64,000 bases of DNA from a bacterium (GCA_963675295.2 CAXXKJ010000002.1:352001-416000), one strand, 5' to 3'. Positions 1-64,000 are shown, counted from the stretch's first letter. Translations and numbers: made by a program. Notes: a model not told the origin generated them from the sequence alone.

Positions 1-545
1 TGATCCGGAATGAACGTGCGCAGAAGCTGTACGATTGGGCCAGCGGCACCGGCAAGTTGTTGATCGCCGGTCACACGCATAAAAGCATGTTCGGCTATCT
101 GCCGGAACACAACAGCATGATCAACCACCTCAAGCGGCTCGAGTCCAATCTTCATGTGAATCCGAACCCGTTCCAGGCCCAGGCGACCATCGAACACCTG
201 AAGAAAGCCGTTTCCAAGGGCAAACGCCGCCGTCACAGCGGTGCCGACCGGCTGCCGTGCTACTTCAACAGTGGTAGTTGTGTGCACACGAACGGCATCA
301 CCGCGATCGAAATCGACCGTGGCGAAATCCGGCTGGTGCGATGGCGTCTCGTCGAAACTTCGGCGGAGAGCGACGCGTTGGGCGATGAGGACGGCCTCTT
401 GTTCACCATCAAGCCGCGAGTGTTGCAGCGTGCGAATCTGGCGGAAGTGATCGCGCAGATCAAGCTCGGTTCGGGCCGGTCGACGGTGCAGGGTTCGGAA
501 GGCGGGAAAGAGAAGGACGCGGAAGACGTCAGCGCCGCCGCTTGA
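1..545 (+). CDS. Metallophosphoesterase-like protein, C-terminal part (runs off window start)
   Basis: Frame is open from the window edge. GHTH and YFNSGSC motifs are typical of calcineurin-like phosphoesterase C-termini. Confidence 0.6.
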   Translation, partial: IRNERAQKLYDWASGTGKLLIAGHTHKSMFGYLPEHNSMINHLKRLESNLHVNPNPFQAQATIEHLKKAVSKGKRRRHSGADRLPCYFNSGSCVHTNGITAIEIDRGEIRLVRWRLVETSAESDALGDEDGLLFTIKPRVLQRANLAEVIAQIKLGSGRSTVQGSEGGKEKDAEDVSAAA

Positions 546-694
546 CATGCCCGCGGCGTTCAACATATCCACGATGTTTTGCAACTCTCGCAATGTTTAA
601 AACACTCGGGCGCTTATAACTCTCACGGCGTTGTGAACACCCAAGTCTTATAGACACCCACGACATTCAGATCGTGGTTCATGACATCAGATTC

Positions 695-730
695 AACGGG
701 AACTCGTCACACGGCGGATTCCCGTTTTTT
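695..730 (+). terminator. Probable intrinsic terminator
   Basis: ACGGGAA...TTCCCGT stem followed by a T-run, downstream of the first CDS. Confidence 0.55.
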
Positions 731-820
731 CTAGTCCTGGCAACAAATTAAATAGGGACAGACCCATATAAAATGAGTGAATTTTCACAAGAAATAGACG
801 GCGGTACTCAGTTTCGGACC

Positions 821-1007
821 GCTGTCCCATTGAGCGATTTGTGAATCGGCTACAGGTGTTGTGGCTGTTGGGTTTGAGGGGTGATGATTCTGAAATCGAT
901 TTGAACCGACGTAACTACACAGCTGTCCCAATGAGCGAGTTGTAGATCGGCTGCAGGCATTGTGGTTGTTAGGTTTGAGGGGTGTTGATTCTGAAATCGA
1001 TTTGAAC
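821..1007. repeat. Tandem direct repeat, 2 x ~86 bp, 101-bp period
   Basis: GCTGTCCCA(T/A)TGAGCGA...GGTTTGAGGGGTG.TGATTCTGAAATCGATTTGAAC at 821-906 and 922-1007. Confidence 0.85.
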
Positions 1008-1078
1008 TGGGAGAGTGTCTGTTAAACCCGTCGGCTCCGACGGTAAAAGTGCTGGTCAAGCTACGCGCGACTGAAATC

Positions 1079-1112
1079 GTGCCCCTGATGGCTCCGCCAG
1101 CAGGGCTTATCC
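1079..1112 (+). repeat. REP-like hairpin, family A (GTGCCCCTGATGGCTCCGCCAGCAGGGCTTATCC)
   Basis: Near-identical copies at 22480, 26723, 35517, 42521, 53652, 59602 and 60634. Confidence 0.9.
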
Positions 1113-1114
1113 AT

Positions 1115-2164
1115 CTAGTCCAGTGATCCACTCTTCGCCAACCGCGCCGCATCCCGTTCCGCCTTGGCGATCGCGAAGCTGGAGATCCCCATCGCCACCA
1201 GGATCAGCGCGGCGCCGAACAGTGACCGTGCAGACCACGGATCCCCGATCAGCATCCACGCGAACAGTGACGCGAACACCGGTTCCAGCGAGAACACGAA
1301 TCCGGCGTGCGCAGCCGGAACGTCGGGTTGAAACCGCGTTTGCAGCCACACCGCGATCACCGACCCGAAAATCGCCGTATAGGCCACCCCAATCCAGCCG
1401 GTGCGTGTCATTTCGAACGGTTGTCCATGAACCAGGGTCCACACAATCGCCAGCACCGCCACAGCGCCCACCTGCGCCAGGGTCAACGCTCGCGATTCCT
1501 TGTCCGAACGCGACAGCGCTTCCAGGATCACCATCTGCAACGCGAAAACCAGTGCGCAGCCCAGCGTCAGCCAGTCACCGATGTTCATCCCGCCGGTGTC
1601 CGGATCGGCGATCAACGTAATCCCGGCGGCGGCGGGGAGCAGGGCGAACCACGCGGTTCGGGGTGTGTGGCTGGTCCGCAGCAGCAACGCCAGCGGTGGT
1701 GTCAGCACCACCAGCAGTCCGGTGAAGAACCCGGACCGTGATGCGGTCGTGTGTTCCAGCCCCAGCACCTGCAACGCGAACCCGGCGAACAGCAGCCCGC
1801 CGATCAGCGCACCGCGTACCCAGATACTGCGCAGGATACCGTTCCGCAGCTTGACCCACACCGGCGACATGCCGGCTTCGGTCATCGCGGCGTAGCTGTC
1901 ATCATCGTCACCGGCTTTGGGCCGGATGTGTCCACGAAACCGCAGCAGCAGGAACAGGTAGAGGAGGGGAAACGCCGTCCCGAAGCGGAGGGCGACAAAC
2001 TGGATCGGATCGGTGTCCACAACCGACAGCTTAGTGACCGGAAAGGTGAGCCCCCAGATCGCGGTCAGCACGATCAGCATCACGGTGGCACGAAGACGAC
2101 GGCCCCGGTGTGGATCGTGCACCGGGGCCGGAAAATCGCGCGTCTCTGAACCGGTCAGGCCCAT
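1115..2164 (-). CDS. DMT/EamA family transporter
   Basis: About 10 hydrophobic helices; IWGLTFPVTK, ALRF and LEPVFA motifs; two EamA repeats. Confidence 0.85.
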   Translation of the reverse strand: MGLTGSETRDFPAPVHDPHRGRRLRATVMLIVLTAIWGLTFPVTKLSVVDTDPIQFVALRFGTAFPLLYLFLLLRFRGHIRPKAGDDDDSYAAMTEAGMSPVWVKLRNGILRSIWVRGALIGGLLFAGFALQVLGLEHTTASRSGFFTGLLVVLTPPLALLLRTSHTPRTAWFALLPAAAGITLIADPDTGGMNIGDWLTLGCALVFALQMVILEALSRSDKESRALTLAQVGAVAVLAIVWTLVHGQPFEMTRTGWIGVAYTAIFGSVIAVWLQTRFQPDVPAAHAGFVFSLEPVFASLFAWMLIGDPWSARSLFGAALILVAMGISSFAIAKAERDAARLAKSGSLD

Positions 2165-3678
2165 CGTTGCAGCGCCTCAAGCAGCAGCCGGACCGCAACG
2201 CCGGTCCCGAGTTCCTTGTGCGGTGTGTAGCTGAACGGTCCGTCGGTCGCCGTTCCCGCGATGTCGAGGTGCGTCCACGGTGTGTCGCCCACAAACTCCT
2301 CGAGGAACTTGCCCGCGGTGATCGTGCCGGCGGGACGGCCGCCCGTATTCTTCAGGTCGGCGATCTCGCTTTTGATCTGCTGGCGGTAATCGTTGTACAT
2401 CGGCAGCCGCCAGATGCGTTCACCGGTCGCTTCACCCGCCTCGAACAGCAGGTTATACAGGTCGTCGTTGTTGCTCATCGCGCCGGTGACCCAGTGGCCG
2501 AGGCCGATAACCACCGCACCGGTCAACGTCGCCAGGTCAACCATCGCGTCCGGCTTGACCTTGTCCACGGCGTACGCCAGCGCATCCGCCAACGCCAGCC
2601 GCCCTTCCGCGTCGGTGTTGTCGATCTCGATGGTTTTCTTGTTGTACGCGGTCAGCACGTCGCCCGGATGATACGCCGCGCCGTCGGTCATATTCTCGAC
2701 CGCCGGGATGAACCCGTGCACACGGCACTTCGGCTGCAGCCGGTCGAGCGCCTTGAAAACGCCCATCACCGTCGCCGAACCACCCATGTCGACCTTCATG
2801 TCGCGCATGCCGCCAGCGGTCTTGATGTCAAGGCCGCCGGAATCGAACGTTACGCCTTTGCCGACAATCGCGAACGTTTTGGTCTTCTTCGACGGGCGCT
2901 TCGGTTCGTATGTCAGATGAATCAGCACCGGCGGGTGCGCACTGCCCTGGCCGACGGCCAGCAACGCGCCCATCTTCAACGCCTTCAGCTTCTTCTGGTC
3001 GAGGACTTCCACCTTGACCGTGCCACCGGCGAGCTCTTTCGCAACCTTGCCGTAATCTTCCGGGTACAGGTCGCCGGCCGGTGTCGTCACCAGGTCGCGC
3101 GCATAGGTCACCGCGTCAATCGTGATTGACGCATACTTCGCGGCGGCGTTCAGCACTTTCTTGTCGATGTTGCCGCCGCCGATGACGTGCAGACTGTCCA
3201 GCGTCGGGTAACGGTCAAGGTCCATCGAGCGGCGCACATACCGGTAGGTCGCCAGCGCGGTGCCTTCCAAGGCGGCAATGGTGTGCTGTTTCTGTGTATC
3301 AGCATCGAAACCGGTGACCGGCGGCAGCACAGTGATTTCGTTCAGCCGTGCATTCCGCACACGCCTGCCCGCCGTGCCAAAGCAACGCCGTACGTGTTCC
3401 GCGACGATGGTTTCCCGCTTGCCGAGGCCGACGATCATCATGAATCGCGGACCGTCCGAGGTGCCACCATACAGTTCCAGCACCTGGTTCTTCTTGCCAG
3501 AGAAATCACCGCTGGCGATCGCGCGTTCAATGCGGTTTGCGAGGGACGCGTCCAGCCGGCCGAGTCCACCCTCGGAGGGCTTTTCTCCCTCGAAAAGACC
3601 AGCGATGAATACCTGTGTTGTTACTTCCTGTGGCGAGCGATCCTCTACGTGGATAGTCACGGGAAATTCCTTCTTCAA
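2155..3678 (-). CDS. pepA: Leucyl aminopeptidase (M17)
   Basis: VGKGVTFDSGG, MKVDMGG and NTDAEGRL signature motifs. Confidence 0.95.
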   Translation of the reverse strand: MKKEFPVTIHVEDRSPQEVTTQVFIAGLFEGEKPSEGGLGRLDASLANRIERAIASGDFSGKKNQVLELYGGTSDGPRFMMIVGLGKRETIVAEHVRRCFGTAGRRVRNARLNEITVLPPVTGFDADTQKQHTIAALEGTALATYRYVRRSMDLDRYPTLDSLHVIGGGNIDKKVLNAAAKYASITIDAVTYARDLVTTPAGDLYPEDYGKVAKELAGGTVKVEVLDQKKLKALKMGALLAVGQGSAHPPVLIHLTYEPKRPSKKTKTFAIVGKGVTFDSGGLDIKTAGGMRDMKVDMGGSATVMGVFKALDRLQPKCRVHGFIPAVENMTDGAAYHPGDVLTAYNKKTIEIDNTDAEGRLALADALAYAVDKVKPDAMVDLATLTGAVVIGLGHWVTGAMSNNDDLYNLLFEAGEATGERIWRLPMYNDYRQQIKSEIADLKNTGGRPAGTITAGKFLEEFVGDTPWTHLDIAGTATDGPFSYTPHKELGTGVAVRLLLEALQRWA

Positions 3679-4037
3679 TCCTTGGCGGCAGTTTTAGGCC
3701 GGTTGTTATCGTCCAGGACCACGACAACCGGTTCGTGACCCTCAATCTCTTCAGGGAACAGGTCGCAATATGTGGCAACGATGACCTGGTCTCCGACCGA
3801 CGCAAGGTGCGCGGCGGCACCGTTCACGCCGATGATGCCCGATCCTGGTTCGCCTACGATGATGTACGTCGTAAACCGTTGACCGTTGGTGATATTGTAA
3901 ACATCAACCTGCTCGTTCGGCAACATGTCCGTAAGTTCCAGCAGATTGCGGTCTACGGTAAGGCTGCCCTTGTAGTGCAGGTCGGTTTGCGTGACACGAG
4001 CCTGGTGCAGTTTGGCTTTGAGGAAACGACGGAGCAT
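3675..4037 (-). CDS. panD: Aspartate 1-decarboxylase
   Basis: MLRRFLKAKLHQARVT...YKGS (GS self-cleavage site), NGQRFTTY, NGAAA. Start moved to the ATG at 4037. Confidence 0.95.
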   Translation of the reverse strand: MLRRFLKAKLHQARVTQTDLHYKGSLTVDRNLLELTDMLPNEQVDVYNITNGQRFTTYIIVGEPGSGIIGVNGAAAHLASVGDQVIVATYCDLFPEEIEGHEPVVVVLDDNNRPKTAAKD

Positions 4038-4185
4038 GCTGGCCTTCTCTGTAAAACGGCTAAACGAATCCAATGTAGCCGCGAATCGTCAAAGCTAGGA
4101 GTTTGGCGGGGGGTCTACAAGGGTGAAAGGAGACGGTTTCTTCGAGCTGAATTTCTTTGGATCTTTTAGTTATTTCACTAGTTGT

Positions 4186-6417
4186 CTAGAAAAAGTAACC
4201 GACATTCACAGCAAACAGAAAAGAATCGCCACTGCTGGTTGCGGCAAGGATTTCAACCGGGCCAACCGGTGTCGGCGCACCGGCGAACAGGCCAACGCCC
4301 CAATCGTACCGATCCCACTCCAGCGTTGTGTTCCAATCGTTCAGGAACGTGTTGCCGAGATCAAATCGCGCGGTCAGAAAACGATTGGTCCACGGTTCCA
4401 CCATCACGCCGGCCTCCACAATCTGCATGTGTTTGCCGATCAGGTACTCGTGGGGCATGCCGAAAAATTGCCAGTAGCTCATCTCGGTATCATACCGCGG
4501 CAACGGCAGGTCACGCTGCGAAAACCGGAAGAAGCCACGCCGGATCAACGTGATCCGCTCATGAATCGCTGTTCGCCAATCGAAGCTCGCCGAATAAACG
4601 CTGAAATAGCTGTCCCAGTGTACTGGGTGGTTGGCGTATTCTGCTTCGGCTTTCAGGCGTAGCCCCTGCTTGGCGAAATAGCTGTCGTCAAACGTGTCGA
4701 TCTGAACCTGCCCGTACGCCGACCCATACACAAGACTCCTGTCCAGCGATCCCGGCCTGTCGAATTTGTCCTTGTAAAACAGCTGGTCGAACCGTACACC
4801 GGCGCCAACCACTGCCATCGTCGAGAACAATGATCCGAAGAACATATCGCCGCGCACGATGCTCGCCTCAACCGTCGTCGCCTGACCCAGAATGGATGGT
4901 GGCAGCGCCTGTTCATCGCGGGAATACAGGCCGGAGACCCGGAAACCGAGCCGGCTGTTCAGGTTCATGTGGCCGAAATAGGACGCCGTGACCGAACTCT
5001 CAGTCCCCAGCCTTACATCCAATGTCAGCATCGTCGCGTTCAGCAACGGATTCCGCAGCGTCACATTCGTCAGCAACGCCGATTCTTCCGCCGTATCGTA
5101 CCGGAAACCGAACCGCAGCAAGTTGACATCCTTTTCCGTCACAAACAGCTGCAACACGCTGCTGTTCCCGTGCGGCTGAAGTTCGTAGGTCACCTGCTCG
5201 AAAAATCGCGTGCTGTACACCCTTTCCACCGCTTCGTGCAATTCCGCCAGCGCCACCCAGCCGGGAACCTGCAGGTCCGCTTCGTCCAGTACGAACGCGC
5301 GTGTCACATCCTTAAGTCCCAGCACCGACACGCTCTCAACGTACACCGAATCCGGCGCCACCGGGCGCGGTGGAATGTCGCGTCCCGACCGGCTGTACAG
5401 CGAATCGGCAACTGCACGCAACCGTGGCAGATAAGCCCGCGCCTGCTCCTCCCCGGTCGCGATCAACTCGGCGGCGGCAAGGAAATCCGCGGAGGTGTAG
5501 CCGGTCAGATCCGGACGGATAACAAGGTTTGCAAGACCAACCTGCAGTTTGTTTTCGTCCTGCATCCCGATCGCGATCGACTGGTCGAGGATCGTCAGCA
5601 CGTTGTTCAGTTGGTTCGCTTCCTTCAACGGGTTGCCGACGTCCACAGCGATCACGTAATCCGCGCCCAGATCCCAACAATCCTGCACCGGCAGGTTGCG
5701 CGCCAGCATGCCATCCACCAGCAGGGTGGAATCCAGCTGAACCGGTGTGAACACGCTCGGAATCGCCATGCTCGCCCGCAACGCCCGCGACAGGCTGCCG
5801 CCACGCAGCACCACCGCCTGCCCCGTTTCGAGGTCGGTCGCAACACAAGCGAATTTGCGGTACAGATCATTGAACGACGCAGTCCCATGAACGGAAAGCG
5901 TCAGGCTGTCCAGCAGGCTCGAGATCCGTTGCCCCGCGACCAGCCCGGAGGGCAGCCCGATGCCCTCGGCACGTAACGGCAGGCTGAACACATAGCGGTC
6001 GAAGAAGGATTTCTGCACCATCGAGACATGCCGGCGGGACGGGCGGTCGTTAAACATCCGCATCCAGTCCGTCGACAATGCCATTTGTTCCAGTTCGTCG
6101 GCTGTGTAGCCAATCGCATACAGTCCACCGAGCACCGCGCCCATGCTGGTGCCGGTGATAATGTCCGCGTGAATCCCGGCTTCCTCGATCACCTTCAACA
6201 CACCGATCTCGGCGAACCCACGTGCTCCTCCGCCAGACAGCACCACGCCTACTTTCGGCAACTCCGGCCCCATCGGATCGCCGCTGAGGTACGATACCCG
6301 CGCGCTGCCGCAGGAGGAGTCCGCCTCCTGTGCGTAAACAAGGGTTACAGCTGGAACGATGAAGGCGGCCAGGAATAGCCAGACGGCGAGGGTGATGACG
6401 TGCTGTTGCGAGCGCAT
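4186..6417 (-). CDS. Patatin-like phospholipase with POTRA and Omp85-type barrel (PlpD-like)
   Basis: Signal peptide; SGGGARG, GTSMG and DG motifs; POTRA-like mid region; beta-rich C-terminus ending VNVGYFF. Confidence 0.88.
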   Translation of the reverse strand: MRSQQHVITLAVWLFLAAFIVPAVTLVYAQEADSSCGSARVSYLSGDPMGPELPKVGVVLSGGGARGFAEIGVLKVIEEAGIHADIITGTSMGAVLGGLYAIGYTADELEQMALSTDWMRMFNDRPSRRHVSMVQKSFFDRYVFSLPLRAEGIGLPSGLVAGQRISSLLDSLTLSVHGTASFNDLYRKFACVATDLETGQAVVLRGGSLSRALRASMAIPSVFTPVQLDSTLLVDGMLARNLPVQDCWDLGADYVIAVDVGNPLKEANQLNNVLTILDQSIAIGMQDENKLQVGLANLVIRPDLTGYTSADFLAAAELIATGEEQARAYLPRLRAVADSLYSRSGRDIPPRPVAPDSVYVESVSVLGLKDVTRAFVLDEADLQVPGWVALAELHEAVERVYSTRFFEQVTYELQPHGNSSVLQLFVTEKDVNLLRFGFRYDTAEESALLTNVTLRNPLLNATMLTLDVRLGTESSVTASYFGHMNLNSRLGFRVSGLYSRDEQALPPSILGQATTVEASIVRGDMFFGSLFSTMAVVGAGVRFDQLFYKDKFDRPGSLDRSLVYGSAYGQVQIDTFDDSYFAKQGLRLKAEAEYANHPVHWDSYFSVYSASFDWRTAIHERITLIRRGFFRFSQRDLPLPRYDTEMSYWQFFGMPHEYLIGKHMQIVEAGVMVEPWTNRFLTARFDLGNTFLNDWNTTLEWDRYDWGVGLFAGAPTPVGPVEILAATSSGDSFLFAVNVGYFF

Positions 6418-6602
6418 GGTATCCGTCAGCGTGGTTCGACAGTAGCCGGGGTGCGTCTGGTATCGAAAGGTACAGGAAAAGCGTCATCCAGTGCTTGCTG
6501 AAATCCTGACTTGTTCCGCTTGAGTATACTTCTCTCTCCGGTTAACCATCATGGGAAACACTCCACCTAATCCAAGAATAAACAACATACTTAACCATAA
6601 AC

Positions 6603-6632
6603 AAAACCCCCGACACAACCGTGCCGGGGGGG
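6603..6632 (-). terminator. Intrinsic terminator of glyQS
   Basis: On the minus strand, CCCCCGGCACGGTTGTGTCGGGGG-TTTT just after the stop codon. Confidence 0.6.
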
Positions 6633-6659
6633 ATATTTTCGAGTCCATAGTGCAACCCA

Positions 6660-8078
6660 TCACCCACGCAACCGCGCGCTCAACACGTTCGCCACCTGGT
6701 CCAGTTTCGGACGTTCCGGCTGATCCAGCGTATCGCGGTCACGAATAGTCACCGTCTGATCTTCCAGCGTCTGGTGGTCGATGGTAATGCAGAACGGTGT
6801 CCCCGCCTCATCCTGCCGCCGGTAGCGTCGTCCGATGTTCCCGGCTTCGTCGTAGAACACGTCGAAGTCTAGCTTCAGATCCTCGTGTAGCTTCCGCGCG
6901 ATCTCCGGTAACCCGTCTTTCTTCGTCAACGGGAAGATCCCGGCTGTGATTGGCGCCAGTTTCGGATCGAGCCGCATCACGACACGGTCGTTCCCGTCCA
7001 CATCGTCTTCGTCGTATGCATCCAGCAGGATCGCGAGCAGGCCACGGTTCAGTCCGGCGGACGTTTCCACGATATACGGCAGGTACCGTTCGCGGGTCTG
7101 ATCGTCAAAGTATTCGAGGTCTTTCTGCTTGCCGGAATGTTCGGCGTGCCGCTTCAGGTCGTAATCGGTGCGGCTGTGAATGCCCTCGAACTCGTCCCAC
7201 CCGAACGGGAAATTGTACTCGATGTCGTACGCGTCGGACGCATAGTGCGCGAGCTCGTCCCCGGTGTGCTGATGGAATCGCAGATTCTCTTCCTTGATCC
7301 CGCAGACATCCCGCCAGAACGCCATCCGCTCGGTCTTCCAGAAATCCATCGTTTCGTTTTCCGTGCCCGGCGGGATGAAGTATTGCATCTCCATCTGTTC
7401 AAACTCACGGGTGCGGAAGATGAAATTACCCGGCGTGATTTCGTTACGGAAGGCTTTCCCGATCTGCGCGATCCCGAACGGCGGCTTCAGCCGTGCGGTG
7501 GTCTGCACCTGCGGGTAGTCCACGTAGATTCCCTGCGCGGTTTCCGGGCGCAGATACACCGCATCGCCCGAATCTTCCACCGGCCCGATGTGCGTCTTGA
7601 ACATCAGGTTGAACGAACGCGGGGGAGTGAGCGAACCTTTCGTGCCGCAGTTCGGGCACGGAATCAGCGCATACGACGGATGGTCGGCGTCCAGGTGCTG
7701 ATCGTTCTCTTTCAGCGGCTTTTCGTCAATGCCCTTGATCCCCGCGACGACACGGTCGACCAGTTCATCTTCCCGGAAGCGTGCCTTGCACTGCTTGCAG
7801 TCGACCAGCGGATCGGTGAAGCCGTCAACGTGACCGGAGGCGACCCACGTTTTCGGGTGATAGATGATCGCGGAGTCGATGCCGACGATGTTTTCGTGCT
7901 TCCGCACCATCTCCCGCCACCACAGGTCGGCGAGTTTGCGTTTCATTTCGATGCCGAGCGGGCCGTAATCGTAGCTCGAGCCGATGCCGCCGTAGATTTC
8001 GCTGGTCGGCATGACAAAGCCGCGCCGTTTCGCGAGCGCGGTGATCAGATCCATTTTGTTTTTTGGCTTCGCAGCCAT
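6660..8078 (-). CDS. glyQS: Glycine--tRNA ligase (alpha2, eukaryote-like type)
   Basis: YDYGPLG, YLRPETAQG, FRNEITPGNFIFRTREFEQME; anticodon-binding domain IGRRYRRQDEAGTP. Confidence 0.97.
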   Translation of the reverse strand: MAAKPKNKMDLITALAKRRGFVMPTSEIYGGIGSSYDYGPLGIEMKRKLADLWWREMVRKHENIVGIDSAIIYHPKTWVASGHVDGFTDPLVDCKQCKARFREDELVDRVVAGIKGIDEKPLKENDQHLDADHPSYALIPCPNCGTKGSLTPPRSFNLMFKTHIGPVEDSGDAVYLRPETAQGIYVDYPQVQTTARLKPPFGIAQIGKAFRNEITPGNFIFRTREFEQMEMQYFIPPGTENETMDFWKTERMAFWRDVCGIKEENLRFHQHTGDELAHYASDAYDIEYNFPFGWDEFEGIHSRTDYDLKRHAEHSGKQKDLEYFDDQTRERYLPYIVETSAGLNRGLLAILLDAYDEDDVDGNDRVVMRLDPKLAPITAGIFPLTKKDGLPEIARKLHEDLKLDFDVFYDEAGNIGRRYRRQDEAGTPFCITIDHQTLEDQTVTIRDRDTLDQPERPKLDQVANVLSARLRG

Positions 8079-8149
8079 GGGTATCCTCCGGGGATGATGT
8101 CGCTGTCGGAGCGGGAATATAGGTGAACATCAGGGTGGGTAAAAGATGT

Positions 8150-8566
8150 TTGCCCCGACGAGCTTGCTCGTCGGGATGAGGCAACAGGTGATACACCCCA
8201 TCAGTCATCCTGAGCGCAGCGAAGGATCTCTCTTTTAGGAGGGGTGGTGTGGCCCGACTTGCCACGTTAAATCGTGTATCACGAGGTCACGCCCACGACA
8301 TTCATGTCGTAGCTTATCAGGGGGTAATTTGCTAGCTCTTGCCCGTGATGGTATCGACCGGTGGTAGAACGATGCCCACAGAAGCTTCGCTACCGTGGAT
8401 TGTGCGGAAGCAAATCATTCTTGCCCGTGTTGGCTTTGACAACGCGGGTAATCCGTGGCTGATTCACCCTTGGTTGTGGTTTGTTTCATGCCCCAGACAT
8501 TCATGTCTGGGCTCATCCACGCTTGGCCAGCAAGATCTTGCATTTTTTATCGCAGCCCGCAGCTGG
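8150..8566 (+). repeat. Cluster of REP-like hairpins (6 TGCCC-type units plus one GTCATCCTGAGCGCAGCGAAGGATCT element)
   Basis: Units at 8150, 8289, 8339, 8372, 8421 and 8488; GTCATCCTGAGCG element at 8204. Confidence 0.85.
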
Positions 8567-8581
8567 CTACCGATCACGCGG

Positions 8582-10735
8582 CTATTTCACCAATACTACC
8601 TTCCGCGACTCTTCCATCTGTCCCGGCACCGTCGCCCGCACAAAATACGTTCCACTCGCCAGCGCCGACCCGTCCAGCGTGTACCGATGAACGCCGGCAG
8701 CAACCCGCGTATTGGTAACCACCGTCACCCGTTGCCCAAGCGGGTTGAACACCGCGACGTTCAACACCCCCGCTGCCGGCAACGTCACAGCTATCGTCGT
8801 CGCCGCGTTGAACGGATTCGGGTACGGCGCCGACAACGCAAATTCACTTGGCACCAGCGTCACATCCCGTTCCTCCACCGGCAACGCCTCGTTGCAGTCG
8901 AAGATGTAGAACATGGATTCGTCAGGCATGAAGGCAAACCCATCGGCCACGCAGAAACGTTCTCCCGCTTCAGTGAGGTCGTGATACCCGATCTCGAAGG
9001 GGTGGACGGGATCAGCCAGGCTTAGAATATGAAGGCCGATATTACCACTCGAGCAGTACAGGTAGTCACCGTCGATTTCAAGCTGACTTGGAGGGAAGTC
9101 GAACTCGATCAGGTTCAGTTCCACGGGCGAAGTCGGATCAGACACATCGAGGATACGAAGGCCAGCATGTAGGTCAGCCAGATAGGCGTAAGAGCCTTGC
9201 AGTGCAACGCTATTGAACAAGGATCCGGGAACAGAGAAAGTGGTAACTTCGATCAGTTCACTAGGGTTTGAAACATCATACACATGCAGGCCCAGATATG
9301 TATCCACTGCGTAGAGATAGTCGTTGGAAACATCGAAATCCCGAGTATAATAGAGGTCCGTCCAGCTGACTTCAAACGGCGATGTTGGATCTGCCACATC
9401 CAGAATCGCGAAGCCATCATAGGATTGGTAAAAAAGATGATCACCAGAAAGAAGAATCGCCTCGCCATACTCAAAATATGACGTGGATCCTGAACAAAAA
9501 CCGATGGGAGTCAGGTCAAGCGGATCAGAAGCATCAAACACAAGAAGTTCGGAATCATTAGCCGTAAAAACCAATTGGTTTTTAATTGCAATTCCATGGT
9601 AAGCAGTGGCCGCTTCGTAGAAAGATAACGAATTCAAGGAATAGGGATCTGACACATCAAGCGCATACAGGCCAGACCTCCGGTCAATCATATAAACAAC
9701 ATCCTCCATGATTGCGGCGCATTCCGAATACCACAACCCGCCACAGCGGCCAACCTGAACAGGTAGGGTTGGAGCGGCGTAATCATAGACAATTAATCCA
9801 TCAAAATAATCAGCGACGTAGACCGAATTACCCACAGCGGCTGTTCCGTAGGCACTGGAACGGGTATTGTGGCTGACCTCTATTGGATTGGATGGATCCG
9901 AGACATCAAATAGATGAACGCCATCACCAGAAACATAAGCCATATTGTAATCAAAGTAGATATCAAATTGGCGATAATTAAAGTTAACACGGCTAATTTC
10001 AATTGGATTTGAACGGTCAATTATATCATAGGCAATAAAAACACCTTCATCAGACCATGTTCTACCACCAACAACATATAAGTAGTCATCTTCTACAGCG
10101 ATATCCCAGATTTCATGGTAAAGATTCAGATAATAAACCATAGTAACATTCGTAAGATCTGATATATCAAAAATATAGAAGCCGTTTCCCTCAGCAGCGA
10201 GATAAGCGTATCCGTTTTCAACGACGATATTCCGGAGCTCAATATTGGGAAGCGGCCAGAATCCGGCTTGAACCGGTTCGGTTGGGTCTGACACATCCAG
10301 TATTCGTAAACCTTGTCTGTAATTGGCCACATACGCATAATTCCCGGATACGGCGACCCCCTCCACCAGTTCCGGCATCTCAACATGTGCAACCTCAGAT
10401 GGCGTGAAAGGATCAGAAACATCAACGATCCGCAGTCCGGCTGAAAATGCTGCGATATAAGCATAGTCACCCACGACAACCAGGCTTCGCGAATACCCAG
10501 GCAAATCAAGGCTTCCAACTTCGAACGGTCTGGTGGGATCGGAGATGTTCACGATATGCAGGCCAGATTCACCTGCGGCAACGAAGGCGTATTGATCGAC
10601 AACGACAAGATCCTCTGATTTTTGCCAGAAACTTGTCAGCGAACTCGCAAGCTGAATATTCCAACTATCCTGTGCAGCCACCGTTGCAGCAAGAGCCAGC
10701 ATCACGATCAGGCAACACGTGAACCGTTTCATCAT
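8582..10735 (-). CDS. Secreted LVIVD-repeat protein with T9SS/FlgD-like C-terminal domain
   Basis: Signal peptide; repeated GLRIVDVSDP / YAYVA units; CTD PYPNPFNAATTI...SGTYFVR...RKVVLVK. Confidence 0.88.
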   Translation of the reverse strand: MMKRFTCCLIVMLALAATVAAQDSWNIQLASSLTSFWQKSEDLVVVDQYAFVAAGESGLHIVNISDPTRPFEVGSLDLPGYSRSLVVVGDYAYIAAFSAGLRIVDVSDPFTPSEVAHVEMPELVEGVAVSGNYAYVANYRQGLRILDVSDPTEPVQAGFWPLPNIELRNIVVENGYAYLAAEGNGFYIFDISDLTNVTMVYYLNLYHEIWDIAVEDDYLYVVGGRTWSDEGVFIAYDIIDRSNPIEISRVNFNYRQFDIYFDYNMAYVSGDGVHLFDVSDPSNPIEVSHNTRSSAYGTAAVGNSVYVADYFDGLIVYDYAAPTLPVQVGRCGGLWYSECAAIMEDVVYMIDRRSGLYALDVSDPYSLNSLSFYEAATAYHGIAIKNQLVFTANDSELLVFDASDPLDLTPIGFCSGSTSYFEYGEAILLSGDHLFYQSYDGFAILDVADPTSPFEVSWTDLYYTRDFDVSNDYLYAVDTYLGLHVYDVSNPSELIEVTTFSVPGSLFNSVALQGSYAYLADLHAGLRILDVSDPTSPVELNLIEFDFPPSQLEIDGDYLYCSSGNIGLHILSLADPVHPFEIGYHDLTEAGERFCVADGFAFMPDESMFYIFDCNEALPVEERDVTLVPSEFALSAPYPNPFNAATTIAVTLPAAGVLNVAVFNPLGQRVTVVTNTRVAAGVHRYTLDGSALASGTYFVRATVPGQMEESRKVVLVK

Positions 10736-11018
10736 TCCCCCAATCTCTCGCATTTTCGTTACTCGATTCGGTTCAGGTCAGTCGTAGTTCCGAACACTGA
10801 ATAGTCCATCAAGCCCTTGACCCTGCATATAACCTAGCGGCAGAAATGGGACCGGACAACCGAGGCGTGAGAAAACCGGACAACGGTCCTGCACACGGAC
10901 TCTCCGCTCCGCCAGATCAGGTTGAATCAAGACCCCCCTGAGCGACACCCCCTTGCACGATCTCACCCATCCGCCTACCTTTTCGCAACGTCAGATATAC
11001 TGTTTGACATGAGTTTGT

Positions 11019-11093
11019 GTGCCCCGACGGCAGAAGGCTCGTCGGGATCATCGCATGATCAACATGCCCCAGACATTCATGTCTGGGATCATC
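11019..11093 (+). repeat. Two REP-like hairpins (families D and B) upstream of pyrF
   Basis: GTGCCCCGACGGCAGAAGGCTCGTCGGGATCATC and ATGCCCCAGACATTCATGTCTGGGATCATC. Confidence 0.85.
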
Positions 11094-11116
11094 GGCATCA
11101 CAACGGAACCATCCCG

Positions 11117-11950
11117 ATGACGTACCGCGACCGTTTACACCACGCCACCTCCACCCTCGGCCATGTCTGTGTCGGCCTTGACCCTGTCCCCGCAAAGCTG
11201 CCGCAACACATGCGGGACGACCCGGACGGCGTCGCGCGCTTTCTGGTTGCCATCATCAAGGCGACCGCTCCGCACGCCGCCGCCTACAAGCCGAACGTGG
11301 CGTTTTTCGAAGCGCTGGGCGACATTGGCGACAAGGCGCTGGAGACAGCCATCGCGGCGGTCCGTGAGCACGCTTCGGACGCAATCCTGATCGGCGACGC
11401 CAAGCGCGGCGACATCGGCTCCACCGCCGAGCGCTACGCCATAGCCCTGTTCGACCGCTGGGGTTTTGACGCCGCAACGGTCAACCCGTACTTCGGCACT
11501 GACGGCGTCAAGCCGTTCATCGAACGTCCGGATCATGGCGCGATCCTCCTCGCCGCGACCAGCAACCCGAGCGCGGTTGAGGTGCAGCGGGCCTGGGAAG
11601 GGATCGCCCTGCCGAACGTGATCGCGAAGCTGGCGCGTGATCGGTGGAACGAGCACGAGAACGTCGCGCTGGTCGTCGGTGCGACCCGAATCGAGGATAT
11701 GGCCAGCGTGCGAGACGATTGCGGCGACATTCCATGGCTGATCCCCGGCATCGGCGCGCAGGGTGGCGACTTGGAAGCGTCGTTGCGGTACGGCGTCGGC
11801 GCAAAGGGCATTCCCAGCCTGGTGAACGCGTCCCGCAGCATTTTGTATGCATCCTCAGGCGAAGATTTCGCCGAAGCAGCGGCTGCGGAAGCGAAACGGA
11901 TGCAGGAGGCAATCAGCAGCGCACGTGCTGCTCTGGCGAACGCGGGCTGA
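11117..11950 (+). CDS. pyrF: Orotidine-5'-phosphate decarboxylase
   Basis: CVGLDP, YKPNVAFF, DAKRGDIGST, LIPGIGAQGG, NASRSILYA. The longer ORF-track start runs through repeat DNA. Confidence 0.95.
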   Translation: MTYRDRLHHATSTLGHVCVGLDPVPAKLPQHMRDDPDGVARFLVAIIKATAPHAAAYKPNVAFFEALGDIGDKALETAIAAVREHASDAILIGDAKRGDIGSTAERYAIALFDRWGFDAATVNPYFGTDGVKPFIERPDHGAILLAATSNPSAVEVQRAWEGIALPNVIAKLARDRWNEHENVALVVGATRIEDMASVRDDCGDIPWLIPGIGAQGGDLEASLRYGVGAKGIPSLVNASRSILYASSGEDFAEAAAAEAKRMQEAISSARAALANAG

Positions 11951-12002
11951 AGTCCGTACCATGCGGATGCGGTACGAGTCGTGAGGAACGAACAGGAGCG
12001 TC

Positions 12003-12728
12003 GTGAACACCGATCCACGCACACTTACCGTCGGGGAACCGTTGACCTGCCGGATTGCGATGGGCAGCCAGGTGGTGTCGTTTGATACCATCGTGCGGCA
12101 CGTCGACACGCGCGGTCTGTTCTTCGACCGTCCCACCGGCATCGCGGACAAGCTGCTTCCCGGTGTGGAAGTGCTGGTGCGGTATGTGCGCAAGGACTCG
12201 GCTTACCAGTTCCTGACCGTCGTGCTCGAGCAGGAGCCGGACCAACCGTCCGACCCGGACGAAGACGACCTCGACGCCGAGGAAAATGCGCCGATCGACA
12301 TCAAGCACCTGCCCGTATTGGTTCGTTTCCCGGGACGCATCACCCGCTACCAGCGCCGCGCGTATGACCGCTCGCAGGTGGAAGGTGTCGTCCGATACCG
12401 GGCGGGCGACGAGGATATTCGCACCTATCGCGGCTACATACTCGACTTGTCGGCGGGCGGAGTACGTTTCGCGACACGGCAGGTCGGTTTCCTCGAAGAG
12501 GGGAAGAATCCGGTCGGCATGCGGCTTAAGGTGTCGCTGCTGTTGTCGCGCGGGACCGAGTTTCACGACATTCCTGCTGAGATTCGGCGCGTCACATTGG
12601 ACAAGAACAATGTCGAGGACGACTACCTGATTGTGCAGGTGGCGTTCCGCGATATCGAAAGCAAATTGCAGGACAAGATCGACATGTGGGTGAAACGCCT
12701 GCGCCGCAGTCAGAAACCCGGCAGTTAA
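12003..12728 (+). CDS. PilZ-domain (YcgR-like) c-di-GMP-binding protein
   Basis: QRRAYDR (RxxxR) and DLSAGG (DxSxGG) motifs after a YcgR-like N-terminal domain. Confidence 0.8.
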   Translation: MNTDPRTLTVGEPLTCRIAMGSQVVSFDTIVRHVDTRGLFFDRPTGIADKLLPGVEVLVRYVRKDSAYQFLTVVLEQEPDQPSDPDEDDLDAEENAPIDIKHLPVLVRFPGRITRYQRRAYDRSQVEGVVRYRAGDEDIRTYRGYILDLSAGGVRFATRQVGFLEEGKNPVGMRLKVSLLLSRGTEFHDIPAEIRRVTLDKNNVEDDYLIVQVAFRDIESKLQDKIDMWVKRLRRSQKPGS

Positions 12729-12750
12729 CATCCCAGGTACGGATTATTTC

Positions 12751-13329
12751 ATGGAATACAAGGACGTTCTTGAGCTGCTCAAGCAACGCGGAGCTCTGCT
12801 CGAAGGCCACTTCAAACTCGCCAGCGGGCTGCATTCCAACCGCTACGTCGAAAAGTTCCGCCTGCTGGAAGATCCGGTGACGACGGAGACAATCATCGCC
12901 GCGATGGCGGAGAAGGTCCGCGAGTATGAGCCGGACGTTGTCGTCGGCCCCGTTACCGGCGGCGTGATCCTGTCCTATGAAATGGCTCGTCAGCTCGGAA
13001 CCCGCGCCTATTTCACGGAAAAGACGGCGGATGGCGGCATGGAGTTGCGTCGTGGGTTTGACGTCGAGGGCAAGAAAGTCTTGCTCATCGAGGACATCGT
13101 CACCACCGGCGGAAGCATTTTGAAAGCCGGCGAAGCGGTACGCAAGGCCGGCGGCGAAGTCGTCGCGTTCGCGATCCTCGTTGACCGCAGTTCGGGACGG
13201 TTCAAGCCGGACGCTCCGCTGGTTTCGCTGGTCACGCTCGAGATCGAAACCTACCCGCCGGACAACTTGCCGGACTGGCTCGCCGACATTCCGCTCACCG
13301 AACCGGGGAGCAAGCATGCGCGTAGCTGA
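12751..13329 (+). CDS. pyrE: Orotate phosphoribosyltransferase
   Basis: GHFKLASGLHS and the PRPP-binding motif LLIEDIVTTGGS. Confidence 0.95.
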   Translation: MEYKDVLELLKQRGALLEGHFKLASGLHSNRYVEKFRLLEDPVTTETIIAAMAEKVREYEPDVVVGPVTGGVILSYEMARQLGTRAYFTEKTADGGMELRRGFDVEGKKVLLIEDIVTTGGSILKAGEAVRKAGGEVVAFAILVDRSSGRFKPDAPLVSLVTLEIETYPPDNLPDWLADIPLTEPGSKHARS

Positions 13330-14179
13330 TGGTGGCATCGCCGTCTGCCCGCTGGGGTCGGGATCCAAGGGCAACGCATACTGGGTGGAAACCGCCAAAA
13401 CCGCCATCCTGATCGACGCCGGCTTCAGCTTCAAGCAGCTATCCGGACGGATTGCCGACATCGGCCGTGACATCGCCGACGTCGAGCACCTGTTCATCAC
13501 GCACGAACACAACGACCACGTCCAGTCGCTGAAAGTGATGTTGAAACGCCACCGGCCGACAATATGGACCTCCGGCGGCACCCTTCGCGCCATTCGCAAA
13601 TACCTGCCGGACGGCGCGTCGGTCAAACGCATCAGCAGCAACCCGGAAAACGCCGGCGACATTATCGCGCAGGCGATTCCGGTCATGCATGACGCCGCTG
13701 AGCCGTTCGCCTACCGGTTTGATTCGCACGCGGGCTCGCTCGCCATTGTGACCGATCTCGGTGAATGGACAGCGGATACCGTGACTGCGCTGGACGGTCC
13801 GGATGTCTTCGTCTGCGAGGCCAACCACGATCCCGAGATGCTCGCGGCGGGGCCGTACCCATGGTACCTGAAGCAACGGATCGCGTCGGACATGGGTCAC
13901 CTCAGCAACGATCAGGGCGCGTTGCTTGCGGCGGCGGCGGTGAAAAAGGGGACACGGGAGATTGTCCTCGCGCACCTCAGCGAGACGAACAACGATTCCA
14001 GCCTCGCCCTGGAGGTGTTTGGAACGCAGCTGAACGGCACGCGTGATCAGGTACATATTCACGCGGCGGCACAAACCCAGCCCGGCCCGTGGGTACGGTC
14101 TGCGGTGCATGAAACGGTGGGCGAAAAACAAGCGCGTGGCGGCCCGTCCATCGCCAGCCTGTTGCGCCGTCCACGTTGA
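13316..14179 (+). CDS. MBL-fold metallo-hydrolase (YycJ/WalJ-like)
   Basis: SGSKGNA, IDAG, THEHNDH, EANHD, GHLSN, LAHLSETNN. Confidence 0.88.
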   Translation: MRVADGGIAVCPLGSGSKGNAYWVETAKTAILIDAGFSFKQLSGRIADIGRDIADVEHLFITHEHNDHVQSLKVMLKRHRPTIWTSGGTLRAIRKYLPDGASVKRISSNPENAGDIIAQAIPVMHDAAEPFAYRFDSHAGSLAIVTDLGEWTADTVTALDGPDVFVCEANHDPEMLAAGPYPWYLKQRIASDMGHLSNDQGALLAAAAVKKGTREIVLAHLSETNNDSSLALEVFGTQLNGTRDQVHIHAAAQTQPGPWVRSAVHETVGEKQARGGPSIASLLRRPR

Positions 14180-14256
14180 GCGCTACCAATACTTAACGAG
14201 TAGAGCAAACGTCTATCTGTAACCATAAACAAACGTTAACCTCGGAGGGTGAGTCG

Positions 14257-14859
14257 ATGTCGCTCCGACGCATGAGTCTCAAGCTGCTGGGTGCAATGCT
14301 GATCGTCGCGTTCGCACTCGTCCTGATGACAGGCTGTGGAGGTGGAGTGAAAGACGAAGTCGCAGTGATGGAAACCAGCATGGGCGAGGTCGTCCTCGGG
14401 TTCTTCCCGGATGTCGCGCCGAACCATGTCGCCAACTTCAAGCAGATCGCACGCGACGGTCTGTACGACAACACGCTGTTTCACCGGGTCATTCCAGGTT
14501 TCGTGATCCAGGGCGGCGACCCGGAGACGGCGAATCCCGACACCCCGCGCAGCCGTTACGGCACCGGCGGCACCGGCCACAATGTGAACGCGGAATTCAG
14601 CGACCTCAAGCACAAGCGCGGCACGCTCGCCGCCGCACGGTCGCAGGACCCGAACAGCGCGGACGCCCAGTTCTACATCGCACTGAACGCGATCCCGCAC
14701 CTGGACGGCCAGTACACCATCTTCGGTGAAGTCCTGCGTGGCATGGACGTCGTCGATTCCATCGCGGCGGTCAAAACCGACATGCGCGACATTCCGACCG
14801 AGGACGTGCGCATCCTGAGTGTCAAGATCATGTCGAAGAAGGAAGCTGGCCTCGAGTGA
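14257..14859 (+). CDS. Cyclophilin-type peptidyl-prolyl isomerase, lipoprotein
   Basis: FHRVIPGFVIQGGDP and HLDGQYTIFGEV motifs; lipobox MTGC. Confidence 0.93.
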   Translation: MSLRRMSLKLLGAMLIVAFALVLMTGCGGGVKDEVAVMETSMGEVVLGFFPDVAPNHVANFKQIARDGLYDNTLFHRVIPGFVIQGGDPETANPDTPRSRYGTGGTGHNVNAEFSDLKHKRGTLAAARSQDPNSADAQFYIALNAIPHLDGQYTIFGEVLRGMDVVDSIAAVKTDMRDIPTEDVRILSVKIMSKKEAGLE

Positions 14860-14891
14860 GGTCGCCTGCCCGACATACGAACGAAGTCCAT

Positions 14892-14930
14892 GGCCGGGTT
14901 GCTGCGACACATGCGGCCCGGCCTTTTTTT
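14892..14930 (+). terminator. Intrinsic terminator after the PPIase gene
   Basis: GGCCGGGTTGC...GCGGCCCGGCC followed by T7. Confidence 0.75.
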
Positions 14931-14948
14931 CCTGCGGACGCCCCCCTA

Positions 14949-16529
14949 ATGGGTGTCGCGTCAGGACCAGTATTCTCTAGCAGTAAGTTATTCAGGATCA
15001 ATACACTTATCGTGTTGGTTATCTGTTTTCTCGCCCTGTTTGCGGCCTCGGTTCAGGCGAAAACCGTCACTGTAACGACATGGGATGTGGAGGTCGAGTA
15101 CGGCGCGTATGATCGCGGCGATGTCTTCCGCGACACTCTGTCGTTCGTCGAGGCTGAGGGCTCGACAATCATCACCACCGAAATGGATCCCACCTGCGAG
15201 TGCCTCACCGGTGACGTTCTCGAGGACGGCTCACTCGCCTTCAGTCTAGAGGTGCTGGAGGAGGAATACAACGGCCCGACCGAAAAGCTGATGTATGTCT
15301 TCACCCGCACCTCATCCCTCGACTTGTTACGCGTGCGGCTGAAATTCACCGTCAATCCACGCGGCACTCTCGACGAAGATGAAGAGTTGGACCAGGAGTA
15401 CCTCGATACACACGAGTCTGAACCGCTCCCAGTCACCGAGGACACCCTCCGCGGCAGCATCGACCTGGTCTTTTTCCATTCACCCGGCTGCCGCACCTGC
15501 AACCGCATCATGGAGTTCACCCTGCCCGGGCTGCAGCAACGATGGGGTGAACGGCTCGTGGTGCACGAAGTCGACCTGGATGAACGCCACGGCTACGCCC
15601 GTCTGCTCGCCGCGCGCGAACATTATGGAGTGGAGAAGCGAGCGGGTTCGTTCCTTGTCGCAGTGGGAGATACGGCCCTGCAGACCACAGCCGACCTGTA
15701 CGACCGGCTCGACCGGGCCATCGAAAACGCGTTGCGTGATGGCGCCCAAACCTACATGGCGCTTGACATTGATCCGGATGAGGGGGTCGCAAAGACACGC
15801 TCAGTCTTTCGCTCGATGGGATTCTGGACGGTTGCCGGCGCGGGTTTGCTGGACGGTTTGAACCCCTGCGCATTCGCGACCATCGTCTTTTTCATTAGCT
15901 TGCTGTCGTACGCCGGTTCGACGAAACGTCAGATCCTGATCGTCGGCACCGGCTTCAGTGTGTCGGTCTTCACGGTGTATCTGCTGCTTGGCCTGGGTGC
16001 GTTTCGCGCGCTGCAGGCGTTGTCGGCGTACAGCTTGATCGGGCGGATCATCTGGTGGTTGACGATCGCGTTACTCGCCGTGCTGGTTTTGCTCTCCCTT
16101 CGCGACACGATTCAGTTCTACCGTACCGGCCAGACCCGGGACGCATTCCTGCAATTATCCCGTGGCACAAAACGACGCATCCACGAGAGCATACGTCGCG
16201 GGTTGAAAACCCGCAACCTGCTTCTTGCTTCCATCGGGATCGGCGCGACAGTCACCTTGTTCGAGGCGGCATGCACCGGCCAGGTGTACCTGCCAGCGAT
16301 TGTGTTGATGCTGAATGACCCGTTGATGAGCGACCAGGCGTGGCTGTATCTCGTCCTCTACAACCTGCTGTTCATCATGCCACTGCTCGTTGTATTCGCT
16401 CTAACGTATATAGGCATAGGTTCATCCTCCTTTGCCGACTGGAGTAAGCGTCACTACGGTCTAACCCGAATCGCCCTCACTCTCCTCTTCGCCGCATTTC
16501 TTGCTGTATTGCTAGTTCAGGGCATCTGA
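14949..16529 (+). CDS. Thioredoxin-fold plus CcdA/DsbD-like membrane protein (start uncertain)
   Basis: FFHSPGCRTC (CxxC); transmembrane region with DGLNPCAF and FEAACTGQVY cysteines; N-terminal Ig-like segment containing TCEC. Confidence 0.75.
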   Translation: MGVASGPVFSSSKLFRINTLIVLVICFLALFAASVQAKTVTVTTWDVEVEYGAYDRGDVFRDTLSFVEAEGSTIITTEMDPTCECLTGDVLEDGSLAFSLEVLEEEYNGPTEKLMYVFTRTSSLDLLRVRLKFTVNPRGTLDEDEELDQEYLDTHESEPLPVTEDTLRGSIDLVFFHSPGCRTCNRIMEFTLPGLQQRWGERLVVHEVDLDERHGYARLLAAREHYGVEKRAGSFLVAVGDTALQTTADLYDRLDRAIENALRDGAQTYMALDIDPDEGVAKTRSVFRSMGFWTVAGAGLLDGLNPCAFATIVFFISLLSYAGSTKRQILIVGTGFSVSVFTVYLLLGLGAFRALQALSAYSLIGRIIWWLTIALLAVLVLLSLRDTIQFYRTGQTRDAFLQLSRGTKRRIHESIRRGLKTRNLLLASIGIGATVTLFEAACTGQVYLPAIVLMLNDPLMSDQAWLYLVLYNLLFIMPLLVVFALTYIGIGSSSFADWSKRHYGLTRIALTLLFAAFLAVLLVQGI

Positions 16530-17102
16530 ATCGGAACCGCACCCGAACGCTCAAGCCCTTGTCCTGCCTCAAAAATCCGGAATCGCGTCATCTCATGAAA
16601 ATGAGAAATCAACAGGTAGATAAGTGTGTTGATAATCTTGTGTGCTAGAAGGGGATACGGCGGAAGTCCTCTCGCAGTGTGGGAAAAGAGATGTATCATT
16701 CCGCGACAAAGCGGCTTTGTCGCATTTCTCTCTGCATATCCGAATATGCGAGGAATAGACTGTGTTACAGCCAAATCAGACCGTCTCAACATCGAACACC
16801 ACACTGTCTCAATGAGCGTTTATGGCAAAGATATGAGAAGTTGAGTGGTTGTCGAAAGCGAGTGGTGGACTTATGCAGAAATCGAAACAATAAATAGGGA
16901 CAGACCCCTATATAAATAAGGCCAACACTGGGATACAGCGAATCTCGCATGTACAGGCAGCCGTCGCCGAACGCGCTGCTTTTGAGGCGAAAAGAGCCAT
17001 ACATGCTGCCAGGGCATGCTGGGTCAATCAGCTTCAAATCGGTGGAATGAACTTCAGATATGGAGTAAAAAGTCTGAGGACGTTCGGCGTGGCGACGGGG
17101 GA

Positions 17103-18179
17103 TCAGCCCTGGTCTTTCACCTTGTCTTGCAGGATGGAGCGGGCCGCGAGTTGTCCACAGGCGGCGGATACATCTCGCCCACGGCTTTTCCGCAGCACGA
17201 CGGTCCGTCCCAACCGCACCAGTTCCGACGCGATCCGCTCGAGGGCTTCTTCGTCCGCACGCCTGTACGCGCCCGCCGCTTCGTTGTAGCGCAGCAGGTT
17301 GATCTTGGTCGGCAAGTTGCCGATCCACTTGTGCAGCGCGCGGGCGTCCTCGAGCTTGTCGTTGAGGCCGTTGGCGACGAGAAACGCAATCGTGATGCGG
17401 TGTTTCGTCTGATCGGCGTAATCTGTCAGTGCTTCGTGCATCTGCGCCAGGTTGAATCGTCCGGCGACCGGCAGCACTTTCGAACGGACCTCATCATGCG
17501 GCGAGGAGATGGAGAAGACAAGTTTCGGCGGATCGGGGTATTTGGCCAGTTTGCGCACCTGTCCGGGGATACCGACCGTCGAGATGGTCACTTTCCGCTT
17601 TGACAGGGCGATTCCGTCTCCGTCGGTCAGCAGCGCGTAGGATTGCATCACCTGGTCGAGGTTCGCAAGCGGTTCGCCCATGCCCATGAACACGACGTTA
17701 CTGATCCGTGGTTCGACCCGTGCACGGATGGCGAGGAAGGTGCCGACAATTTCCGCGGCGGTCATGTTCCGTTTCAGGCCGAGCAACCCAGTGGCACAGA
17801 ACGTGCACGCGAACGCGCACCCGACCTGGCTGGACAGGCACACGGTGTTCCGGTCTTCGGTCGGAATGAACACCGCTTCCACGCGTTCCCCGTCATAGAG
17901 TTCGAACAGGAACTTGGTCGCGGTGTCTGGACCGTCGCCGGAGACCTGCTCGACCACGGTTGGCAGATCGAGGTGGAAATCGCGTTTCAGTTCGGCGCGC
18001 AGCGTTTTCGACAGATCGGTCATCTCGTCGAAATCGGTCACGCCACGGTAGTAGATCCACGTGTACAGTTGCCTGCCGTGGAACGGGCGATAGCCGCGTA
18101 CTTCCAGTAGTTCGATCAGCTCGTCGCGTGTTTTTCCGAGCAGCGGTTGCGTGGTTGGTTGTGTTTCGGTTTCGGCCAT
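17103..18179 (-). CDS. rlmN: 23S rRNA/tRNA methyltransferase RlmN (radical SAM)
   Basis: CLSSQVGCAFACTFCATG, VFMGMGEP, AACGQL. Confidence 0.96.
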   Translation of the reverse strand: MAETETQPTTQPLLGKTRDELIELLEVRGYRPFHGRQLYTWIYYRGVTDFDEMTDLSKTLRAELKRDFHLDLPTVVEQVSGDGPDTATKFLFELYDGERVEAVFIPTEDRNTVCLSSQVGCAFACTFCATGLLGLKRNMTAAEIVGTFLAIRARVEPRISNVVFMGMGEPLANLDQVMQSYALLTDGDGIALSKRKVTISTVGIPGQVRKLAKYPDPPKLVFSISSPHDEVRSKVLPVAGRFNLAQMHEALTDYADQTKHRITIAFLVANGLNDKLEDARALHKWIGNLPTKINLLRYNEAAGAYRRADEEALERIASELVRLGRTVVLRKSRGRDVSAACGQLAARSILQDKVKDQG

Positions 18180-18519
18180 GGCGTAAAGTACCCGGTGGGG
18201 AGGGACGTTTCAACGTGAGTTTCGTCACTGCGAGCGCGGTAGTTTTGGCGATTCCGAGAGGCAGAAGAATGTCGGCACGCGAGGCGGTTTGAGTTGCATC
18301 GGACAGGCTGTGGAGACAACATTTACTGTCTGGGTTCAGAAACAAGGTAAAGGGTCAGAGCCTGCGTACTGTGCAGGTTCGTTTTGAAACCCGGCAGTCT
18401 CGAAAAACCCATTGTTGAACGTAATCCCCTGAATCGCGCGGATTCGGGGGAAGTGTATAGTTGTGAATCCCGGCCACACCGCAGATGATGCGTGCCGGGC
18501 AGACCTCTGGAGGAGATCG

Positions 18520-21500
18520 ATGAAACGACCTGTGCTGGCACTGCTTTGTGTAACGCTCTTGCTGGTCGCGGGCATTGGGATGTCGCATGCCGCCAAGCCC
18601 ATGTCCATCGCAATTCCGCATCAGGCAGAGTTGCAACCCACCTTTGAAGCGGTGGATTCCACACCGGGACGCACCGCCTTGCGGTGGTCCGGGACGGAAT
18701 TGAACATTGTGGCGGATGAAGACGGCAACCTGCAGTACCTGGTGCCGGGATCGCGTGCGGTTTCGACGGAAGACACATACCCGGTGCATGGCGGCTTGGT
18801 GGCATTGCCGTGGGGCGTCGAGGGTCAGCTTCGTGTTCGCGCTGGCACCTTCTACCGTCTTGACGATCAGGGCAATCTCGTCGAAGATGCGACGATGCAC
18901 ACCGCCGGTGTCTACGAAGAGGATTTTGTCGAGATCGGCAGCGCGGCGGTGTTCCGTGACCTGATGGTTGCGCCGGTTACCGTGCATCCTGTCCTCGAGG
19001 GTGTGGATGGATCCATCTGGGTAGCGTCGAACCTTGAGTTTGATGTTGTCCCCGGCGAGGTCATTACGGATGCTCCGGCGCGCCGTGACCGTCCGATGTC
19101 GCGTGCGTTCGCTCCGGTGTACGAAGACTTGCTGCTGAACGACATCGACGAGATGGGCGTGGAGTTGGCGGAAACCCGCGGATCGTACCTCATCATCTCC
19201 GCAGAGGTGTACCTGGCGCCATTTTACACCAACGGATTCATCGAGTGGAAGGAAGCCAAGGGCTACAACGTCGTGGTGGAATCCTTCGACCACACCCAGG
19301 GTCCGATCAGCCTCAGCGAACTCAGCGACATCATCGAAAATGCGTACGACACGCTCGATCCGCCGCTGGAATATGTGTTGCTCGTGGGTGACGAAAACCG
19401 TGGTGGCGACGCGGCGATTCCCGCGAACCGTATCAGCCACCCGAATCCGAACTATCCGACCGAGAACGACGTAACCGACTGGCCGTTGACCTTTATCGAT
19501 GGTAACGACTATCTGCCGGAGGTGTTCATTGGCCGGTTCACGGTCGGTGATGTTCAGGGTGTCGTTGGATTGACCGGCCGTTCGGTGAATTACGAAAAGA
19601 ACGGGTACGACATTCCGATCGACGATCCGTACTGGCGCAGCGCGGCACTCGTCGCGGCCAACTACAACGAGGGTGGCGGCACGCCGTTGACCCCGATCGC
19701 GATTACCGATTGGCTGTCCGAGCACATGCTGGAAGATTGGGGCTTCCTCAACACGTACAAGCTTTACTACGAAGCCGGTGGCAACAATTCCAGCGCGGAT
19801 GATATTTCCACCGCGATCAGAAGTGGTGTTTCCTGGGTGACCTATCGTGGCTGGGGTGACGCTCTCGGCTGGGTGCACCCGGAATACCGGGTTGCGGACG
19901 TGGAAGGGTTGGAAAACTACTTCAAGCTGCCGGTTCTGACCTCGTTTGTCTGCAACACCGGTGACTTCGGCAATGGTGCGAACGCCAATCGTTGCTTCTC
20001 TGAGGTCTGGATCAACGCGGGTTCCGCGAATGAACCGACCGGTGCGGTTGCTGCCGTGGCCCCGTCCGACCTGCACACGTACACCCGATACAACAACGCG
20101 ATGATCGCCGGATTCTTCTGGGGTGCGTACGAAGAAAATCTGCACAGCCTGTCGCAGATGGTGCTGCGCGCGAAGAACGAGATTTACCTCGGCTTCCCGA
20201 ACAACCGCGGCTATGGCGATTACGTGGAATTCTACTTCCATGTCTACCACATCCTCGGCGACCCGGAACTCGATGTCTGGAAGCATCGTCCGCGCGAATT
20301 TGACGTCACCATGCCGACCGAAGTCGCACTCGGCCAGGGTCACGTGGACTTCGTTGTGGACGGCCCGTGGGGACCGCGTGGAAACGCGCATGTGCAGCTG
20401 AAGCAGGGTAACAATCTGTCGGTCGGCCGCTTCACGAACTCCAGCGGGATGTTGTCGTTGCCGATCACGGATGCGGAGGCTGGTGAAATCGAAGTAACCA
20501 TCACCGCGCCAAACTACATCCCGTACGAAACGACGATCGCTGTCACCCAGGAAGCCAATTCTGTCGGTTTGCAGGAATGGTCGGTGGACGCTGGTGCGGA
20601 CGGGCTTGTCACCCGCCGCGAGGATATCGACCTGACCGTGACGCTTTGGAACGGCGGCACACAGTCCGCGTCGAACGTTTCCGCGACACTGTCCTTCCCG
20701 GATGACGAACTGGTGACGATCATGGACGGCGAGTCGTCCTTCGGCACCATCGCGGCGGGCGGCACGGCGGATAACGCCGGCGATCCGTTCAGCTTCCGGC
20801 TCGAGGACTACGTCTACGAGAACATGTTGCTCGAGTTCAACGTAGAGATCACCAGCGGTTCTGACACCTGGCAGGGCAAGTTGTGGGTTGAAACCGGCCA
20901 CGAAGTGCTGCGTTACGTCGGCTATGAAAATGTCGGCGGCAACGCCTTCGAGCCAGGCGAAACAGCTTCCCTGCGGTTCAAGTTCGCCAACCATGGCTCA
21001 GTCGCGGCGCAGGACATTGATGCGACCCTGTCGTCCTTCGACGCCAGCATCACAGACATCAGCGGCAGCGCGAACGGCCTGAACTTTGGCGTTGGCGATG
21101 AAGTCTGGATCGGCCCGTTCGACGTCACCGTGACGGATGACACCTGGCGTGGACGTCCGGTCAGCTTGCGCATGTCCTTCGTGAACGGCGCGGATTCGTA
21201 CGGCACCGTGTACTTCACCGTCCCGCTGGAAGGCGCGCAGACCACCGATCCGTTCGGTCCGGACGGCTACGGCTACTATGCGTACGACAACACCGACACC
21301 AGCTGGCCGCACGCGCCGACCTACACCTGGTTCAACCTTGACGAAGACCCGCAGGTCACCGAACACTTCGAGATGATCGATGATGACATCGATTACATCA
21401 ACCTGCCGTTCGACGTCCAGTACTACGGCGAGGTCTACCCGGCGGGCAGCACGTTGACGATCAGTTCGAACGGCTGGGTGTCCTTCTTCGAGGAGAAGCA

Positions 21501-22260
21501 GTACACGGTCAACTTCTTCCGTAACTGGCAGCTTCCGACACCGATCGGTCCGCACGCCATGATCGCGCCATTCTGGGACGATATTGGTCCGTTCCAGGTC
21601 AACACGATGAACGTGTACTACAAGTTCGATGACGATAACGACCGTATAATCATCGAATGGACCGACGCGGCCAACCGTCGCTTCCCGAACGATGAATTCC
21701 CGGCACACTTCGCGCTGGTGATCTACAGTCCGGATGCGATGCAGACGCAGACCGGCGACAGCGTCATTGAGGTGTACTACGAAGATGTCGAGAACATTGA
21801 TGATCTGAGTAACTTCTGCACCGTCGGCCTGATGAAGCCGGACCGTACAACCGCCTTGCAGTACACCTACGCATCGTTGTATCCGGCCGCTGCGGCACCG
21901 CTCGAAGCTGGCCGCGCGATCCGTTTCACCACCATGCCGCCGGACAACCTGAGCGAGCTGGGTGATGCGACGGGGGACGCTTCGATGCCGGACGATTTCG
22001 TCCTGTATCCGGTGCAGCCGAACCCGTTCAACTCCAGCACGGTCATCAGTTTTGACTTGCCGGAAAGCGGCGAAGTACAGCTCAGCATCTACAACCTGCT
22101 CGGCCAGGAACTGGTGCGGTTGGTTGACCGTCCGATGACCGCCGGCCACAAGGAAGTGGTGTGGCAGGTGAATGACCGCAGCATCTCGTCCGGCATGCTC
22201 CTGATTCGCCTCAATGCGAACAATCACGAGCAGTGGGGCAAGATGATGTACCTGAAGTAG
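18520..22260 (+). CDS. C25 (gingipain-family) peptidase-like secreted protein with T9SS-like CTD
   Basis: AGGAG RBS; signal peptide; YVLLVGD, PEVFIGR, FVCNTG, ILGDP; CTD PNPFNSST...KMMYLK. Confidence 0.88.
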   Translation: MKRPVLALLCVTLLLVAGIGMSHAAKPMSIAIPHQAELQPTFEAVDSTPGRTALRWSGTELNIVADEDGNLQYLVPGSRAVSTEDTYPVHGGLVALPWGVEGQLRVRAGTFYRLDDQGNLVEDATMHTAGVYEEDFVEIGSAAVFRDLMVAPVTVHPVLEGVDGSIWVASNLEFDVVPGEVITDAPARRDRPMSRAFAPVYEDLLLNDIDEMGVELAETRGSYLIISAEVYLAPFYTNGFIEWKEAKGYNVVVESFDHTQGPISLSELSDIIENAYDTLDPPLEYVLLVGDENRGGDAAIPANRISHPNPNYPTENDVTDWPLTFIDGNDYLPEVFIGRFTVGDVQGVVGLTGRSVNYEKNGYDIPIDDPYWRSAALVAANYNEGGGTPLTPIAITDWLSEHMLEDWGFLNTYKLYYEAGGNNSSADDISTAIRSGVSWVTYRGWGDALGWVHPEYRVADVEGLENYFKLPVLTSFVCNTGDFGNGANANRCFSEVWINAGSANEPTGAVAAVAPSDLHTYTRYNNAMIAGFFWGAYEENLHSLSQMVLRAKNEIYLGFPNNRGYGDYVEFYFHVYHILGDPELDVWKHRPREFDVTMPTEVALGQGHVDFVVDGPWGPRGNAHVQLKQGNNLSVGRFTNSSGMLSLPITDAEAGEIEVTITAPNYIPYETTIAVTQEANSVGLQEWSVDAGADGLVTRREDIDLTVTLWNGGTQSASNVSATLSFPDDELVTIMDGESSFGTIAAGGTADNAGDPFSFRLEDYVYENMLLEFNVEITSGSDTWQGKLWVETGHEVLRYVGYENVGGNAFEPGETASLRFKFANHGSVAAQDIDATLSSFDASITDISGSANGLNFGVGDEVWIGPFDVTVTDDTWRGRPVSLRMSFVNGADSYGTVYFTVPLEGAQTTDPFGPDGYGYYAYDNTDTSWPHAPTYTWFNLDEDPQVTEHFEMIDDDIDYINLPFDVQYYGEVYPAGSTLTISSNGWVSFFEEKQYTVNFFRNWQLPTPIGPHAMIAPFWDDIGPFQVNTMNVYYKFDDDNDRIIIEWTDAANRRFPNDEFPAHFALVIYSPDAMQTQTGDSVIEVYYEDVENIDDLSNFCTVGLMKPDRTTALQYTYASLYPAAAAPLEAGRAIRFTTMPPDNLSELGDATGDASMPDDFVLYPVQPNPFNSSTVISFDLPESGEVQLSIYNLLGQELVRLVDRPMTAGHKEVVWQVNDRSISSGMLLIRLNANNHEQWGKMMYLK

Positions 22261-22345
22261 GTAGACGACGTACTCGGACGTGCTACGTTAAGTAGACGGA
22301 TGAGTACGATAGAGGTAGATGGTGGTTTACTCCATTTCAAACCCA

Positions 22346-22376
22346 GGCCCTGCCAGCAATTGGCAGGGTCTTTTTT
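22346..22376 (+). terminator. Intrinsic terminator of the C25 gene
   Basis: GGCCCTGCCA-GCAAT-TGGCAGGGTC followed by T6. Confidence 0.8.
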
Positions 22377-22433
22377 GCCGGGGCATATTGTATGTCCCGC
22401 ATCCTCTTAATCTTGTATCGCCTTTTCTTGGAC

Positions 22434-22770
22434 ATGCCCCAGACATTTATATCTGGGCTCATCCGCACCTGAATGAATTGTGCCCCTGATGGCTCCGCCA
22501 GCAGGGCTCCCACCCTCGAATCATCAGCGTCCGCAGGTTTTTTGACACGGGCACGTCCTTCAGTCTACATGCCCACGGCATTCACATCGTGGCTTGACCG
22601 TCCGCACCCAACCCGGTTGATCCACATGCCCTCGGGCTTCAGCCCGGGATTCACAGACAGTCAAGTCACCACCGCAGCCACGCCCTCGGACTTCAGTCCG
22701 GGGCCAACCGCGATACGAACCATCCAACCCGAGAGACGAGACACCAGAGACGTGAGACGAAAAAGGGACC
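22434..22770 (+). repeat. Cluster of 5 REP-like hairpins plus GAGAC-heptamer tract
   Basis: Units at 22434, 22480, 22569, 22626 and 22680; GAGAC tract at 22731-22760. Confidence 0.85.
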
Positions 22771-22823
22771 GCCACGTAAGAGTGACCGTCCCTGATACAC
22801 CAATCTTCCCGCAGCCCGTTCAA

Positions 22824-24617
22824 TCACCCCCCGTGCCCGCGTCCGGACGCTTCCGCGAAGGTTAGCCGCGTCTCGAATTCGTCGTTTCCACGCCGGTAGC
22901 GGATGGTCACTTCGTCGCCGGGTTCATACTTCCCCATGGCGTAGGTGAGGTCGTAGATGTTGTCGATCAGGATGTCGTCAATCGCGATCACGATGTCCAT
23001 CGCCTGCAACCCGGCGTCATCAGCCGGAGTCCCGGGACGCACCCCCTGCAACCGGAACCCGCTCAAACTGTCCGGCTGGGTGAAATCGGGGATGGTGCCC
23101 ATTGACACCCGCCGTTTCGTATGCCGTCCTTCCGCGTTGGGCTCTTCCGCCGCCTGGTACACCAGCTCGTCACGGCTGCCGGCGAACGTTTCCGCCAACG
23201 ACACCGAGTACTGCAGCACTCGCACCAGCCCATCCCCGTTGAGCTTGTCCACATCATCGTCCGGAGTGTGATAATCGCCGTGCAATGAGGTCAGGAAGTG
23301 CAGCACCGGCAGGCCGTGCGTGTAGAACGAGGTCTGGTCGGACGCGCCATATCCGCCGCCGGTCAACGCCAGCTCGACCGGAACATCCCGTCCTGCTTCG
23401 GTTGCCAGCTCACGCAGCCCATCCGCGCTTTCGACGCCGTAAACCGTCAGCGTGTTGTTCTGCATCCGTCCGACCATGTCGAAATTCACCATCAGGTTAG
23501 CCATGGCCAGCGACAACGGAGGGTTGTTCACGAAATAGCTGGAACCGACCAGCCCAGCTTCCTCGCCGGTGAACGCGACAAACAGAACCGTCGGTCCCGG
23601 TGGATCCAATGCCAGCACCCGCGCCAGCTCGAGCAACACCGACACTCCGGACGCGTTGTCATCAGCACCATTGTGGATCTCGTGCACACCGGGCACCCGC
23701 GTCCCACTCTGACCGTAGCCGAGGTGGTCGTAATGGGCACCGAAGATCAGCACACGATCATCCCCGGGAATCATTGCGCCCACGTTGCGCACCGGGATTT
23801 CGTTCCGCTGCAGCTCGACCGCGAGGGTCAACGTGTCATCGCCCAGCGTCTGGCTGCGCGGCGCCTGGTTCAGCTCCATCGACCGGAACAACTTGTCCAG
23901 TCCGAGCCGGGGAAACAGCTTTGCGGCGGCGGCTCGAGTGACAAACGCCACCGGAATCCCCGAGTCACGGTACGGTTCCTTCGCTCGCAATTCCGGCAAC
24001 GAGTCCGCCTCAGCGGGGGAGGGGATGATCAGCAGGCCCGCCGCACCGTGCATTTTGGCGTTGATTGCTTTTGTCCGCAACGTGGCGTGGTCGGTATCGT
24101 AGTCACCGGAAAACAAGGCGTCTGGATCGTCACGCCGGGGCTCGCCGGTGAACACGATCACGATTTTGTCCGTCGCGTCAAGGTCGCCGTAGTCGTCGTA
24201 CTCGTACTCGTCGGCGGTGATCCCATAGCCGGCAAAAACAACAGGTTTAACCGCAACCGCAGTTGTCGAGAAGCCGGCGGGACGGAACGAATCGCCGCTT
24301 ACGAGCGAATCGTTGGCGTTGGCGATGTACGTGTTCGGCAGGATGGTCGCGCCCCAGCCGACGGTAAAGGTCTGGCTGAAGGAGTCGTCGAATAACGGCT
24401 CCAGCCCGTCCTCGGCGAACCGATTCTCGATGTAGGCGGCGGACGCCTCCAGTCCGTCAGTACCGATCCCACGTCCCTCGCGGGCGTCGCTGGCGAGGTA
24501 GGCGATGTGCATCAGCAGCCGCGCCTCTTCGTCCCACGGCAGGTCTGGCGCGGCGTGCACGGGCAATGATGTGAGCAGCAGAATGGTGATAAGCAATGCA
24601 CTGTAGAAACGCATCAT
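22824..24617 (-). CDS. M28 family peptidase with PA and PDZ domains
   Basis: GAHYDHLG, GADDNASG, FTGEEAG, NFDMVG, SDQ, YHTPDD; C-terminal PDZ-like region; signal peptide. Confidence 0.92.
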   Translation of the reverse strand: MMRFYSALLITILLLTSLPVHAAPDLPWDEEARLLMHIAYLASDAREGRGIGTDGLEASAAYIENRFAEDGLEPLFDDSFSQTFTVGWGATILPNTYIANANDSLVSGDSFRPAGFSTTAVAVKPVVFAGYGITADEYEYDDYGDLDATDKIVIVFTGEPRRDDPDALFSGDYDTDHATLRTKAINAKMHGAAGLLIIPSPAEADSLPELRAKEPYRDSGIPVAFVTRAAAAKLFPRLGLDKLFRSMELNQAPRSQTLGDDTLTLAVELQRNEIPVRNVGAMIPGDDRVLIFGAHYDHLGYGQSGTRVPGVHEIHNGADDNASGVSVLLELARVLALDPPGPTVLFVAFTGEEAGLVGSSYFVNNPPLSLAMANLMVNFDMVGRMQNNTLTVYGVESADGLRELATEAGRDVPVELALTGGGYGASDQTSFYTHGLPVLHFLTSLHGDYHTPDDDVDKLNGDGLVRVLQYSVSLAETFAGSRDELVYQAAEEPNAEGRHTKRRVSMGTIPDFTQPDSLSGFRLQGVRPGTPADDAGLQAMDIVIAIDDILIDNIYDLTYAMGKYEPGDEVTIRYRRGNDEFETRLTFAEASGRGHGG

Positions 24618-24793
24618 CGTTTGGTATCCTGATGGTTGAACACGGATTGGGCTGCAACTTCGACGGGCAGCCGGACGTTGTGAACCGGTGATGAATATAC
24701 CGCAAGCAGGCGGGCGAGTGTCATGCGATTGTAAGGCGGGGTTGCATCTCCTGAACAATCCTGTTTCCTGTCGTTCCGTCATGCCAACGAGAC

Positions 24794-24970
24794 TTGCCCT
24801 CGGGCTTCAGCCCGGGATTCACCGGCGCTCAAGTCCCCACCGTACCCAGGCCCTCGGACTTCAGTCCGGGCTCGGCGTTCATCCTGAGTGCAGTGAAAAT
24901 CGCTCTATTTCTGATGACAGGTGTGAAGTACGTTGCTCACAGCTCACAGCTCACAGCTCACAGCTCACCA
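24794..24970 (+). repeat. Two family-F hairpins plus (GCTCACA)n heptamer microsatellite
   Basis: GCCCTCGGGCTTCAGCCCGGG and GCCCTCGGACTTCAGTCCGGG; GCTCACA x4-5 at 24935-24969. Confidence 0.85.
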
Positions 24971-24971
24971 C

Positions 24972-25790
24972 TCAAAACTGCCGTTTCCCCGGTTTCTGCG
25001 CCAACAGGAACCGCGCTGCCGCGGTGCCGTGCCACCCTTCCGATTTGTCCGGAAACAGGCCGGGGCTATCCGACCACAGCGACCACACCTGTTCGTACCG
25101 CGCGTCCCCGAGTTTCACCCGCAACGCCTGGATATGCGGCAAAACTTCCAGCGCCGCACGGAACTCCTGCAACGCCGAGAACGACCATTTCGCATACAGC
25201 AGCCGGCTGGTCAGGCGGGACGCATTCCCCATCAGCCACGGCAACGCGTCCTGCTCCCAGTTCGGTTTCACCCGTCCGGAGAGCACGTCACTGACCGCCC
25301 AGAACAGGGATGCCAACGGACCCTGCCCGGTCGGAACCGGTGGGAAGTAGAGACACGCCAGCCACCCGCCCGGCTTCAATGTCCGCCACAATGCCCGGAT
25401 CGTGGCAAATGGATCATCCACCAGGTGCAGCATGAACACGTTGAAACTGAGATCGATGTTGCTTACGGCCGGTTGTTGTGCATCTTCGATCAGGAAACGC
25501 GGCGGTTGGTCGAGCGTGGCGAGGGTGTCGTGAATGGTGGCGCTGGTAGCAGGCGTGATGTCACTTGTGACGAACGAGGATCCGGGGTAGTGGTTGCGCA
25601 GGTCTTCCAGTTCCAATCCGCTGCCGACCCCGGGGATGTGCAGCCAGATGTCCGCGCGAGCGAGCAGCGGCATCCGCTCCAGCGCTTGGGTCAGAAAGGG
25701 ACGGTTGAGTCCGGCCCACGCTTTGTCATAGGCCGCCCAGTCAACGGAACTTCGCCAGGTGGGGGGCGAGGTGGATGCTTCCCGGGCCAT
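24972..25790 (-). CDS. Class I SAM-dependent methyltransferase-like protein
   Basis: PGVGSG motif I, acidic residue in TSD, and LKPGG. Confidence 0.65.
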   Translation of the reverse strand: MAREASTSPPTWRSSVDWAAYDKAWAGLNRPFLTQALERMPLLARADIWLHIPGVGSGLELEDLRNHYPGSSFVTSDITPATSATIHDTLATLDQPPRFLIEDAQQPAVSNIDLSFNVFMLHLVDDPFATIRALWRTLKPGGWLACLYFPPVPTGQGPLASLFWAVSDVLSGRVKPNWEQDALPWLMGNASRLTSRLLYAKWSFSALQEFRAALEVLPHIQALRVKLGDARYEQVWSLWSDSPGLFPDKSEGWHGTAAARFLLAQKPGKRQF

Positions 25791-25805
25791 CGAGGGTCTC
25801 TTTCG

Positions 25806-26627
25806 CTAGAATTGACGCAGGCACCACTCCGTCATCGTCCGGATCAGAAACAGTTCCGAATCCGGGTCCTCCAGATCGTCTCCGAAGGTAGTCCCGTCGG
25901 TGGGGCTATCCTCTTCGATTTCTGGGTGGAAGGACAGCAGTGAGACACGTCCGAAGCCGAGTTCGTAATACACGCCGGCGGACGCGCTCACCTGCACATA
26001 GCGAGCGATTTCGCCATAGACCGGACTGTTGATCTGGAAATCCGGTCCGCCGCGATAGAGGCTGGAAATCGAGCCAACCAGTTCCGGGTCGAAACCAGTG
26101 TTCGTAATCGAGACCAGCGCCATCGAGTAGGCTTCATCCGGCGCGAGCGCGGTAATCGGGCCGCGCGCGGTGCCCTCGTACAGGCCGATCGGCGGCGAGC
26201 CAATGCTGCCAACTCCTTCGTAGACCAGCGAATCGGCGGCGAGGTAGGCACCGTTGCCGAGTCCGATGAAGCCACCGCCGGACGAGACCAGCTGCCGGAT
26301 TTTAGCGGTGCCGGTGAAGCTGAGCGCGCTGGCCATCTCGAGCGGGTTGCCACCGCCGATGATCACCACTGAGAACCCGTCAAGGCCGGATTGCGCGTCC
26401 GATTCGGTGATGAACTCGGTGTCGTAGCCAAGGGTGTCGAGCGCGGCGGCGACCGCCTGGGCGAAGTCGGGCCACGCGCCGGTGCCGTTGTAGATTGCGA
26501 TGGTGCCTTCCGGATCGACGATGCCGTCGTCGTTCTCGTCGCACGCTGTGAGCATCAATACACTCACCGCCAGCACCATCAGCAACAACAGGCTAGCCGT
26601 TTTCCGCAGCGTCATTTTATTCACCAC
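25806..26627 (-). CDS. Lipoprotein with BPL_N / class I glutamine amidotransferase-like domain
   Basis: Lipobox LTAC; IAIYNGTG, IIGGG, GGGFIGLGNGAY, FHPE. Confidence 0.7.
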   Translation of the reverse strand: MVNKMTLRKTASLLLLMVLAVSVLMLTACDENDDGIVDPEGTIAIYNGTGAWPDFAQAVAAALDTLGYDTEFITESDAQSGLDGFSVVIIGGGNPLEMASALSFTGTAKIRQLVSSGGGFIGLGNGAYLAADSLVYEGVGSIGSPPIGLYEGTARGPITALAPDEAYSMALVSITNTGFDPELVGSISSLYRGGPDFQINSPVYGEIARYVQVSASAGVYYELGFGRVSLLSFHPEIEEDSPTDGTTFGDDLEDPDSELFLIRTMTEWCLRQF

Positions 26628-26676
26628 AGCCCACCTGTATTTGTCTGATCCAACCGTATCCTCATCGGATTGTTAC

Positions 26677-26850
26677 GTGCCCCAGACATTCATGTCTGGG
26701 CTTATCCGCACCTGCCTGGAACGTGCCCCTGATGGCTCCGCCAGCAGGGTTTATCCACCCTCGGATCTCCCGCGTCCGCACGTTCTTTGACACGGGCACG
26801 GTCAACACGATGCCCGCGGGAGCTTCTGTATGCTACCGCGGTTGACCAAC
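26677..26850 (+). repeat. Cluster of 3 REP-like hairpins (B, A, E)
   Basis: Units at 26677, 26723 and 26810. The first ~125 bp parallels 22434-22556. Confidence 0.88.
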
Positions 26851-26882
26851 AAGCCAACGACCTTCCCGCTGTCCGCAGTCCT

Positions 26883-29800
26883 TCAATCCTCTTCCGCCAT
26901 CACCGCCGGTGCATCGAGCGGTAGATCCCGCAGCAGGTTCTGCGTCCGATCCCACCGTGCTTCCCAGTCGTCACAGTCGGCGAGATCAAGCCGCAAGCCC
27001 AACGGTCCGGACCCTTTCAGTTCCACCGGATAGTTCTGTGTGCTGGCGATCAGCACCGCGATCCGGCCCTGGAAGTCGCCCTTGCCCCAATCTTTGCGGA
27101 AGGTGATGAAGGCGACGGTCTCATGCAGATCCACCTTTTCCACGCCCACGCGTGCGCCGAGCACCTGGCTGCGGATGATGTGCAGCAGGGTAACCGCTTC
27201 CGGCGGCAGGGTGCCGTACCGGTCGCGCAGTTCGTCGGCCAGTGTTTCCACATCCACCGGCTCCTGCGCGCGGCTGATGCGACGGTAGAGGTCGACACGT
27301 TCCGGCGCGTCGGGGACGTAGTATGTCGGCAGCATCGCGTCGAGCGCGACATCGACCTTTACATCGCGCGCGTCCGCTGTCGGGATGGGCGTCTCCGGCA
27401 ATTCCGCGCCGGTTTCCTCGCCCAGTTCACGTACCGCCTTGGACAGCATCTGCGTGTACATCTCGAACCCGACCGCGTTAATATGTCCACTCTGTTCGGG
27501 GCCGAGCAGGTTCCCGGCGCCACGGATTTCCAGGTCACGCATGGCGATCTGGAAGCCGGACCCGAGCCGTGTGTGTTCGGCGATGGTTTCCAATCGGCGT
27601 TTCGACACGGTTTGCAGCAACGCGCGCGGCGGGGTCAGCAGGTAGGCGTACGCCTGCCGATGGCTGCGGCCAATCCGTCCACGCAACTGGTACAACTGCG
27701 CCAATCCGAACCGGTCGGCACGGTCGACAAGCAGCGTGTTCACATTCGGAATGTCCAGCCCGGACTCAATGATCATCGTGCAGATCAGCACGTGATACTT
27801 TTCATGCAGGAAGTCTTCCATCACCGTCGACAGTTCACCTTCCTTCATCTGGCCGTGTCCGACGGCGAACTTCAGGTGTGGCAGCAGCGATTCCAGCTTC
27901 GTCTTGGTGTTGAGGATGGTTTCGACGCGATTGTGGACGTAATACACCTGCCCGCCCCGCGCGACCTCACGCAAGATCGCTTCACGCACAATCCGGTCAT
28001 CCTGAGGCACAATCTCGGTTTCGATCGGGAGACGGTCCTGCGGCGGTGTCGAGATCATCGACATGTCGCGCGCGCCGGATAGCGCCATGTGCAATGTGCG
28101 CGGGATCGGAGTTGCTGACATTGACAGCACATCCACCGTCGCCCGTAACTTGCGGATTGCTTCTTTCGCCTTGACCCCGAACCGGTGTTCCTCGTCCACC
28201 ACCAGCAGGCCGAGATCCTTGAACTTGATATCCTTGGACAGCAGCCGGTGGGTGCCGATGACGAGGTCGACCTTCCCGTCCGCGAGGCCCTGCACCACCC
28301 GCTTGCGGTCTTTCGCGGAACGGAACCGGCTCAACACTTCGGTCTTCACCGGGTAGCGCCGCAACCGTTCGACGAAGGTCGCGTAATGCTGTTGCGCGAG
28401 GATCGTCGTCGGCACCAGCACCGCCACCTGTTTCGAGTCCTGCAACGCCTTGAACGCCGCCCGCACCGCAACTTCCGTCTTCCCGAAGCCGACGTCACCA
28501 ACCAGGAGACGGTCCATCGCGACCTGCTTTTCCATGTCGCGCTTGACTTCTTCGGCGGCAACCGCCTGGTCCGGCGTGTCCTCGAACTCGAACGCCGCTT
28601 CCATCTCACGTTGCCACGGCGTATCCTCCCGGAACGCGAACCCGCCGTGCAGCTGGCGTTTCGCGTAGATATCGAGGATTTCCCGCGCCAGTTCCTCGAC
28701 GGCTTTCTGCGTCTTGCTGCGCGACCGTTGCCATTCGCCCGACCCGATCTTCGACAGCTTCGGCTCTTCGCCCTCGGTGCCCTGGTAGCGCTGCAGTTTG
28801 GCGAACTGGTCGAGCCGGACATACACCTTGACCCCGTCCCGGTACTCGACCTGCAGTACTTCTTGTTCGTTCCCGCGCACCTTGATCTTCGTCGGCCCGA
28901 GGTAGCGTCCGATGCCAAACTCCTCGTGCACCACGAGGTCGCCCTGCTTCATATCCTCGAAGAAGGACGCGTCAAAGCTGCGGCGGCGTTTGCGGAACGG
29001 GGAGGTGCGCTTGTGCCGTCCGAAGATTTCGTGATCGGTCAGGACGGCGAGGTGTGCGTCCGGCCAGCCGAACCCGTTGTGCAACGGCGCGACGCCGAAC
29101 CGTACTGGCCCGCCGAGACCGCCACGATCTTCGAGCATTTCGGTGAGACGGTCCACCTGCCGCTCGTTGTCGCACATCACGTACGGCTGCACCCGATGAT
29201 CCGCCTGCGCTCGGAGATAGCCCGCCACACGGTCGAGGTCGCCGAGGAATGCTTCGTGCGTCACACCGCCGAGGTTGATCGCGCCTTCGGTGGGCGCCGC
29301 CAAACCGCGGTGCACGATCTTCGACCGCAGCGACAATCCGTCGAAGATGGCGTGGGGACGGTGATACAGCGTATCCGGTTCAGGCGTCTTACGGTCGAGT
29401 TCCAGCTCTTTCCGCTTCGCGTACTGGTATTCGATCTCTTCCCAGTGCTGGTCGAGTGCGGCACGCAGGGCGTCCTCGTCGTCAACCATCACCACCGTGT
29501 TACGCGGCACCAGCTGCCAGATCCCGGCGCGGCCTTTTTTCGCGCCACGTTCGCCGGCGTAGAAGCGGAGTTGCTCGACCTTGTCCAGCGAGCGTTGCGT
29601 CGCGGCGTCAAACTCGCGGATCTCGGTGATCTCGTCGCCCCACAGTTCGAGCCGGATTGGCGCGTCGGCGGACGGCGGGAACACATCGACCACCGAGCCA
29701 CGCACCGCGAATGCGCCCGGATCCTCGACCCGCACCTCACGCCGCATCCCGGCCTCGGTCAGGATCAGGGTTAACGCCTCCCGGTCGATTTCGTCGCCGA

Positions 29801-30266
29801 CGTTCAGCTCCACGATCCGGCTCTGGTGCGTGTCCAGCGGGGTCTGGCGTTCCACGAGGGAGGGTGGCACCACAATCAGCGCGTCGAAGTCGCGCGCGAT
29901 CATCCGTTCAAACGCCGCCGCGCGCTCATCAAACCGGTGATGCTGCTGCATCGGGTCGTACGGGATCGCGAAGTCGGGCGGCAGCAGCAGCGCACGGTCG
30001 TCTCCGAGCAGCGTGCGCAGGTCGTCGCGTGCTCGTTCGGCGGCTCGCATTTCCGGTGAAATCACCATCACCGGGCGTTTCAGGGCGTGCACCACGGACG
30101 CCGCGACCAGCATCGGCATCGACCCCGGCGCGCGGGCGAATTCGACGGACGATGGTGTTTCGGCGGTCAGTTGACGGTGCAGATCGAGCAGGGGGCGAGC
30201 ACTGAAAGCCTGCTCAAGCAGGCTGGTGAGGGTGTTCGCGCGTGTCGGCAGTGCGTTCGGGGTCAT
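26883..30266 (-). CDS. mfd: Transcription-repair coupling factor
   Basis: UvrB-homology region; CarD-like HEEFGIGRY; GDVGFGKT, DEEH, SATPIPRT, QLRGRIGRS; TRCF C-terminus. Confidence 0.97.
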   Translation of the reverse strand: MTPNALPTRANTLTSLLEQAFSARPLLDLHRQLTAETPSSVEFARAPGSMPMLVAASVVHALKRPVMVISPEMRAAERARDDLRTLLGDDRALLLPPDFAIPYDPMQQHHRFDERAAAFERMIARDFDALIVVPPSLVERQTPLDTHQSRIVELNVGDEIDREALTLILTEAGMRREVRVEDPGAFAVRGSVVDVFPPSADAPIRLELWGDEITEIREFDAATQRSLDKVEQLRFYAGERGAKKGRAGIWQLVPRNTVVMVDDEDALRAALDQHWEEIEYQYAKRKELELDRKTPEPDTLYHRPHAIFDGLSLRSKIVHRGLAAPTEGAINLGGVTHEAFLGDLDRVAGYLRAQADHRVQPYVMCDNERQVDRLTEMLEDRGGLGGPVRFGVAPLHNGFGWPDAHLAVLTDHEIFGRHKRTSPFRKRRRSFDASFFEDMKQGDLVVHEEFGIGRYLGPTKIKVRGNEQEVLQVEYRDGVKVYVRLDQFAKLQRYQGTEGEEPKLSKIGSGEWQRSRSKTQKAVEELAREILDIYAKRQLHGGFAFREDTPWQREMEAAFEFEDTPDQAVAAEEVKRDMEKQVAMDRLLVGDVGFGKTEVAVRAAFKALQDSKQVAVLVPTTILAQQHYATFVERLRRYPVKTEVLSRFRSAKDRKRVVQGLADGKVDLVIGTHRLLSKDIKFKDLGLLVVDEEHRFGVKAKEAIRKLRATVDVLSMSATPIPRTLHMALSGARDMSMISTPPQDRLPIETEIVPQDDRIVREAILREVARGGQVYYVHNRVETILNTKTKLESLLPHLKFAVGHGQMKEGELSTVMEDFLHEKYHVLICTMIIESGLDIPNVNTLLVDRADRFGLAQLYQLRGRIGRSHRQAYAYLLTPPRALLQTVSKRRLETIAEHTRLGSGFQIAMRDLEIRGAGNLLGPEQSGHINAVGFEMYTQMLSKAVRELGEETGAELPETPIPTADARDVKVDVALDAMLPTYYVPDAPERVDLYRRISRAQEPVDVETLADELRDRYGTLPPEAVTLLHIIRSQVLGARVGVEKVDLHETVAFITFRKDWGKGDFQGRIAVLIASTQNYPVELKGSGPLGLRLDLADCDDWEARWDRTQNLLRDLPLDAPAVMAEED

Positions 30267-30526
30267 TGTTTTCACAACTCCACAGCCCATGGATACGGTC
30301 GAGTCAGGGGGAAATGTTGGTCTCGACGCATGGATGGGCGCGGGTGAGTGTACGCGCATCGGGCATCATTTTGGAAACTCGAGGAGAGCATTTCCTGCAT
30401 CACGGGAGCCCATCCATCATAGTCCCGCCCTATCCCCCGACGGTCGTATAAAAAACCTTGCCTGTACAGACTACAGCCGCCTATAATGCAGACAACTACT
30501 GGGTTCCTCCTGGGTCACTGAAATAC

Positions 30527-33115
30527 ATGACACACACACGCACAACATCGTCCACCACCTACGGCAGGATCACCTCTGCCGTCGTTTTCCTTGTCACAGG
30601 CTTCGTCGCTTTGATTCTCGTCCTCTTTTTCATTCGCGAAACGTCGATGATCATCGCCTGGTCGTCGAGCGGTTTTGTTTTGTCCAGCATTGAAAACCAA
30701 AATCAGCCACCGATACGATTCTGGCAGGTAGATGCCGAGGACTTTCCGAACGGGCCCCGTCCAATTGCCAGCGACACCTTGCTCACCATGGACGGCGATT
30801 CTGCCTCCCTCAACCTGTGGATTGACTTGCTGGAGCGCCCGCACCCGCCGGGCAAACAGGTTCAAATGACCTATATCTCGGCGGGCGATACGTTGCACAC
30901 GGTGATCCAGTCCCGTCCCGTGCAGCGCAGCGACTTCATCGCCGTAGTGCTGGCACAATTCCTCAAGGGTTTGTTGATCCTGTCGTTCGTCGGGGTCGGT
31001 TTGTGGGCCTTGCCGCAACGTAAAAATTCGCCGGCCGTACGCATGTTCAGCCTGTACGCGCTTTCGATGGCAGGTTTCATGGGCTTGACCTACATGCCCA
31101 TGTTCCCCGAAATGGGTTCGTTTCAGGTTCCCGGTTACGATTTGCTGCGAACTCTGCTAACCACATTTTCTGCTGGCTTCGGCGGATTCTGGCTGGCCTT
31201 CAACCTGCGGTTTCCCCGTCCGCACGGCAAGCTGGGCCGTCGTCCAGCGCTTGCTTTGCTCGTCGCGATGTCCCCGTTGCTCGTGGTCATCATTCTCCAG
31301 TACGCCATTCCTGGAGGACTGGGTGTGTTTCTCGCGCCAGCGCTGGGTATTGTCTGGTGCAACCAGATCGGCTGGGGCTTGTACCTGCTTGCGCACCATC
31401 GCAAGCACGCCAAATCCATGCTCGAACGCCGTCAAACCTCGCTCGTCCTCTGGGGATCCGGTGTTGGCCTGATTCTGTTGCTGGCGCATCAGATGACAGT
31501 TCCGAGTGTATTCACCAATCTGCTCCGCCTCGCGCCGCTCGTACGAATGATGATCACGAACGGTGTATTCCTTGTGCTGCTGTTGTCACCGGTGACAGCG
31601 GTCTTTGCGCTCGGACGCTACCGCCTGCTCGAGGTCGAGGCTCGGTTGCGGCGCGGCATTCGCAATGCGCTCATCACCGTCGGCCTGATTGCCGCGTACG
31701 CCGGCATCATCGTCGTCGTCTGGATCTTCATCCTGGACGAGTTCGGCATTGATGGACGGACGCCATCCCTCGTTGTCGCGCTTGGATTGGCACTCGGTAT
31801 TGCACCGTTGCATGTTCGCATCCGCCGAATTGTTGACCGCATCACCTTCCCCGAACGGCAACGACTGGCGTCCATGGTCGAATCGTTGCCCGCCTGGTCG
31901 GGAACCTTGCCGGGTCCGTCCGCCATGTGCGACCGGTTCGTGCGCGAGCTGCGTGACAACCTCGGCGTCAGCTCGCTGGCATGCTACCTGTATGACGAGG
32001 AAAATAGCCCCGGCCACCTGGCGGCGCGAGCGAACGGCACACCCCAACCCGATTCATCACATTCGTCCGAAGTGTCGGAGACCGTTCCCGGCGACCATTT
32101 CATGCAGTTGTTCAGCACACGCAATCACCCGGTATTTGTCGACGAACTCCGCGCCCGCCGAACCAAGGTGCTGGACGAACAGGACTGGCGTTGGCTGAAA
32201 CAAAGCGGCATCGTCATGCTGCTGCCCTTGCAGGGGTCAAGCCGTGTGATCGGCTTCCTCGCCAGCGGCCGGAAGCAGAATCACGACGATTTCCATCACG
32301 AAGAGGTTCACCTTCTTGGCCAGCTCGCCGACCGTGCGGGCCTGGCACTGGAAAACCAGCGGCTGCTGCAGGACAACCTTGACAAGCAGCGCATGGAACA
32401 CGACCTGCTGTTCGCGCGGGACGTGCAGATGCGGCTGCTGCCGTTGGATCTACCGAAGGTGGAGGGTCTCGATGTCGCCGCGCGAGTCAGCTTCAGCACC
32501 GAGATGGCAGGGGACTACTACGACGTGCTCACACTGCCGGATGGCCGCACAGCGTTCGCAGTCGCGGATGTTTCCGGCAAGGGGGCGGGTGCGGCGCTGC
32601 TGATGGCGAATTTGCAGGCGTCCTTCCGCGCGTTCAGCAGCATCGGGCTCGAGCTGGCACGGATGACCGCCGAGATCAACCGCATGATCCACGCGAACAC
32701 ATCCGCCGAAGCCTACATCACCTTTTTCGCGTGTGTGTACGACCCACGCGGCCGGGTGCTGACCTACGTTGACGCCGGCCACAACCCGCCAATGTTCCAC
32801 CGTCCAGGCGAACCGTTACGCATGCTGGACGAGGGTGGGCTGGTGCTGGGCGTGTTGCCGGATGCGGTCTACGAGGAGCGCACGCTGCAGCTGCAACCCG
32901 GCGACCGGCTGTTGATCTACACGGACGGTCTCAGCGAGGCGTCCAACGGCGAGGACGAAGAGTACGGCGACAAACGCGTCGCGGAGTTTTTCCAGTCGCA
33001 GCCGTCCGCGTCCGCCGATCAGACCTTGGACGAGTTGCTCGCGGATGTCCACCGGTTCAGCGGCGGAGGGTCCATGGACGACGACACCACCGCCCTCCTG
33101 ATCCAGGTGACGTAA
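30527..33115 (+). CDS. Membrane sensor PP2C/SpoIIE (RsbU-like) phosphatase with GAF domain
   Basis: Multiple TM helices; GAF-like region; GDYYD, DVSGKG, AGHNPP, YTDG, DDTT. Confidence 0.9.
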   Translation: MTHTRTTSSTTYGRITSAVVFLVTGFVALILVLFFIRETSMIIAWSSSGFVLSSIENQNQPPIRFWQVDAEDFPNGPRPIASDTLLTMDGDSASLNLWIDLLERPHPPGKQVQMTYISAGDTLHTVIQSRPVQRSDFIAVVLAQFLKGLLILSFVGVGLWALPQRKNSPAVRMFSLYALSMAGFMGLTYMPMFPEMGSFQVPGYDLLRTLLTTFSAGFGGFWLAFNLRFPRPHGKLGRRPALALLVAMSPLLVVIILQYAIPGGLGVFLAPALGIVWCNQIGWGLYLLAHHRKHAKSMLERRQTSLVLWGSGVGLILLLAHQMTVPSVFTNLLRLAPLVRMMITNGVFLVLLLSPVTAVFALGRYRLLEVEARLRRGIRNALITVGLIAAYAGIIVVVWIFILDEFGIDGRTPSLVVALGLALGIAPLHVRIRRIVDRITFPERQRLASMVESLPAWSGTLPGPSAMCDRFVRELRDNLGVSSLACYLYDEENSPGHLAARANGTPQPDSSHSSEVSETVPGDHFMQLFSTRNHPVFVDELRARRTKVLDEQDWRWLKQSGIVMLLPLQGSSRVIGFLASGRKQNHDDFHHEEVHLLGQLADRAGLALENQRLLQDNLDKQRMEHDLLFARDVQMRLLPLDLPKVEGLDVAARVSFSTEMAGDYYDVLTLPDGRTAFAVADVSGKGAGAALLMANLQASFRAFSSIGLELARMTAEINRMIHANTSAEAYITFFACVYDPRGRVLTYVDAGHNPPMFHRPGEPLRMLDEGGLVLGVLPDAVYEERTLQLQPGDRLLIYTDGLSEASNGEDEEYGDKRVAEFFQSQPSASADQTLDELLADVHRFSGGGSMDDDTTALLIQVT

Positions 33116-33130
33116 CCCTATCCGAATGAC

Positions 33131-33267
33131 GTGCCCCAGACATTCATGTCTGGGATTCGTGAATGGTTCAGGAAATCATCCTGAGCGCAGCGACGTTTTT
33201 TTCTTTTCCTGTCTGTTCCTGTCTTTTGCATCTGTTGCGTCTTTTGCTTCTCTTGCTTCCGTTGCCT
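33131..33267 (+). repeat. Family-B hairpin, partial ATCCTGAGCGCAGCG element and 9-mer tract (TCTTTTGCN)
   Basis: GTGCCCCAGACATTCATGTCTGGG at 33131; TCTTTTGCA-TCTGTTGCG-TCTTTTGCT-TCTCTTGCT-TCCGTTGCC. Confidence 0.75.
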
Positions 33268-33273
33268 GTTTTC

Positions 33274-33789
33274 TCACACTCCCCAGAACTGAATCACCAC
33301 ATCCCGTGTCCGTTGACGGTTGTCCCAATCAACCAGGACAATCTGTTGCCACGTGCCCAGCGTCAACCGTCCCTGGGTGAACGGAACCGTCAATGATGGC
33401 CCGACCGTCGAGGCGCGCACGTGGCTGTGACCGTTCCCGTCGTGCCACGTTTTGTCGTGTTCGTAAGGGATATCACGCGGCATGATCCGGTCGAACGCCG
33501 CAGGGAAATCCTGTTTCAAACCGTGTTCGAATTCGATCGTCGTCAGGGACGCCGTCGAGCCGGGGACAAACAGGACCACCTGTCCGTCGTGCATGCCGAG
33601 GGAATTCAGCAGACGGGTGACTTCCGGCGTCAGGTCGAGCATGTCGCCGTGCCCCTTGCTAGTCACCGGCACGGATCGTGTCGCAATCTGGATCTGTTGC
33701 CCATGCTGCGGGGGGTGCAGGCCGGGGATCGGTGGCGGAACCTGCCCGCCGTCCGGGCCTGGAGGTTTACCGGCTTTGTTCATCGTCAC
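33274..33789 (-). CDS. yjbQ: YjbQ/UPF0047 family protein
   Basis: GSTASLTTIE, NGHSHVRA, LGTWQQIVLVDWD. Confidence 0.88.
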   Translation of the reverse strand: MTMNKAGKPPGPDGGQVPPPIPGLHPPQHGQQIQIATRSVPVTSKGHGDMLDLTPEVTRLLNSLGMHDGQVVLFVPGSTASLTTIEFEHGLKQDFPAAFDRIMPRDIPYEHDKTWHDGNGHSHVRASTVGPSLTVPFTQGRLTLGTWQQIVLVDWDNRQRTRDVVIQFWGV

Positions 33790-33835
33790 CTTTCCGGTTG
33801 GTTATCTTCGTCGGATCAGTCCCCAATCAACGAGG

Positions 33836-35512
33836 ATGCAAGTGTTCACCAAGGTACAACAGCGGCTGCATCAATTCGAACGACCGATCGTCGGGATCGC
33901 CCTCACGGTGATCGTGCTATCGCTTGCCGGCCACATCCTCACCGCGCCGCTCGACCATGACGAACACATGTACCTCACCGCCGCCTCGCTGCTGGACGAT
34001 CACAGCATCTACAGCGACTTCAGCTACTTCCAGACACCGTTGATGCCGTATGTCTACAACGCCGCTCTCGCACTCCCCGGCGGCAACTCCATCCTGTTGA
34101 CCGCCAGACTGGTCAAGGTCGCCCTCGCCGCGCTGCTGGTGCTGGCGGTGTACGGCCTGTTGAAACGCCTCACCGCCAGCCGCTGGATCGCGCTGGGGTT
34201 GCTGCTGTTTTTCGTGCACAACGACGTCCTGCGTTTCACCCTCGCTCTCGCACGCAACTATGATCTGCCGCTGTTGCTGACCGTTCTCGCGGTTTGGTTA
34301 CTGGCAACGCCCCCGGCACGGCTCACTCGGTTGCATGCTTTCGCGCCGGTGGTGCTGGCGGGCATGTTGGCCACCCTGTGCGTAGGCTTCAAGCTGACCT
34401 ACGCCGTGGTGCCGCTTGCGTTGGGGGCGGCGTTGCTGGTTTCACATCGGCCACGGATCACCACCCTGAAACAGGTCGGCGGGTTCATCGCCGGAGGCCT
34501 GGTCGGATTGCTCCCGTTGCTGGCGATCTTTCTCGCCACACCTCGCGACCTGTTCCTGTTCAACAACCTCGGCTACCACGACCTCAACACGCTCTGGCGT
34601 CTCGAGCACGAACCCCTCGCCACCATGACCCTCGGCGGCAAACTGACCGCGCTGGCCAGCGAGCTGTCCGACAACAACAGCCTCGCGTTGCTGCTGGTCA
34701 TCTTGACGGCTGGCATACTGCTCAGCCTTCGCGTCAGACAGGATGCCCGCGGGGCAGAAGGTGCTGCTGCGGCTCATCCGTCTGCCGAACGTACCGACAA
34801 TCTTGCCCGTGTTGGCTCAGCCAACGCGGTTCACCCGTCCGCCGAATCAACCGACAATCTTGCCCGCGCTGGCTCGGTCAACGCGACTCATCCACCGTTG
34901 ATCATCCCGTTGGTCCTCGCCGGCCTGACGATGGTCCTGGTCCCGACACCTTCCCTGACCAGCTATAACTCCCTGTTGATCGTCTCGCTGGTCCTCGCCG
35001 CTGCGATGCTGTTCAGCCGCCTCAACGGGCGCTCCCGTCGTTACACCGGCACCGCGATCCTCCTCATCGCCGCCGTGATGATCGTCTCCAACCTTCCCCG
35101 CGATTGGCGCAACCTCGCGGCAGTTGCTCAACCAGACCGTTGGACCGGCGTTCAGCTCCACCGTCAGGCACGGGCGTTACACGACCAAATCCCACCCGGC
35201 GAACGGGACAAACCGGTCTTTACCTTATCGCCGTTGTACGCCCTTGAGGCCGGGTTGCCGGTCTATCCCGAGCTGTCGGCGGGAGTCTTCGGCTATCGCG
35301 TCGCGGAGTATCTGTCTGAGCAGGATGCCGAAGGCTTTCGCCTCGTATCTCCGCTCACAGTTGACAGTTTCCTGAATAGGACTCCGCCATCCTTGCTGCT
35401 GACTGGTTTCGAGGGAGAACTAGAGAGGGGAATTGACGAGTGGGCGACATCGCACGGCTACGTGGAGAACCGCACCTTGATCCCCGCCGCAACGATCTAC
35501 CTCGCACCGTAG
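33836..35512 (+). CDS. Polytopic membrane protein, GT-C (ArnT/PMT-like) glycosyltransferase candidate
   Basis: DHDE after the first TM helix, YSDF...TPL, many TM helices. Carries an in-frame repeat-derived insert. Confidence 0.65.
   Translation: MQVFTKVQQRLHQFERPIVGIALTVIVLSLAGHILTAPLDHDEHMYLTAASLLDDHSIYSDFSYFQTPLMPYVYNAALALPGGNSILLTARLVKVALAALLVLAVYGLLKRLTASRWIALGLLLFFVHNDVLRFTLALARNYDLPLLLTVLAVWLLATPPARLTRLHAFAPVVLAGMLATLCVGFKLTYAVVPLALGAALLVSHRPRITTLKQVGGFIAGGLVGLLPLLAIFLATPRDLFLFNNLGYHDLNTLWRLEHEPLATMTLGGKLTALASELSDNNSLALLLVILTAGILLSLRVRQDARGAEGAAAAHPSAERTDNLARVGSANAVHPSAESTDNLARAGSVNATHPPLIIPLVLAGLTMVLVPTPSLTSYNSLLIVSLVLAAAMLFSRLNGRSRRYTGTAILLIAAVMIVSNLPRDWRNLAAVAQPDRWTGVQLHRQARALHDQIPPGERDKPVFTLSPLYALEAGLPVYPELSAGVFGYRVAEYLSEQDAEGFRLVSPLTVDSFLNRTPPSLLLTGFEGELERGIDEWATSHGYVENRTLIPAATIYLAP
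34743..34893 (+). repeat. Three REP-like units inside the coding frame
   Basis: ATGCCCGCGG...CTGCGGCTCATCC plus two TTGCCCG(T/C)G(T/C)TGGCTC...AACGCG units 57 bp apart. Confidence 0.85.
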
Positions 35513-35516
35513 CTAC

Positions 35517-35775
35517 GTGCCCCTGATGGCTCCGCCAGCAGGGCTTATCCGCCGGTCATCGAATCGATTCTTGCCCGTGTTGGCTCTGACAACGCGGTTT
35601 ATCCGTCTGCTGAGTACACAACGGTAAACCATGCCCGCGACATTCATGTCTGGATTGGTAGGGTGGCCCGGAGCTTTAGACTCGGGTCTCACATGAAATA
35701 ATAAGAAACCCGGGTTTGAAAACCCGGGCCTCCCAAGTTCTTGTCCGTGTTGGCTTTGCCAACGCGTGTTTTCAT
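35517..35775 (+). repeat. Cluster of 4 REP-like hairpins
   Basis: Units at 35517 (A), 35571 (G), 35631 (B/C hybrid) and 35741 (G). Confidence 0.85.
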
Positions 35776-35790
35776 GAATACCTATCGGGC

Positions 35791-37461
35791 TTACTCCCCC
35801 CACGGTTCATCCCTCGGAATCACCAGCCCGTTCTTCTTCGCCGTGTCGCGCGCGATATCGTAGCCGGCGTCGGCGTGACGGATGACGCCGATCCCCGGAT
35901 CGTTGGTCAGGACGCGCAGCAAACGGCTCGCCGCCGCGGGCGAACCGTCCGCGACAATCACCTGCCCGGCGTGGAGGGCGTAGCCCATGCCGACCCCGCC
36001 GCCGTGGTGGAACGACACCCAGCTCGCGCCGGAGGCGGTGTTCAGCAACGCGTTCAGGATCGGCCAATCGGCGACTGCGTCGGTGCCGTCCTTCATCGCT
36101 TCGGTTTCACGGTTCGGGCTGGCGACGGAGCCTGTATCCAAATGGTCGCGTCCGATCACAATCGGCGCGCTGACCTTGCCGGTGCGTACCAGTTCGTTGA
36201 ACAGCAGGCCGGCTTTCGCACGGTCACCTTGTCCCAGCCAGCAGATCCGGCACGGCAGCCCTTGGAAGTGGACTTTTTCCTGCGCCATGTCGATCCAGCG
36301 GTTCAACGCTTCGTCGTGCGGGAACAGTTCCTTGATCGCGGCGTCGGTGGTGTGGATGTCCTTCGGGTCGCCGGAGATCGCGCACCAGCGGAACGGGCCT
36401 TTGCCTTCGCAGAACAGGTCCCGGATGTACGCCGGCACAAACCCTGGGAACGCGAACGCTTCTTCGTAGCCCATCCGTTCCGCCTGCCCGCGCAGATTGT
36501 TGCCGTAGTCAAATGCCACCGCGCCCTGCTTCTGCATCTCGACCATCGCCCGGCAATGGACCACCATCGACTCCATCGCCCGCTTCTTGTACTCGACGGA
36601 ATCGCTTTCCCGGAGCTTCAATGCGTCTTCGTACGGCATCCCGTGCGGGACGTAGCCGTACAGCTCGTCGTGCGCGGAGGTCTGGTCGGTGACGATATCC
36701 GGGATGAAGCCCTTGTCCAGCATTTCCGGCAACACGTCGGCGCAATTCCCGAGCAGCCCGATGCTCAGCGGCTTACCGGCGGCTTTCGCTTCCTGCGCCA
36801 GCTTGATCGCTTCGTCAACGCTGTCGGTGGACGTATCCATGTACTTGTGATCGATCCGCCGCTGGATCCGGGCCGGGTCGACTTCGACGCAAATCGCCAC
36901 ACCTTCGTTGAACGTGACCGCCAACGGCTGCGCGCCACCCATCCCGCCGAGGCCGCCGGTGAGGGTGATCGTGCCCTGCAGCGACGGCTTGTTCCAGTGC
37001 TTCTTTGCCAGCGCGGCGAAGGTTTCGTACGTGCCCTGCAGAATGCCCTGCGTGCCGATGTAGATCCACGAGCCCGCCGTCATCTGGCCGTACATCATCA
37101 GGCCCTTTTTCTCGAGCTCGTCGAAGTGTTCCCAGTTCGCCCAGCGTCCGACGAGGTTCGAGTTGGCGATCAGCACCCGCGGTGCGTGTTCATGCGTCGT
37201 GAACACACCCACCGGTCGCCCGGACTGGACGAGCAGCGTCTGGTCGTTTTCGAGGCGTTCCAGTTCCCGGATGATGTAGTTGACATCGTCCCACGTGCGC
37301 GCCGCTTTCCCACGTCCGCCGTAGACAATCAGCTGTTCCGGCAGTTCGGCGTTGTCCGGCATCAGGTTGTGCAGCAGCATCCGTTTCGCGGCTTCCTGGA
37401 TCCAGCCTTTGCAGGTTCGCGTGGTTCCGGTGGGGGCGGTGACAGGGTGTTGGTAACGCAT
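35791..37461 (-). CDS. hutU: Urocanate hydratase
   Basis: [48 protein letters not shown]. Confidence 0.97.
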
Positions 37462-37873
37462 GGCGACGGCCTCATGGTTTGCGCGGAACAATGGGCGATT
37501 GGGACACTTACTCCCGTAAGTGTCCCTGAGGGTTGGTTCTACGGGACACGTTGGGGACAAGGCGTCCTTGTTGGATCGGGTCCATTCCGCGCGTGATTGT
37601 TGTGAAGTTGATCGCAAGGTAGGGAGTGAAGGATAGGGCGGCAAGAGAACGGGAAACCTCCCGTCGTTACCACAGCAGGAAATCTCGTTTCATGGAATCC
37701 GAACAGTGGAACTGTTTGGTTATCGAGTGGTGCAAAAAGGTAGGTAATAGATAAATGAGAGGCTCGGTATTGACTTATCAAAAGAATTATTTTATGATTA
37801 AGACAGTGTTGGATGTGTTTTCTGAGGCCAATCATATGGCTTCTGGAGCACTCTGCTCTCTCAAGTTGATTGG

Positions 37874-37902
37874 TTGACAATGCTTGGCCATTAGGATATA
37901 TT
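37874..37902 (+). promoter_or_regulatory. sigma70-type promoter
   Basis: TTGACA (37874-79), 17-bp spacer, TATATT (37897-902). Confidence 0.75.
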
Positions 37903-37908
37903 CAGCTG

Positions 37909-37966
37909 ATAGCAAACCTGCCAGGCCTCTGCCGTAAGGCATGCACACTTGGTGGGTCTTTTTTTT
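37909..37966 (+). ncRNA. Structured leader RNA upstream of the Abi gene (abiF-motif-like, candidate antitoxin)
   Basis: Outer stem ACCTGCCAG/TTGGTGGGT, inner TGCC-GTAA-GGCA tetraloop hairpin, then T8. Lies between the promoter and the Abi CDS. Confidence 0.55.
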
Positions 37967-37982
37967 CCGAATTGTGAAGGTG

Positions 37983-38933
37983 ATGGGGGGTATCGCCTTG
38001 AACAATGGTGTCGCGGGTTCTGTTGGCTCGGAAACTTTGCTGCAGGTGAATGATCAGGCCGATCTGCTACTGCAGCGGGGGATGGTTGCTAACCCATCAA
38101 CCCTGATCCAACGCCTTGAAGTTGTCAGTTATTACCGTCTACGTGCCTGTTGGCACCCCTACCTGCAGCCGATCAACACGTCCGATCCTCAACGGAACCG
38201 TCCCTTCAAACCGGGTACAAGCTTCACTGAAGTTTGGACACGCTATGTCTTTGACCGGCATCTGCGTTTGATGGCGATTGACGCTATCGAGCGAGTGGAA
38301 GTTGCGTTGCGCAGCTCTCTCGCCCGCACACATGGCGAAAAGTATGGCGCGCTCGGGTACACACGTCCCTCTCGCTCTCTTCCGAACATGCCGCCGAAGT
38401 ATCGCAGGAAATTTCTCAAGGATATCCGGCGCGAATTTCAGCGCAGCCGAAACCCCTACGTTCAAATGGCAGCGAAAGAAAATGTGCATCCACCGGTCTG
38501 GATGGCGGTTGAGCTGATGAGTCTGGGTACGTTACTCAGCTTTTACAAGGGATTGACCAACAAGATGCAGCGCAAGGTGGCGGAGAAGTTCGGCGTTCAT
38601 CACGTTGTGCTGGAATCCTGGCTGACATCGTTGCTCACGGTACGCAACATCTGTGCGCACCATGGCAGGTTGTGGAACAGCGTTATGGGTACCCGGCCGA
38701 TGATCCCGAAAAAAGCAACCGAGTGGCATCTTCCGGTTGAAACCGATACCGACCGGGTTTTCTCGATCTTCACCATCCTGAAGTACTTGATGAACCGTGT
38801 TGCTCCGCAGAGTCACTGGCCATCCCGATTTTCCGGCCTGCTCCGGAAATACCCGTCAATTCCACTTGGCAGCATGGGATTCCCATCCGACTGGAAACGT
38901 TGTCCAATCTGGGCATACAAGAAAGCCGCGTAG
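37983..38933 (+). CDS. Abi_2 (AbiD/AbiF) family HEPN ribonuclease; start uncertain
   Basis: QADLLLQRG, VSYYRL, YVFDRHLR, IERVEVALRS, PVWMAVELMSLG; HEPN RxxxxH in VRNICAHHGRLWN. Confidence 0.88.
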   Translation: MGGIALNNGVAGSVGSETLLQVNDQADLLLQRGMVANPSTLIQRLEVVSYYRLRACWHPYLQPINTSDPQRNRPFKPGTSFTEVWTRYVFDRHLRLMAIDAIERVEVALRSSLARTHGEKYGALGYTRPSRSLPNMPPKYRRKFLKDIRREFQRSRNPYVQMAAKENVHPPVWMAVELMSLGTLLSFYKGLTNKMQRKVAEKFGVHHVVLESWLTSLLTVRNICAHHGRLWNSVMGTRPMIPKKATEWHLPVETDTDRVFSIFTILKYLMNRVAPQSHWPSRFSGLLRKYPSIPLGSMGFPSDWKRCPIWAYKKAA

Positions 38934-38942
38934 TCGCATCTC

Positions 38943-38988
38943 AAAAATGCCCCTGTGAACCGGCGTCAGCCGAATCGCAGGGGTCATT
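38943..38988. terminator. Hairpin between convergent genes
   Basis: A5, then CCCCTGTGA...CGGC-GTCA-GCCG...TCGCAGGGG. Confidence 0.55.
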
Positions 38989-39037
38989 CGAGAGATCAAT
39001 ATCAACCAATATGTCACCGCCCCGGTCCTCACCTCCC

Positions 39038-39081
39038 GCGAGACCAGAGACGAGAGACTAGAGACGAGGGACGAGAGACTG
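39038..39081. repeat. GAGACNA heptamer tract
   Basis: GAGACCA-GAGACGA-GAGACTA-GAGACGA-GGGACGA-GAGACT. Confidence 0.85.
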
Positions 39082-39084
39082 TCC

Positions 39085-42000
39085 CTACTTCATCAACACC
39101 ACCCGTCGTGTCGCCGTGAAGTCGTCGGCCTGCATCCGCACGAAGTACACGCCGGACGCGGTCTTGTCACCGTTCCACACCACCTGGTGCGCGCCGCCGT
39201 TAACCGGTTCATTCAGCAACGTCGCCACTTCACGTCCGAGCACGTCAAACACCGCGATCTTCACCTGTGCCCGGTGCGGCAGCATGAACGGCACCACGGT
39301 GCTCGGGTTGAACGGGTTCGGATACGCCGGTTGCAGGCTCCACGCCAGCGGCACCTTCGCGGAGGACGGTTCACCCATCCCTGTCGTCATGTCGTGAATC
39401 CGCATCGCGTAGACATCATCGCCGGGTGCATACCCCAGCCGTCCTCGATAGTCATTCCACACAGCGAGCATGCCGCCGAAACCGTCCGGCGCGATTACGA
39501 GATCTTCCCGTTCATACGGCGCATCACTGAAGATCAGCCCTTCCGTATTGTAGTCGGGGCTGGCGAACGATCCGTCATGCTTGAGATGCACATACCGCAT
39601 CTCCATGTCGTCCCAGGTATACCCGTCGACACACATCCACGTCGCGTAGACACCACCTTCGCCATCCGGACACAGCAGGTTGTACCAGTGATAGTCAGTG
39701 TTCGAATTCAGTTCGATTGGGTCCCCAACAACCTGACCCGTCTGAATATCCATCACCTGCACGACCTCGCCATAGCTGCCATTCTGGCGCGCGCACCAGA
39801 ACGTGTTTGCGTCACGCGGCGCAATTCCCGGCCGCACGGTGATCGGTTCCAGATCCAGCGGCGCGTCCGGATACAGCAGGTCGCCGTTTGCATCAATGCC
39901 TTGCAGGTAATACACCGCATTCCGGTTCGAGTCGTTCGAACAGATGATGGTTAAGACGGTGTCACCCTGAATGATGGTTTCGAAAGTGTCAAGGTCTTCG
40001 CAGGCATACAGATCGGCGAGTACAACCGGTTCCGGCCACAGGGTTTCGCCGGCTTCGTTCACGGCGACCGCATAGAGGGGACGGCTGGCGTCCGTACCAC
40101 AGTGATAAAACACCATCTTCGTGCCGTCATCCATGCGGACAGCTCCGTCGATGTTGCTGTAGTATTCCGTTTCCGCCAACTGGACTCCCTGCGGATCGGC
40201 GAGGGTCGACTGTCCGTTACCGTCGTAGTGGTTGAACCACACTCCGTTGATATCATCCATATCATCTAAATCGAAGAAGACGGAAAGACCACCCTGACCA
40301 TCGGGCAGCAGTACCATTGGCAGACCATGCCCGAAAATATTGTGGTCGGCGTCATACACAGTAAGCCCTTCTTCGCCCCACAGCAGGTTGCCAGCGGCAT
40401 CCACACGCTGCACGCGTGACCGTTGCCCACCTTCCCAACCAGTGGTATACCGCTCATACCAGCTCGCAAAGGCCCCGCCGGTTCCATCCGGTTGAATGTC
40501 AAGAGTAAAACAATCGACACTTATACTGTCATACTGAGCATTTTCCAGGCCGGGCGCGATGTGAATACCATGATCCGTCCACATCGTTTCCCCGCTGATC
40601 AGGTCGATCCGCTGCATGTACGGCCGATCGCCGCGATCCAGGTGACGCCTGTCATTCCACAACGTATACGCACTGTTGCCCGAGCTGATGATCTGGGGCT
40701 CACGTGTATTTCCCGCAAATCCTTCGACCACTGTCTGCTGTGTATCAACCATTTGCCCAGTGGTCAGACTGAAGCTGTTCGTATACAGCCCCTCAATTCC
40801 CGGCGCTTGCACCATGTATGCCGCCCGCAGCACATCGTCGTCCTGTAGCATGTAGCGGCCGGGATAGGTGTACAGGTCGTCAATTACGTCATCGACCGTC
40901 CACACCGTCGCGCCGTCATCGGCGAGACGTAGCAACTGTGTCTGATTGACAATGCGGTTCCCACCAGCATACTCCGGCCGGGTCCACAAAACGACAGCTC
41001 CGCCGTCCACCAGCGGCAATACACTGCCGGTGCTGAACCGGATACAGTCATCATCCTCGATCTGCAGCCCCGCGGTACCGTTCCAGTCAAGCACCAGGTC
41101 ATCGTTGACCAGCCGCATTCGCTGCATGAACAGCGGGTTTTTGCTACCCTCAGGTCCGGAATGATACAGCATGTACCAGGTCTGATCATCCGCCTTGAAA
41201 ATCTCCTGATCTTTTTCCCGGCCGTCACCTTCAGCGACAACCACTTCGTCCACCCCCCAGGCAAGCGTCCCGTCAGCGAGGATGTGCTGCGCGAAGATGT
41301 CGTCAAAGTTAGGCACGGTTTCCTGGGTGTACGTCACCAGCGCGCCACCCTCGCCGTCGGCGCTGACCGACAGATCCAGGTGTTCCCAGTCGCCGGTTTG
41401 CGCAATCAGCAGATACGAGTCGTCATCACCCCACAACACCTGCCCGTCCGGCGCGATCCGCGTGCAATACAACTCGTCCGTATCATCGCTCAGCCAGAAC
41501 AGGAGCAAGCCATTGTGCTCGTCTGACCTCATGTCCAACAGGTATTCGCGCTGAGTTCCAGCTGTGGTGAAAACAACGCCGTGCCGTCGGCGTCGAATTT
41601 CTGTACGCCCTGATATTGATTACGCACCGTCCACACGGCGTAGAATTCGTCGTCGCCGGCAGGAATCAGCTTGAAGTTGTAGGCCTGTACGACCTCATCC
41701 GCAGCCGGGATACCGTTGCTATCCCACAGCAGGTTGCCATTGGCGTCCAGCCGTTGCATGTACAGTTCGCCGTAGTCGGATTTCCCGCTTCCGAAGGTGT
41801 TGTAATCGCGCCACGCGACCACCCAGCCATCGAGGAATGGGATGATCGTCGGGCTGTCCTGGGCGTAATTGTCGGACGTCACCTGCACGCCGCCGTCACC
41901 CCAAAGCGGGTTGCCGTCGGAATCGTAGGCTTGCACGTACACATTCTGCACCTGCGTGTGCGCGTCCGACCACGCAATCGCGTAGCTGCCGTCGGCCTTT

Positions 42001-42155
42001 TCGGCGACACCGCTGTCCAGCCAGCGAATGTGCGGCGATTGACGGACCTCGACACCGGTTTCCGGCGACCAGACGGTGAAGTTTGCGGAAGCGGAACAAA
42101 TGGTAAGTAGAACAGCGAGGAACACCAGGACGGGTAAACGGTTCACAGTCAGCAT
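39085..42155 (-). pseudogene. Frameshifted secreted beta-rich protein with T9SS-like CTD (ORFs 41529-42155 and 39085-41538)
   Basis: The 5' ORF carries the signal peptide and the 3' ORF carries the CTD. Both share QRxDxxGNxLW repeats, and the frames overlap, offset by 1 nt. Confidence 0.75.
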
Positions 42156-42420
42156 CTCACATCCCCCGAGTGTTGTGACATAGATAGATTCGCTTTGTCG
42201 TCCGGCACGCGATTCGAACGGCATACCGCCCGTACAGTGACGAATCTTGAAGTTATGGTGTGTCAAAAAATACAAACAAAGGTACGGACACTGTTTTCCA
42301 CGTATCAAGCGATCAGTCACAAATCGTCAGGAATATCACCGGTTTTGCTCCCGGGAGCCGGGGAAAGAGATCGGTTGAATTGGGAGATTCCTGGTGCTTG
42401 GGGGAAGGTGAAATGGCTGT

Positions 42421-42605
42421 ATGCCCCGACCAGCTTGCTGGTCGGGCATATCCGCAGGCTTCAATCATGTGGTGTGTCATCCCCCACGATATTCATGTCT
42501 GGGATGAACGCCGGTAGCATGTGCCCCTGATGGCTCCGCCAGCAGGGCTGATCCGCAGGATGGAATCTTGCCCGTGTTGGCTCCGACAACGCGGGTCAAC
42601 CGCAC
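42421..42605 (+). repeat. Cluster of 4 REP-like hairpins
   Basis: Units at 42421 (D), ~42479 (B/C), 42521 (A) and 42568 (G). Confidence 0.85.
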
Positions 42606-42738
42606 CCGATCCAGCCTCCACACCACCTCTCCGGGATCATCCGTGTCCGATCTCAAGTATCACCGTCAGATTCGAGCTTGCGCGCCACATTGATACGTCC
42701 GACCTTCCAGTCATCACCAACCGGGGGACCCAACCGCC

Positions 42739-43395
42739 ATGCGCACCCTGACCGTCGTACTCTTCCTCCTCATCGCGACCATTTCCGCCCACGCCGAAGA
42801 CTCCTGGCGATCCCTCGTCAACGATCAGATCAAGCACGCGCGCACCGTGATGCGCACCGACACGGTCACCGTCCTCACCATCAACATCATGCTGGAGAAG
42901 GACGGGGAGGAGAAGGAGCGCGACACCACCCGTACCCGTGTCTACTTCGAGGGCGGCGACCAGATCATTGACCAGCTCGCGCCGGACGGATCCATCACCG
43001 ACACGAAACGCGAACCCCGCCCGGACGGCTACGTCCCGCAGTCGGGCGTGCTGTCCATGTTCGACGTCGAAAACGCGGACGTGTTCACGTTAACCGAACA
43101 GGGCCACGACGCGGACGGCTACCTGATCGTCGACTTTGCCCCCCACGAACCAGCGGACAGCCTGTTCACCGGCACGGCGTACATCGACACCAGCGCGTGG
43201 TTTCCGGCCCGGATGGAGATGACCCTCAGCGAGCTGCCGGACAAGGTGAAGGAGATGGACATGGTGGCATACTTTGGCCCCGGCGCGGACGGTGTCTTCC
43301 GCCCACAGTCGATGACCGCCGACGGCCGCGCGAAATGGCTCTTGCTGACCTTCTACTTCCGCACCGAAACCCAGTACAGCTGGTCACAACGATAG
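42739..43395 (+). CDS. Hypothetical exported protein
   Basis: Signal peptide ending AHA; GC-rich codon usage; beta-rich. Confidence 0.7.
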   Translation: MRTLTVVLFLLIATISAHAEDSWRSLVNDQIKHARTVMRTDTVTVLTINIMLEKDGEEKERDTTRTRVYFEGGDQIIDQLAPDGSITDTKREPRPDGYVPQSGVLSMFDVENADVFTLTEQGHDADGYLIVDFAPHEPADSLFTGTAYIDTSAWFPARMEMTLSELPDKVKEMDMVAYFGPGADGVFRPQSMTADGRAKWLLLTFYFRTETQYSWSQR

Positions 43396-43412
43396 CATAC
43401 GTGGAGTTTACG

Positions 43413-43976
43413 ATGGACATCATGGACGCTATCCACAGCCGCCGCACCATCCACGCATTCAAGCACGATCCGATTCCGGACGATACCCTGTCCGCCATTC
43501 TCGAGGCGGCCACCTGGGCACCGTCCCACAAGAACGAGCAGCCGTGGCGGTTTGCCCGTGTCGGCGCCGAAACCCGTGCGAAACTGCTCGGCATGCTGCA
43601 GATGAAGGTGAAGGAGCTGCTCGCCGACGAGGATGTCGCTCCGCCGGTCCGCAAGAATTATGAGTCGTTGGCGAACGATTTCGGCGGCGCGCCGGTGATG
43701 ATCGCGGTGTACGCGCAGGGTGGGGAAGACCCGTTGCACACGCAGGAAAACCAGCTCGCAACCGCGTGCGCGGTGCAAAACCTGACCCTCGCGGCGTGGG
43801 CGAAGGGTGTCGGCGCGGTGTGGCTGACTGTCGGCTCGGTCCCGCCGGCGAAACCGGTGCTGCAGGCGGGGGACGGCGAGACCGTCGTCGCGCTACTCGC
43901 CCTCGGCTACCCGGACCAGCAGCCGCCCGCTCTGCCACGCACCCCCTGGTCCGGCAAGATCCGCGACCTGCCGTAA
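43413..43976 (+). CDS. Nitroreductase family protein
   Basis: AIHSRRTIHAF, WAPSHKNEQPWRF, AVQNLTLAA, LALGYP. Confidence 0.92.
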   Translation: MDIMDAIHSRRTIHAFKHDPIPDDTLSAILEAATWAPSHKNEQPWRFARVGAETRAKLLGMLQMKVKELLADEDVAPPVRKNYESLANDFGGAPVMIAVYAQGGEDPLHTQENQLATACAVQNLTLAAWAKGVGAVWLTVGSVPPAKPVLQAGDGETVVALLALGYPDQQPPALPRTPWSGKIRDLP

Positions 43977-44058
43977 TCGGCTGCTGAATTTCTGCTTCCA
44001 AACTGAAACGGAATATAAGTGCAACCAAAGATTAACTAGTAACACTGAAAAACACTTA

Positions 44059-44292
44059 TTATTGTTCATTTCTATGGATTGAGGCGGTAGAATATGTCTG
44101 ATATACATAACCACTTGGGTTAACTTCATCGTGGTTATATACTTCATGTTCTTGGTCTTCATGAACAGAAAATGTTATATCTCCATCTTTATTTACTTTA
44201 ATATGCACTATTTTTTCGTTTAGATGCATTAATTGTTCAACTAGTCCTTTGTCGGCGGAAATTGTTAGCTTGTTGAGTTTTTGATCGCTCAC
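44059..44292 (-). CDS. Small hypothetical protein (AT-rich insert)
   Basis: 77-aa ORF with AGGAG RBS directly behind the 261-aa ORF. Confidence 0.55.
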   Translation of the reverse strand: MSDQKLNKLTISADKGLVEQLMHLNEKIVHIKVNKDGDITFSVHEDQEHEVYNHDEVNPSGYVYQTYSTASIHRNEQ

Positions 44293-44309
44293 TTTCTTCT
44301 CCTTAACTT

Positions 44310-45095
44310 TTAGTAAAAATATTCTGCTATTTTATCAACCGATAAGTCATTACCACCATCAACATTCAATATCAAACAAAAATCCTTGTTAAAATATTTC
44401 CAAAATAACGATTTCCAATTACGCATTAAATAATAAGTAGAAGCAGATGTGCCTGTGGATCCTAATCCGGCACAAATGATTATCCAAAACTTTTTATTTA
44501 TGGGAGATCGAATTTTCATAACTAATCCTTTATCGTATCTACCATCTATTCTGTATTTTTTATTGTTCCAAAAAGTTTGAATTGCAACTCCCTTTGAATC
44601 TTGAATAAAACGCGCAAAATGTGTAAATTGCCTATTTAAAATGTCGTGTGTCTTAATATTAGAACTGCTACTGCCCAAACAAATTAGATTAGCATCCCAT
44701 AAATTTTTTACTTCTAAATCGTTCTTTATTTTCGGTGCGTGTCGCGTAAACTTACCAAATGTTTGGTTTATATATTGTATAGAACTAATATTACTTTCGC
44801 CATATACCTTTCTTGGACCGTTTATATGGTGATTACGATTTATTTTTAGAAAGAACAAATCTTTTAATGGAGGATAATCAATTTCAAGCACATCGGGAAC
44901 AATTATAGTCTTATCTTTGAAATATCTACTCGAACCCCAAAAAAGCCGAGTTCTAAATCGTAATAAGAACTCCAATAAAATAGGACCATACTTTGAGCCA
45001 AGTACCCATATAGAAGTAGCTAATAGACTAGCAAGAATACCGGCTTTAACTGTTTCTGAAGTTATAACATCAAAAATCTTTTCCCAAATCTCCAT
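44310..45095 (-). CDS. Hypothetical membrane-anchored protein (AT-rich insert)
   Basis: 261-aa ORF in AT-rich DNA; N-terminal hydrophobic helix; NLICLGS..SN and AGLGSTGT motifs. Confidence 0.75.
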   Translation of the reverse strand: MEIWEKIFDVITSETVKAGILASLLATSIWVLGSKYGPILLEFLLRFRTRLFWGSSRYFKDKTIIVPDVLEIDYPPLKDLFFLKINRNHHINGPRKVYGESNISSIQYINQTFGKFTRHAPKIKNDLEVKNLWDANLICLGSSSSNIKTHDILNRQFTHFARFIQDSKGVAIQTFWNNKKYRIDGRYDKGLVMKIRSPINKKFWIIICAGLGSTGTSASTYYLMRNWKSLFWKYFNKDFCLILNVDGGNDLSVDKIAEYFY

Positions 45096-45098
45096 ATC

Positions 45099-46052
45099 CT
45101 ACTCCTCAAACACTCCCATCTTCCCGAATTTCGCGACACGTTCGGTGATCAGGGTTTCGACGGGCAGTTTGCTCAGATCGCGGAAGTGTTTCATCACGCC
45201 GGTCTTGATGCTCGCGGCGGTGGCTTTCCAGTCACGGTGGGCGCCGCCGAACGCTTCCGGCAGGATTTCGTCGATGATGCCCAGTTCGAGCAGGTCGGGC
45301 GCGGTGATTTTCATCGCGTCGGCCGCGGCGGGGGCGTGTGCGGCGTCACGCCACAGAATCGACGCGCACCCTTCCGGGCTGATGACGCTGTAGATCGAGT
45401 GTTCGAGCATCAGGACACGGTCGGTGACGCCGATTGCCAGCGCACCGCCGGACCCGCCTTCGCCGATCACGCAGGCGACAATCGGCACTCGCAGCTGGCT
45501 CATCTCGTACAGGTTCCGTGCGATCGCTTCCGCCTGGCCGCGTTCTTCCGCGCCAAGGCCGGGGTACGCGCCGGGCGTATCGATCAGCGTCAGCACGGGA
45601 CGGTTGAACTTTTCCGCCAGCTTCATCGCACGCAGGGCTTTACGATACCCTTCCGGGTGCGGCATGCCGAAATTGCGGAACAGGTTGTCCTTGGTGCCGC
45701 GGCCTTTCTGGTGGCCGACGATCAGCACGTCCATCCCGTCGATGGTGGCGATACCGGTGATGATCGCGTTGTCGTCGCGGTAGTTCCGGTCGCCGTGGAT
45801 TTCCTCGAACCGGCTGGCGATCAGCTTGATGTAGTCGAGGGTGTACGGCCGTTTCGGATGACGTGCGAGCTGCACCCGTTGCCAGCGGTTCAGGTTGCTG
45901 AACACATCCTGGCGCAGGCTGTCGGCTTTCTTCTGCAGCAGCGTGATTTCATCGGTGATATCGACCCCGCCGGACGACAGTTCCTGCATCTCGGCGATCT
46001 TTTTTTCCAGTTCGACAATCGGCTTTTCGAAGTCGAGCACGAATTCCCGCAT
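45099..46052 (-). CDS. accA: Acetyl-CoA carboxylase carboxyltransferase alpha subunit
   Basis: LARHPKRP, GHQKG, FGMPHPEGYRKA, IDTPGAYPG, GEGGSGGA. Confidence 0.97.
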   Translation of the reverse strand: MREFVLDFEKPIVELEKKIAEMQELSSGGVDITDEITLLQKKADSLRQDVFSNLNRWQRVQLARHPKRPYTLDYIKLIASRFEEIHGDRNYRDDNAIITGIATIDGMDVLIVGHQKGRGTKDNLFRNFGMPHPEGYRKALRAMKLAEKFNRPVLTLIDTPGAYPGLGAEERGQAEAIARNLYEMSQLRVPIVACVIGEGGSGGALAIGVTDRVLMLEHSIYSVISPEGCASILWRDAAHAPAAADAMKITAPDLLELGIIDEILPEAFGGAHRDWKATAASIKTGVMKHFRDLSKLPVETLITERVAKFGKMGVFEE

Positions 46053-46161
46053 CGGTATCCTCTTTCCACTTCAATGAAGTCATCGCCCCAATTCAACGAG
46101 ATCGGCACCTCAATTCAATGAGGTTAATGCCACTGTTAAACGAGGCTGGCACTCCAATGGT

Positions 46162-46450
46162 GTCATCCTGAACGAAGTGAAGGATCTACGTTCCCGTTGA
46201 TCCATCACGTGATATCGAAATCATGCCCCAGACATTCATGTCTGGGCTCATCGTCGGTCGCCATGCCCACGACATTTATGTCGTGGCTGATCCGTCATCT
46301 GGTTTTAAAGTCATGCCCTCGGGCTTCAGCCCGGGATCATCAGCCAACAGACATTCCTCAGGATCCACGCCCTCGGACTTCAGTCCGGGATTACCAACCC
46401 CGGAAATCCATCACAATCTTGCTTTTCTTTCCCACAGCCCACAGCCCGTC
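46162..46450 (+). repeat. Cluster: GTCATCCTGAACGAAGTGAAGGATCT element plus 4 REP-like hairpins
   Basis: Units at 46223 (B), 46263 (C), 46313 and 46367 (F); CACAGCC heptamers at 46432. Confidence 0.85.
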
Positions 46451-46453
46451 GTT

Positions 46454-48046
46454 TCACTCGTCCCCGTTCTCGGCTTTCCGCGCGTCTTTTTCCTGTTGTT
46501 CCCGTTCTTCGGCGTGTTTCACCGGATCGGGCCACAGCGTGCTTTCGTCGAGGATGCGCACATGCACCCCCGGCAGCGGCGACAGTTCGAGGAACGTTAA
46601 AATCTGTTCATAGGTCGCGGTTCCGGCGGAGAACAGCACCTGCTTGAGCCGTCGTTGCCGTGTCAATTCGGGTAGATCTTCGACCCGCGCGAAGATATCG
46701 AGGCCGAGCGTGTCGGTATCAGCGGATTCGTCCGCATTTCCCCACAGTGCCCACGCCCAGGTATCGCGTTTGACACCCTGCTCGAGCTGTTGTTTCAGCC
46801 AGTCGCGGGAGACATCGTCCGGTCCGGCGATGACCGACCGCGCGGTCACACTGGGCAGCCGGGAGATGGTGCGGAAGATCCGCCGCGACCCGAGCAGCAC
46901 CCAGCCGAACCCGGCCCACATCGTCAGGAACAGCCCGGAGCGTCCGTTCGAGCCGGACAAAAAGTAACCTGCCATCGCGAGGAAGGCAAAGATAATCGCG
47001 GCGACGATATGGAACGGCGCACGCAGTTTTTCTTTCGGTTTGCGGGCACGGTACGCGCCCAGCAGCGCGAGCATCAGCACTGGCGAACCGGTCAGCAACG
47101 GTCCGATCATCGGGTCGCGTGGCCCGAGCAACGGCATCAGCACCCACACCAGCCCGGCCATCAGGCCGGTATCCAGCAGCGGTGCGCGCCACGTGCGACG
47201 GTTCCGCCGCATCCGGGACGCAATTTTGGCAATTTCGACGCCGGAGTCCATCATGAAGGTTTTCACCGGTCCCGGCCGTAGACGGTGGCGGTAGAAAATC
47301 TTCATCGCGTCGAAGAAATGACGGTCGTGCGCGGCTTCGTCCTGCTTCGTCGATTGGCCCTTGATGTGCATGATTGGCGCGTCAGGAACGTAGCCCAGTT
47401 TCCACCCGGCTCGACGGATCGCGTCGCTCCACGCGATATCCTCACCATACATGAAATACTGTTCGTCGAGGCCGCCGACCTTCTCGTACGCTTCCCGCCG
47501 CACCATCATCGCGCAACCGCACAGCGCGCCGACGTCATGCAGCATATCCTCGTGCAGATAGCCCAGCTGATACTGGCTGAAGAACCGGCTGCGTGGGAAC
47601 ATGCTGGACAGACCGGACAGCTTGCAGAACGACGACCACGGGGTCGGGATCGACCGTTTGCCGGATGCTTGGTACGTGCCGTCTTCGTTCAGCAGCTTCG
47701 GGCCGACCGCGCCGTACTCTTCGTGGTCGTCGAGGAACCGGACCAGCGTCGACAGCGACTGCGGACGAAGAATGGTGTCCGGATTGAGGATCATCAGGTG
47801 CCTGCCGGTTCCCTGCTTCAGCGCGATGTTGTTCGCTTTCGCGAAGCCGAGGTTATCCTCATTCGCGATCAGTTTCACCCACGGGAACCGTTCCCGGACC
47901 ATCTCCGGGGTATGATCCTCGGAGGCATTATCCACCACCCATGTCTCAACCTCCATGCCGTCCCGGGCCTTGTCGAGGGACAGCAGGCAGGTCGCGAGCA
48001 GGTTGCGCACGTTGTAAGAGACGATGATGACGGAGAGATCGGTCAC
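46454..48046 (-). CDS. GT2 glycosyltransferase with C-terminal membrane region
   Basis: SVIIVSYN, VVDNAS, NLGFAKANN, LNPD, FMYGED. Confidence 0.9.
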   Translation of the reverse strand: MTDLSVIIVSYNVRNLLATCLLSLDKARDGMEVETWVVDNASEDHTPEMVRERFPWVKLIANEDNLGFAKANNIALKQGTGRHLMILNPDTILRPQSLSTLVRFLDDHEEYGAVGPKLLNEDGTYQASGKRSIPTPWSSFCKLSGLSSMFPRSRFFSQYQLGYLHEDMLHDVGALCGCAMMVRREAYEKVGGLDEQYFMYGEDIAWSDAIRRAGWKLGYVPDAPIMHIKGQSTKQDEAAHDRHFFDAMKIFYRHRLRPGPVKTFMMDSGVEIAKIASRMRRNRRTWRAPLLDTGLMAGLVWVLMPLLGPRDPMIGPLLTGSPVLMLALLGAYRARKPKEKLRAPFHIVAAIIFAFLAMAGYFLSGSNGRSGLFLTMWAGFGWVLLGSRRIFRTISRLPSVTARSVIAGPDDVSRDWLKQQLEQGVKRDTWAWALWGNADESADTDTLGLDIFARVEDLPELTRQRRLKQVLFSAGTATYEQILTFLELSPLPGVHVRILDESTLWPDPVKHAEEREQQEKDARKAENGDE

Positions 48047-48792
48047 GAGTTACGTCCGAGCAGCGCGCCGAGCCGCAGCCTCCACACGCGCCAGATGGCC
48101 TCAAGTACGATTTTCTTGTTCATCTTCGAGCTGCCCTGTTCACGTTCAGTGAACACGATCGGCACCTCGACAATCCGGAATCCGCGCCGGTGTGTCTTGA
48201 ATTTGATCTCGATCTGGAAGCTGTATCCGTTGGAGCGAATCCTGTTCAGGTTGATCTTCTCCAGCACTTCCCGGCGGATCGCGGCAAACCCGGCCGTCTG
48301 GTCAGTGTACGGCATCCCGGTTACCAGCCGGGAATAGACCGACGCCGTGTACGACATGATCAGCCGTTGCAACGGCCAGTTGATCACGTTCACGCCCTTG
48401 ACGTAACGGCTGCCGATCACGAAATGTGCCTTTTCGGCGGCTTTCAGCAGGCGGGGGATGTCGTCCGGGTTGTGGCTCAGGTCGGCGTCGATTTCGATGA
48501 CGGCGTCAAAATCGCGTTCCAGCGCGTACTTGAACCCGGCCACATACGCCGTCCCGAGTCCGAGCTTGCCCGCACGCCGCAGCAGGGTCACCCGCGGATT
48601 GGTCAGCTGGATTTCCTCGACGATTTCCCCGGTACCGTCCGGGGACGCGTCATCCACGATCAACAGGTTGATGCGGTTATCAGCCGCGAGTACGCGATTA
48701 ATGGCATTCCGGATATTGTCGCGCTCATTGTACGTCGGCATGATCGCGAGCACTTTCCGGATCGGGGTTTCAGGTAGGGGTATCGTGGCCAT
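48043..48792 (-). CDS. Polyprenol monophosphomannose synthase (DPM1/Ppm1-like GT2)
   Basis: PTYNERDN, VDDASPDGT, KLGLGTAY, DADLSH, GYSFQIE. Confidence 0.88.
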   Translation of the reverse strand: MATIPLPETPIRKVLAIMPTYNERDNIRNAINRVLAADNRINLLIVDDASPDGTGEIVEEIQLTNPRVTLLRRAGKLGLGTAYVAGFKYALERDFDAVIEIDADLSHNPDDIPRLLKAAEKAHFVIGSRYVKGVNVINWPLQRLIMSYTASVYSRLVTGMPYTDQTAGFAAIRREVLEKINLNRIRSNGYSFQIEIKFKTHRRGFRIVEVPIVFTEREQGSSKMNKKIVLEAIWRVWRLRLGALLGRNS

Positions 48793-49697
48793 CAGTTCAA
48801 CATGGCTTCCTGTTTACGGAACAGCATCAACTGTTCTTCCACGGTTCGGAACTGCATCTCCAGGTCGCGCTCGGTGCTGTCGATCACCAGCCCGCCCTGC
48901 AACGGACGTTGCGCCGTCTGCCCCAGCAGCTGCGTCAACGTCGGCTGAATGTACACGTCGTTCAGACCGTACGCCTTCGCCACCTTCATCGCGAACTCGA
49001 AACGGCTGAGGATTTCCTTGCCGGCGGCGTGGTAAATTCCGGTGCGCTTCTTCACGATGATCCGGCGGATCGCTTCCGCGATGTCGTCCACGATCGTCGT
49101 GTTCGAAATCTGATCGGTCACGATCTTCACGTCCTGCCGGTTCCGCACCATGTCCACCAGCCAGGTGACGAAGCTCGGTTTCAGATCGCGGCCATGACCG
49201 TAGAGCACGACGGTGCGCACAATCGCGCCGTCGATTCCACCGCCGAGCACGGCGTTTTCCGCCGCGTGCTTGCTTTTGCCGTAGAAGCTGATCGGATTCG
49301 GCCGGTCGAGTTCGCTGTACGGCCCCGCCTGCCCGTCGAACACGTAATCGGTGGACACCTGGATCAGGTGCGTGCCGATTCGGCGGGCGGAATCAACCAG
49401 CGTTTCAACCGCTGCGCAGTTGATTTTCCAGCAACGGTTGCGTTCAATCTCACACGCGTCCACATGCGTCATCGCGGCAGCGTTGACGATGGCGTGCGGC
49501 CGAATCTGCTGCAACAGGTCGAGTACCTTCGCCCGGTCTGTCAAGTCGATCTGGTGGAAGGTGTACTTCCGCCGTCCCGGAAACAGGTTGTCCTTGTGGA
49601 CATCCAGTCCGTGCAGCTCGCAGAAATCCGCGGTCAGGATTTCGACAAGCTTCTGTCCGAGCAGGCCATGACAGCCCGTGACGAGGATTCGTTTCAT
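48792..49697 (-). CDS. rfbD: dTDP-4-dehydrorhamnose reductase
   Basis: GCHGLLG, STDYVFDG, YGKSK. Confidence 0.88.
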   Translation of the reverse strand: MKRILVTGCHGLLGQKLVEILTADFCELHGLDVHKDNLFPGRRKYTFHQIDLTDRAKVLDLLQQIRPHAIVNAAAMTHVDACEIERNRCWKINCAAVETLVDSARRIGTHLIQVSTDYVFDGQAGPYSELDRPNPISFYGKSKHAAENAVLGGGIDGAIVRTVVLYGHGRDLKPSFVTWLVDMVRNRQDVKIVTDQISNTTIVDDIAEAIRRIIVKKRTGIYHAAGKEILSRFEFAMKVAKAYGLNDVYIQPTLTQLLGQTAQRPLQGGLVIDSTERDLEMQFRTVEEQLMLFRKQEAMLN

Positions 49698-50162
49698 CTA
49701 TTTCGGCAGTTTGAACCCGTTGGCGGCGAATTGCTTCAATTTGTCAGCGATCGCGGCATCCTGCAACGCAAGGATCCGCGCGGCGAGCACCCCGGCGTTG
49801 GTCGCGCCGGCCTTGCCGACGGCGACGGTTGCCACAGGCACACCGCCCGGCATCTGCACCGTGGACAACAGCGAATCGAGGCCGTCCATCAGCCCGCCCG
49901 GCAACGGAACCCCGATCACCGGCAGGTTGGTCTTCGCGGCGACGGTTCCGGCGAGGTGGTTGGCCATGCCCGCAGCGGCGATCACCGCCTGGAAGCCGTT
50001 CGCTTCGAGGTTCGCACAAAACTCGCTCACCTCGGCGGCGTTGCGGTGCGCGCTCAGCACCTTCACCTCGTGCTCGATTCCAAACCAGTCCAGTATCGGC
50101 AACGCGCGTTCGACAATGTCCCGGTCGTTCGCGCTGCCCATCATAATGGCAACTTTCGGCAT
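49698..50162 (-). CDS. purE: N5-CAIR mutase
   Basis: [31 protein letters not shown]. Confidence 0.96.
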
Positions 50163-50296
50163 GAGTCTTTTCTATCCGTTGGTAACGTTTCCGCGCGGCT
50201 CGTTTCCCCACCCCGAGCCGAACTCAAAGGGTAAGATATACCCCGCTTGCTGGCAAGCGGGGACAAGCGATCAACTCTCGGCGGCCTGACGGCGGC

Positions 50297-51328
50297 TTAC
50301 GGTTCAAACGTGTTCAGGAACACGTCGAGATGCCGCACGAACGCTTCTTTCTGCCGGTCGGGAGCGAACACCTTGCCGTCAACAAGATAGAGCGTTCCGT
50401 CTTTCTGCAGCAAGTACGCGACAAACGGCCCTCCGCCGATGGGGCCGTACGTTTCCCAGATCCCGTTCGCCTTGAGCGCGTCTACGCCGTTTAACGTCGT
50501 CCACGCCGTGTCGAGGATAATCGGGTTCGTGCGCGACGAATCGGTGTACGTCAATCCCAGCGTGTCACGCCAACGGATCAGCTTGTCCGCGCTGATGCTG
50601 TCCTTCGGGCCGGGCTGCCACGCGATGGTCACAAACCGATCCGGATACATCCGCCGCATCCGGATGTAATTATCCGCATCACGGCTCGATTCGGTGATGT
50701 TGTAATCGTTGGGGATGCGGATCTCCCACCCGTGCTCCTTGCGCAGGCTGTCGGCGAGGTCCTCCTGCTCGAGACGCGCGTACATCGACTTCTTCATCCG
50801 CGCGTTCCGGTCTTCGGTCAGCAGGTCATCCATCACCTCACCATTCACCCGCAGCCATTCCATCAGCTCGTCTACTGTCGGCGCAACCGCGACCACCACC
50901 GTCTGCCCACGCACCCAGACGTCTTTCTGCCGGAAGACACGCAACGTGCCGTCGAGCACACCCTGCCGCAGCTCGTCGTTCAGCATCCGCTGCACACGCT
51001 GGCTCATCGGATCGTCTTCCTCCAATGCGCCAAGCAGCACGATGTTCTGCCAACGGCTGATGAGGCCGAGCGAGTCTTCGCCGACGTACATCGTCACCCA
51101 CTGCAATTCCGGCTGCGGTGTGCTGACCACGTCCGCGAAGATGTTCTCGATCAACGGCCGCGCCATCGCATCAAGACGTCCGTCAACGCCGACGCCGAGC
51201 ATCAGGTCGCCTTCGGTCGAATTTTTCTTGAAGCTGCTGCAGCCGGTAGCGCCGGCCAGCAACAGGATCAGTCCAAGCAGCAGAAGGTGTTTGGTCAGCA
51301 GGCCCAACCGTGTGCGCGTGGCTATCAT
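50297..51328 (-). CDS. DUF4837-like lipoprotein
   Basis: Lipobox ATGC; TPQPE, DVWVRGQ, GIWE...GGPF, VFAP motifs. Confidence 0.7.
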   Translation of the reverse strand: MIATRTRLGLLTKHLLLLGLILLLAGATGCSSFKKNSTEGDLMLGVGVDGRLDAMARPLIENIFADVVSTPQPELQWVTMYVGEDSLGLISRWQNIVLLGALEEDDPMSQRVQRMLNDELRQGVLDGTLRVFRQKDVWVRGQTVVVAVAPTVDELMEWLRVNGEVMDDLLTEDRNARMKKSMYARLEQEDLADSLRKEHGWEIRIPNDYNITESSRDADNYIRMRRMYPDRFVTIAWQPGPKDSISADKLIRWRDTLGLTYTDSSRTNPIILDTAWTTLNGVDALKANGIWETYGPIGGGPFVAYLLQKDGTLYLVDGKVFAPDRQKEAFVRHLDVFLNTFEP

Positions 51329-51376
51329 GAAACCCCCACAATCAGCGTAAGATCATTGGTCTCTGTAGTAATAAAC

Positions 51377-51403
51377 AAAAAACGCCCCCGCGATGCGGGG
51401 GCG
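51377..51403 (-). terminator. Intrinsic terminator
   Basis: CGCCCCCGC-ATC-GCGGGGGCG followed by T6 on the minus strand. Confidence 0.85.
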
Positions 51404-51424
51404 GAAATCGTCACTCGGAGTTTC

Positions 51425-52243
51425 TTACGGCGCATACCAACCGGTGGCGGCATCGAAGTAGGCCCGGATGCCGAGTTCCGCAAACGCGCCGGTGAAGTCA
51501 ACCGCGATCTTGCGTGTCCGGTTGTTGTTCGCGTCCCAGACGTACGGTTCGATCGGATAGTTGCCTTCTTCGTCGAGGCTTCCGGTCAGATCTTCGTACT
51601 CGAGGTTCGGTACGTTCGCCATGCGATAGCCGATCGCGCCCGTGATACCGAACATCTCGGTCAGCATGAATTCAGCGCCGAGGGATGCGCGCAGGCCGAG
51701 GCCCGTGCCGGTGGCGTCGTAGATTGCCGGGTCGAACTCGTTCTGCGATGTGATACGGTCAATCTTGGCGTTGATCAGGCTGACACCACCGCCGACGAAC
51801 AAGTGAAAGGCGTCCCCGAACGGAATCAGGTAATGACCGGCCACATAGAACTCACCACCGGAAGCAACGTGCTCGTTCGTCGCGGTCGAGCCGTCTTCGA
51901 GGTTGGTGAAGCTGCCTTCAAACTTGTCCTGGCCGAGGTAGTTGTACCCGATGTGCCAGCGGAAGTTTTCGTGGCTGCGATACAGCAGCGCAAGGCCGCC
52001 GCCGATGCCAAGCTCGGCTTCGTTGTAGTCGTTTCGCTGGATGTTGTCGATCGGCGTGAGGAAGTAGTTATTCACATCGTCCATCGCAAACATGCTACCA
52101 CTTCCGGTAATCTGGATACCGAACTTGTGGGGCAGTTCAACGCGTTCGGTCTGGAAAATCGAAATGTCGCTTCCTGCGGATGCCAGGCCTGCAAAAATGA
52201 GCACACCGACGATCATCCCCGCCAGCAGTCCATGACCCTTCAT
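51425..52243 (-). CDS. Outer-membrane beta-barrel protein
   Basis: Signal peptide; alternating amphipathic strands; ELGIRAYF near the C-terminus. Confidence 0.7.
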   Translation of the reverse strand: MKGHGLLAGMIVGVLIFAGLASAGSDISIFQTERVELPHKFGIQITGSGSMFAMDDVNNYFLTPIDNIQRNDYNEAELGIGGGLALLYRSHENFRWHIGYNYLGQDKFEGSFTNLEDGSTATNEHVASGGEFYVAGHYLIPFGDAFHLFVGGGVSLINAKIDRITSQNEFDPAIYDATGTGLGLRASLGAEFMLTEMFGITGAIGYRMANVPNLEYEDLTGSLDEEGNYPIEPYVWDANNNRTRKIAVDFTGAFAELGIRAYFDAATGWYAP

Positions 52244-52348
52244 ACTGGATCGCCTCCCAATCATCTGCGGCGCCATCGTAGGTAGAATGATGTGTCCTCC
52301 CCGGCCCCGCCGGCGCCTCTCCGGGGCATGTCTGGAAACTCGCTCAAG

Positions 52349-53407
52349 TTAGGTTTCGGTTGCGGACTTTGCAACCAGTTGAGTGACCTTACGAACACCG
52401 CGTGCATACGCGAAGAGAATCGATCCAGGGTACACAACATGACCCAATTGGCGCCAGTGAACTTTCCGTAATTCTTGAATATGACGGCGTTTTGATTGGT
52501 TGCGCTTCCATGCCCGGGCGAAGTCTCTCCACGCTGCCATCACTGCGGTGAATCTGCCGGGGTGCCCCCGGAGAGCCTCCACCACTCCGATTCCGTGGTC
52601 GAAGACCAGCCTCGCGAGCAACAATCCGGGCAGGTCGAACTTGTCCGCGTTCTTCAAAATCATGAACAGGCTGTTGCGGTGGTTGAGGTACATTTTGTTC
52701 CAGGATTCGTACGCCAGCGTCGACCCGCCGAGGTGATACACCGTCCCGTGCGGAGCAGACGCCACCTTCCATCCGCGCAGCCACGCTCGCCACGAGAGGT
52801 CGATCTCCTCCTGGTGCGCGAAGAAGTCCTCGTCCAGCAGCCCGATGTCCTTGAGCGTCGATCGCCGCCACAGGCACGCCGTCCCGCTCGCCCAGAAGAT
52901 CTCGCGCGGCTCGTTGTACTGTCCGGTGTCCTCCTCCATGTCGCCGCCGATCCGGCCGTAGGCGAACGGGTATCCGAAACGGTCGATCAACCCGCCCGCG
53001 CCGCCGGCATAGTCAAACATGCCATGGTTGTGATGCGAGAGGATTTTCGGCTGTACCGCGGCGATCTGCGGTGAACTCATCGCCACGTCCAGCATCGCCT
53101 CGACCACGCCCGGCACCAGCCGCACATCATCGTTCAGCAGCCACACCCAGTCGCCGTTGGAGGCTTCGATCCCACGGTTGCAGCCGCCGGCATAGCCATG
53201 ATTCTTCGTCAGCCGCAGCACATGAATCCACGGGTGCGCCTTTTCCGCATCCCGGACCGAACCGTCGGTGGACGCATTATCCACAACCAGCACCTCGAGC
53301 GCGACCCCGCGTTGCAGCAAACGTTTCCGTTCGTCAGCGAGGTCGGTCAACGTGTTCAGCAGGATTTCGTGGCCCTGCAGGTGCGGTATGATGACGGTGA
53401 TCAGCAT
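52349..53407 (-). CDS. GT2 glycosyltransferase
   Basis: VVDNASTDGS, NHGYAGGCN, LLNDD, FAHQEEIDL. Confidence 0.9.
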   Translation of the reverse strand: MLITVIIPHLQGHEILLNTLTDLADERKRLLQRGVALEVLVVDNASTDGSVRDAEKAHPWIHVLRLTKNHGYAGGCNRGIEASNGDWVWLLNDDVRLVPGVVEAMLDVAMSSPQIAAVQPKILSHHNHGMFDYAGGAGGLIDRFGYPFAYGRIGGDMEEDTGQYNEPREIFWASGTACLWRRSTLKDIGLLDEDFFAHQEEIDLSWRAWLRGWKVASAPHGTVYHLGGSTLAYESWNKMYLNHRNSLFMILKNADKFDLPGLLLARLVFDHGIGVVEALRGHPGRFTAVMAAWRDFARAWKRNQSKRRHIQELRKVHWRQLGHVVYPGSILFAYARGVRKVTQLVAKSATET

Positions 53408-53539
53408 GGTTTGTCGTGCACGTGGTACGCTGGGTTTTGCCTGTGATTGACGTTTGGTTCTACTCTGATTGCCGTTGAGTTCTACTGCAATTGACGCCGG
53501 GCTCTGCTACTGGCTAACGTAAGGAAAGGTCACAAGCAC

Positions 53540-53806
53540 GTGCCCGTGCTGGCTCTGACGACGCGGCTCATTCACATGTTCCTATCCCGATGCCCGCGGG
53601 AGCTTGTCTACTGCGGATCATCCGCCACTCTCGTGTTCGGGTCAAGGACATGTGCCCCTGATGGCTCGGCCAGCAGGGCTTATCTGTCGGTCAATCATCG
53701 TACTGGTTTCGTGCCCCAGACATTCATGTCTGGGCACACCCGACCGTTCAATCCCTGATGCCCGCGGGAGGTTTCCTACCGCGGATCATCCATTAGCCCA
53801 CAGCCT
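53540..53806 (+). repeat. Array of 5 REP-like hairpins (G, E, A, B, E)
   Basis: Units at 53540, 53590, 53652, 53711 and 53758. Confidence 0.9.
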
Positions 53807-53808
53807 GC

Positions 53809-56800
53809 CTAGTGATCCCGATCCGGTGCCGCGCTGATGTCGACCCCTTCCGGTAACGTCCCGCCCCACTGTTGCAGCAGACGTCCGGCTTCGCCGTCAT
53901 GCGGATTCCGTTCCAGCCACCGTTCGAGGGTCCGCTGCACCTTCTGCGAATCGTCCATGCTCTGGTATGCCTGCAGCAGGCTGCCGAACACTTCCCCGTT
54001 ATCCGGTTGTTCGTTGGCGAGCTCTTCGTACAGCGTCGCAGCCTTCTGGTATTCATCCAGCGTGAAGTAGAACGTGCCCAGGTCGAGCTTATCCTGTAGT
54101 GTCAGGTTGTTCCGCGATTCCATCTCGGTCAGCACTTCAGTGAGCCGGCCCATCATGCCCAGCCGTTCATAGATCGCCGCCGCGCCGAACAGCACGTCGA
54201 TGCTGTTGTCATCTTCCAGCACCTGTTGCACCAACTGATCCGTACGTGTCGAGTCGCCGGAGTATTCGCCGATGTAGTACGCGATCTGCAGCTGGCCGGA
54301 GATGTCGCCGCTGAGCTGTTCGATCGCATGCTCGAAATACTTCAGCCCGGCTGTGCTGTCGCCGAGTTCGTAGTAGATCCTCCCGATCTGCAGCGACACG
54401 TCCCGGTTGTTCTGCGGCACCGCATCCAGCGTGATGTACTCGTCCATCTTGCGCAACGTGAACAGTGCCTTTTCCGCCGGAGTCAGCTCGTCAAATCGTT
54501 GTTCCCACTGTTCGTCCGGCACGCCGCTCGGTGTCCGCACCCCGGACCGCTCCATCTCCCGGTAGTAGCTATACACCAGTTGCAGGAACCCGCTGCGGTA
54601 ATTCTGCAGCAGCTTGATCACGTTGTCGAAGTAATACACATCCGGGTTGTCGAGGTTGCGATAGTTGTCCTTATACGTTTCGAACAGGTTCTTCCGCAAC
54701 GCCGGTTCGTTGATCTCCGGCACTTCCTCGCTGTGCAGCCGGAATAGCAGACCTTCCATCGTCATGTAATCATCCAGCCCGACGAGGTTGCTGCCGGAAA
54801 CGGTCACCGCGAAGTAGATCGGCCGTTGCCACCGGTTCTGCTCGATGATGTGCAGAATCATGATGTCCTGCACCCGCAGGAAGTTCGGCTCACCCGGCTG
54901 TTCGCCTGGCATGCCGGTGGGGATGTGCATCGTCGCCGGCACTCGCCAGGTCATCGTGTCACCGCGTGCGCCGCGCACGCTCCACGTCTGCGCATCCGGC
55001 GGCCAGTACCGCGCCAGCAGGGCTTCGTCCGACAAGCCGGTCAATCGTTCGTCGATCATCCGGTCAGACAGCGAGATGGGCACTTTCGGCTCTTCATCCC
55101 GCAGCTGCTTGATGTACCAGTCGGTGTTCAACAGGCTGAGGTTGACCACACGGACATCCGTGCGAATTCCTTCCACCACCTGCAGGTACCACAACGGGAA
55201 GGTGTCGTTGTCACCGTTGGTGAAGATGATCGCGTCCTGCTCAGCGGTTTCCAGCATGTTGTGGCTGTAGTCCCAGGCGACAAAATTCCCCGCACGGCTG
55301 TGCGATTCATAATTCGCCAGCACCATGTTGATCGGCACCAGCACCGTGCATGCGATCACTGACCCGTACGCGAACACTTTCTTCAGGCTGGTGTTTTCCT
55401 TGTTCCGGATCATGTCCTCGAGGAACTCATACAGCGCCGCGACCCCCATCCCGATCCACAGGGAAAAGGCGAAGAATGAGCCGACGTAGGCGTAATCTCG
55501 CTCACGTGGCTGCGGGTTGTCCTGGTTCAGGTAGAACACAATCGCGATGCCGGTCATCAGGAACAGCAGCCCGACACTGAACGCCCGCTTCGGATCTCGC
55601 CAGAAATGCCAGATCATCCCCAGCAGCCCGAACAGGAACGGGAACACCAGCGGTTTTCCTTCCTCGCTGATGAAGTATTGCCACGACAAATACCGGATGT
55701 ACATCTGGTTGATCTGGTACTCCCACAACGGGGCGTTACGTTCGAGGATATGCAGCCGCAGCACATTGCCGCCGCCGAGTGGAATCAGCGCCGCGCCGTC
55801 GTCCTGCAACCGGCGGATCGTGTTCGCGGAATAGTTTTCCAGCGCCACCGGCCCGACCGCGCCGTACTGTTCACGGTTGAGGTACTTGATCAGCCGTTCC
55901 ACCGTGTCCGGCTGGTTTTCGTTGATCACCGGGTTGAGGTTGGAACGGACATAGATAATCGCGTAGGTCGAATAGCCAATCAACACCAGCACCAGGCTGG
56001 CGAGGATGATCGCCATCAGGCTGCGGCGTTTCCGGATCGCCCAGACGGTTCCGCCGATGATCACCAGCAGCACCAGCGCCTTCCAGATCACGCCGGCTTC
56101 CAGCAGCTTCGGAACACCACCGACCACGCCTGGATACACCACCAGGATCGCCGCCATCGAAATGGCCATCGCGATGATGAAGCCCTTCCATGTGAACTTG
56201 TATTTCTGGAAATACAGCAGCATGATGATCGGGCTCAACGCCAGCACGTTCAGCAGGTGAATCCCGATCGCGACGCCGACGAAATAGGAGATCAGCAACA
56301 AATATTTCGTTGCCATCGGGGTGTCATGCTGGTCCATCCACCGTACCGCGAGCCAGAACACCAGCGCGGTGAAAAACATCGAGATCGCGTACACCTCCGC
56401 CTCGACAGCATTAAACCAGAAGCTGTGGCTGAAGGCGAATGCGAGTGCGCCGGTAACACCGGAGCCGTAAAGCACCCACTTGTCGGCAGTGCTGGTTTCC
56501 GGCCCACGCCAGCGCCGAACCAGCCGTACCACGATCAGGTAGGTCAGCAGCACGGTCACCGCGCTGAGGATCACCGACAGCGCGTTGACACGCATGCCGA
56601 TGTCCGGCAGCGGCATGAACAGGCTCATCATCCGGCCGAGGATCAGATAAAAAGGTGCGCCGGGCGGGTGGGGGACGCCCATGGAATAGGAACAGGCGAT
56701 GAACTCACCACAGTCCCAGAACGATGTGGTCGGCGCCATGGTGCTGAAGTACAGAATCAGGGCCAGCAGTAGCACGGCACCGGCGATAATCCGATGGACG

Positions 56801-56847
56801 CGCGGATTGACAGATGTGCCCGAAAGGGCCGGGCGCGGGTCGCTCAC
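53809..56847 (-). CDS. DUF2723 (TMEM260-like) membrane glycosyltransferase with C-terminal TPRs
   Basis: SFWDCGEF, HPPGAP, AVEAEVY, YLNREQYG, PQPRERDY, GDNDTFPLWY; TPR-like helical tail. Confidence 0.88.
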   Translation of the reverse strand: MSDPRPALSGTSVNPRVHRIIAGAVLLLALILYFSTMAPTTSFWDCGEFIACSYSMGVPHPPGAPFYLILGRMMSLFMPLPDIGMRVNALSVILSAVTVLLTYLIVVRLVRRWRGPETSTADKWVLYGSGVTGALAFAFSHSFWFNAVEAEVYAISMFFTALVFWLAVRWMDQHDTPMATKYLLLISYFVGVAIGIHLLNVLALSPIIMLLYFQKYKFTWKGFIIAMAISMAAILVVYPGVVGGVPKLLEAGVIWKALVLLVIIGGTVWAIRKRRSLMAIILASLVLVLIGYSTYAIIYVRSNLNPVINENQPDTVERLIKYLNREQYGAVGPVALENYSANTIRRLQDDGAALIPLGGGNVLRLHILERNAPLWEYQINQMYIRYLSWQYFISEEGKPLVFPFLFGLLGMIWHFWRDPKRAFSVGLLFLMTGIAIVFYLNQDNPQPRERDYAYVGSFFAFSLWIGMGVAALYEFLEDMIRNKENTSLKKVFAYGSVIACTVLVPINMVLANYESHSRAGNFVAWDYSHNMLETAEQDAIIFTNGDNDTFPLWYLQVVEGIRTDVRVVNLSLLNTDWYIKQLRDEEPKVPISLSDRMIDERLTGLSDEALLARYWPPDAQTWSVRGARGDTMTWRVPATMHIPTGMPGEQPGEPNFLRVQDIMILHIIEQNRWQRPIYFAVTVSGSNLVGLDDYMTMEGLLFRLHSEEVPEINEPALRKNLFETYKDNYRNLDNPDVYYFDNVIKLLQNYRSGFLQLVYSYYREMERSGVRTPSGVPDEQWEQRFDELTPAEKALFTLRKMDEYITLDAVPQNNRDVSLQIGRIYYELGDSTAGLKYFEHAIEQLSGDISGQLQIAYYIGEYSGDSTRTDQLVQQVLEDDNSIDVLFGAAAIYERLGMMGRLTEVLTEMESRNNLTLQDKLDLGTFYFTLDEYQKAATLYEELANEQPDNGEVFGSLLQAYQSMDDSQKVQRTLERWLERNPHDGEAGRLLQQWGGTLPEGVDISAAPDRDH

Positions 56848-57032
56848 AAGTGTTTCCTCGGCAAAATGGACAAGACTGGTAATATCACGCCCTTGGTTGG
56901 CGGGAGCAAGGCTCTCCGGCATGTCGCACTCGCGGTGCTTGCATAGTCAACATGCCGTTGAACACGCCCCTGTGACCCGCCGGGCTGTTTCGGCGGTTCG
57001 CAGGGCGACTCCGCAAGTACTCGACGGAGCGT

Positions 57033-57265
57033 ATGCCCCGACGGCAGAAGGGCTCGTCGGGCTGATCCACCCGTTCAATCTCTGAGGTGGCTCGTCCGCC
57101 GGTACCCACCCCGATGCCCGCGGGAGCTTCTGTATGCTACCGCGGCTCATCCGTCAAACGATGCAGTGAGGTCAATCTGCAGGGCCAGGCGCGATTGCAT
57201 GGACCCGAGAGACGAAAGACATTTGCATGGACCCGAGAGACGAAAGCTAAGAGACAAGAGACGGA
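57033..57265 (+). repeat. Two REP-like hairpins plus 2 x TTGCATGGACCCGAGAGACGAAAG direct repeat
   Basis: Units at 57033 (D) and 57114 (E); duplicated 24-mer at ~57195 and ~57223. Confidence 0.8.
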
Positions 57266-57480
57266 TTCCCCTGGTGCCCGTGATTGTCCGCCGGTCTGTT
57301 TCGGCGGCTATCGCGGGTCAACCGTTCACGCCATGCGTCCCCTCAACCACCGACCACCGACCACAGATAACCGCCTTCACGCCACCGCCCCTCCTCGCCG
57401 GGCGTTGTACGCCCGCTGAGCTCCGACTACTTTAAAAGGAGATACGCGGAAGTATACGGACGGTTCGCACGGAGTCTCTG

Positions 57481-58974
57481 GTGAGAGGTCGAGTACTGAT
57501 CGAGCTGATGCTCGCGTTGTTGGTTGGAGTCGGATCCGCCCTCGCGGATGCGGACGGTCCTCCGGACGGATTCGCTGGCAACCCGCCGAACATGACCACC
57601 TGCATCGCCTGCCACGACACCTATCCGCTCAACAGCGGGATCGGCGGCGTGCTGCCCGGCGGGATCTCCACCCAGTACATCCCCAGCCACTTGTACAACC
57701 TCAACGTGCTCGTCGGCTATGTCGGCCGCGAACACTGGGGCTACCAGATGACGATCCTCAACGCCGACGGCGAATCGGCGGGGATCTTTCTGCACGCCGA
57801 CAGCTTGAGCACCATTTCCGACCATCCCGTCCCTGAGCAGGATTTCATCGGCCAGAGCGAGCTCGGTGTCTTACCGGGTCAGGAATACGCACGTTGGTAT
57901 TTCGACTGGTATTCCCCGCCGGAGGATTCCGGTCCGCTGACGTTGTACGTCGTCGGTGTGGCCGCGGACGGTGACGGCACTCCGGCCAACGACTACGTCT
58001 ACGCCTATTCCGCGGCCTTGCAGGAAATCAGCGGCGGATTTTCCGGCCCGGCAGCCTACACCGACACCACCCGGCACGATTACCGCCTTGTCCCGGTCAA
58101 CACCACCCGCAGCTGGACCGAACGGCTGTACAGCGTGGGCACGGACAACCTTGTCATCAACGGCTGGGACTGGTTCAACGACCAGTATTTTACGGTGCTC
58201 GAGCCCGCCGGCCCGATCACCCTCGTACCCGGCGACTGGACCGATGTCACCATCGAGTTCGCGCCCGTGCTGACCGGATCGTGGTCCGACAGCCTGTGGT
58301 TTGATTTCGCGGGTAACGTTGACTTCGGCGCGTTCGCCGTTCAGGGACGCGGCACCTTCCCGTTGCCACCAGAGGAATTTCACCTCGTGTCGCCGGAAGA
58401 TGGGGAGCACGTCGCCGGCGATTCCCTGCGTTTCCACTGGACCCCGACCACCAACCCGGACTCGTCGAACACCGTCGTCGATTTCGCCGTCGAAATCGAC
58501 ACCGAATCCGATTTCAGCAGCAGCATGTTCTACGAAGCCGGGCACGACACCACGCTAGCCCTGCCGATGGTTGAATTTCAGTTAAATGATCTCTATTTCT
58601 GGCGGGTGCTGGCACGGGATACGAACACCGGGGGCCGGTATTCGGACGAGGAGTGGGTGTTTATCCCGAGTCTCTCGGCGGTCATCGAAACGGGGCCATC
58701 CGCGCGGACGGACAGCCCCATTCGTGTGAACACCTGGCCGAATCCATCAAACGACCGGGCGGTGGTTACTTTCGAGCTCCCCCGTGCCATGCCGGTGGAG
58801 GTGGCGGTGTATGATATCGCTGGCCGCCTCGTATCGGTTCTCCACTCGGGTCCGATGGCCGCGGGACGGCAAACCATTGTCTGGACGGGAACTCATCCGA
58901 GTGGCCTCTACTTGCTCCGTCTGACTGCTCCAGGTATTTCGCCCGTGCACGCGAAAATGATCGTGCTGAAGTAG
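57481..58974 (+). CDS. Secreted Reeler-like (choice-of-anchor V-like) protein with Ig/FN3-like domains and T9SS-like CTD
   Basis: Signal peptide; TCIACH; FDWYSPP; CTD WPNPSN...SGLYLLRL...KMIVLK. Confidence 0.8.
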   Translation: MRGRVLIELMLALLVGVGSALADADGPPDGFAGNPPNMTTCIACHDTYPLNSGIGGVLPGGISTQYIPSHLYNLNVLVGYVGREHWGYQMTILNADGESAGIFLHADSLSTISDHPVPEQDFIGQSELGVLPGQEYARWYFDWYSPPEDSGPLTLYVVGVAADGDGTPANDYVYAYSAALQEISGGFSGPAAYTDTTRHDYRLVPVNTTRSWTERLYSVGTDNLVINGWDWFNDQYFTVLEPAGPITLVPGDWTDVTIEFAPVLTGSWSDSLWFDFAGNVDFGAFAVQGRGTFPLPPEEFHLVSPEDGEHVAGDSLRFHWTPTTNPDSSNTVVDFAVEIDTESDFSSSMFYEAGHDTTLALPMVEFQLNDLYFWRVLARDTNTGGRYSDEEWVFIPSLSAVIETGPSARTDSPIRVNTWPNPSNDRAVVTFELPRAMPVEVAVYDIAGRLVSVLHSGPMAAGRQTIVWTGTHPSGLYLLRLTAPGISPVHAKMIVLK

Positions 58975-59500
58975 AGCGTTCGCCGAGCTGGTTGAAGTAA
59001 TCGCGGCCGTTTACCCAGCCAGACGGTGGGAAATCCTTGTCGTAGTCGAAGCTGCGTCCACGCGCGAATGGCGCACGCGGCACAAGCCGTTCGCCCTGCA
59101 TCGGCACCAGGTTGCCGTCTTCGTCCAGCACGAACGTCTTCCCGTTGCTCGGATAGGTGTACGTGCGCGACGTTCCGTCGATATACTGCACCGTGAAGTC
59201 GCCCTCACCGTCCTCGGCGTCCATCACCTGAATCTCGCTCTCGCCGATGGTGGTGGTCACGCTCGTACCATTCCCCGAGACCGCAACCGCGCCGGACGTT
59301 CCCCCCGAACCGGTGGAATAACTGTAGCTGTAGCTTCCGTCCGCTTCGGTGGCCGCCTCAGACGTGGACGAGCCGCTGACGGACTGCGACCTCGACGAGC
59401 TGCTGACGGCGGTGCTGGAGCTCGAGGACGTGCCCGCGCAGGCGACGAACAGGACCGCCACGAACACCGTCACCACTGGTAGCCAGACTGCTTTTCTCAT
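58766..59500 (-). CDS. Ser-rich lipoprotein (3' end uncertain, overlaps the convergent gene)
   Basis: Lipobox FVAC followed by a Ser/Thr-rich linker. Confidence 0.6.
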   Translation of the reverse strand: MRKAVWLPVVTVFVAVLFVACAGTSSSSSTAVSSSSRSQSVSGSSTSEAATEADGSYSYSYSTGSGGTSGAVAVSGNGTSVTTTIGESEIQVMDAEDGEGDFTVQYIDGTSRTYTYPSNGKTFVLDEDGNLVPMQGERLVPRAPFARGRSFDYDKDFPPSGWVNGRDYFNQLGERSTSARSFSRARAKYLEQSDGASRGHSDEFPSRQWFAVPRPSDPSGEPIRGGQRYHTPPPPPAWHGGARK

Positions 59501-59601
59501 CCTGCCCTCCGGACTTCCTGACCCGTTACACAGGCTACGACAACCGCCACACGGATTTGTTACAGCCCGTCACGTCTGATTCTCGAGAGCCCGGTGCCCT
59601 G

Positions 59602-59772
59602 GTGCCCCTGATGGCTCCGCCAGCAGGGATTATTCGCAGATGGTGTATTCGGGTCCGTGTGGCCCGGCTTGGTCTGTGTGGCCAATTGGTCGTGTGTCCA
59701 AGCGGTCGAGTGCCCCGACGGCAGAAGAGCTCGTCGGGATTATCCACCCTTGGATCTCAGCCCGCAGCCCGT
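59602..59772 (+). repeat. Two REP-like hairpins (A, D) plus CAGCCCG heptamers
   Basis: Units at 59602 and 59710. Confidence 0.85.
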
Positions 59773-59773
59773 T

Positions 59774-60364
59774 TTACAGCGCCGCCCTAAGGTGACTCAT
59801 GGTCAGATCGTCCCCGCCGGCGTCATCGAACCACCGCACAACACGCCAGCCACCGTCCTGCTCCCGTTTCAGGGTCAGGTCGGCGACACCTGCGTACAAA
59901 CGTGGCAGGGTCTCGTTGGCTGGTGCGATCTCGAGAGTGTAGCTCTCACGGAACACGGCGGAGTCGGCGAACGACACTTCCTCGATCGGGGTGAAGGTCA
60001 GCGTGGCCGTCGAATCCGGCGGCAGCAGGGTGGAGGAAAGCAGCGACCGGATGAACACATCCTCGCGGGTGTAGGTCCAGTCGTCGAAATAAGCGGGGTC
60101 TTCGGAGAATGCGGACGGCGTCGCGGCAAACTCGAACGTCTCGGAGATCGCCGTCAGGTACAGGTTCGGATCGTGCAACGTGATCGCGGATTCCAGCTGG
60201 ATCAATGCTTCGGTCGGGCTGAGCGCGAGGTTGTCGGACGCCTGCGAGCCTGTCGGCGACTCCGGATCCCGCGTTTCGAATAACCCACATCCGCTCACCA
60301 CCACCAGCAGCAGCATGGTTCCCGCCAGCCGCACGACCCGAGCGGCCCGTGCCCGTGGAATCAT
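59774..60364 (-). CDS. Hypothetical lipoprotein
   Basis: Lipobox VSGC-GLFETRDPE; C-terminal W.VVRWFD. Confidence 0.7.
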   Translation of the reverse strand: MIPRARAARVVRLAGTMLLLVVVSGCGLFETRDPESPTGSQASDNLALSPTEALIQLESAITLHDPNLYLTAISETFEFAATPSAFSEDPAYFDDWTYTREDVFIRSLLSSTLLPPDSTATLTFTPIEEVSFADSAVFRESYTLEIAPANETLPRLYAGVADLTLKREQDGGWRVVRWFDDAGGDDLTMSHLRAAL

Positions 60365-60520
60365 GCGTATGCCACACCGCGTGCGGTCAGCCTGCTTTCC
60401 ACCATGCCCGGCTGGAAAGTGTGTTGTCCATGTTCTCTTCATGACATCAAGATACACAACAAAACCCGCGCACCTCGAAATCCTGTTCTCCTTCCCCCAG
60501 AATCCGTGTGACAACCAATC

Positions 60521-60667
60521 GTGCCCCAGACATTCATGTCTGGGCTCTTCCACCCGTTCAATACCCTATGCCCGCTGGAGCTTCCGTATGCTACCGCGGC
60601 TCATCCACCATCGAACAGAATGGTGACAATCACGTGCCCCTGATGGCTCCGCCAGCAGGGCTCATCT
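60521..60667 (+). repeat. Array of 3 REP-like hairpins (B, E, A)
   Basis: Units at 60521, 60568 and 60634. Confidence 0.9.
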
Positions 60668-60782
60668 GACTTTCCCCCACGAGCGCAAATCGGCGTACAG
60701 GTTCGATGTCTGTTCCGGAATTATCCCACGACTGGTTTTTCTCTGCTATATTACTGACAATCGCACTCAGGAGGACGATCCA

Positions 60783-62528
60783 ATGAAACGCATCACCGCC
60801 ACGCTTCTCGCCCTGTTCGTGATCCCCTTGTTTCTACCTACAGTCACCTACGCCGACTTCGCCGAACTCGCCTGGTCACAAGCGTTCTTTGTCGAGGACG
60901 GCCGAGATGTCGCCGAAAAAGTGACCGACACAACAAGCGGTCAAACAATCGTTGTTGGCCAGGGCCGGTTGCCGGACGGTGTCGAAATGCTGTGCCTTAC
61001 ATACATTTCCGAGGGGGGTGAATTTGAGCACACGCAGTATGCCGGCCTTTGGTATGAGGATGAGTACGCGGATTTTGGCATCATGGAGCTGACTTGGGAT
61101 CTGAACAGCGGGGTGTTTGCTATCTATGCCGCGGACCTCGGCGCGTGGTTTCCAACTTACTATTATACCGCAAGACTTAATCCCGGTGGCAATCCGAGAG
61201 AACTAACCTACTACGATGGTCTTTCCGTACGGGATATGGTAACCAATAGTGAGGGATATACGATCCTGATGGAAGAAATGTCCTTTGCCAGCGATCATAC
61301 TGTAGAACTTTATCACTACAACCCGACTTCACAGCGAACCTGGCATCGCCAACTCGCTGATTGGGGGCAAAATACACGTGCGTATGGCACAGCGCAGTTT
61401 AGCTCAGAAACACAGCCCCACGCCGCAGTACTTAGCACCGAGGGGATCCACCTCTTCACATCATCGGGCGATTCAATCCGCCATATCGCGCGAGACTCAT
61501 TCCTCGAAGCAAGGAACATTCTTCCCGGCCCGCACGGTACAGCTTACCTCATTGAGGACGAATCGTTAGCAAAAATTTCACCACAGGGCGAAATCCTCTG
61601 GCGTCGCGACGGGTACGACTGGGACGGTCCGTTAGACCAGATATTCGCTTTGCCTGAATTCGGGATTGTCAACGTTGACTATGAAGATGCCACTCTCCGT
61701 GTCTACCTGTACAATTTGAACGGGACGCGCCTGCTCCATACGTCAATTCACGTGTCAGGCTACCATCGGTGGTGGGATCTTCATGACGTCAGGCCGACGA
61801 TTGACCAGCGCGGTTTTGTCTACTGTGGTAGCCAGGATCGGGTAAACGGTCGCGTTGGCAAGATTCAGATGAATCCGGTCAGCGTAAATGTCGTACACTA
61901 TGGGGACACTCCTGAAATCCCGCATGAAGGCGGCTCACTGCAGCTGCACACCGTCATGCTCAACCTGGCAGATCCCCTTACCGTGGACGCCTGGATTGAT
62001 ATCGAATACCTGCCAACTGGCGAAACGACAACGCTGTTGGTCGAAGAAGGGTTGACATTGCCGCATGGCAAGCGGACGCGAAACCCATCGATCCAGATTC
62101 CATCGGACATGCCAACAGGAGAATACCGTGCGCATGTCATGATTGGCGATTATCTGGCTGGCCCCATAAACCGGTCCAGCCTGCGCTTTACCAAGACAAA
62201 TGACGGCGGCGATCTGGTGGAAGAGAGGGTTGCCGGTGCTGACTCGGCAATCCAGCAGCAATCGTCCGGTGAGCTGCTGGATGATGTTCACCCGAACCCG
62301 TTCAACGCGACCACATCCTGCACGGTCAAGTTGAATCAAGCCGGTCAACTTCGAGTTGCGATCTTTGACGTGCTGGGCCGCGAGGTGGCGAACCTGGCGG
62401 ACGGTTCCTTTCAGGCAGGCCGTCACACGTTCACCTGGGACGCAAACCCCTATCCAACCGGCATGTACCTGCTCCGGGTTTCGACTGCTTCGCTGACAGA
62501 GGTACACAAGCTACTGCTACAGAAGTAA
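60783..62528 (+). CDS. Secreted protein with T9SS-like CTD
   Basis: AGGAGG RBS; signal peptide; CTD HPNPFNATT...TGMYLLRV...KLLLQK. Confidence 0.85.
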   Translation: MKRITATLLALFVIPLFLPTVTYADFAELAWSQAFFVEDGRDVAEKVTDTTSGQTIVVGQGRLPDGVEMLCLTYISEGGEFEHTQYAGLWYEDEYADFGIMELTWDLNSGVFAIYAADLGAWFPTYYYTARLNPGGNPRELTYYDGLSVRDMVTNSEGYTILMEEMSFASDHTVELYHYNPTSQRTWHRQLADWGQNTRAYGTAQFSSETQPHAAVLSTEGIHLFTSSGDSIRHIARDSFLEARNILPGPHGTAYLIEDESLAKISPQGEILWRRDGYDWDGPLDQIFALPEFGIVNVDYEDATLRVYLYNLNGTRLLHTSIHVSGYHRWWDLHDVRPTIDQRGFVYCGSQDRVNGRVGKIQMNPVSVNVVHYGDTPEIPHEGGSLQLHTVMLNLADPLTVDAWIDIEYLPTGETTTLLVEEGLTLPHGKRTRNPSIQIPSDMPTGEYRAHVMIGDYLAGPINRSSLRFTKTNDGGDLVEERVAGADSAIQQQSSGELLDDVHPNPFNATTSCTVKLNQAGQLRVAIFDVLGREVANLADGSFQAGRHTFTWDANPYPTGMYLLRVSTASLTEVHKLLLQK

Positions 62529-62549
62529 TTACACCCCATCGTCCCCACC

Positions 62550-62587
62550 AAAAAAAACGCGCCCGGTGGATAATCGACCAGACGCGT
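62550..62587 (-). terminator. Terminator between convergent CTD genes
   Basis: ACGCG.C.GGT...ACCAGACGCGT stem with A8 on the left. Confidence 0.65.
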
Positions 62588-62611
62588 AATGTCTCCTGAC
62601 ACGAAGCGGCA

Positions 62612-64000
62612 TCACTTCATCAACAACATCTTGTGATGCAGTGGAGCGCCCCCTTCACGCGCCACCTGCAGCACGTAGATCCCGCTCGCCCAGGAACTGG
62701 CATCGATAGTAAACTGGTGCCGGCCGGACATGTACCGCCCGTCGGCGAGGGTCGCGACCCGTTTGCCGAGCACGTTGTACACGTGCACCCGCAACGTCGT
62801 CGCCTGCTCGAGGTTCACCGTCACCACCGTGATCCCGTTGAACGGATTTGGCTGTGACGTCACCGCAAGGCCGTCCTCCCGTGACGCGCGCACATCAACT
62901 CCGTCCGCCGTCACCGGCCAACCGTGGAATGTCCACTCGTCCAGCCCGGCGAGCGTCGCTGCTCCGGCCAGTTTCTCGAACGTGAACGACCCCATCGCGG
63001 TGTATTCACCAAGCAGATCTTCCACATGCGCGCGATACGTGTACGTGCCCGCCGGAGCCGATCCCGGCACATTCTGGCTCAAATTGTCCGCCTGGAACAC
63101 CTGCCCCGGTTCAAGGTGCAGCACCGGTGCCTGCACCAGCGGTCCGTACGGGTTGCCATTAGGCAGCAGCGCATCGGTCCACGCATCCAGATCGAGCGCG
63201 TCGTCTGTCTGGTTTTCGATGGTCACATCAAACGAGATCGGCCCGCCATTCGCCGGCACGATAATCGGATCGTTATGCGGGAACAGGGTGACCACCAGCT
63301 CGCCGGGCTCGGTCAACGATTCCAGCGTGTCCGTCACCGCCTGCATCGTAACCGGTGCCGACATGCCATGATCCAGCCAGTACTGGTACAGATTGTCGCC
63401 GTCGTCCGTGGTCGTGTTTTCGTCCCGCAGGAACTCGATGTATTCCTTGCTCGTCGTCTGGTACAGCAATTTCGTCTCGACCAGTGCGGTTTCGTCCGGC
63501 AACGTATACGTCGTCACGTCCCAGTATTGCCCGTCCGGATAACTGTAGTCTACCACCGGCGAACCGACCGCTTCCAATCCCGCGTTCGTGAACCCGCGCG
63601 GCGGAATCCGGTTGTCCTTGTAGACCGTGTCGTTCAGCACGAAGTGGAAGCTCGGTCCCGCCGGAATGTTCACCACCGGGCTCAGGCCGGTCGAAATCCC
63701 CGGTTTGATCTCGTAGATCTTCGCGTCATCATCGTGAATCAGGTCGGCGGTCGCGTCGATGTACTCGCCGGAAACGTAAATCTGCTCGCCATACTCATCG
63801 TACGCCCGCACCTGCAGCCACATCCGCCGCCCTTCCGGGAAGCCGGACGGCAGCTTGTGCCCGGTTTCATTGCTCGCGTTGACCTGCAGCTCGTACGAGT
63901 CGTTAACCTCCGTAACCTCTGTCGTCATCGACGCTGCCAGCTGCAGCATCATCGTTGCTCGCTGGACGCCGGCGTTCAACGCGGCCACATTCGCCTCACC
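62612..64000 (-). CDS. Secreted protein with T9SS-like CTD, C-terminal part (runs off window end); resembles the tail of multiheme cytochromes
   Basis: NETGHKLPSGFPEGRRMWL and KDNRIPPRGF motifs; CTD QPNPFN...ASGIYVL...KMLLMK. Confidence 0.75.
   Translation of the reverse strand, partial: GEANVAALNAGVQRATMMLQLAASMTTEVTEVNDSYELQVNASNETGHKLPSGFPEGRRMWLQVRAYDEYGEQIYVSGEYIDATADLIHDDDAKIYEIKPGISTGLSPVVNIPAGPSFHFVLNDTVYKDNRIPPRGFTNAGLEAVGSPVVDYSYPDGQYWDVTTYTLPDETALVETKLLYQTTSKEYIEFLRDENTTTDDGDNLYQYWLDHGMSAPVTMQAVTDTLESLTEPGELVVTLFPHNDPIIVPANGGPISFDVTIENQTDDALDLDAWTDALLPNGNPYGPLVQAPVLHLEPGQVFQADNLSQNVPGSAPAGTYTYRAHVEDLLGEYTAMGSFTFEKLAGAATLAGLDEWTFHGWPVTADGVDVRASREDGLAVTSQPNPFNGITVVTVNLEQATTLRVHVYNVLGKRVATLADGRYMSGRHQFTIDASSWASGIYVLQVAREGGAPLHHKMLLMK

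Follow-up and report, generated by a model that had tools for sequence, protein, structure and literature searches.

Short palindromic hairpins with near-constant borders and interchangeable stems recur throughout the 64,000-nucleotide stretch of bacterial DNA analyzed here (GCA_963675295.2 CAXXKJ010000002.1:352001-416000, referred to as the window). This arrangement raises the question of what class of element the hairpins belong to, how unlike stems come to stand in the same arrays, and what determines the strand on which they lie.

Arrays in the window consist of REP-like hairpins with common borders

A sequence-only reading of the window had described about 45 to 50 elements in about 15 clusters, and we located 47 elements at ~17 loci (nine of family B, eight of A, six each of E, G, and F, five of D, four of C, and three of I). 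Its "at least seven" stems, A to G, are all present, but it overlooked family I, and the orders that it quoted are correct (GEABE, 53544-53784; BEA, 60525-60660; BAE, 26681-26841; BCFF, 46227-46389). Linkers are mostly 15 to 50 nt rather than 10 to 30 nt, and the exact ATCC tail said to close most elements is found in a minority (15/47). All 47 detected elements lie on the plus strand, a point on which that reading had not remarked. The head-to-tail arrangement that it described applies to 160 of 253 neighboring pairs genome-wide, whereas 93 are inverted, and the window itself contains two decayed inverted copies of a further family, H. The loci, with the content of the corresponding site in the sister species G001 where noted, are as follows.

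658..1112, plus: solo C (658-677, decayed) and solo A (stem 1083-1105, head GTGC, tail CTTATCC)
8150..8518, plus: array D, C, E, G, B
11019..11094, plus: array D, B
22434..22702, plus: array B, A, (inverted decayed H), C, F, F
~22527..22555, minus: decayed inverted H, 20 nt past A, in the 66-nt A-C linker
24794..24870, plus: F-F tandem pair with a 35-nt linker; the same form flanks the F-type RAYT of G001
26677..26848, plus: array B, A, (inverted decayed H), E
~26770..26799, minus: decayed inverted H, 20 nt past A, in the 64-nt A-E linker
33131..33161, plus: solo B
34743..34893, plus: E-like, G, and G-like elements within open frame 33482-35512
35517..35767, plus: array A, G, B and a decayed G
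38947..38989, plus: solo I (G001: C, A, I)
42421..42601, plus: array D, A, G (G001: D, G, C)
46223..46396, plus: array B, C, F, F (G001: E, A, C, E, G and two inverted F)
53540..53791, plus: array G, E, A, B, E (G001: C, A, G, A, G and two inverted F)
56964..57323, plus: array I, D, E and a further I (G001: B, B, G, C)
59602..59745, plus: A and D
60521..60667, plus: array B, E, A, ~10 kb left of a double SOS-boxed ORF locus

The H at 22527..22555 and its neighboring A form a hybrid A/H dimer, with a spacer of the commonest length in the genome. The linker before A in the 53540..53791 array is common to G001, preceded by E here and by C or G there. The double SOS-boxed ORF locus lies outside the window (G000:C2:423000-426500, where G000 is the genome containing the window).

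A genome-wide search for the border-plus-stem pattern returned 597 elements in nine families (A to I), compared with 1 match in 1 Mb of block-shuffled DNA. Among 401 stems located from the stem pattern alone, the 5' foot TGC is present in 347 (background, 1.8%), the exact tail NTNATCC in 126 (background, 0.14%), and the tail with at most one mismatch in 235 (background, 1.7%). Tail enrichment is seen in 9/9 families and is lowest in H (25/105) and F (15/43), so the borders are indeed common to the different core types. Relative to rough ORF calls, 485 copies lie outside and 112 inside genes, and gaps between convergent genes are favored (161/485 elements versus 353/2109 gaps). The pattern is lineage specific, as had been proposed, with 181, 337, 63, and 316 border matches in four genomes of the genus, 89 in one other member of the family, and 3 to 49 in the remaining 36 of 41 genomes. 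A short hairpin, a tetranucleotide foot, and many mostly extragenic copies are what is seen in REPtrons, and the elements are almost certainly REP hairpins of the REP/RAYT type. Their foot is NTGC rather than the GT[AG]G of the GTAG-tagged REP superfamily. They are not IS200/IS605 ends or MITEs; the hairpins at the ends of the eight identical IS200 copies are of another kind and only resemble D.

REP strand and GC skew flip at loci marked by an ORF with a LexA-type box

Along the chromosome, the strand occupied by REPs flips at six sites, and each flip coincides with a sharp jump in synonymous GC skew. At four of these sites, we observed an intact, conserved, lineage-restricted ORF behind a LexA-type box; one further site holds a remnant, and one has a copy in the sister species. 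Skew and REP pattern served to pick the sites in the first place; the one at 4392 kb was included on the basis of G001, whose ORF copy maps to the jump there. At 10 to 100 kb from the nearest of the six sites, 87 clusters point toward it and 9 away (n = 96), compared with 58:38 beyond 200 kb, and at the four intact sites alone, the polarity gives p = 1/3001 against random positions. REP density reaches 18 to 29 elements per 100 kb within 100 kb of the sites versus 8 beyond 200 kb. All six sites rank in the top 0.2 to 4.3% of skew jumps, and oriC does not (0.07). The skew takes the form of a sawtooth, with sharp minus-to-plus jumps, slow decay, and G-rich strands pointing away from the sites; REPs occupy the C-rich strand, which would be the opposite of the IS200 rule (PMC3971601) if the sites are origins.

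The other genomes of the genus offer comparisons at corresponding positions. G002 is without the ORF at four syntenic sites and shows no comparable jump there, and its own ORF copy has a weak jump. In G003, 15/15 REPs point at that genome's own ORF copy, and the orthologous 25-kb bin in G000 contains neither an ORF copy nor REPs. Contig C7 of G001 retains skew and polarity with no ORF core detected; contig C6 of G003 has the polarity, but no negative skew left of its ORF copy; and a weak jump near 1520 kb is without an ORF copy. We consider it likely that the ORF loci are causally linked to REP polarity. Two other candidates were rejected: transcription does not orient the elements (137 sense versus 128 antisense to flanking transcription), and the tail is not a DnaA box, as standard boxes are present at oriC next to dnaA and the jumps are not marked by any cluster of such boxes.

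The box, TGAACA-n2-YGTTY, precedes the recA operon and recurs at six promoters of ORF copies or remnants, where it overlaps strong sigma-70-like promoter sequences. We take it to be a LexA box, given its position at recA, and LexA binding is predicted. The ORF core is under purifying selection (for example, 35 synonymous versus 10 non-synonymous codons of 76), and its conserved stretch ends without a stop codon. It matched no Pfam family over cut-off and nothing in the Atlas search, and its structural model (pTM 0.49) had no Foldseek match; relatives were found among longer proteins (8) and among representatives (3 credible of 5). An AddAB-like nuclease pair is also encoded in the genome.

We propose that upon DNA damage the ORF acts in cis to bring about a break or a priming event. 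In the version that we prefer, a break would be followed by 5'-to-3' resection, giving 3' tails that point at the site and would be the strand occupied by REPs, and outward repair synthesis would then leave an origin-like skew. We hold this break-and-resection version only tentatively. Somewhat short of an even chance, in our judgment, is the broader proposition that these lineage-restricted, SOS-controlled genes are cis-acting inducible break or replication-start sites, which would lend the chromosome a sawtooth skew like that of several origins and exceeding the skew at oriC, and that nine mutually compatible REP families record single-stranded DNA for ~100 kb on each side.

A rival to the ORF-action step only is that the SOS-boxed loci are inducible secondary origins that fire without a break, primed by a transcript or by a cis-acting peptide. 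REPs would then mark the leading-strand template, either through excision of exposed lagging-template copies or because insertion uses the nascent lagging strand. Such origins would produce the sawtooth skew described above, and the strong promoters carrying the box would suit them. However, REP density rises near the sites and oriC has little jump, which loss alone would not explain; the 60 neighboring ORFs encode no replication protein; and the jumps share only the ORF and mobile repeats, with no other origin-like motif. We regard secondary origins as a rather unlikely account.

The process proposed for the SOS-boxed loci can be likened to a known phenomenon, damage-inducible stable DNA replication at oriM, in which SOS-linked initiation takes place away from oriC. 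Literature searches found no match for GC skew combined with iSDR/oriM or a LexA-boxed, SOS-inducible secondary origin, nor for GC skew combined with multiple origins and REP.

RAYT paralogues flank individual stems, and unlike stems pair at random

As the sequence-only reading had noted, no cognate enzyme lies in the window; two RAYT genes are present elsewhere in the genome. RAYT1 (C1:220322-220900) is flanked on both sides by inverted A, and RAYT2 (C2:1305246-1305797) by inverted H. Both carry HVH and Tyr motifs (YxHxNP), and their best PDB match is E. coli TnpA-REP (4ER8). With the NF047646 profile (cut-off 80 bits), C2:1305282 scores 96.5 bits and C1:220382 falls just short at 79 bits. 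RAYTs in G003 and G002 are flanked by B, E, I, and a variant of A, and those in G001 by A and F. Thus, for six of the nine stems (A, H, B, E, F, I), this or a sister species has a RAYT paralogue of the stem's own, a single-copy Y1 HUH transposase gene (HUH motif, catalytic Tyr) that the stem flanks as inverted repeats with the foot outward. This arrangement bears out the REP-like character suggested earlier. No exact cognate RAYT was found for C, D, or G, including among the best 19 of 80 metagenomic loci. In a quick tree, the eight stem-flanked RAYTs cluster with three others (SH-aLRT 85; clade not starred). Because six stems flank their own paralogue, descent from one RAYT clade is the best reading of the shared border. 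A search for a GIY-YIG partner gave two matches only.

Families intermix, in agreement with the combinatorial arrangement first proposed. Of 73 inverted dimers, 61 are hybrid, as random labels predict (63.2 ± 2.8). A 20-nt spacer occurs in 31/73, of which 23 involve A, a family that makes up 12.7% of elements; a 5-nt spacer occurs in 8/73, of which 7 involve H. The corresponding counts in G001 are 5/9 (20 nt, A) and 4/5 (5 nt, H). Neighbors on the same strand are less mixed than random (114/160 versus 138.5 ± 4.4). These inverted doublets with preferred spacer lengths work like REPINs, yet we do not class them as such, the two halves of a REPIN coming from one REP group. Nor are the arrays BIMEs, which alternate REP and inverted REP with set linkers; here neighbors are mostly on the same strand and linkers are mostly unique.

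Orthologous arrays differ wholesale between G000 and G001, with unrelated stems swapped at fixed flanks; in one stem-for-stem swap (D/A in G001), both flanks are retained. Across 269 syntenic gaps, we observed only nine clean indels, with ends that lie at the stem foot or just past the head GC, within GG(G) or GC microhomology, and that fit short-homology slippage and RAYT cuts equally. Under the Corneloup guide rule (a cut between G and C or between G and A), the tail would hold a candidate cut site, with positions +8/+9 being GC or GA in 92/155 exact tails, but the observed ends lie at the foot and head instead. Some junctions have a 2-nt GC overlap only, followed by the head hexamer of the family, and tandem duplications mostly share a whole stem, as slippage predicts. 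Contigs of four runs compared with window positions 42000-61500 gave no clean empty site, and their joints were mostly repeat cross-matches.

To account for these patterns, we suggest that paralogues arose by radiation of a RAYT lineage with an NNNTGC head and NTNATCCG tail. Each paralogue would have amplified a stem of its own, and subsequent loss of most of them from any given genome would explain the orphan stems. At the shared border of any family, single-stranded DNA is likely cut and rejoined by the two resident RAYTs, so that units would land beside and swap with each other, mostly on single strands predicted to form near a few genes with a predicted SOS box. Recognition of orphan stems through the common foot could yield both the hybrid dimers at fixed spacing (20 nt for A, 5 nt for H) and the co-oriented mixed arrays, and slippage between like stems would add tandem copies. 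From sequence comparison, it is somewhat probable that the two resident RAYTs handle orphan stems across families, and the evidence as a whole leans to the same modest degree toward the full account, with nine REP families, resident RAYTs using the shared border, and single strands around SOS-boxed genes.

Alternatively, the arrays may be passive, each RAYT having once spread its own stem, with mixing and turnover then due to host slippage and recombination at short shared borders in tolerant intergenic gaps. The whole-stem homology of most tandem duplications, the microhomology at clean module ends, and the enrichment in convergent gaps all agree with this possibility. Yet fixed-distance hybrid dimers favor exactly the two stems with resident RAYTs, the 2-nt GC overlap at some junctions stands against it, and the 100-kb strand domains are unaccounted for; we consider it unlikely. 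The sequence-only reading had first proposed one enzyme that reads the border plus any hairpin and made all the stems. Borders common to nine families and the single D/A swap would suit such an enzyme, but six stems flank different RAYT paralogues with about 40% identity, which makes it very improbable.

Equally improbable is that skew jumps and strand flips reflect rearrangement or mis-assembly at the ORF loci, which are indeed paralogous and repeat-rich: single contigs of G002 cover the 424-, 3476-, and 3858-kb sites without a break in colinearity, G001 is likewise colinear across 3858 kb, and the skew fades with distance rather than in blocks. The units are most improbable as processed small RNAs, an origin raised earlier, or as RNA regulators, for although stems are better conserved than linkers, Rfam gives 0 matches in the window at gathering score, orientation tracks chromosomal position instead of flanking transcription, and arrays differ between sister species.

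Relation to described REP systems

In what PMC6006769 sets out for REPtrons of marginal subclass 2.2 (Quentin et al. 2018), a single-copy Y1 HUH gene has inverted flanking REPs with a tetranucleotide foot, and each RAYT has its own REP family, as here. The present genome differs from that description in having nine families, seven without a resident RAYT, with a common 3' tail, in the intermixing of its families, and in a REP polarity linked to SOS-boxed loci. In E. coli, TnpA-REP cuts single-stranded REP DNA, recombines it, and can join multiple REPs in vitro, and E. coli BIMEs are likewise mosaic, with linkers and copy number that vary between strains (Ton-Hoang et al. 2012, PMC3333891; Corneloup et al. 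2021, PMC8266576). As characterized in those reports, BIMEs are built of inverted pairs drawn from three subfamilies within a single GTAG family, whereas here unrelated stems of different paralogues lie mostly on one strand. The REPINs of SBW25 are also inverted doublets with feet outside and preferred spacers, but without hybrids in the data given (Bertels and Rainey 2011, PMC3337134), and about 10% hybrids are given for S. maltophilia (Di Nocera 2013, PMC3733652). IS200/IS605 elements similarly are single-strand elements oriented by a directional DNA process; compared with the bias as presented in PMC3971601, the one here is centered on six gene-marked loci rather than oriC, has the opposite sign, and comes with a lasting skew jump.

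Two intact RAYTs and seven orphan families with shared borders and random pairing offer a panel for cross-recognition and cut-site tests with a non-GTAG foot, bearing on RAYT specificity and on REP movement in vivo. The repeats also register a directional process acting on DNA at sites that are marked by a gene and lie away from oriC; should these be inducible origins or programmed breaks, the genome would offer a rare example of several initiation sites shaping one bacterial chromosome, with the candidate gene already identified.

Searches found no literature match for a RAYT with a GTGC-foot REP. The GTGC foot itself already appears in Table S1 of Quentin et al. 2018 (PMC6006769), in PbraA01 and in acidobacterial rows among the entries listed, and locus L096 carries the same REP as PbraA01 (row 45). 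GTGC-foot REPs shared with entries of that table, together with Planctomycetota homologues, bear only indirectly on a placement in the marginal part of subclass 2.2, with its GTGG/GTGC arcs. The residue after FW (the equivalent of E. coli Q95) was rejected as a determinant of the fourth foot base, Q going with C in 32 loci and with G in 30. Where this residue is L or M, the foot base is C in 13/13 labeled loci.

Nine hairpin families share borders, and six pair with RAYT transposases

We scanned the genome, and 1 Mb of shuffled DNA as a control, with nine stem patterns (families A to I). It detected 597 elements genome-wide (H 143, B 87, A 76, D 63, F 51, G 50, I 49, E 42, C 36), 47 of them in the window (C2:352001-416000), versus 1 in the shuffled DNA, and bore out the cluster orders quoted in the sequence-only reading. 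The common borders described there also hold: among 401 stems detected without use of border sequence, 347 carry TGC on the 5' side (background 1.8%) and 235 carry an NTNATCC tail on the 3' side with at most one mismatch (background 1.7%), the tail being exact in 126. The head hexamer is particular to each family, e.g., TCTTGC in G (31/33) and GTNTGC in D (45/51). An Rfam search of the window gave zero matches. Among 41 genomes compared, the border pattern is expanded in the four of the genus (181, 337, 63, and 316 matches) and in one further family member (89), versus 3 to 49 matches in the remaining 36. By rough ORF calls, 112 of the 597 elements lie inside ORFs. A 676-codon open frame with no Pfam match (window 33482-35512) contains three REP-type elements at 34743-34893.

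The genome has 12 Y1_Tnp matches plus one further RAYT (the Y1 HUH transposase TnpA-REP). Searching for such genes flanked by the units, as the sequence-only reading had proposed, identified two, both with intact HVH and Tyr motifs:

C1:220322-220900, RAYT1, inverted A on its flanks
C2:1305246-1305797, RAYT2, inverted H on its flanks

The best structure match of the RAYT profile is E. coli TnpA-REP. We surveyed 51 RAYT loci from the 41 genomes. In three congeners, flanking stems are B, I, and an A variant (G003), E (G002), and A and F (G001); RAYTs outside the genus group are flanked by G-like and D-like stems, and C, D, and G had no exact flanking match among these loci. A quick tree was built from 76 proteins, with roughly two thirds of the Planctomycetota-set rows omitted and rows with stops or below 120 residues removed (locus L181 kept). 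In it, the eight RAYTs of the genus, whose stems are A, B, E, F, H, and I, cluster with three others (SH-aLRT 85). More distant homologues, mostly Planctomycetota, have GTGC or GTGG feet; the GTGC foot is not new, because Table S1 of Quentin 2018 (PMC6006769) contains it. These results identify the stems as REP families, probably of one RAYT radiation, the majority of them orphans in this genome. Eight identical IS200 copies (L001-L008) carry subterminal hairpin feet (ATGC, ATAC) that resemble the REP head.

Families are mixed within arrays, and arrays turn over between species

Neighbors at most 80 nt apart (n = 253) comprise 160 same-strand pairs, 73 inverted feet-out, and 20 inverted feet-in. 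Hybrids account for 61 of the 73 feet-out dimers, where random labels predict 63.2 ± 2.8, whereas zero hybrids are reported in SBW25 REPINs (Bertels and Rainey 2011, PMC3337134) and about 10% in S. maltophilia (Di Nocera 2013, PMC3733652). Same-strand neighbors come from different families in 114 of 160 pairs, fewer than the 138.5 ± 4.4 expected at random, a deficit due to F-F and H-H tandems. A 20-nt spacer, formed by two facing tails, occurs in 31 of the 73 inverted dimers (A in 23 of these) and a 5-nt spacer in 8 (H in 7); the favored stems, A and H, are those with resident RAYTs. The trend is alike in G001, in small numbers (5/9 and 4/5).

We compared arrays with G001, whose genes are ~92% identical, over ~1.1 of 4.5 Mb. 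Orthologous gaps hold different arrays, e.g., BCFF versus EACEG plus two inverted F. Among 76 homologous linker pairs, which are not independent, 63 retain both neighbors, 10 differ in the upstream stem, and 3 in the downstream stem, all B/C swaps. Other junctions fall directly 3' of one head's GC and continue with the hexamer of another family. Clean indels number only 9 in 269 gaps, and in most tandem duplications the overlap is a whole stem. RAYT-driven exchange has been demonstrated in vitro for E. coli (PMC3333891, PMC8266576); the junctions are compatible with it and with slippage alike, and do not separate the two.

REP polarity coincides with skew jumps and an ORF with a predicted SOS box

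All 47 elements detected in the window lie on the plus strand. Across the genome, orientation shows no relation to the flanking genes (137 sense, 128 antisense) but is organized in domains: pairs share a strand in 73% of cases at 5-20 kb and in 47-51% past 100 kb. On contig C2, synonymous GC skew at fourfold sites traces a sawtooth that jumps upward sharply near 424, 1378, 2262, 3473, 3856, and 4392 kb, and weakly near 1520 kb; at oriC, adjoining dnaA at 276 kb, the skew changes little. No replication genes were found among 60 ORFs examined at six of the jumps. At the weak jump lies one of five nuclease ORFs of the PD-(D/E)XK type, which resemble each other, stand alone, and are ~300 residues long (C2:1518271, 4188446, 1694830, 3603332, 649116).

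At 10-100 kb from the six sharp sites, which were initially spotted from the same pattern they are used to explain, 87 of 96 clusters (180/206 elements) face the site 5'-to-3', versus 58 of 96 beyond 200 kb. For the four sites with intact ORF copies alone, the facing excess exceeds 3000 of 3000 random placements. Elements number 18-29 per 100 kb out to 100 kb from the sites and 8 per 100 kb beyond 200 kb; the window is dense and uniform in strand because the strongest, double site lies 7 kb to the right of its end. Five copies of a lineage-restricted ORF (loci L333-L337) lie at four jumps, with a remnant at a fifth, all positions at which the REPs change strand:

C2:423134-423358, minus, ORF copy
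C2:426157-426384, plus, ORF copy
C2:2255250-2255477, plus, ORF copy
C2:3476292-3476519, minus, ORF copy
C2:3858194-3858421, plus, ORF copy
C2 near 1378000, ORF remnant

A genome-wide profile search found no further copies. Upstream of each copy and the remnant are a sigma-70-like promoter and a predicted LexA-type box, which also lies upstream of the recA operon. The ORF comprises a hydrophobic start, a linker of in-frame repeats, and a basic, Pro/Gly-rich core of 76 codons under purifying selection; in the copies here and most relatives, no nearby stop codon follows the core. Of the 41 genomes, it was found in 7, members of a single family, and family, homologue, and fold searches with the core (Pfam, Foldseek of a model) gave no known relative or fold. 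Adjoining two of the ORFs, at C2:424800-425400 and 2257900-2258600, are small gene pairs that by eye we take to be toxin-antitoxin-like. A further Y1 gene (L009, C2:4385264-4388605) has long repeats of its own, 7 of whose 8 groups on C2 lie at most 10 kb from skew-jump sites, some within the ORF linkers.

The association recurs across congeners, with counter-cases

At the 4392-kb jump, this genome has no ORF copy, and G001 has one at the mapped position. Four sites, at 424, 2262, 3476, and 3858 kb, have neither ORF nor comparable jump in G002, which is anchored at 2262 kb and colinear across the other three. In G003, 15 of 15 REPs face its own ORF copy (one side visible), where this genome has neither copy nor REPs. 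Against this, G001 contig C7 keeps skew and polarity with no core detected, G003 contig C6 has polarity and lacks negative skew, and the jump at G002's own ORF copy is weak.

A proposed break-and-resection model and its rival

The orphan stems may be read by resident RAYTs through the common border, and the ORF may work in cis under SOS control. If the ORF locus breaks and is then resected, the strands exposed would be exactly those that REPs occupy; an AddAB-like pair is present in the genome. Repair synthesis outward from the break would direct G-rich strands away from the site, as observed. An inducible origin at the ORF locus that involves no break would account for the skew just as well, but to explain the REP strand it must invoke an additional step, because IS200 elements are oriented with the replication fork (PMC3971601). 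In the literature searched, which excluded most subscription journals, we found no account of polarity around SOS-boxed ORFs.

The repeats are a variant of REP-RAYT systems. They function like BIMEs and REPINs, but their feet are not GTAG, their doublets are mostly hybrids and not same-group as in REPINs, and most neighbors do not alternate in orientation as in BIMEs.

Other features in the window

A second palindromic repeat family, TCATCCTGA...GAAGGATC, adjoins arrays at window 8205-8236, 33176-33207, and 46163-46194, with 39 copies on C2. Short arrays of the 7-base unit GAGACGA adjoin REP clusters at window 22727-22759, 39034-39080, and 57231-57263. The window also contains two 89-nt direct repeats (818-1007), 88% alike and 101 nt apart, and a solitary Abi_2-family gene (PF07751; 37941-38933) amid housekeeping genes.
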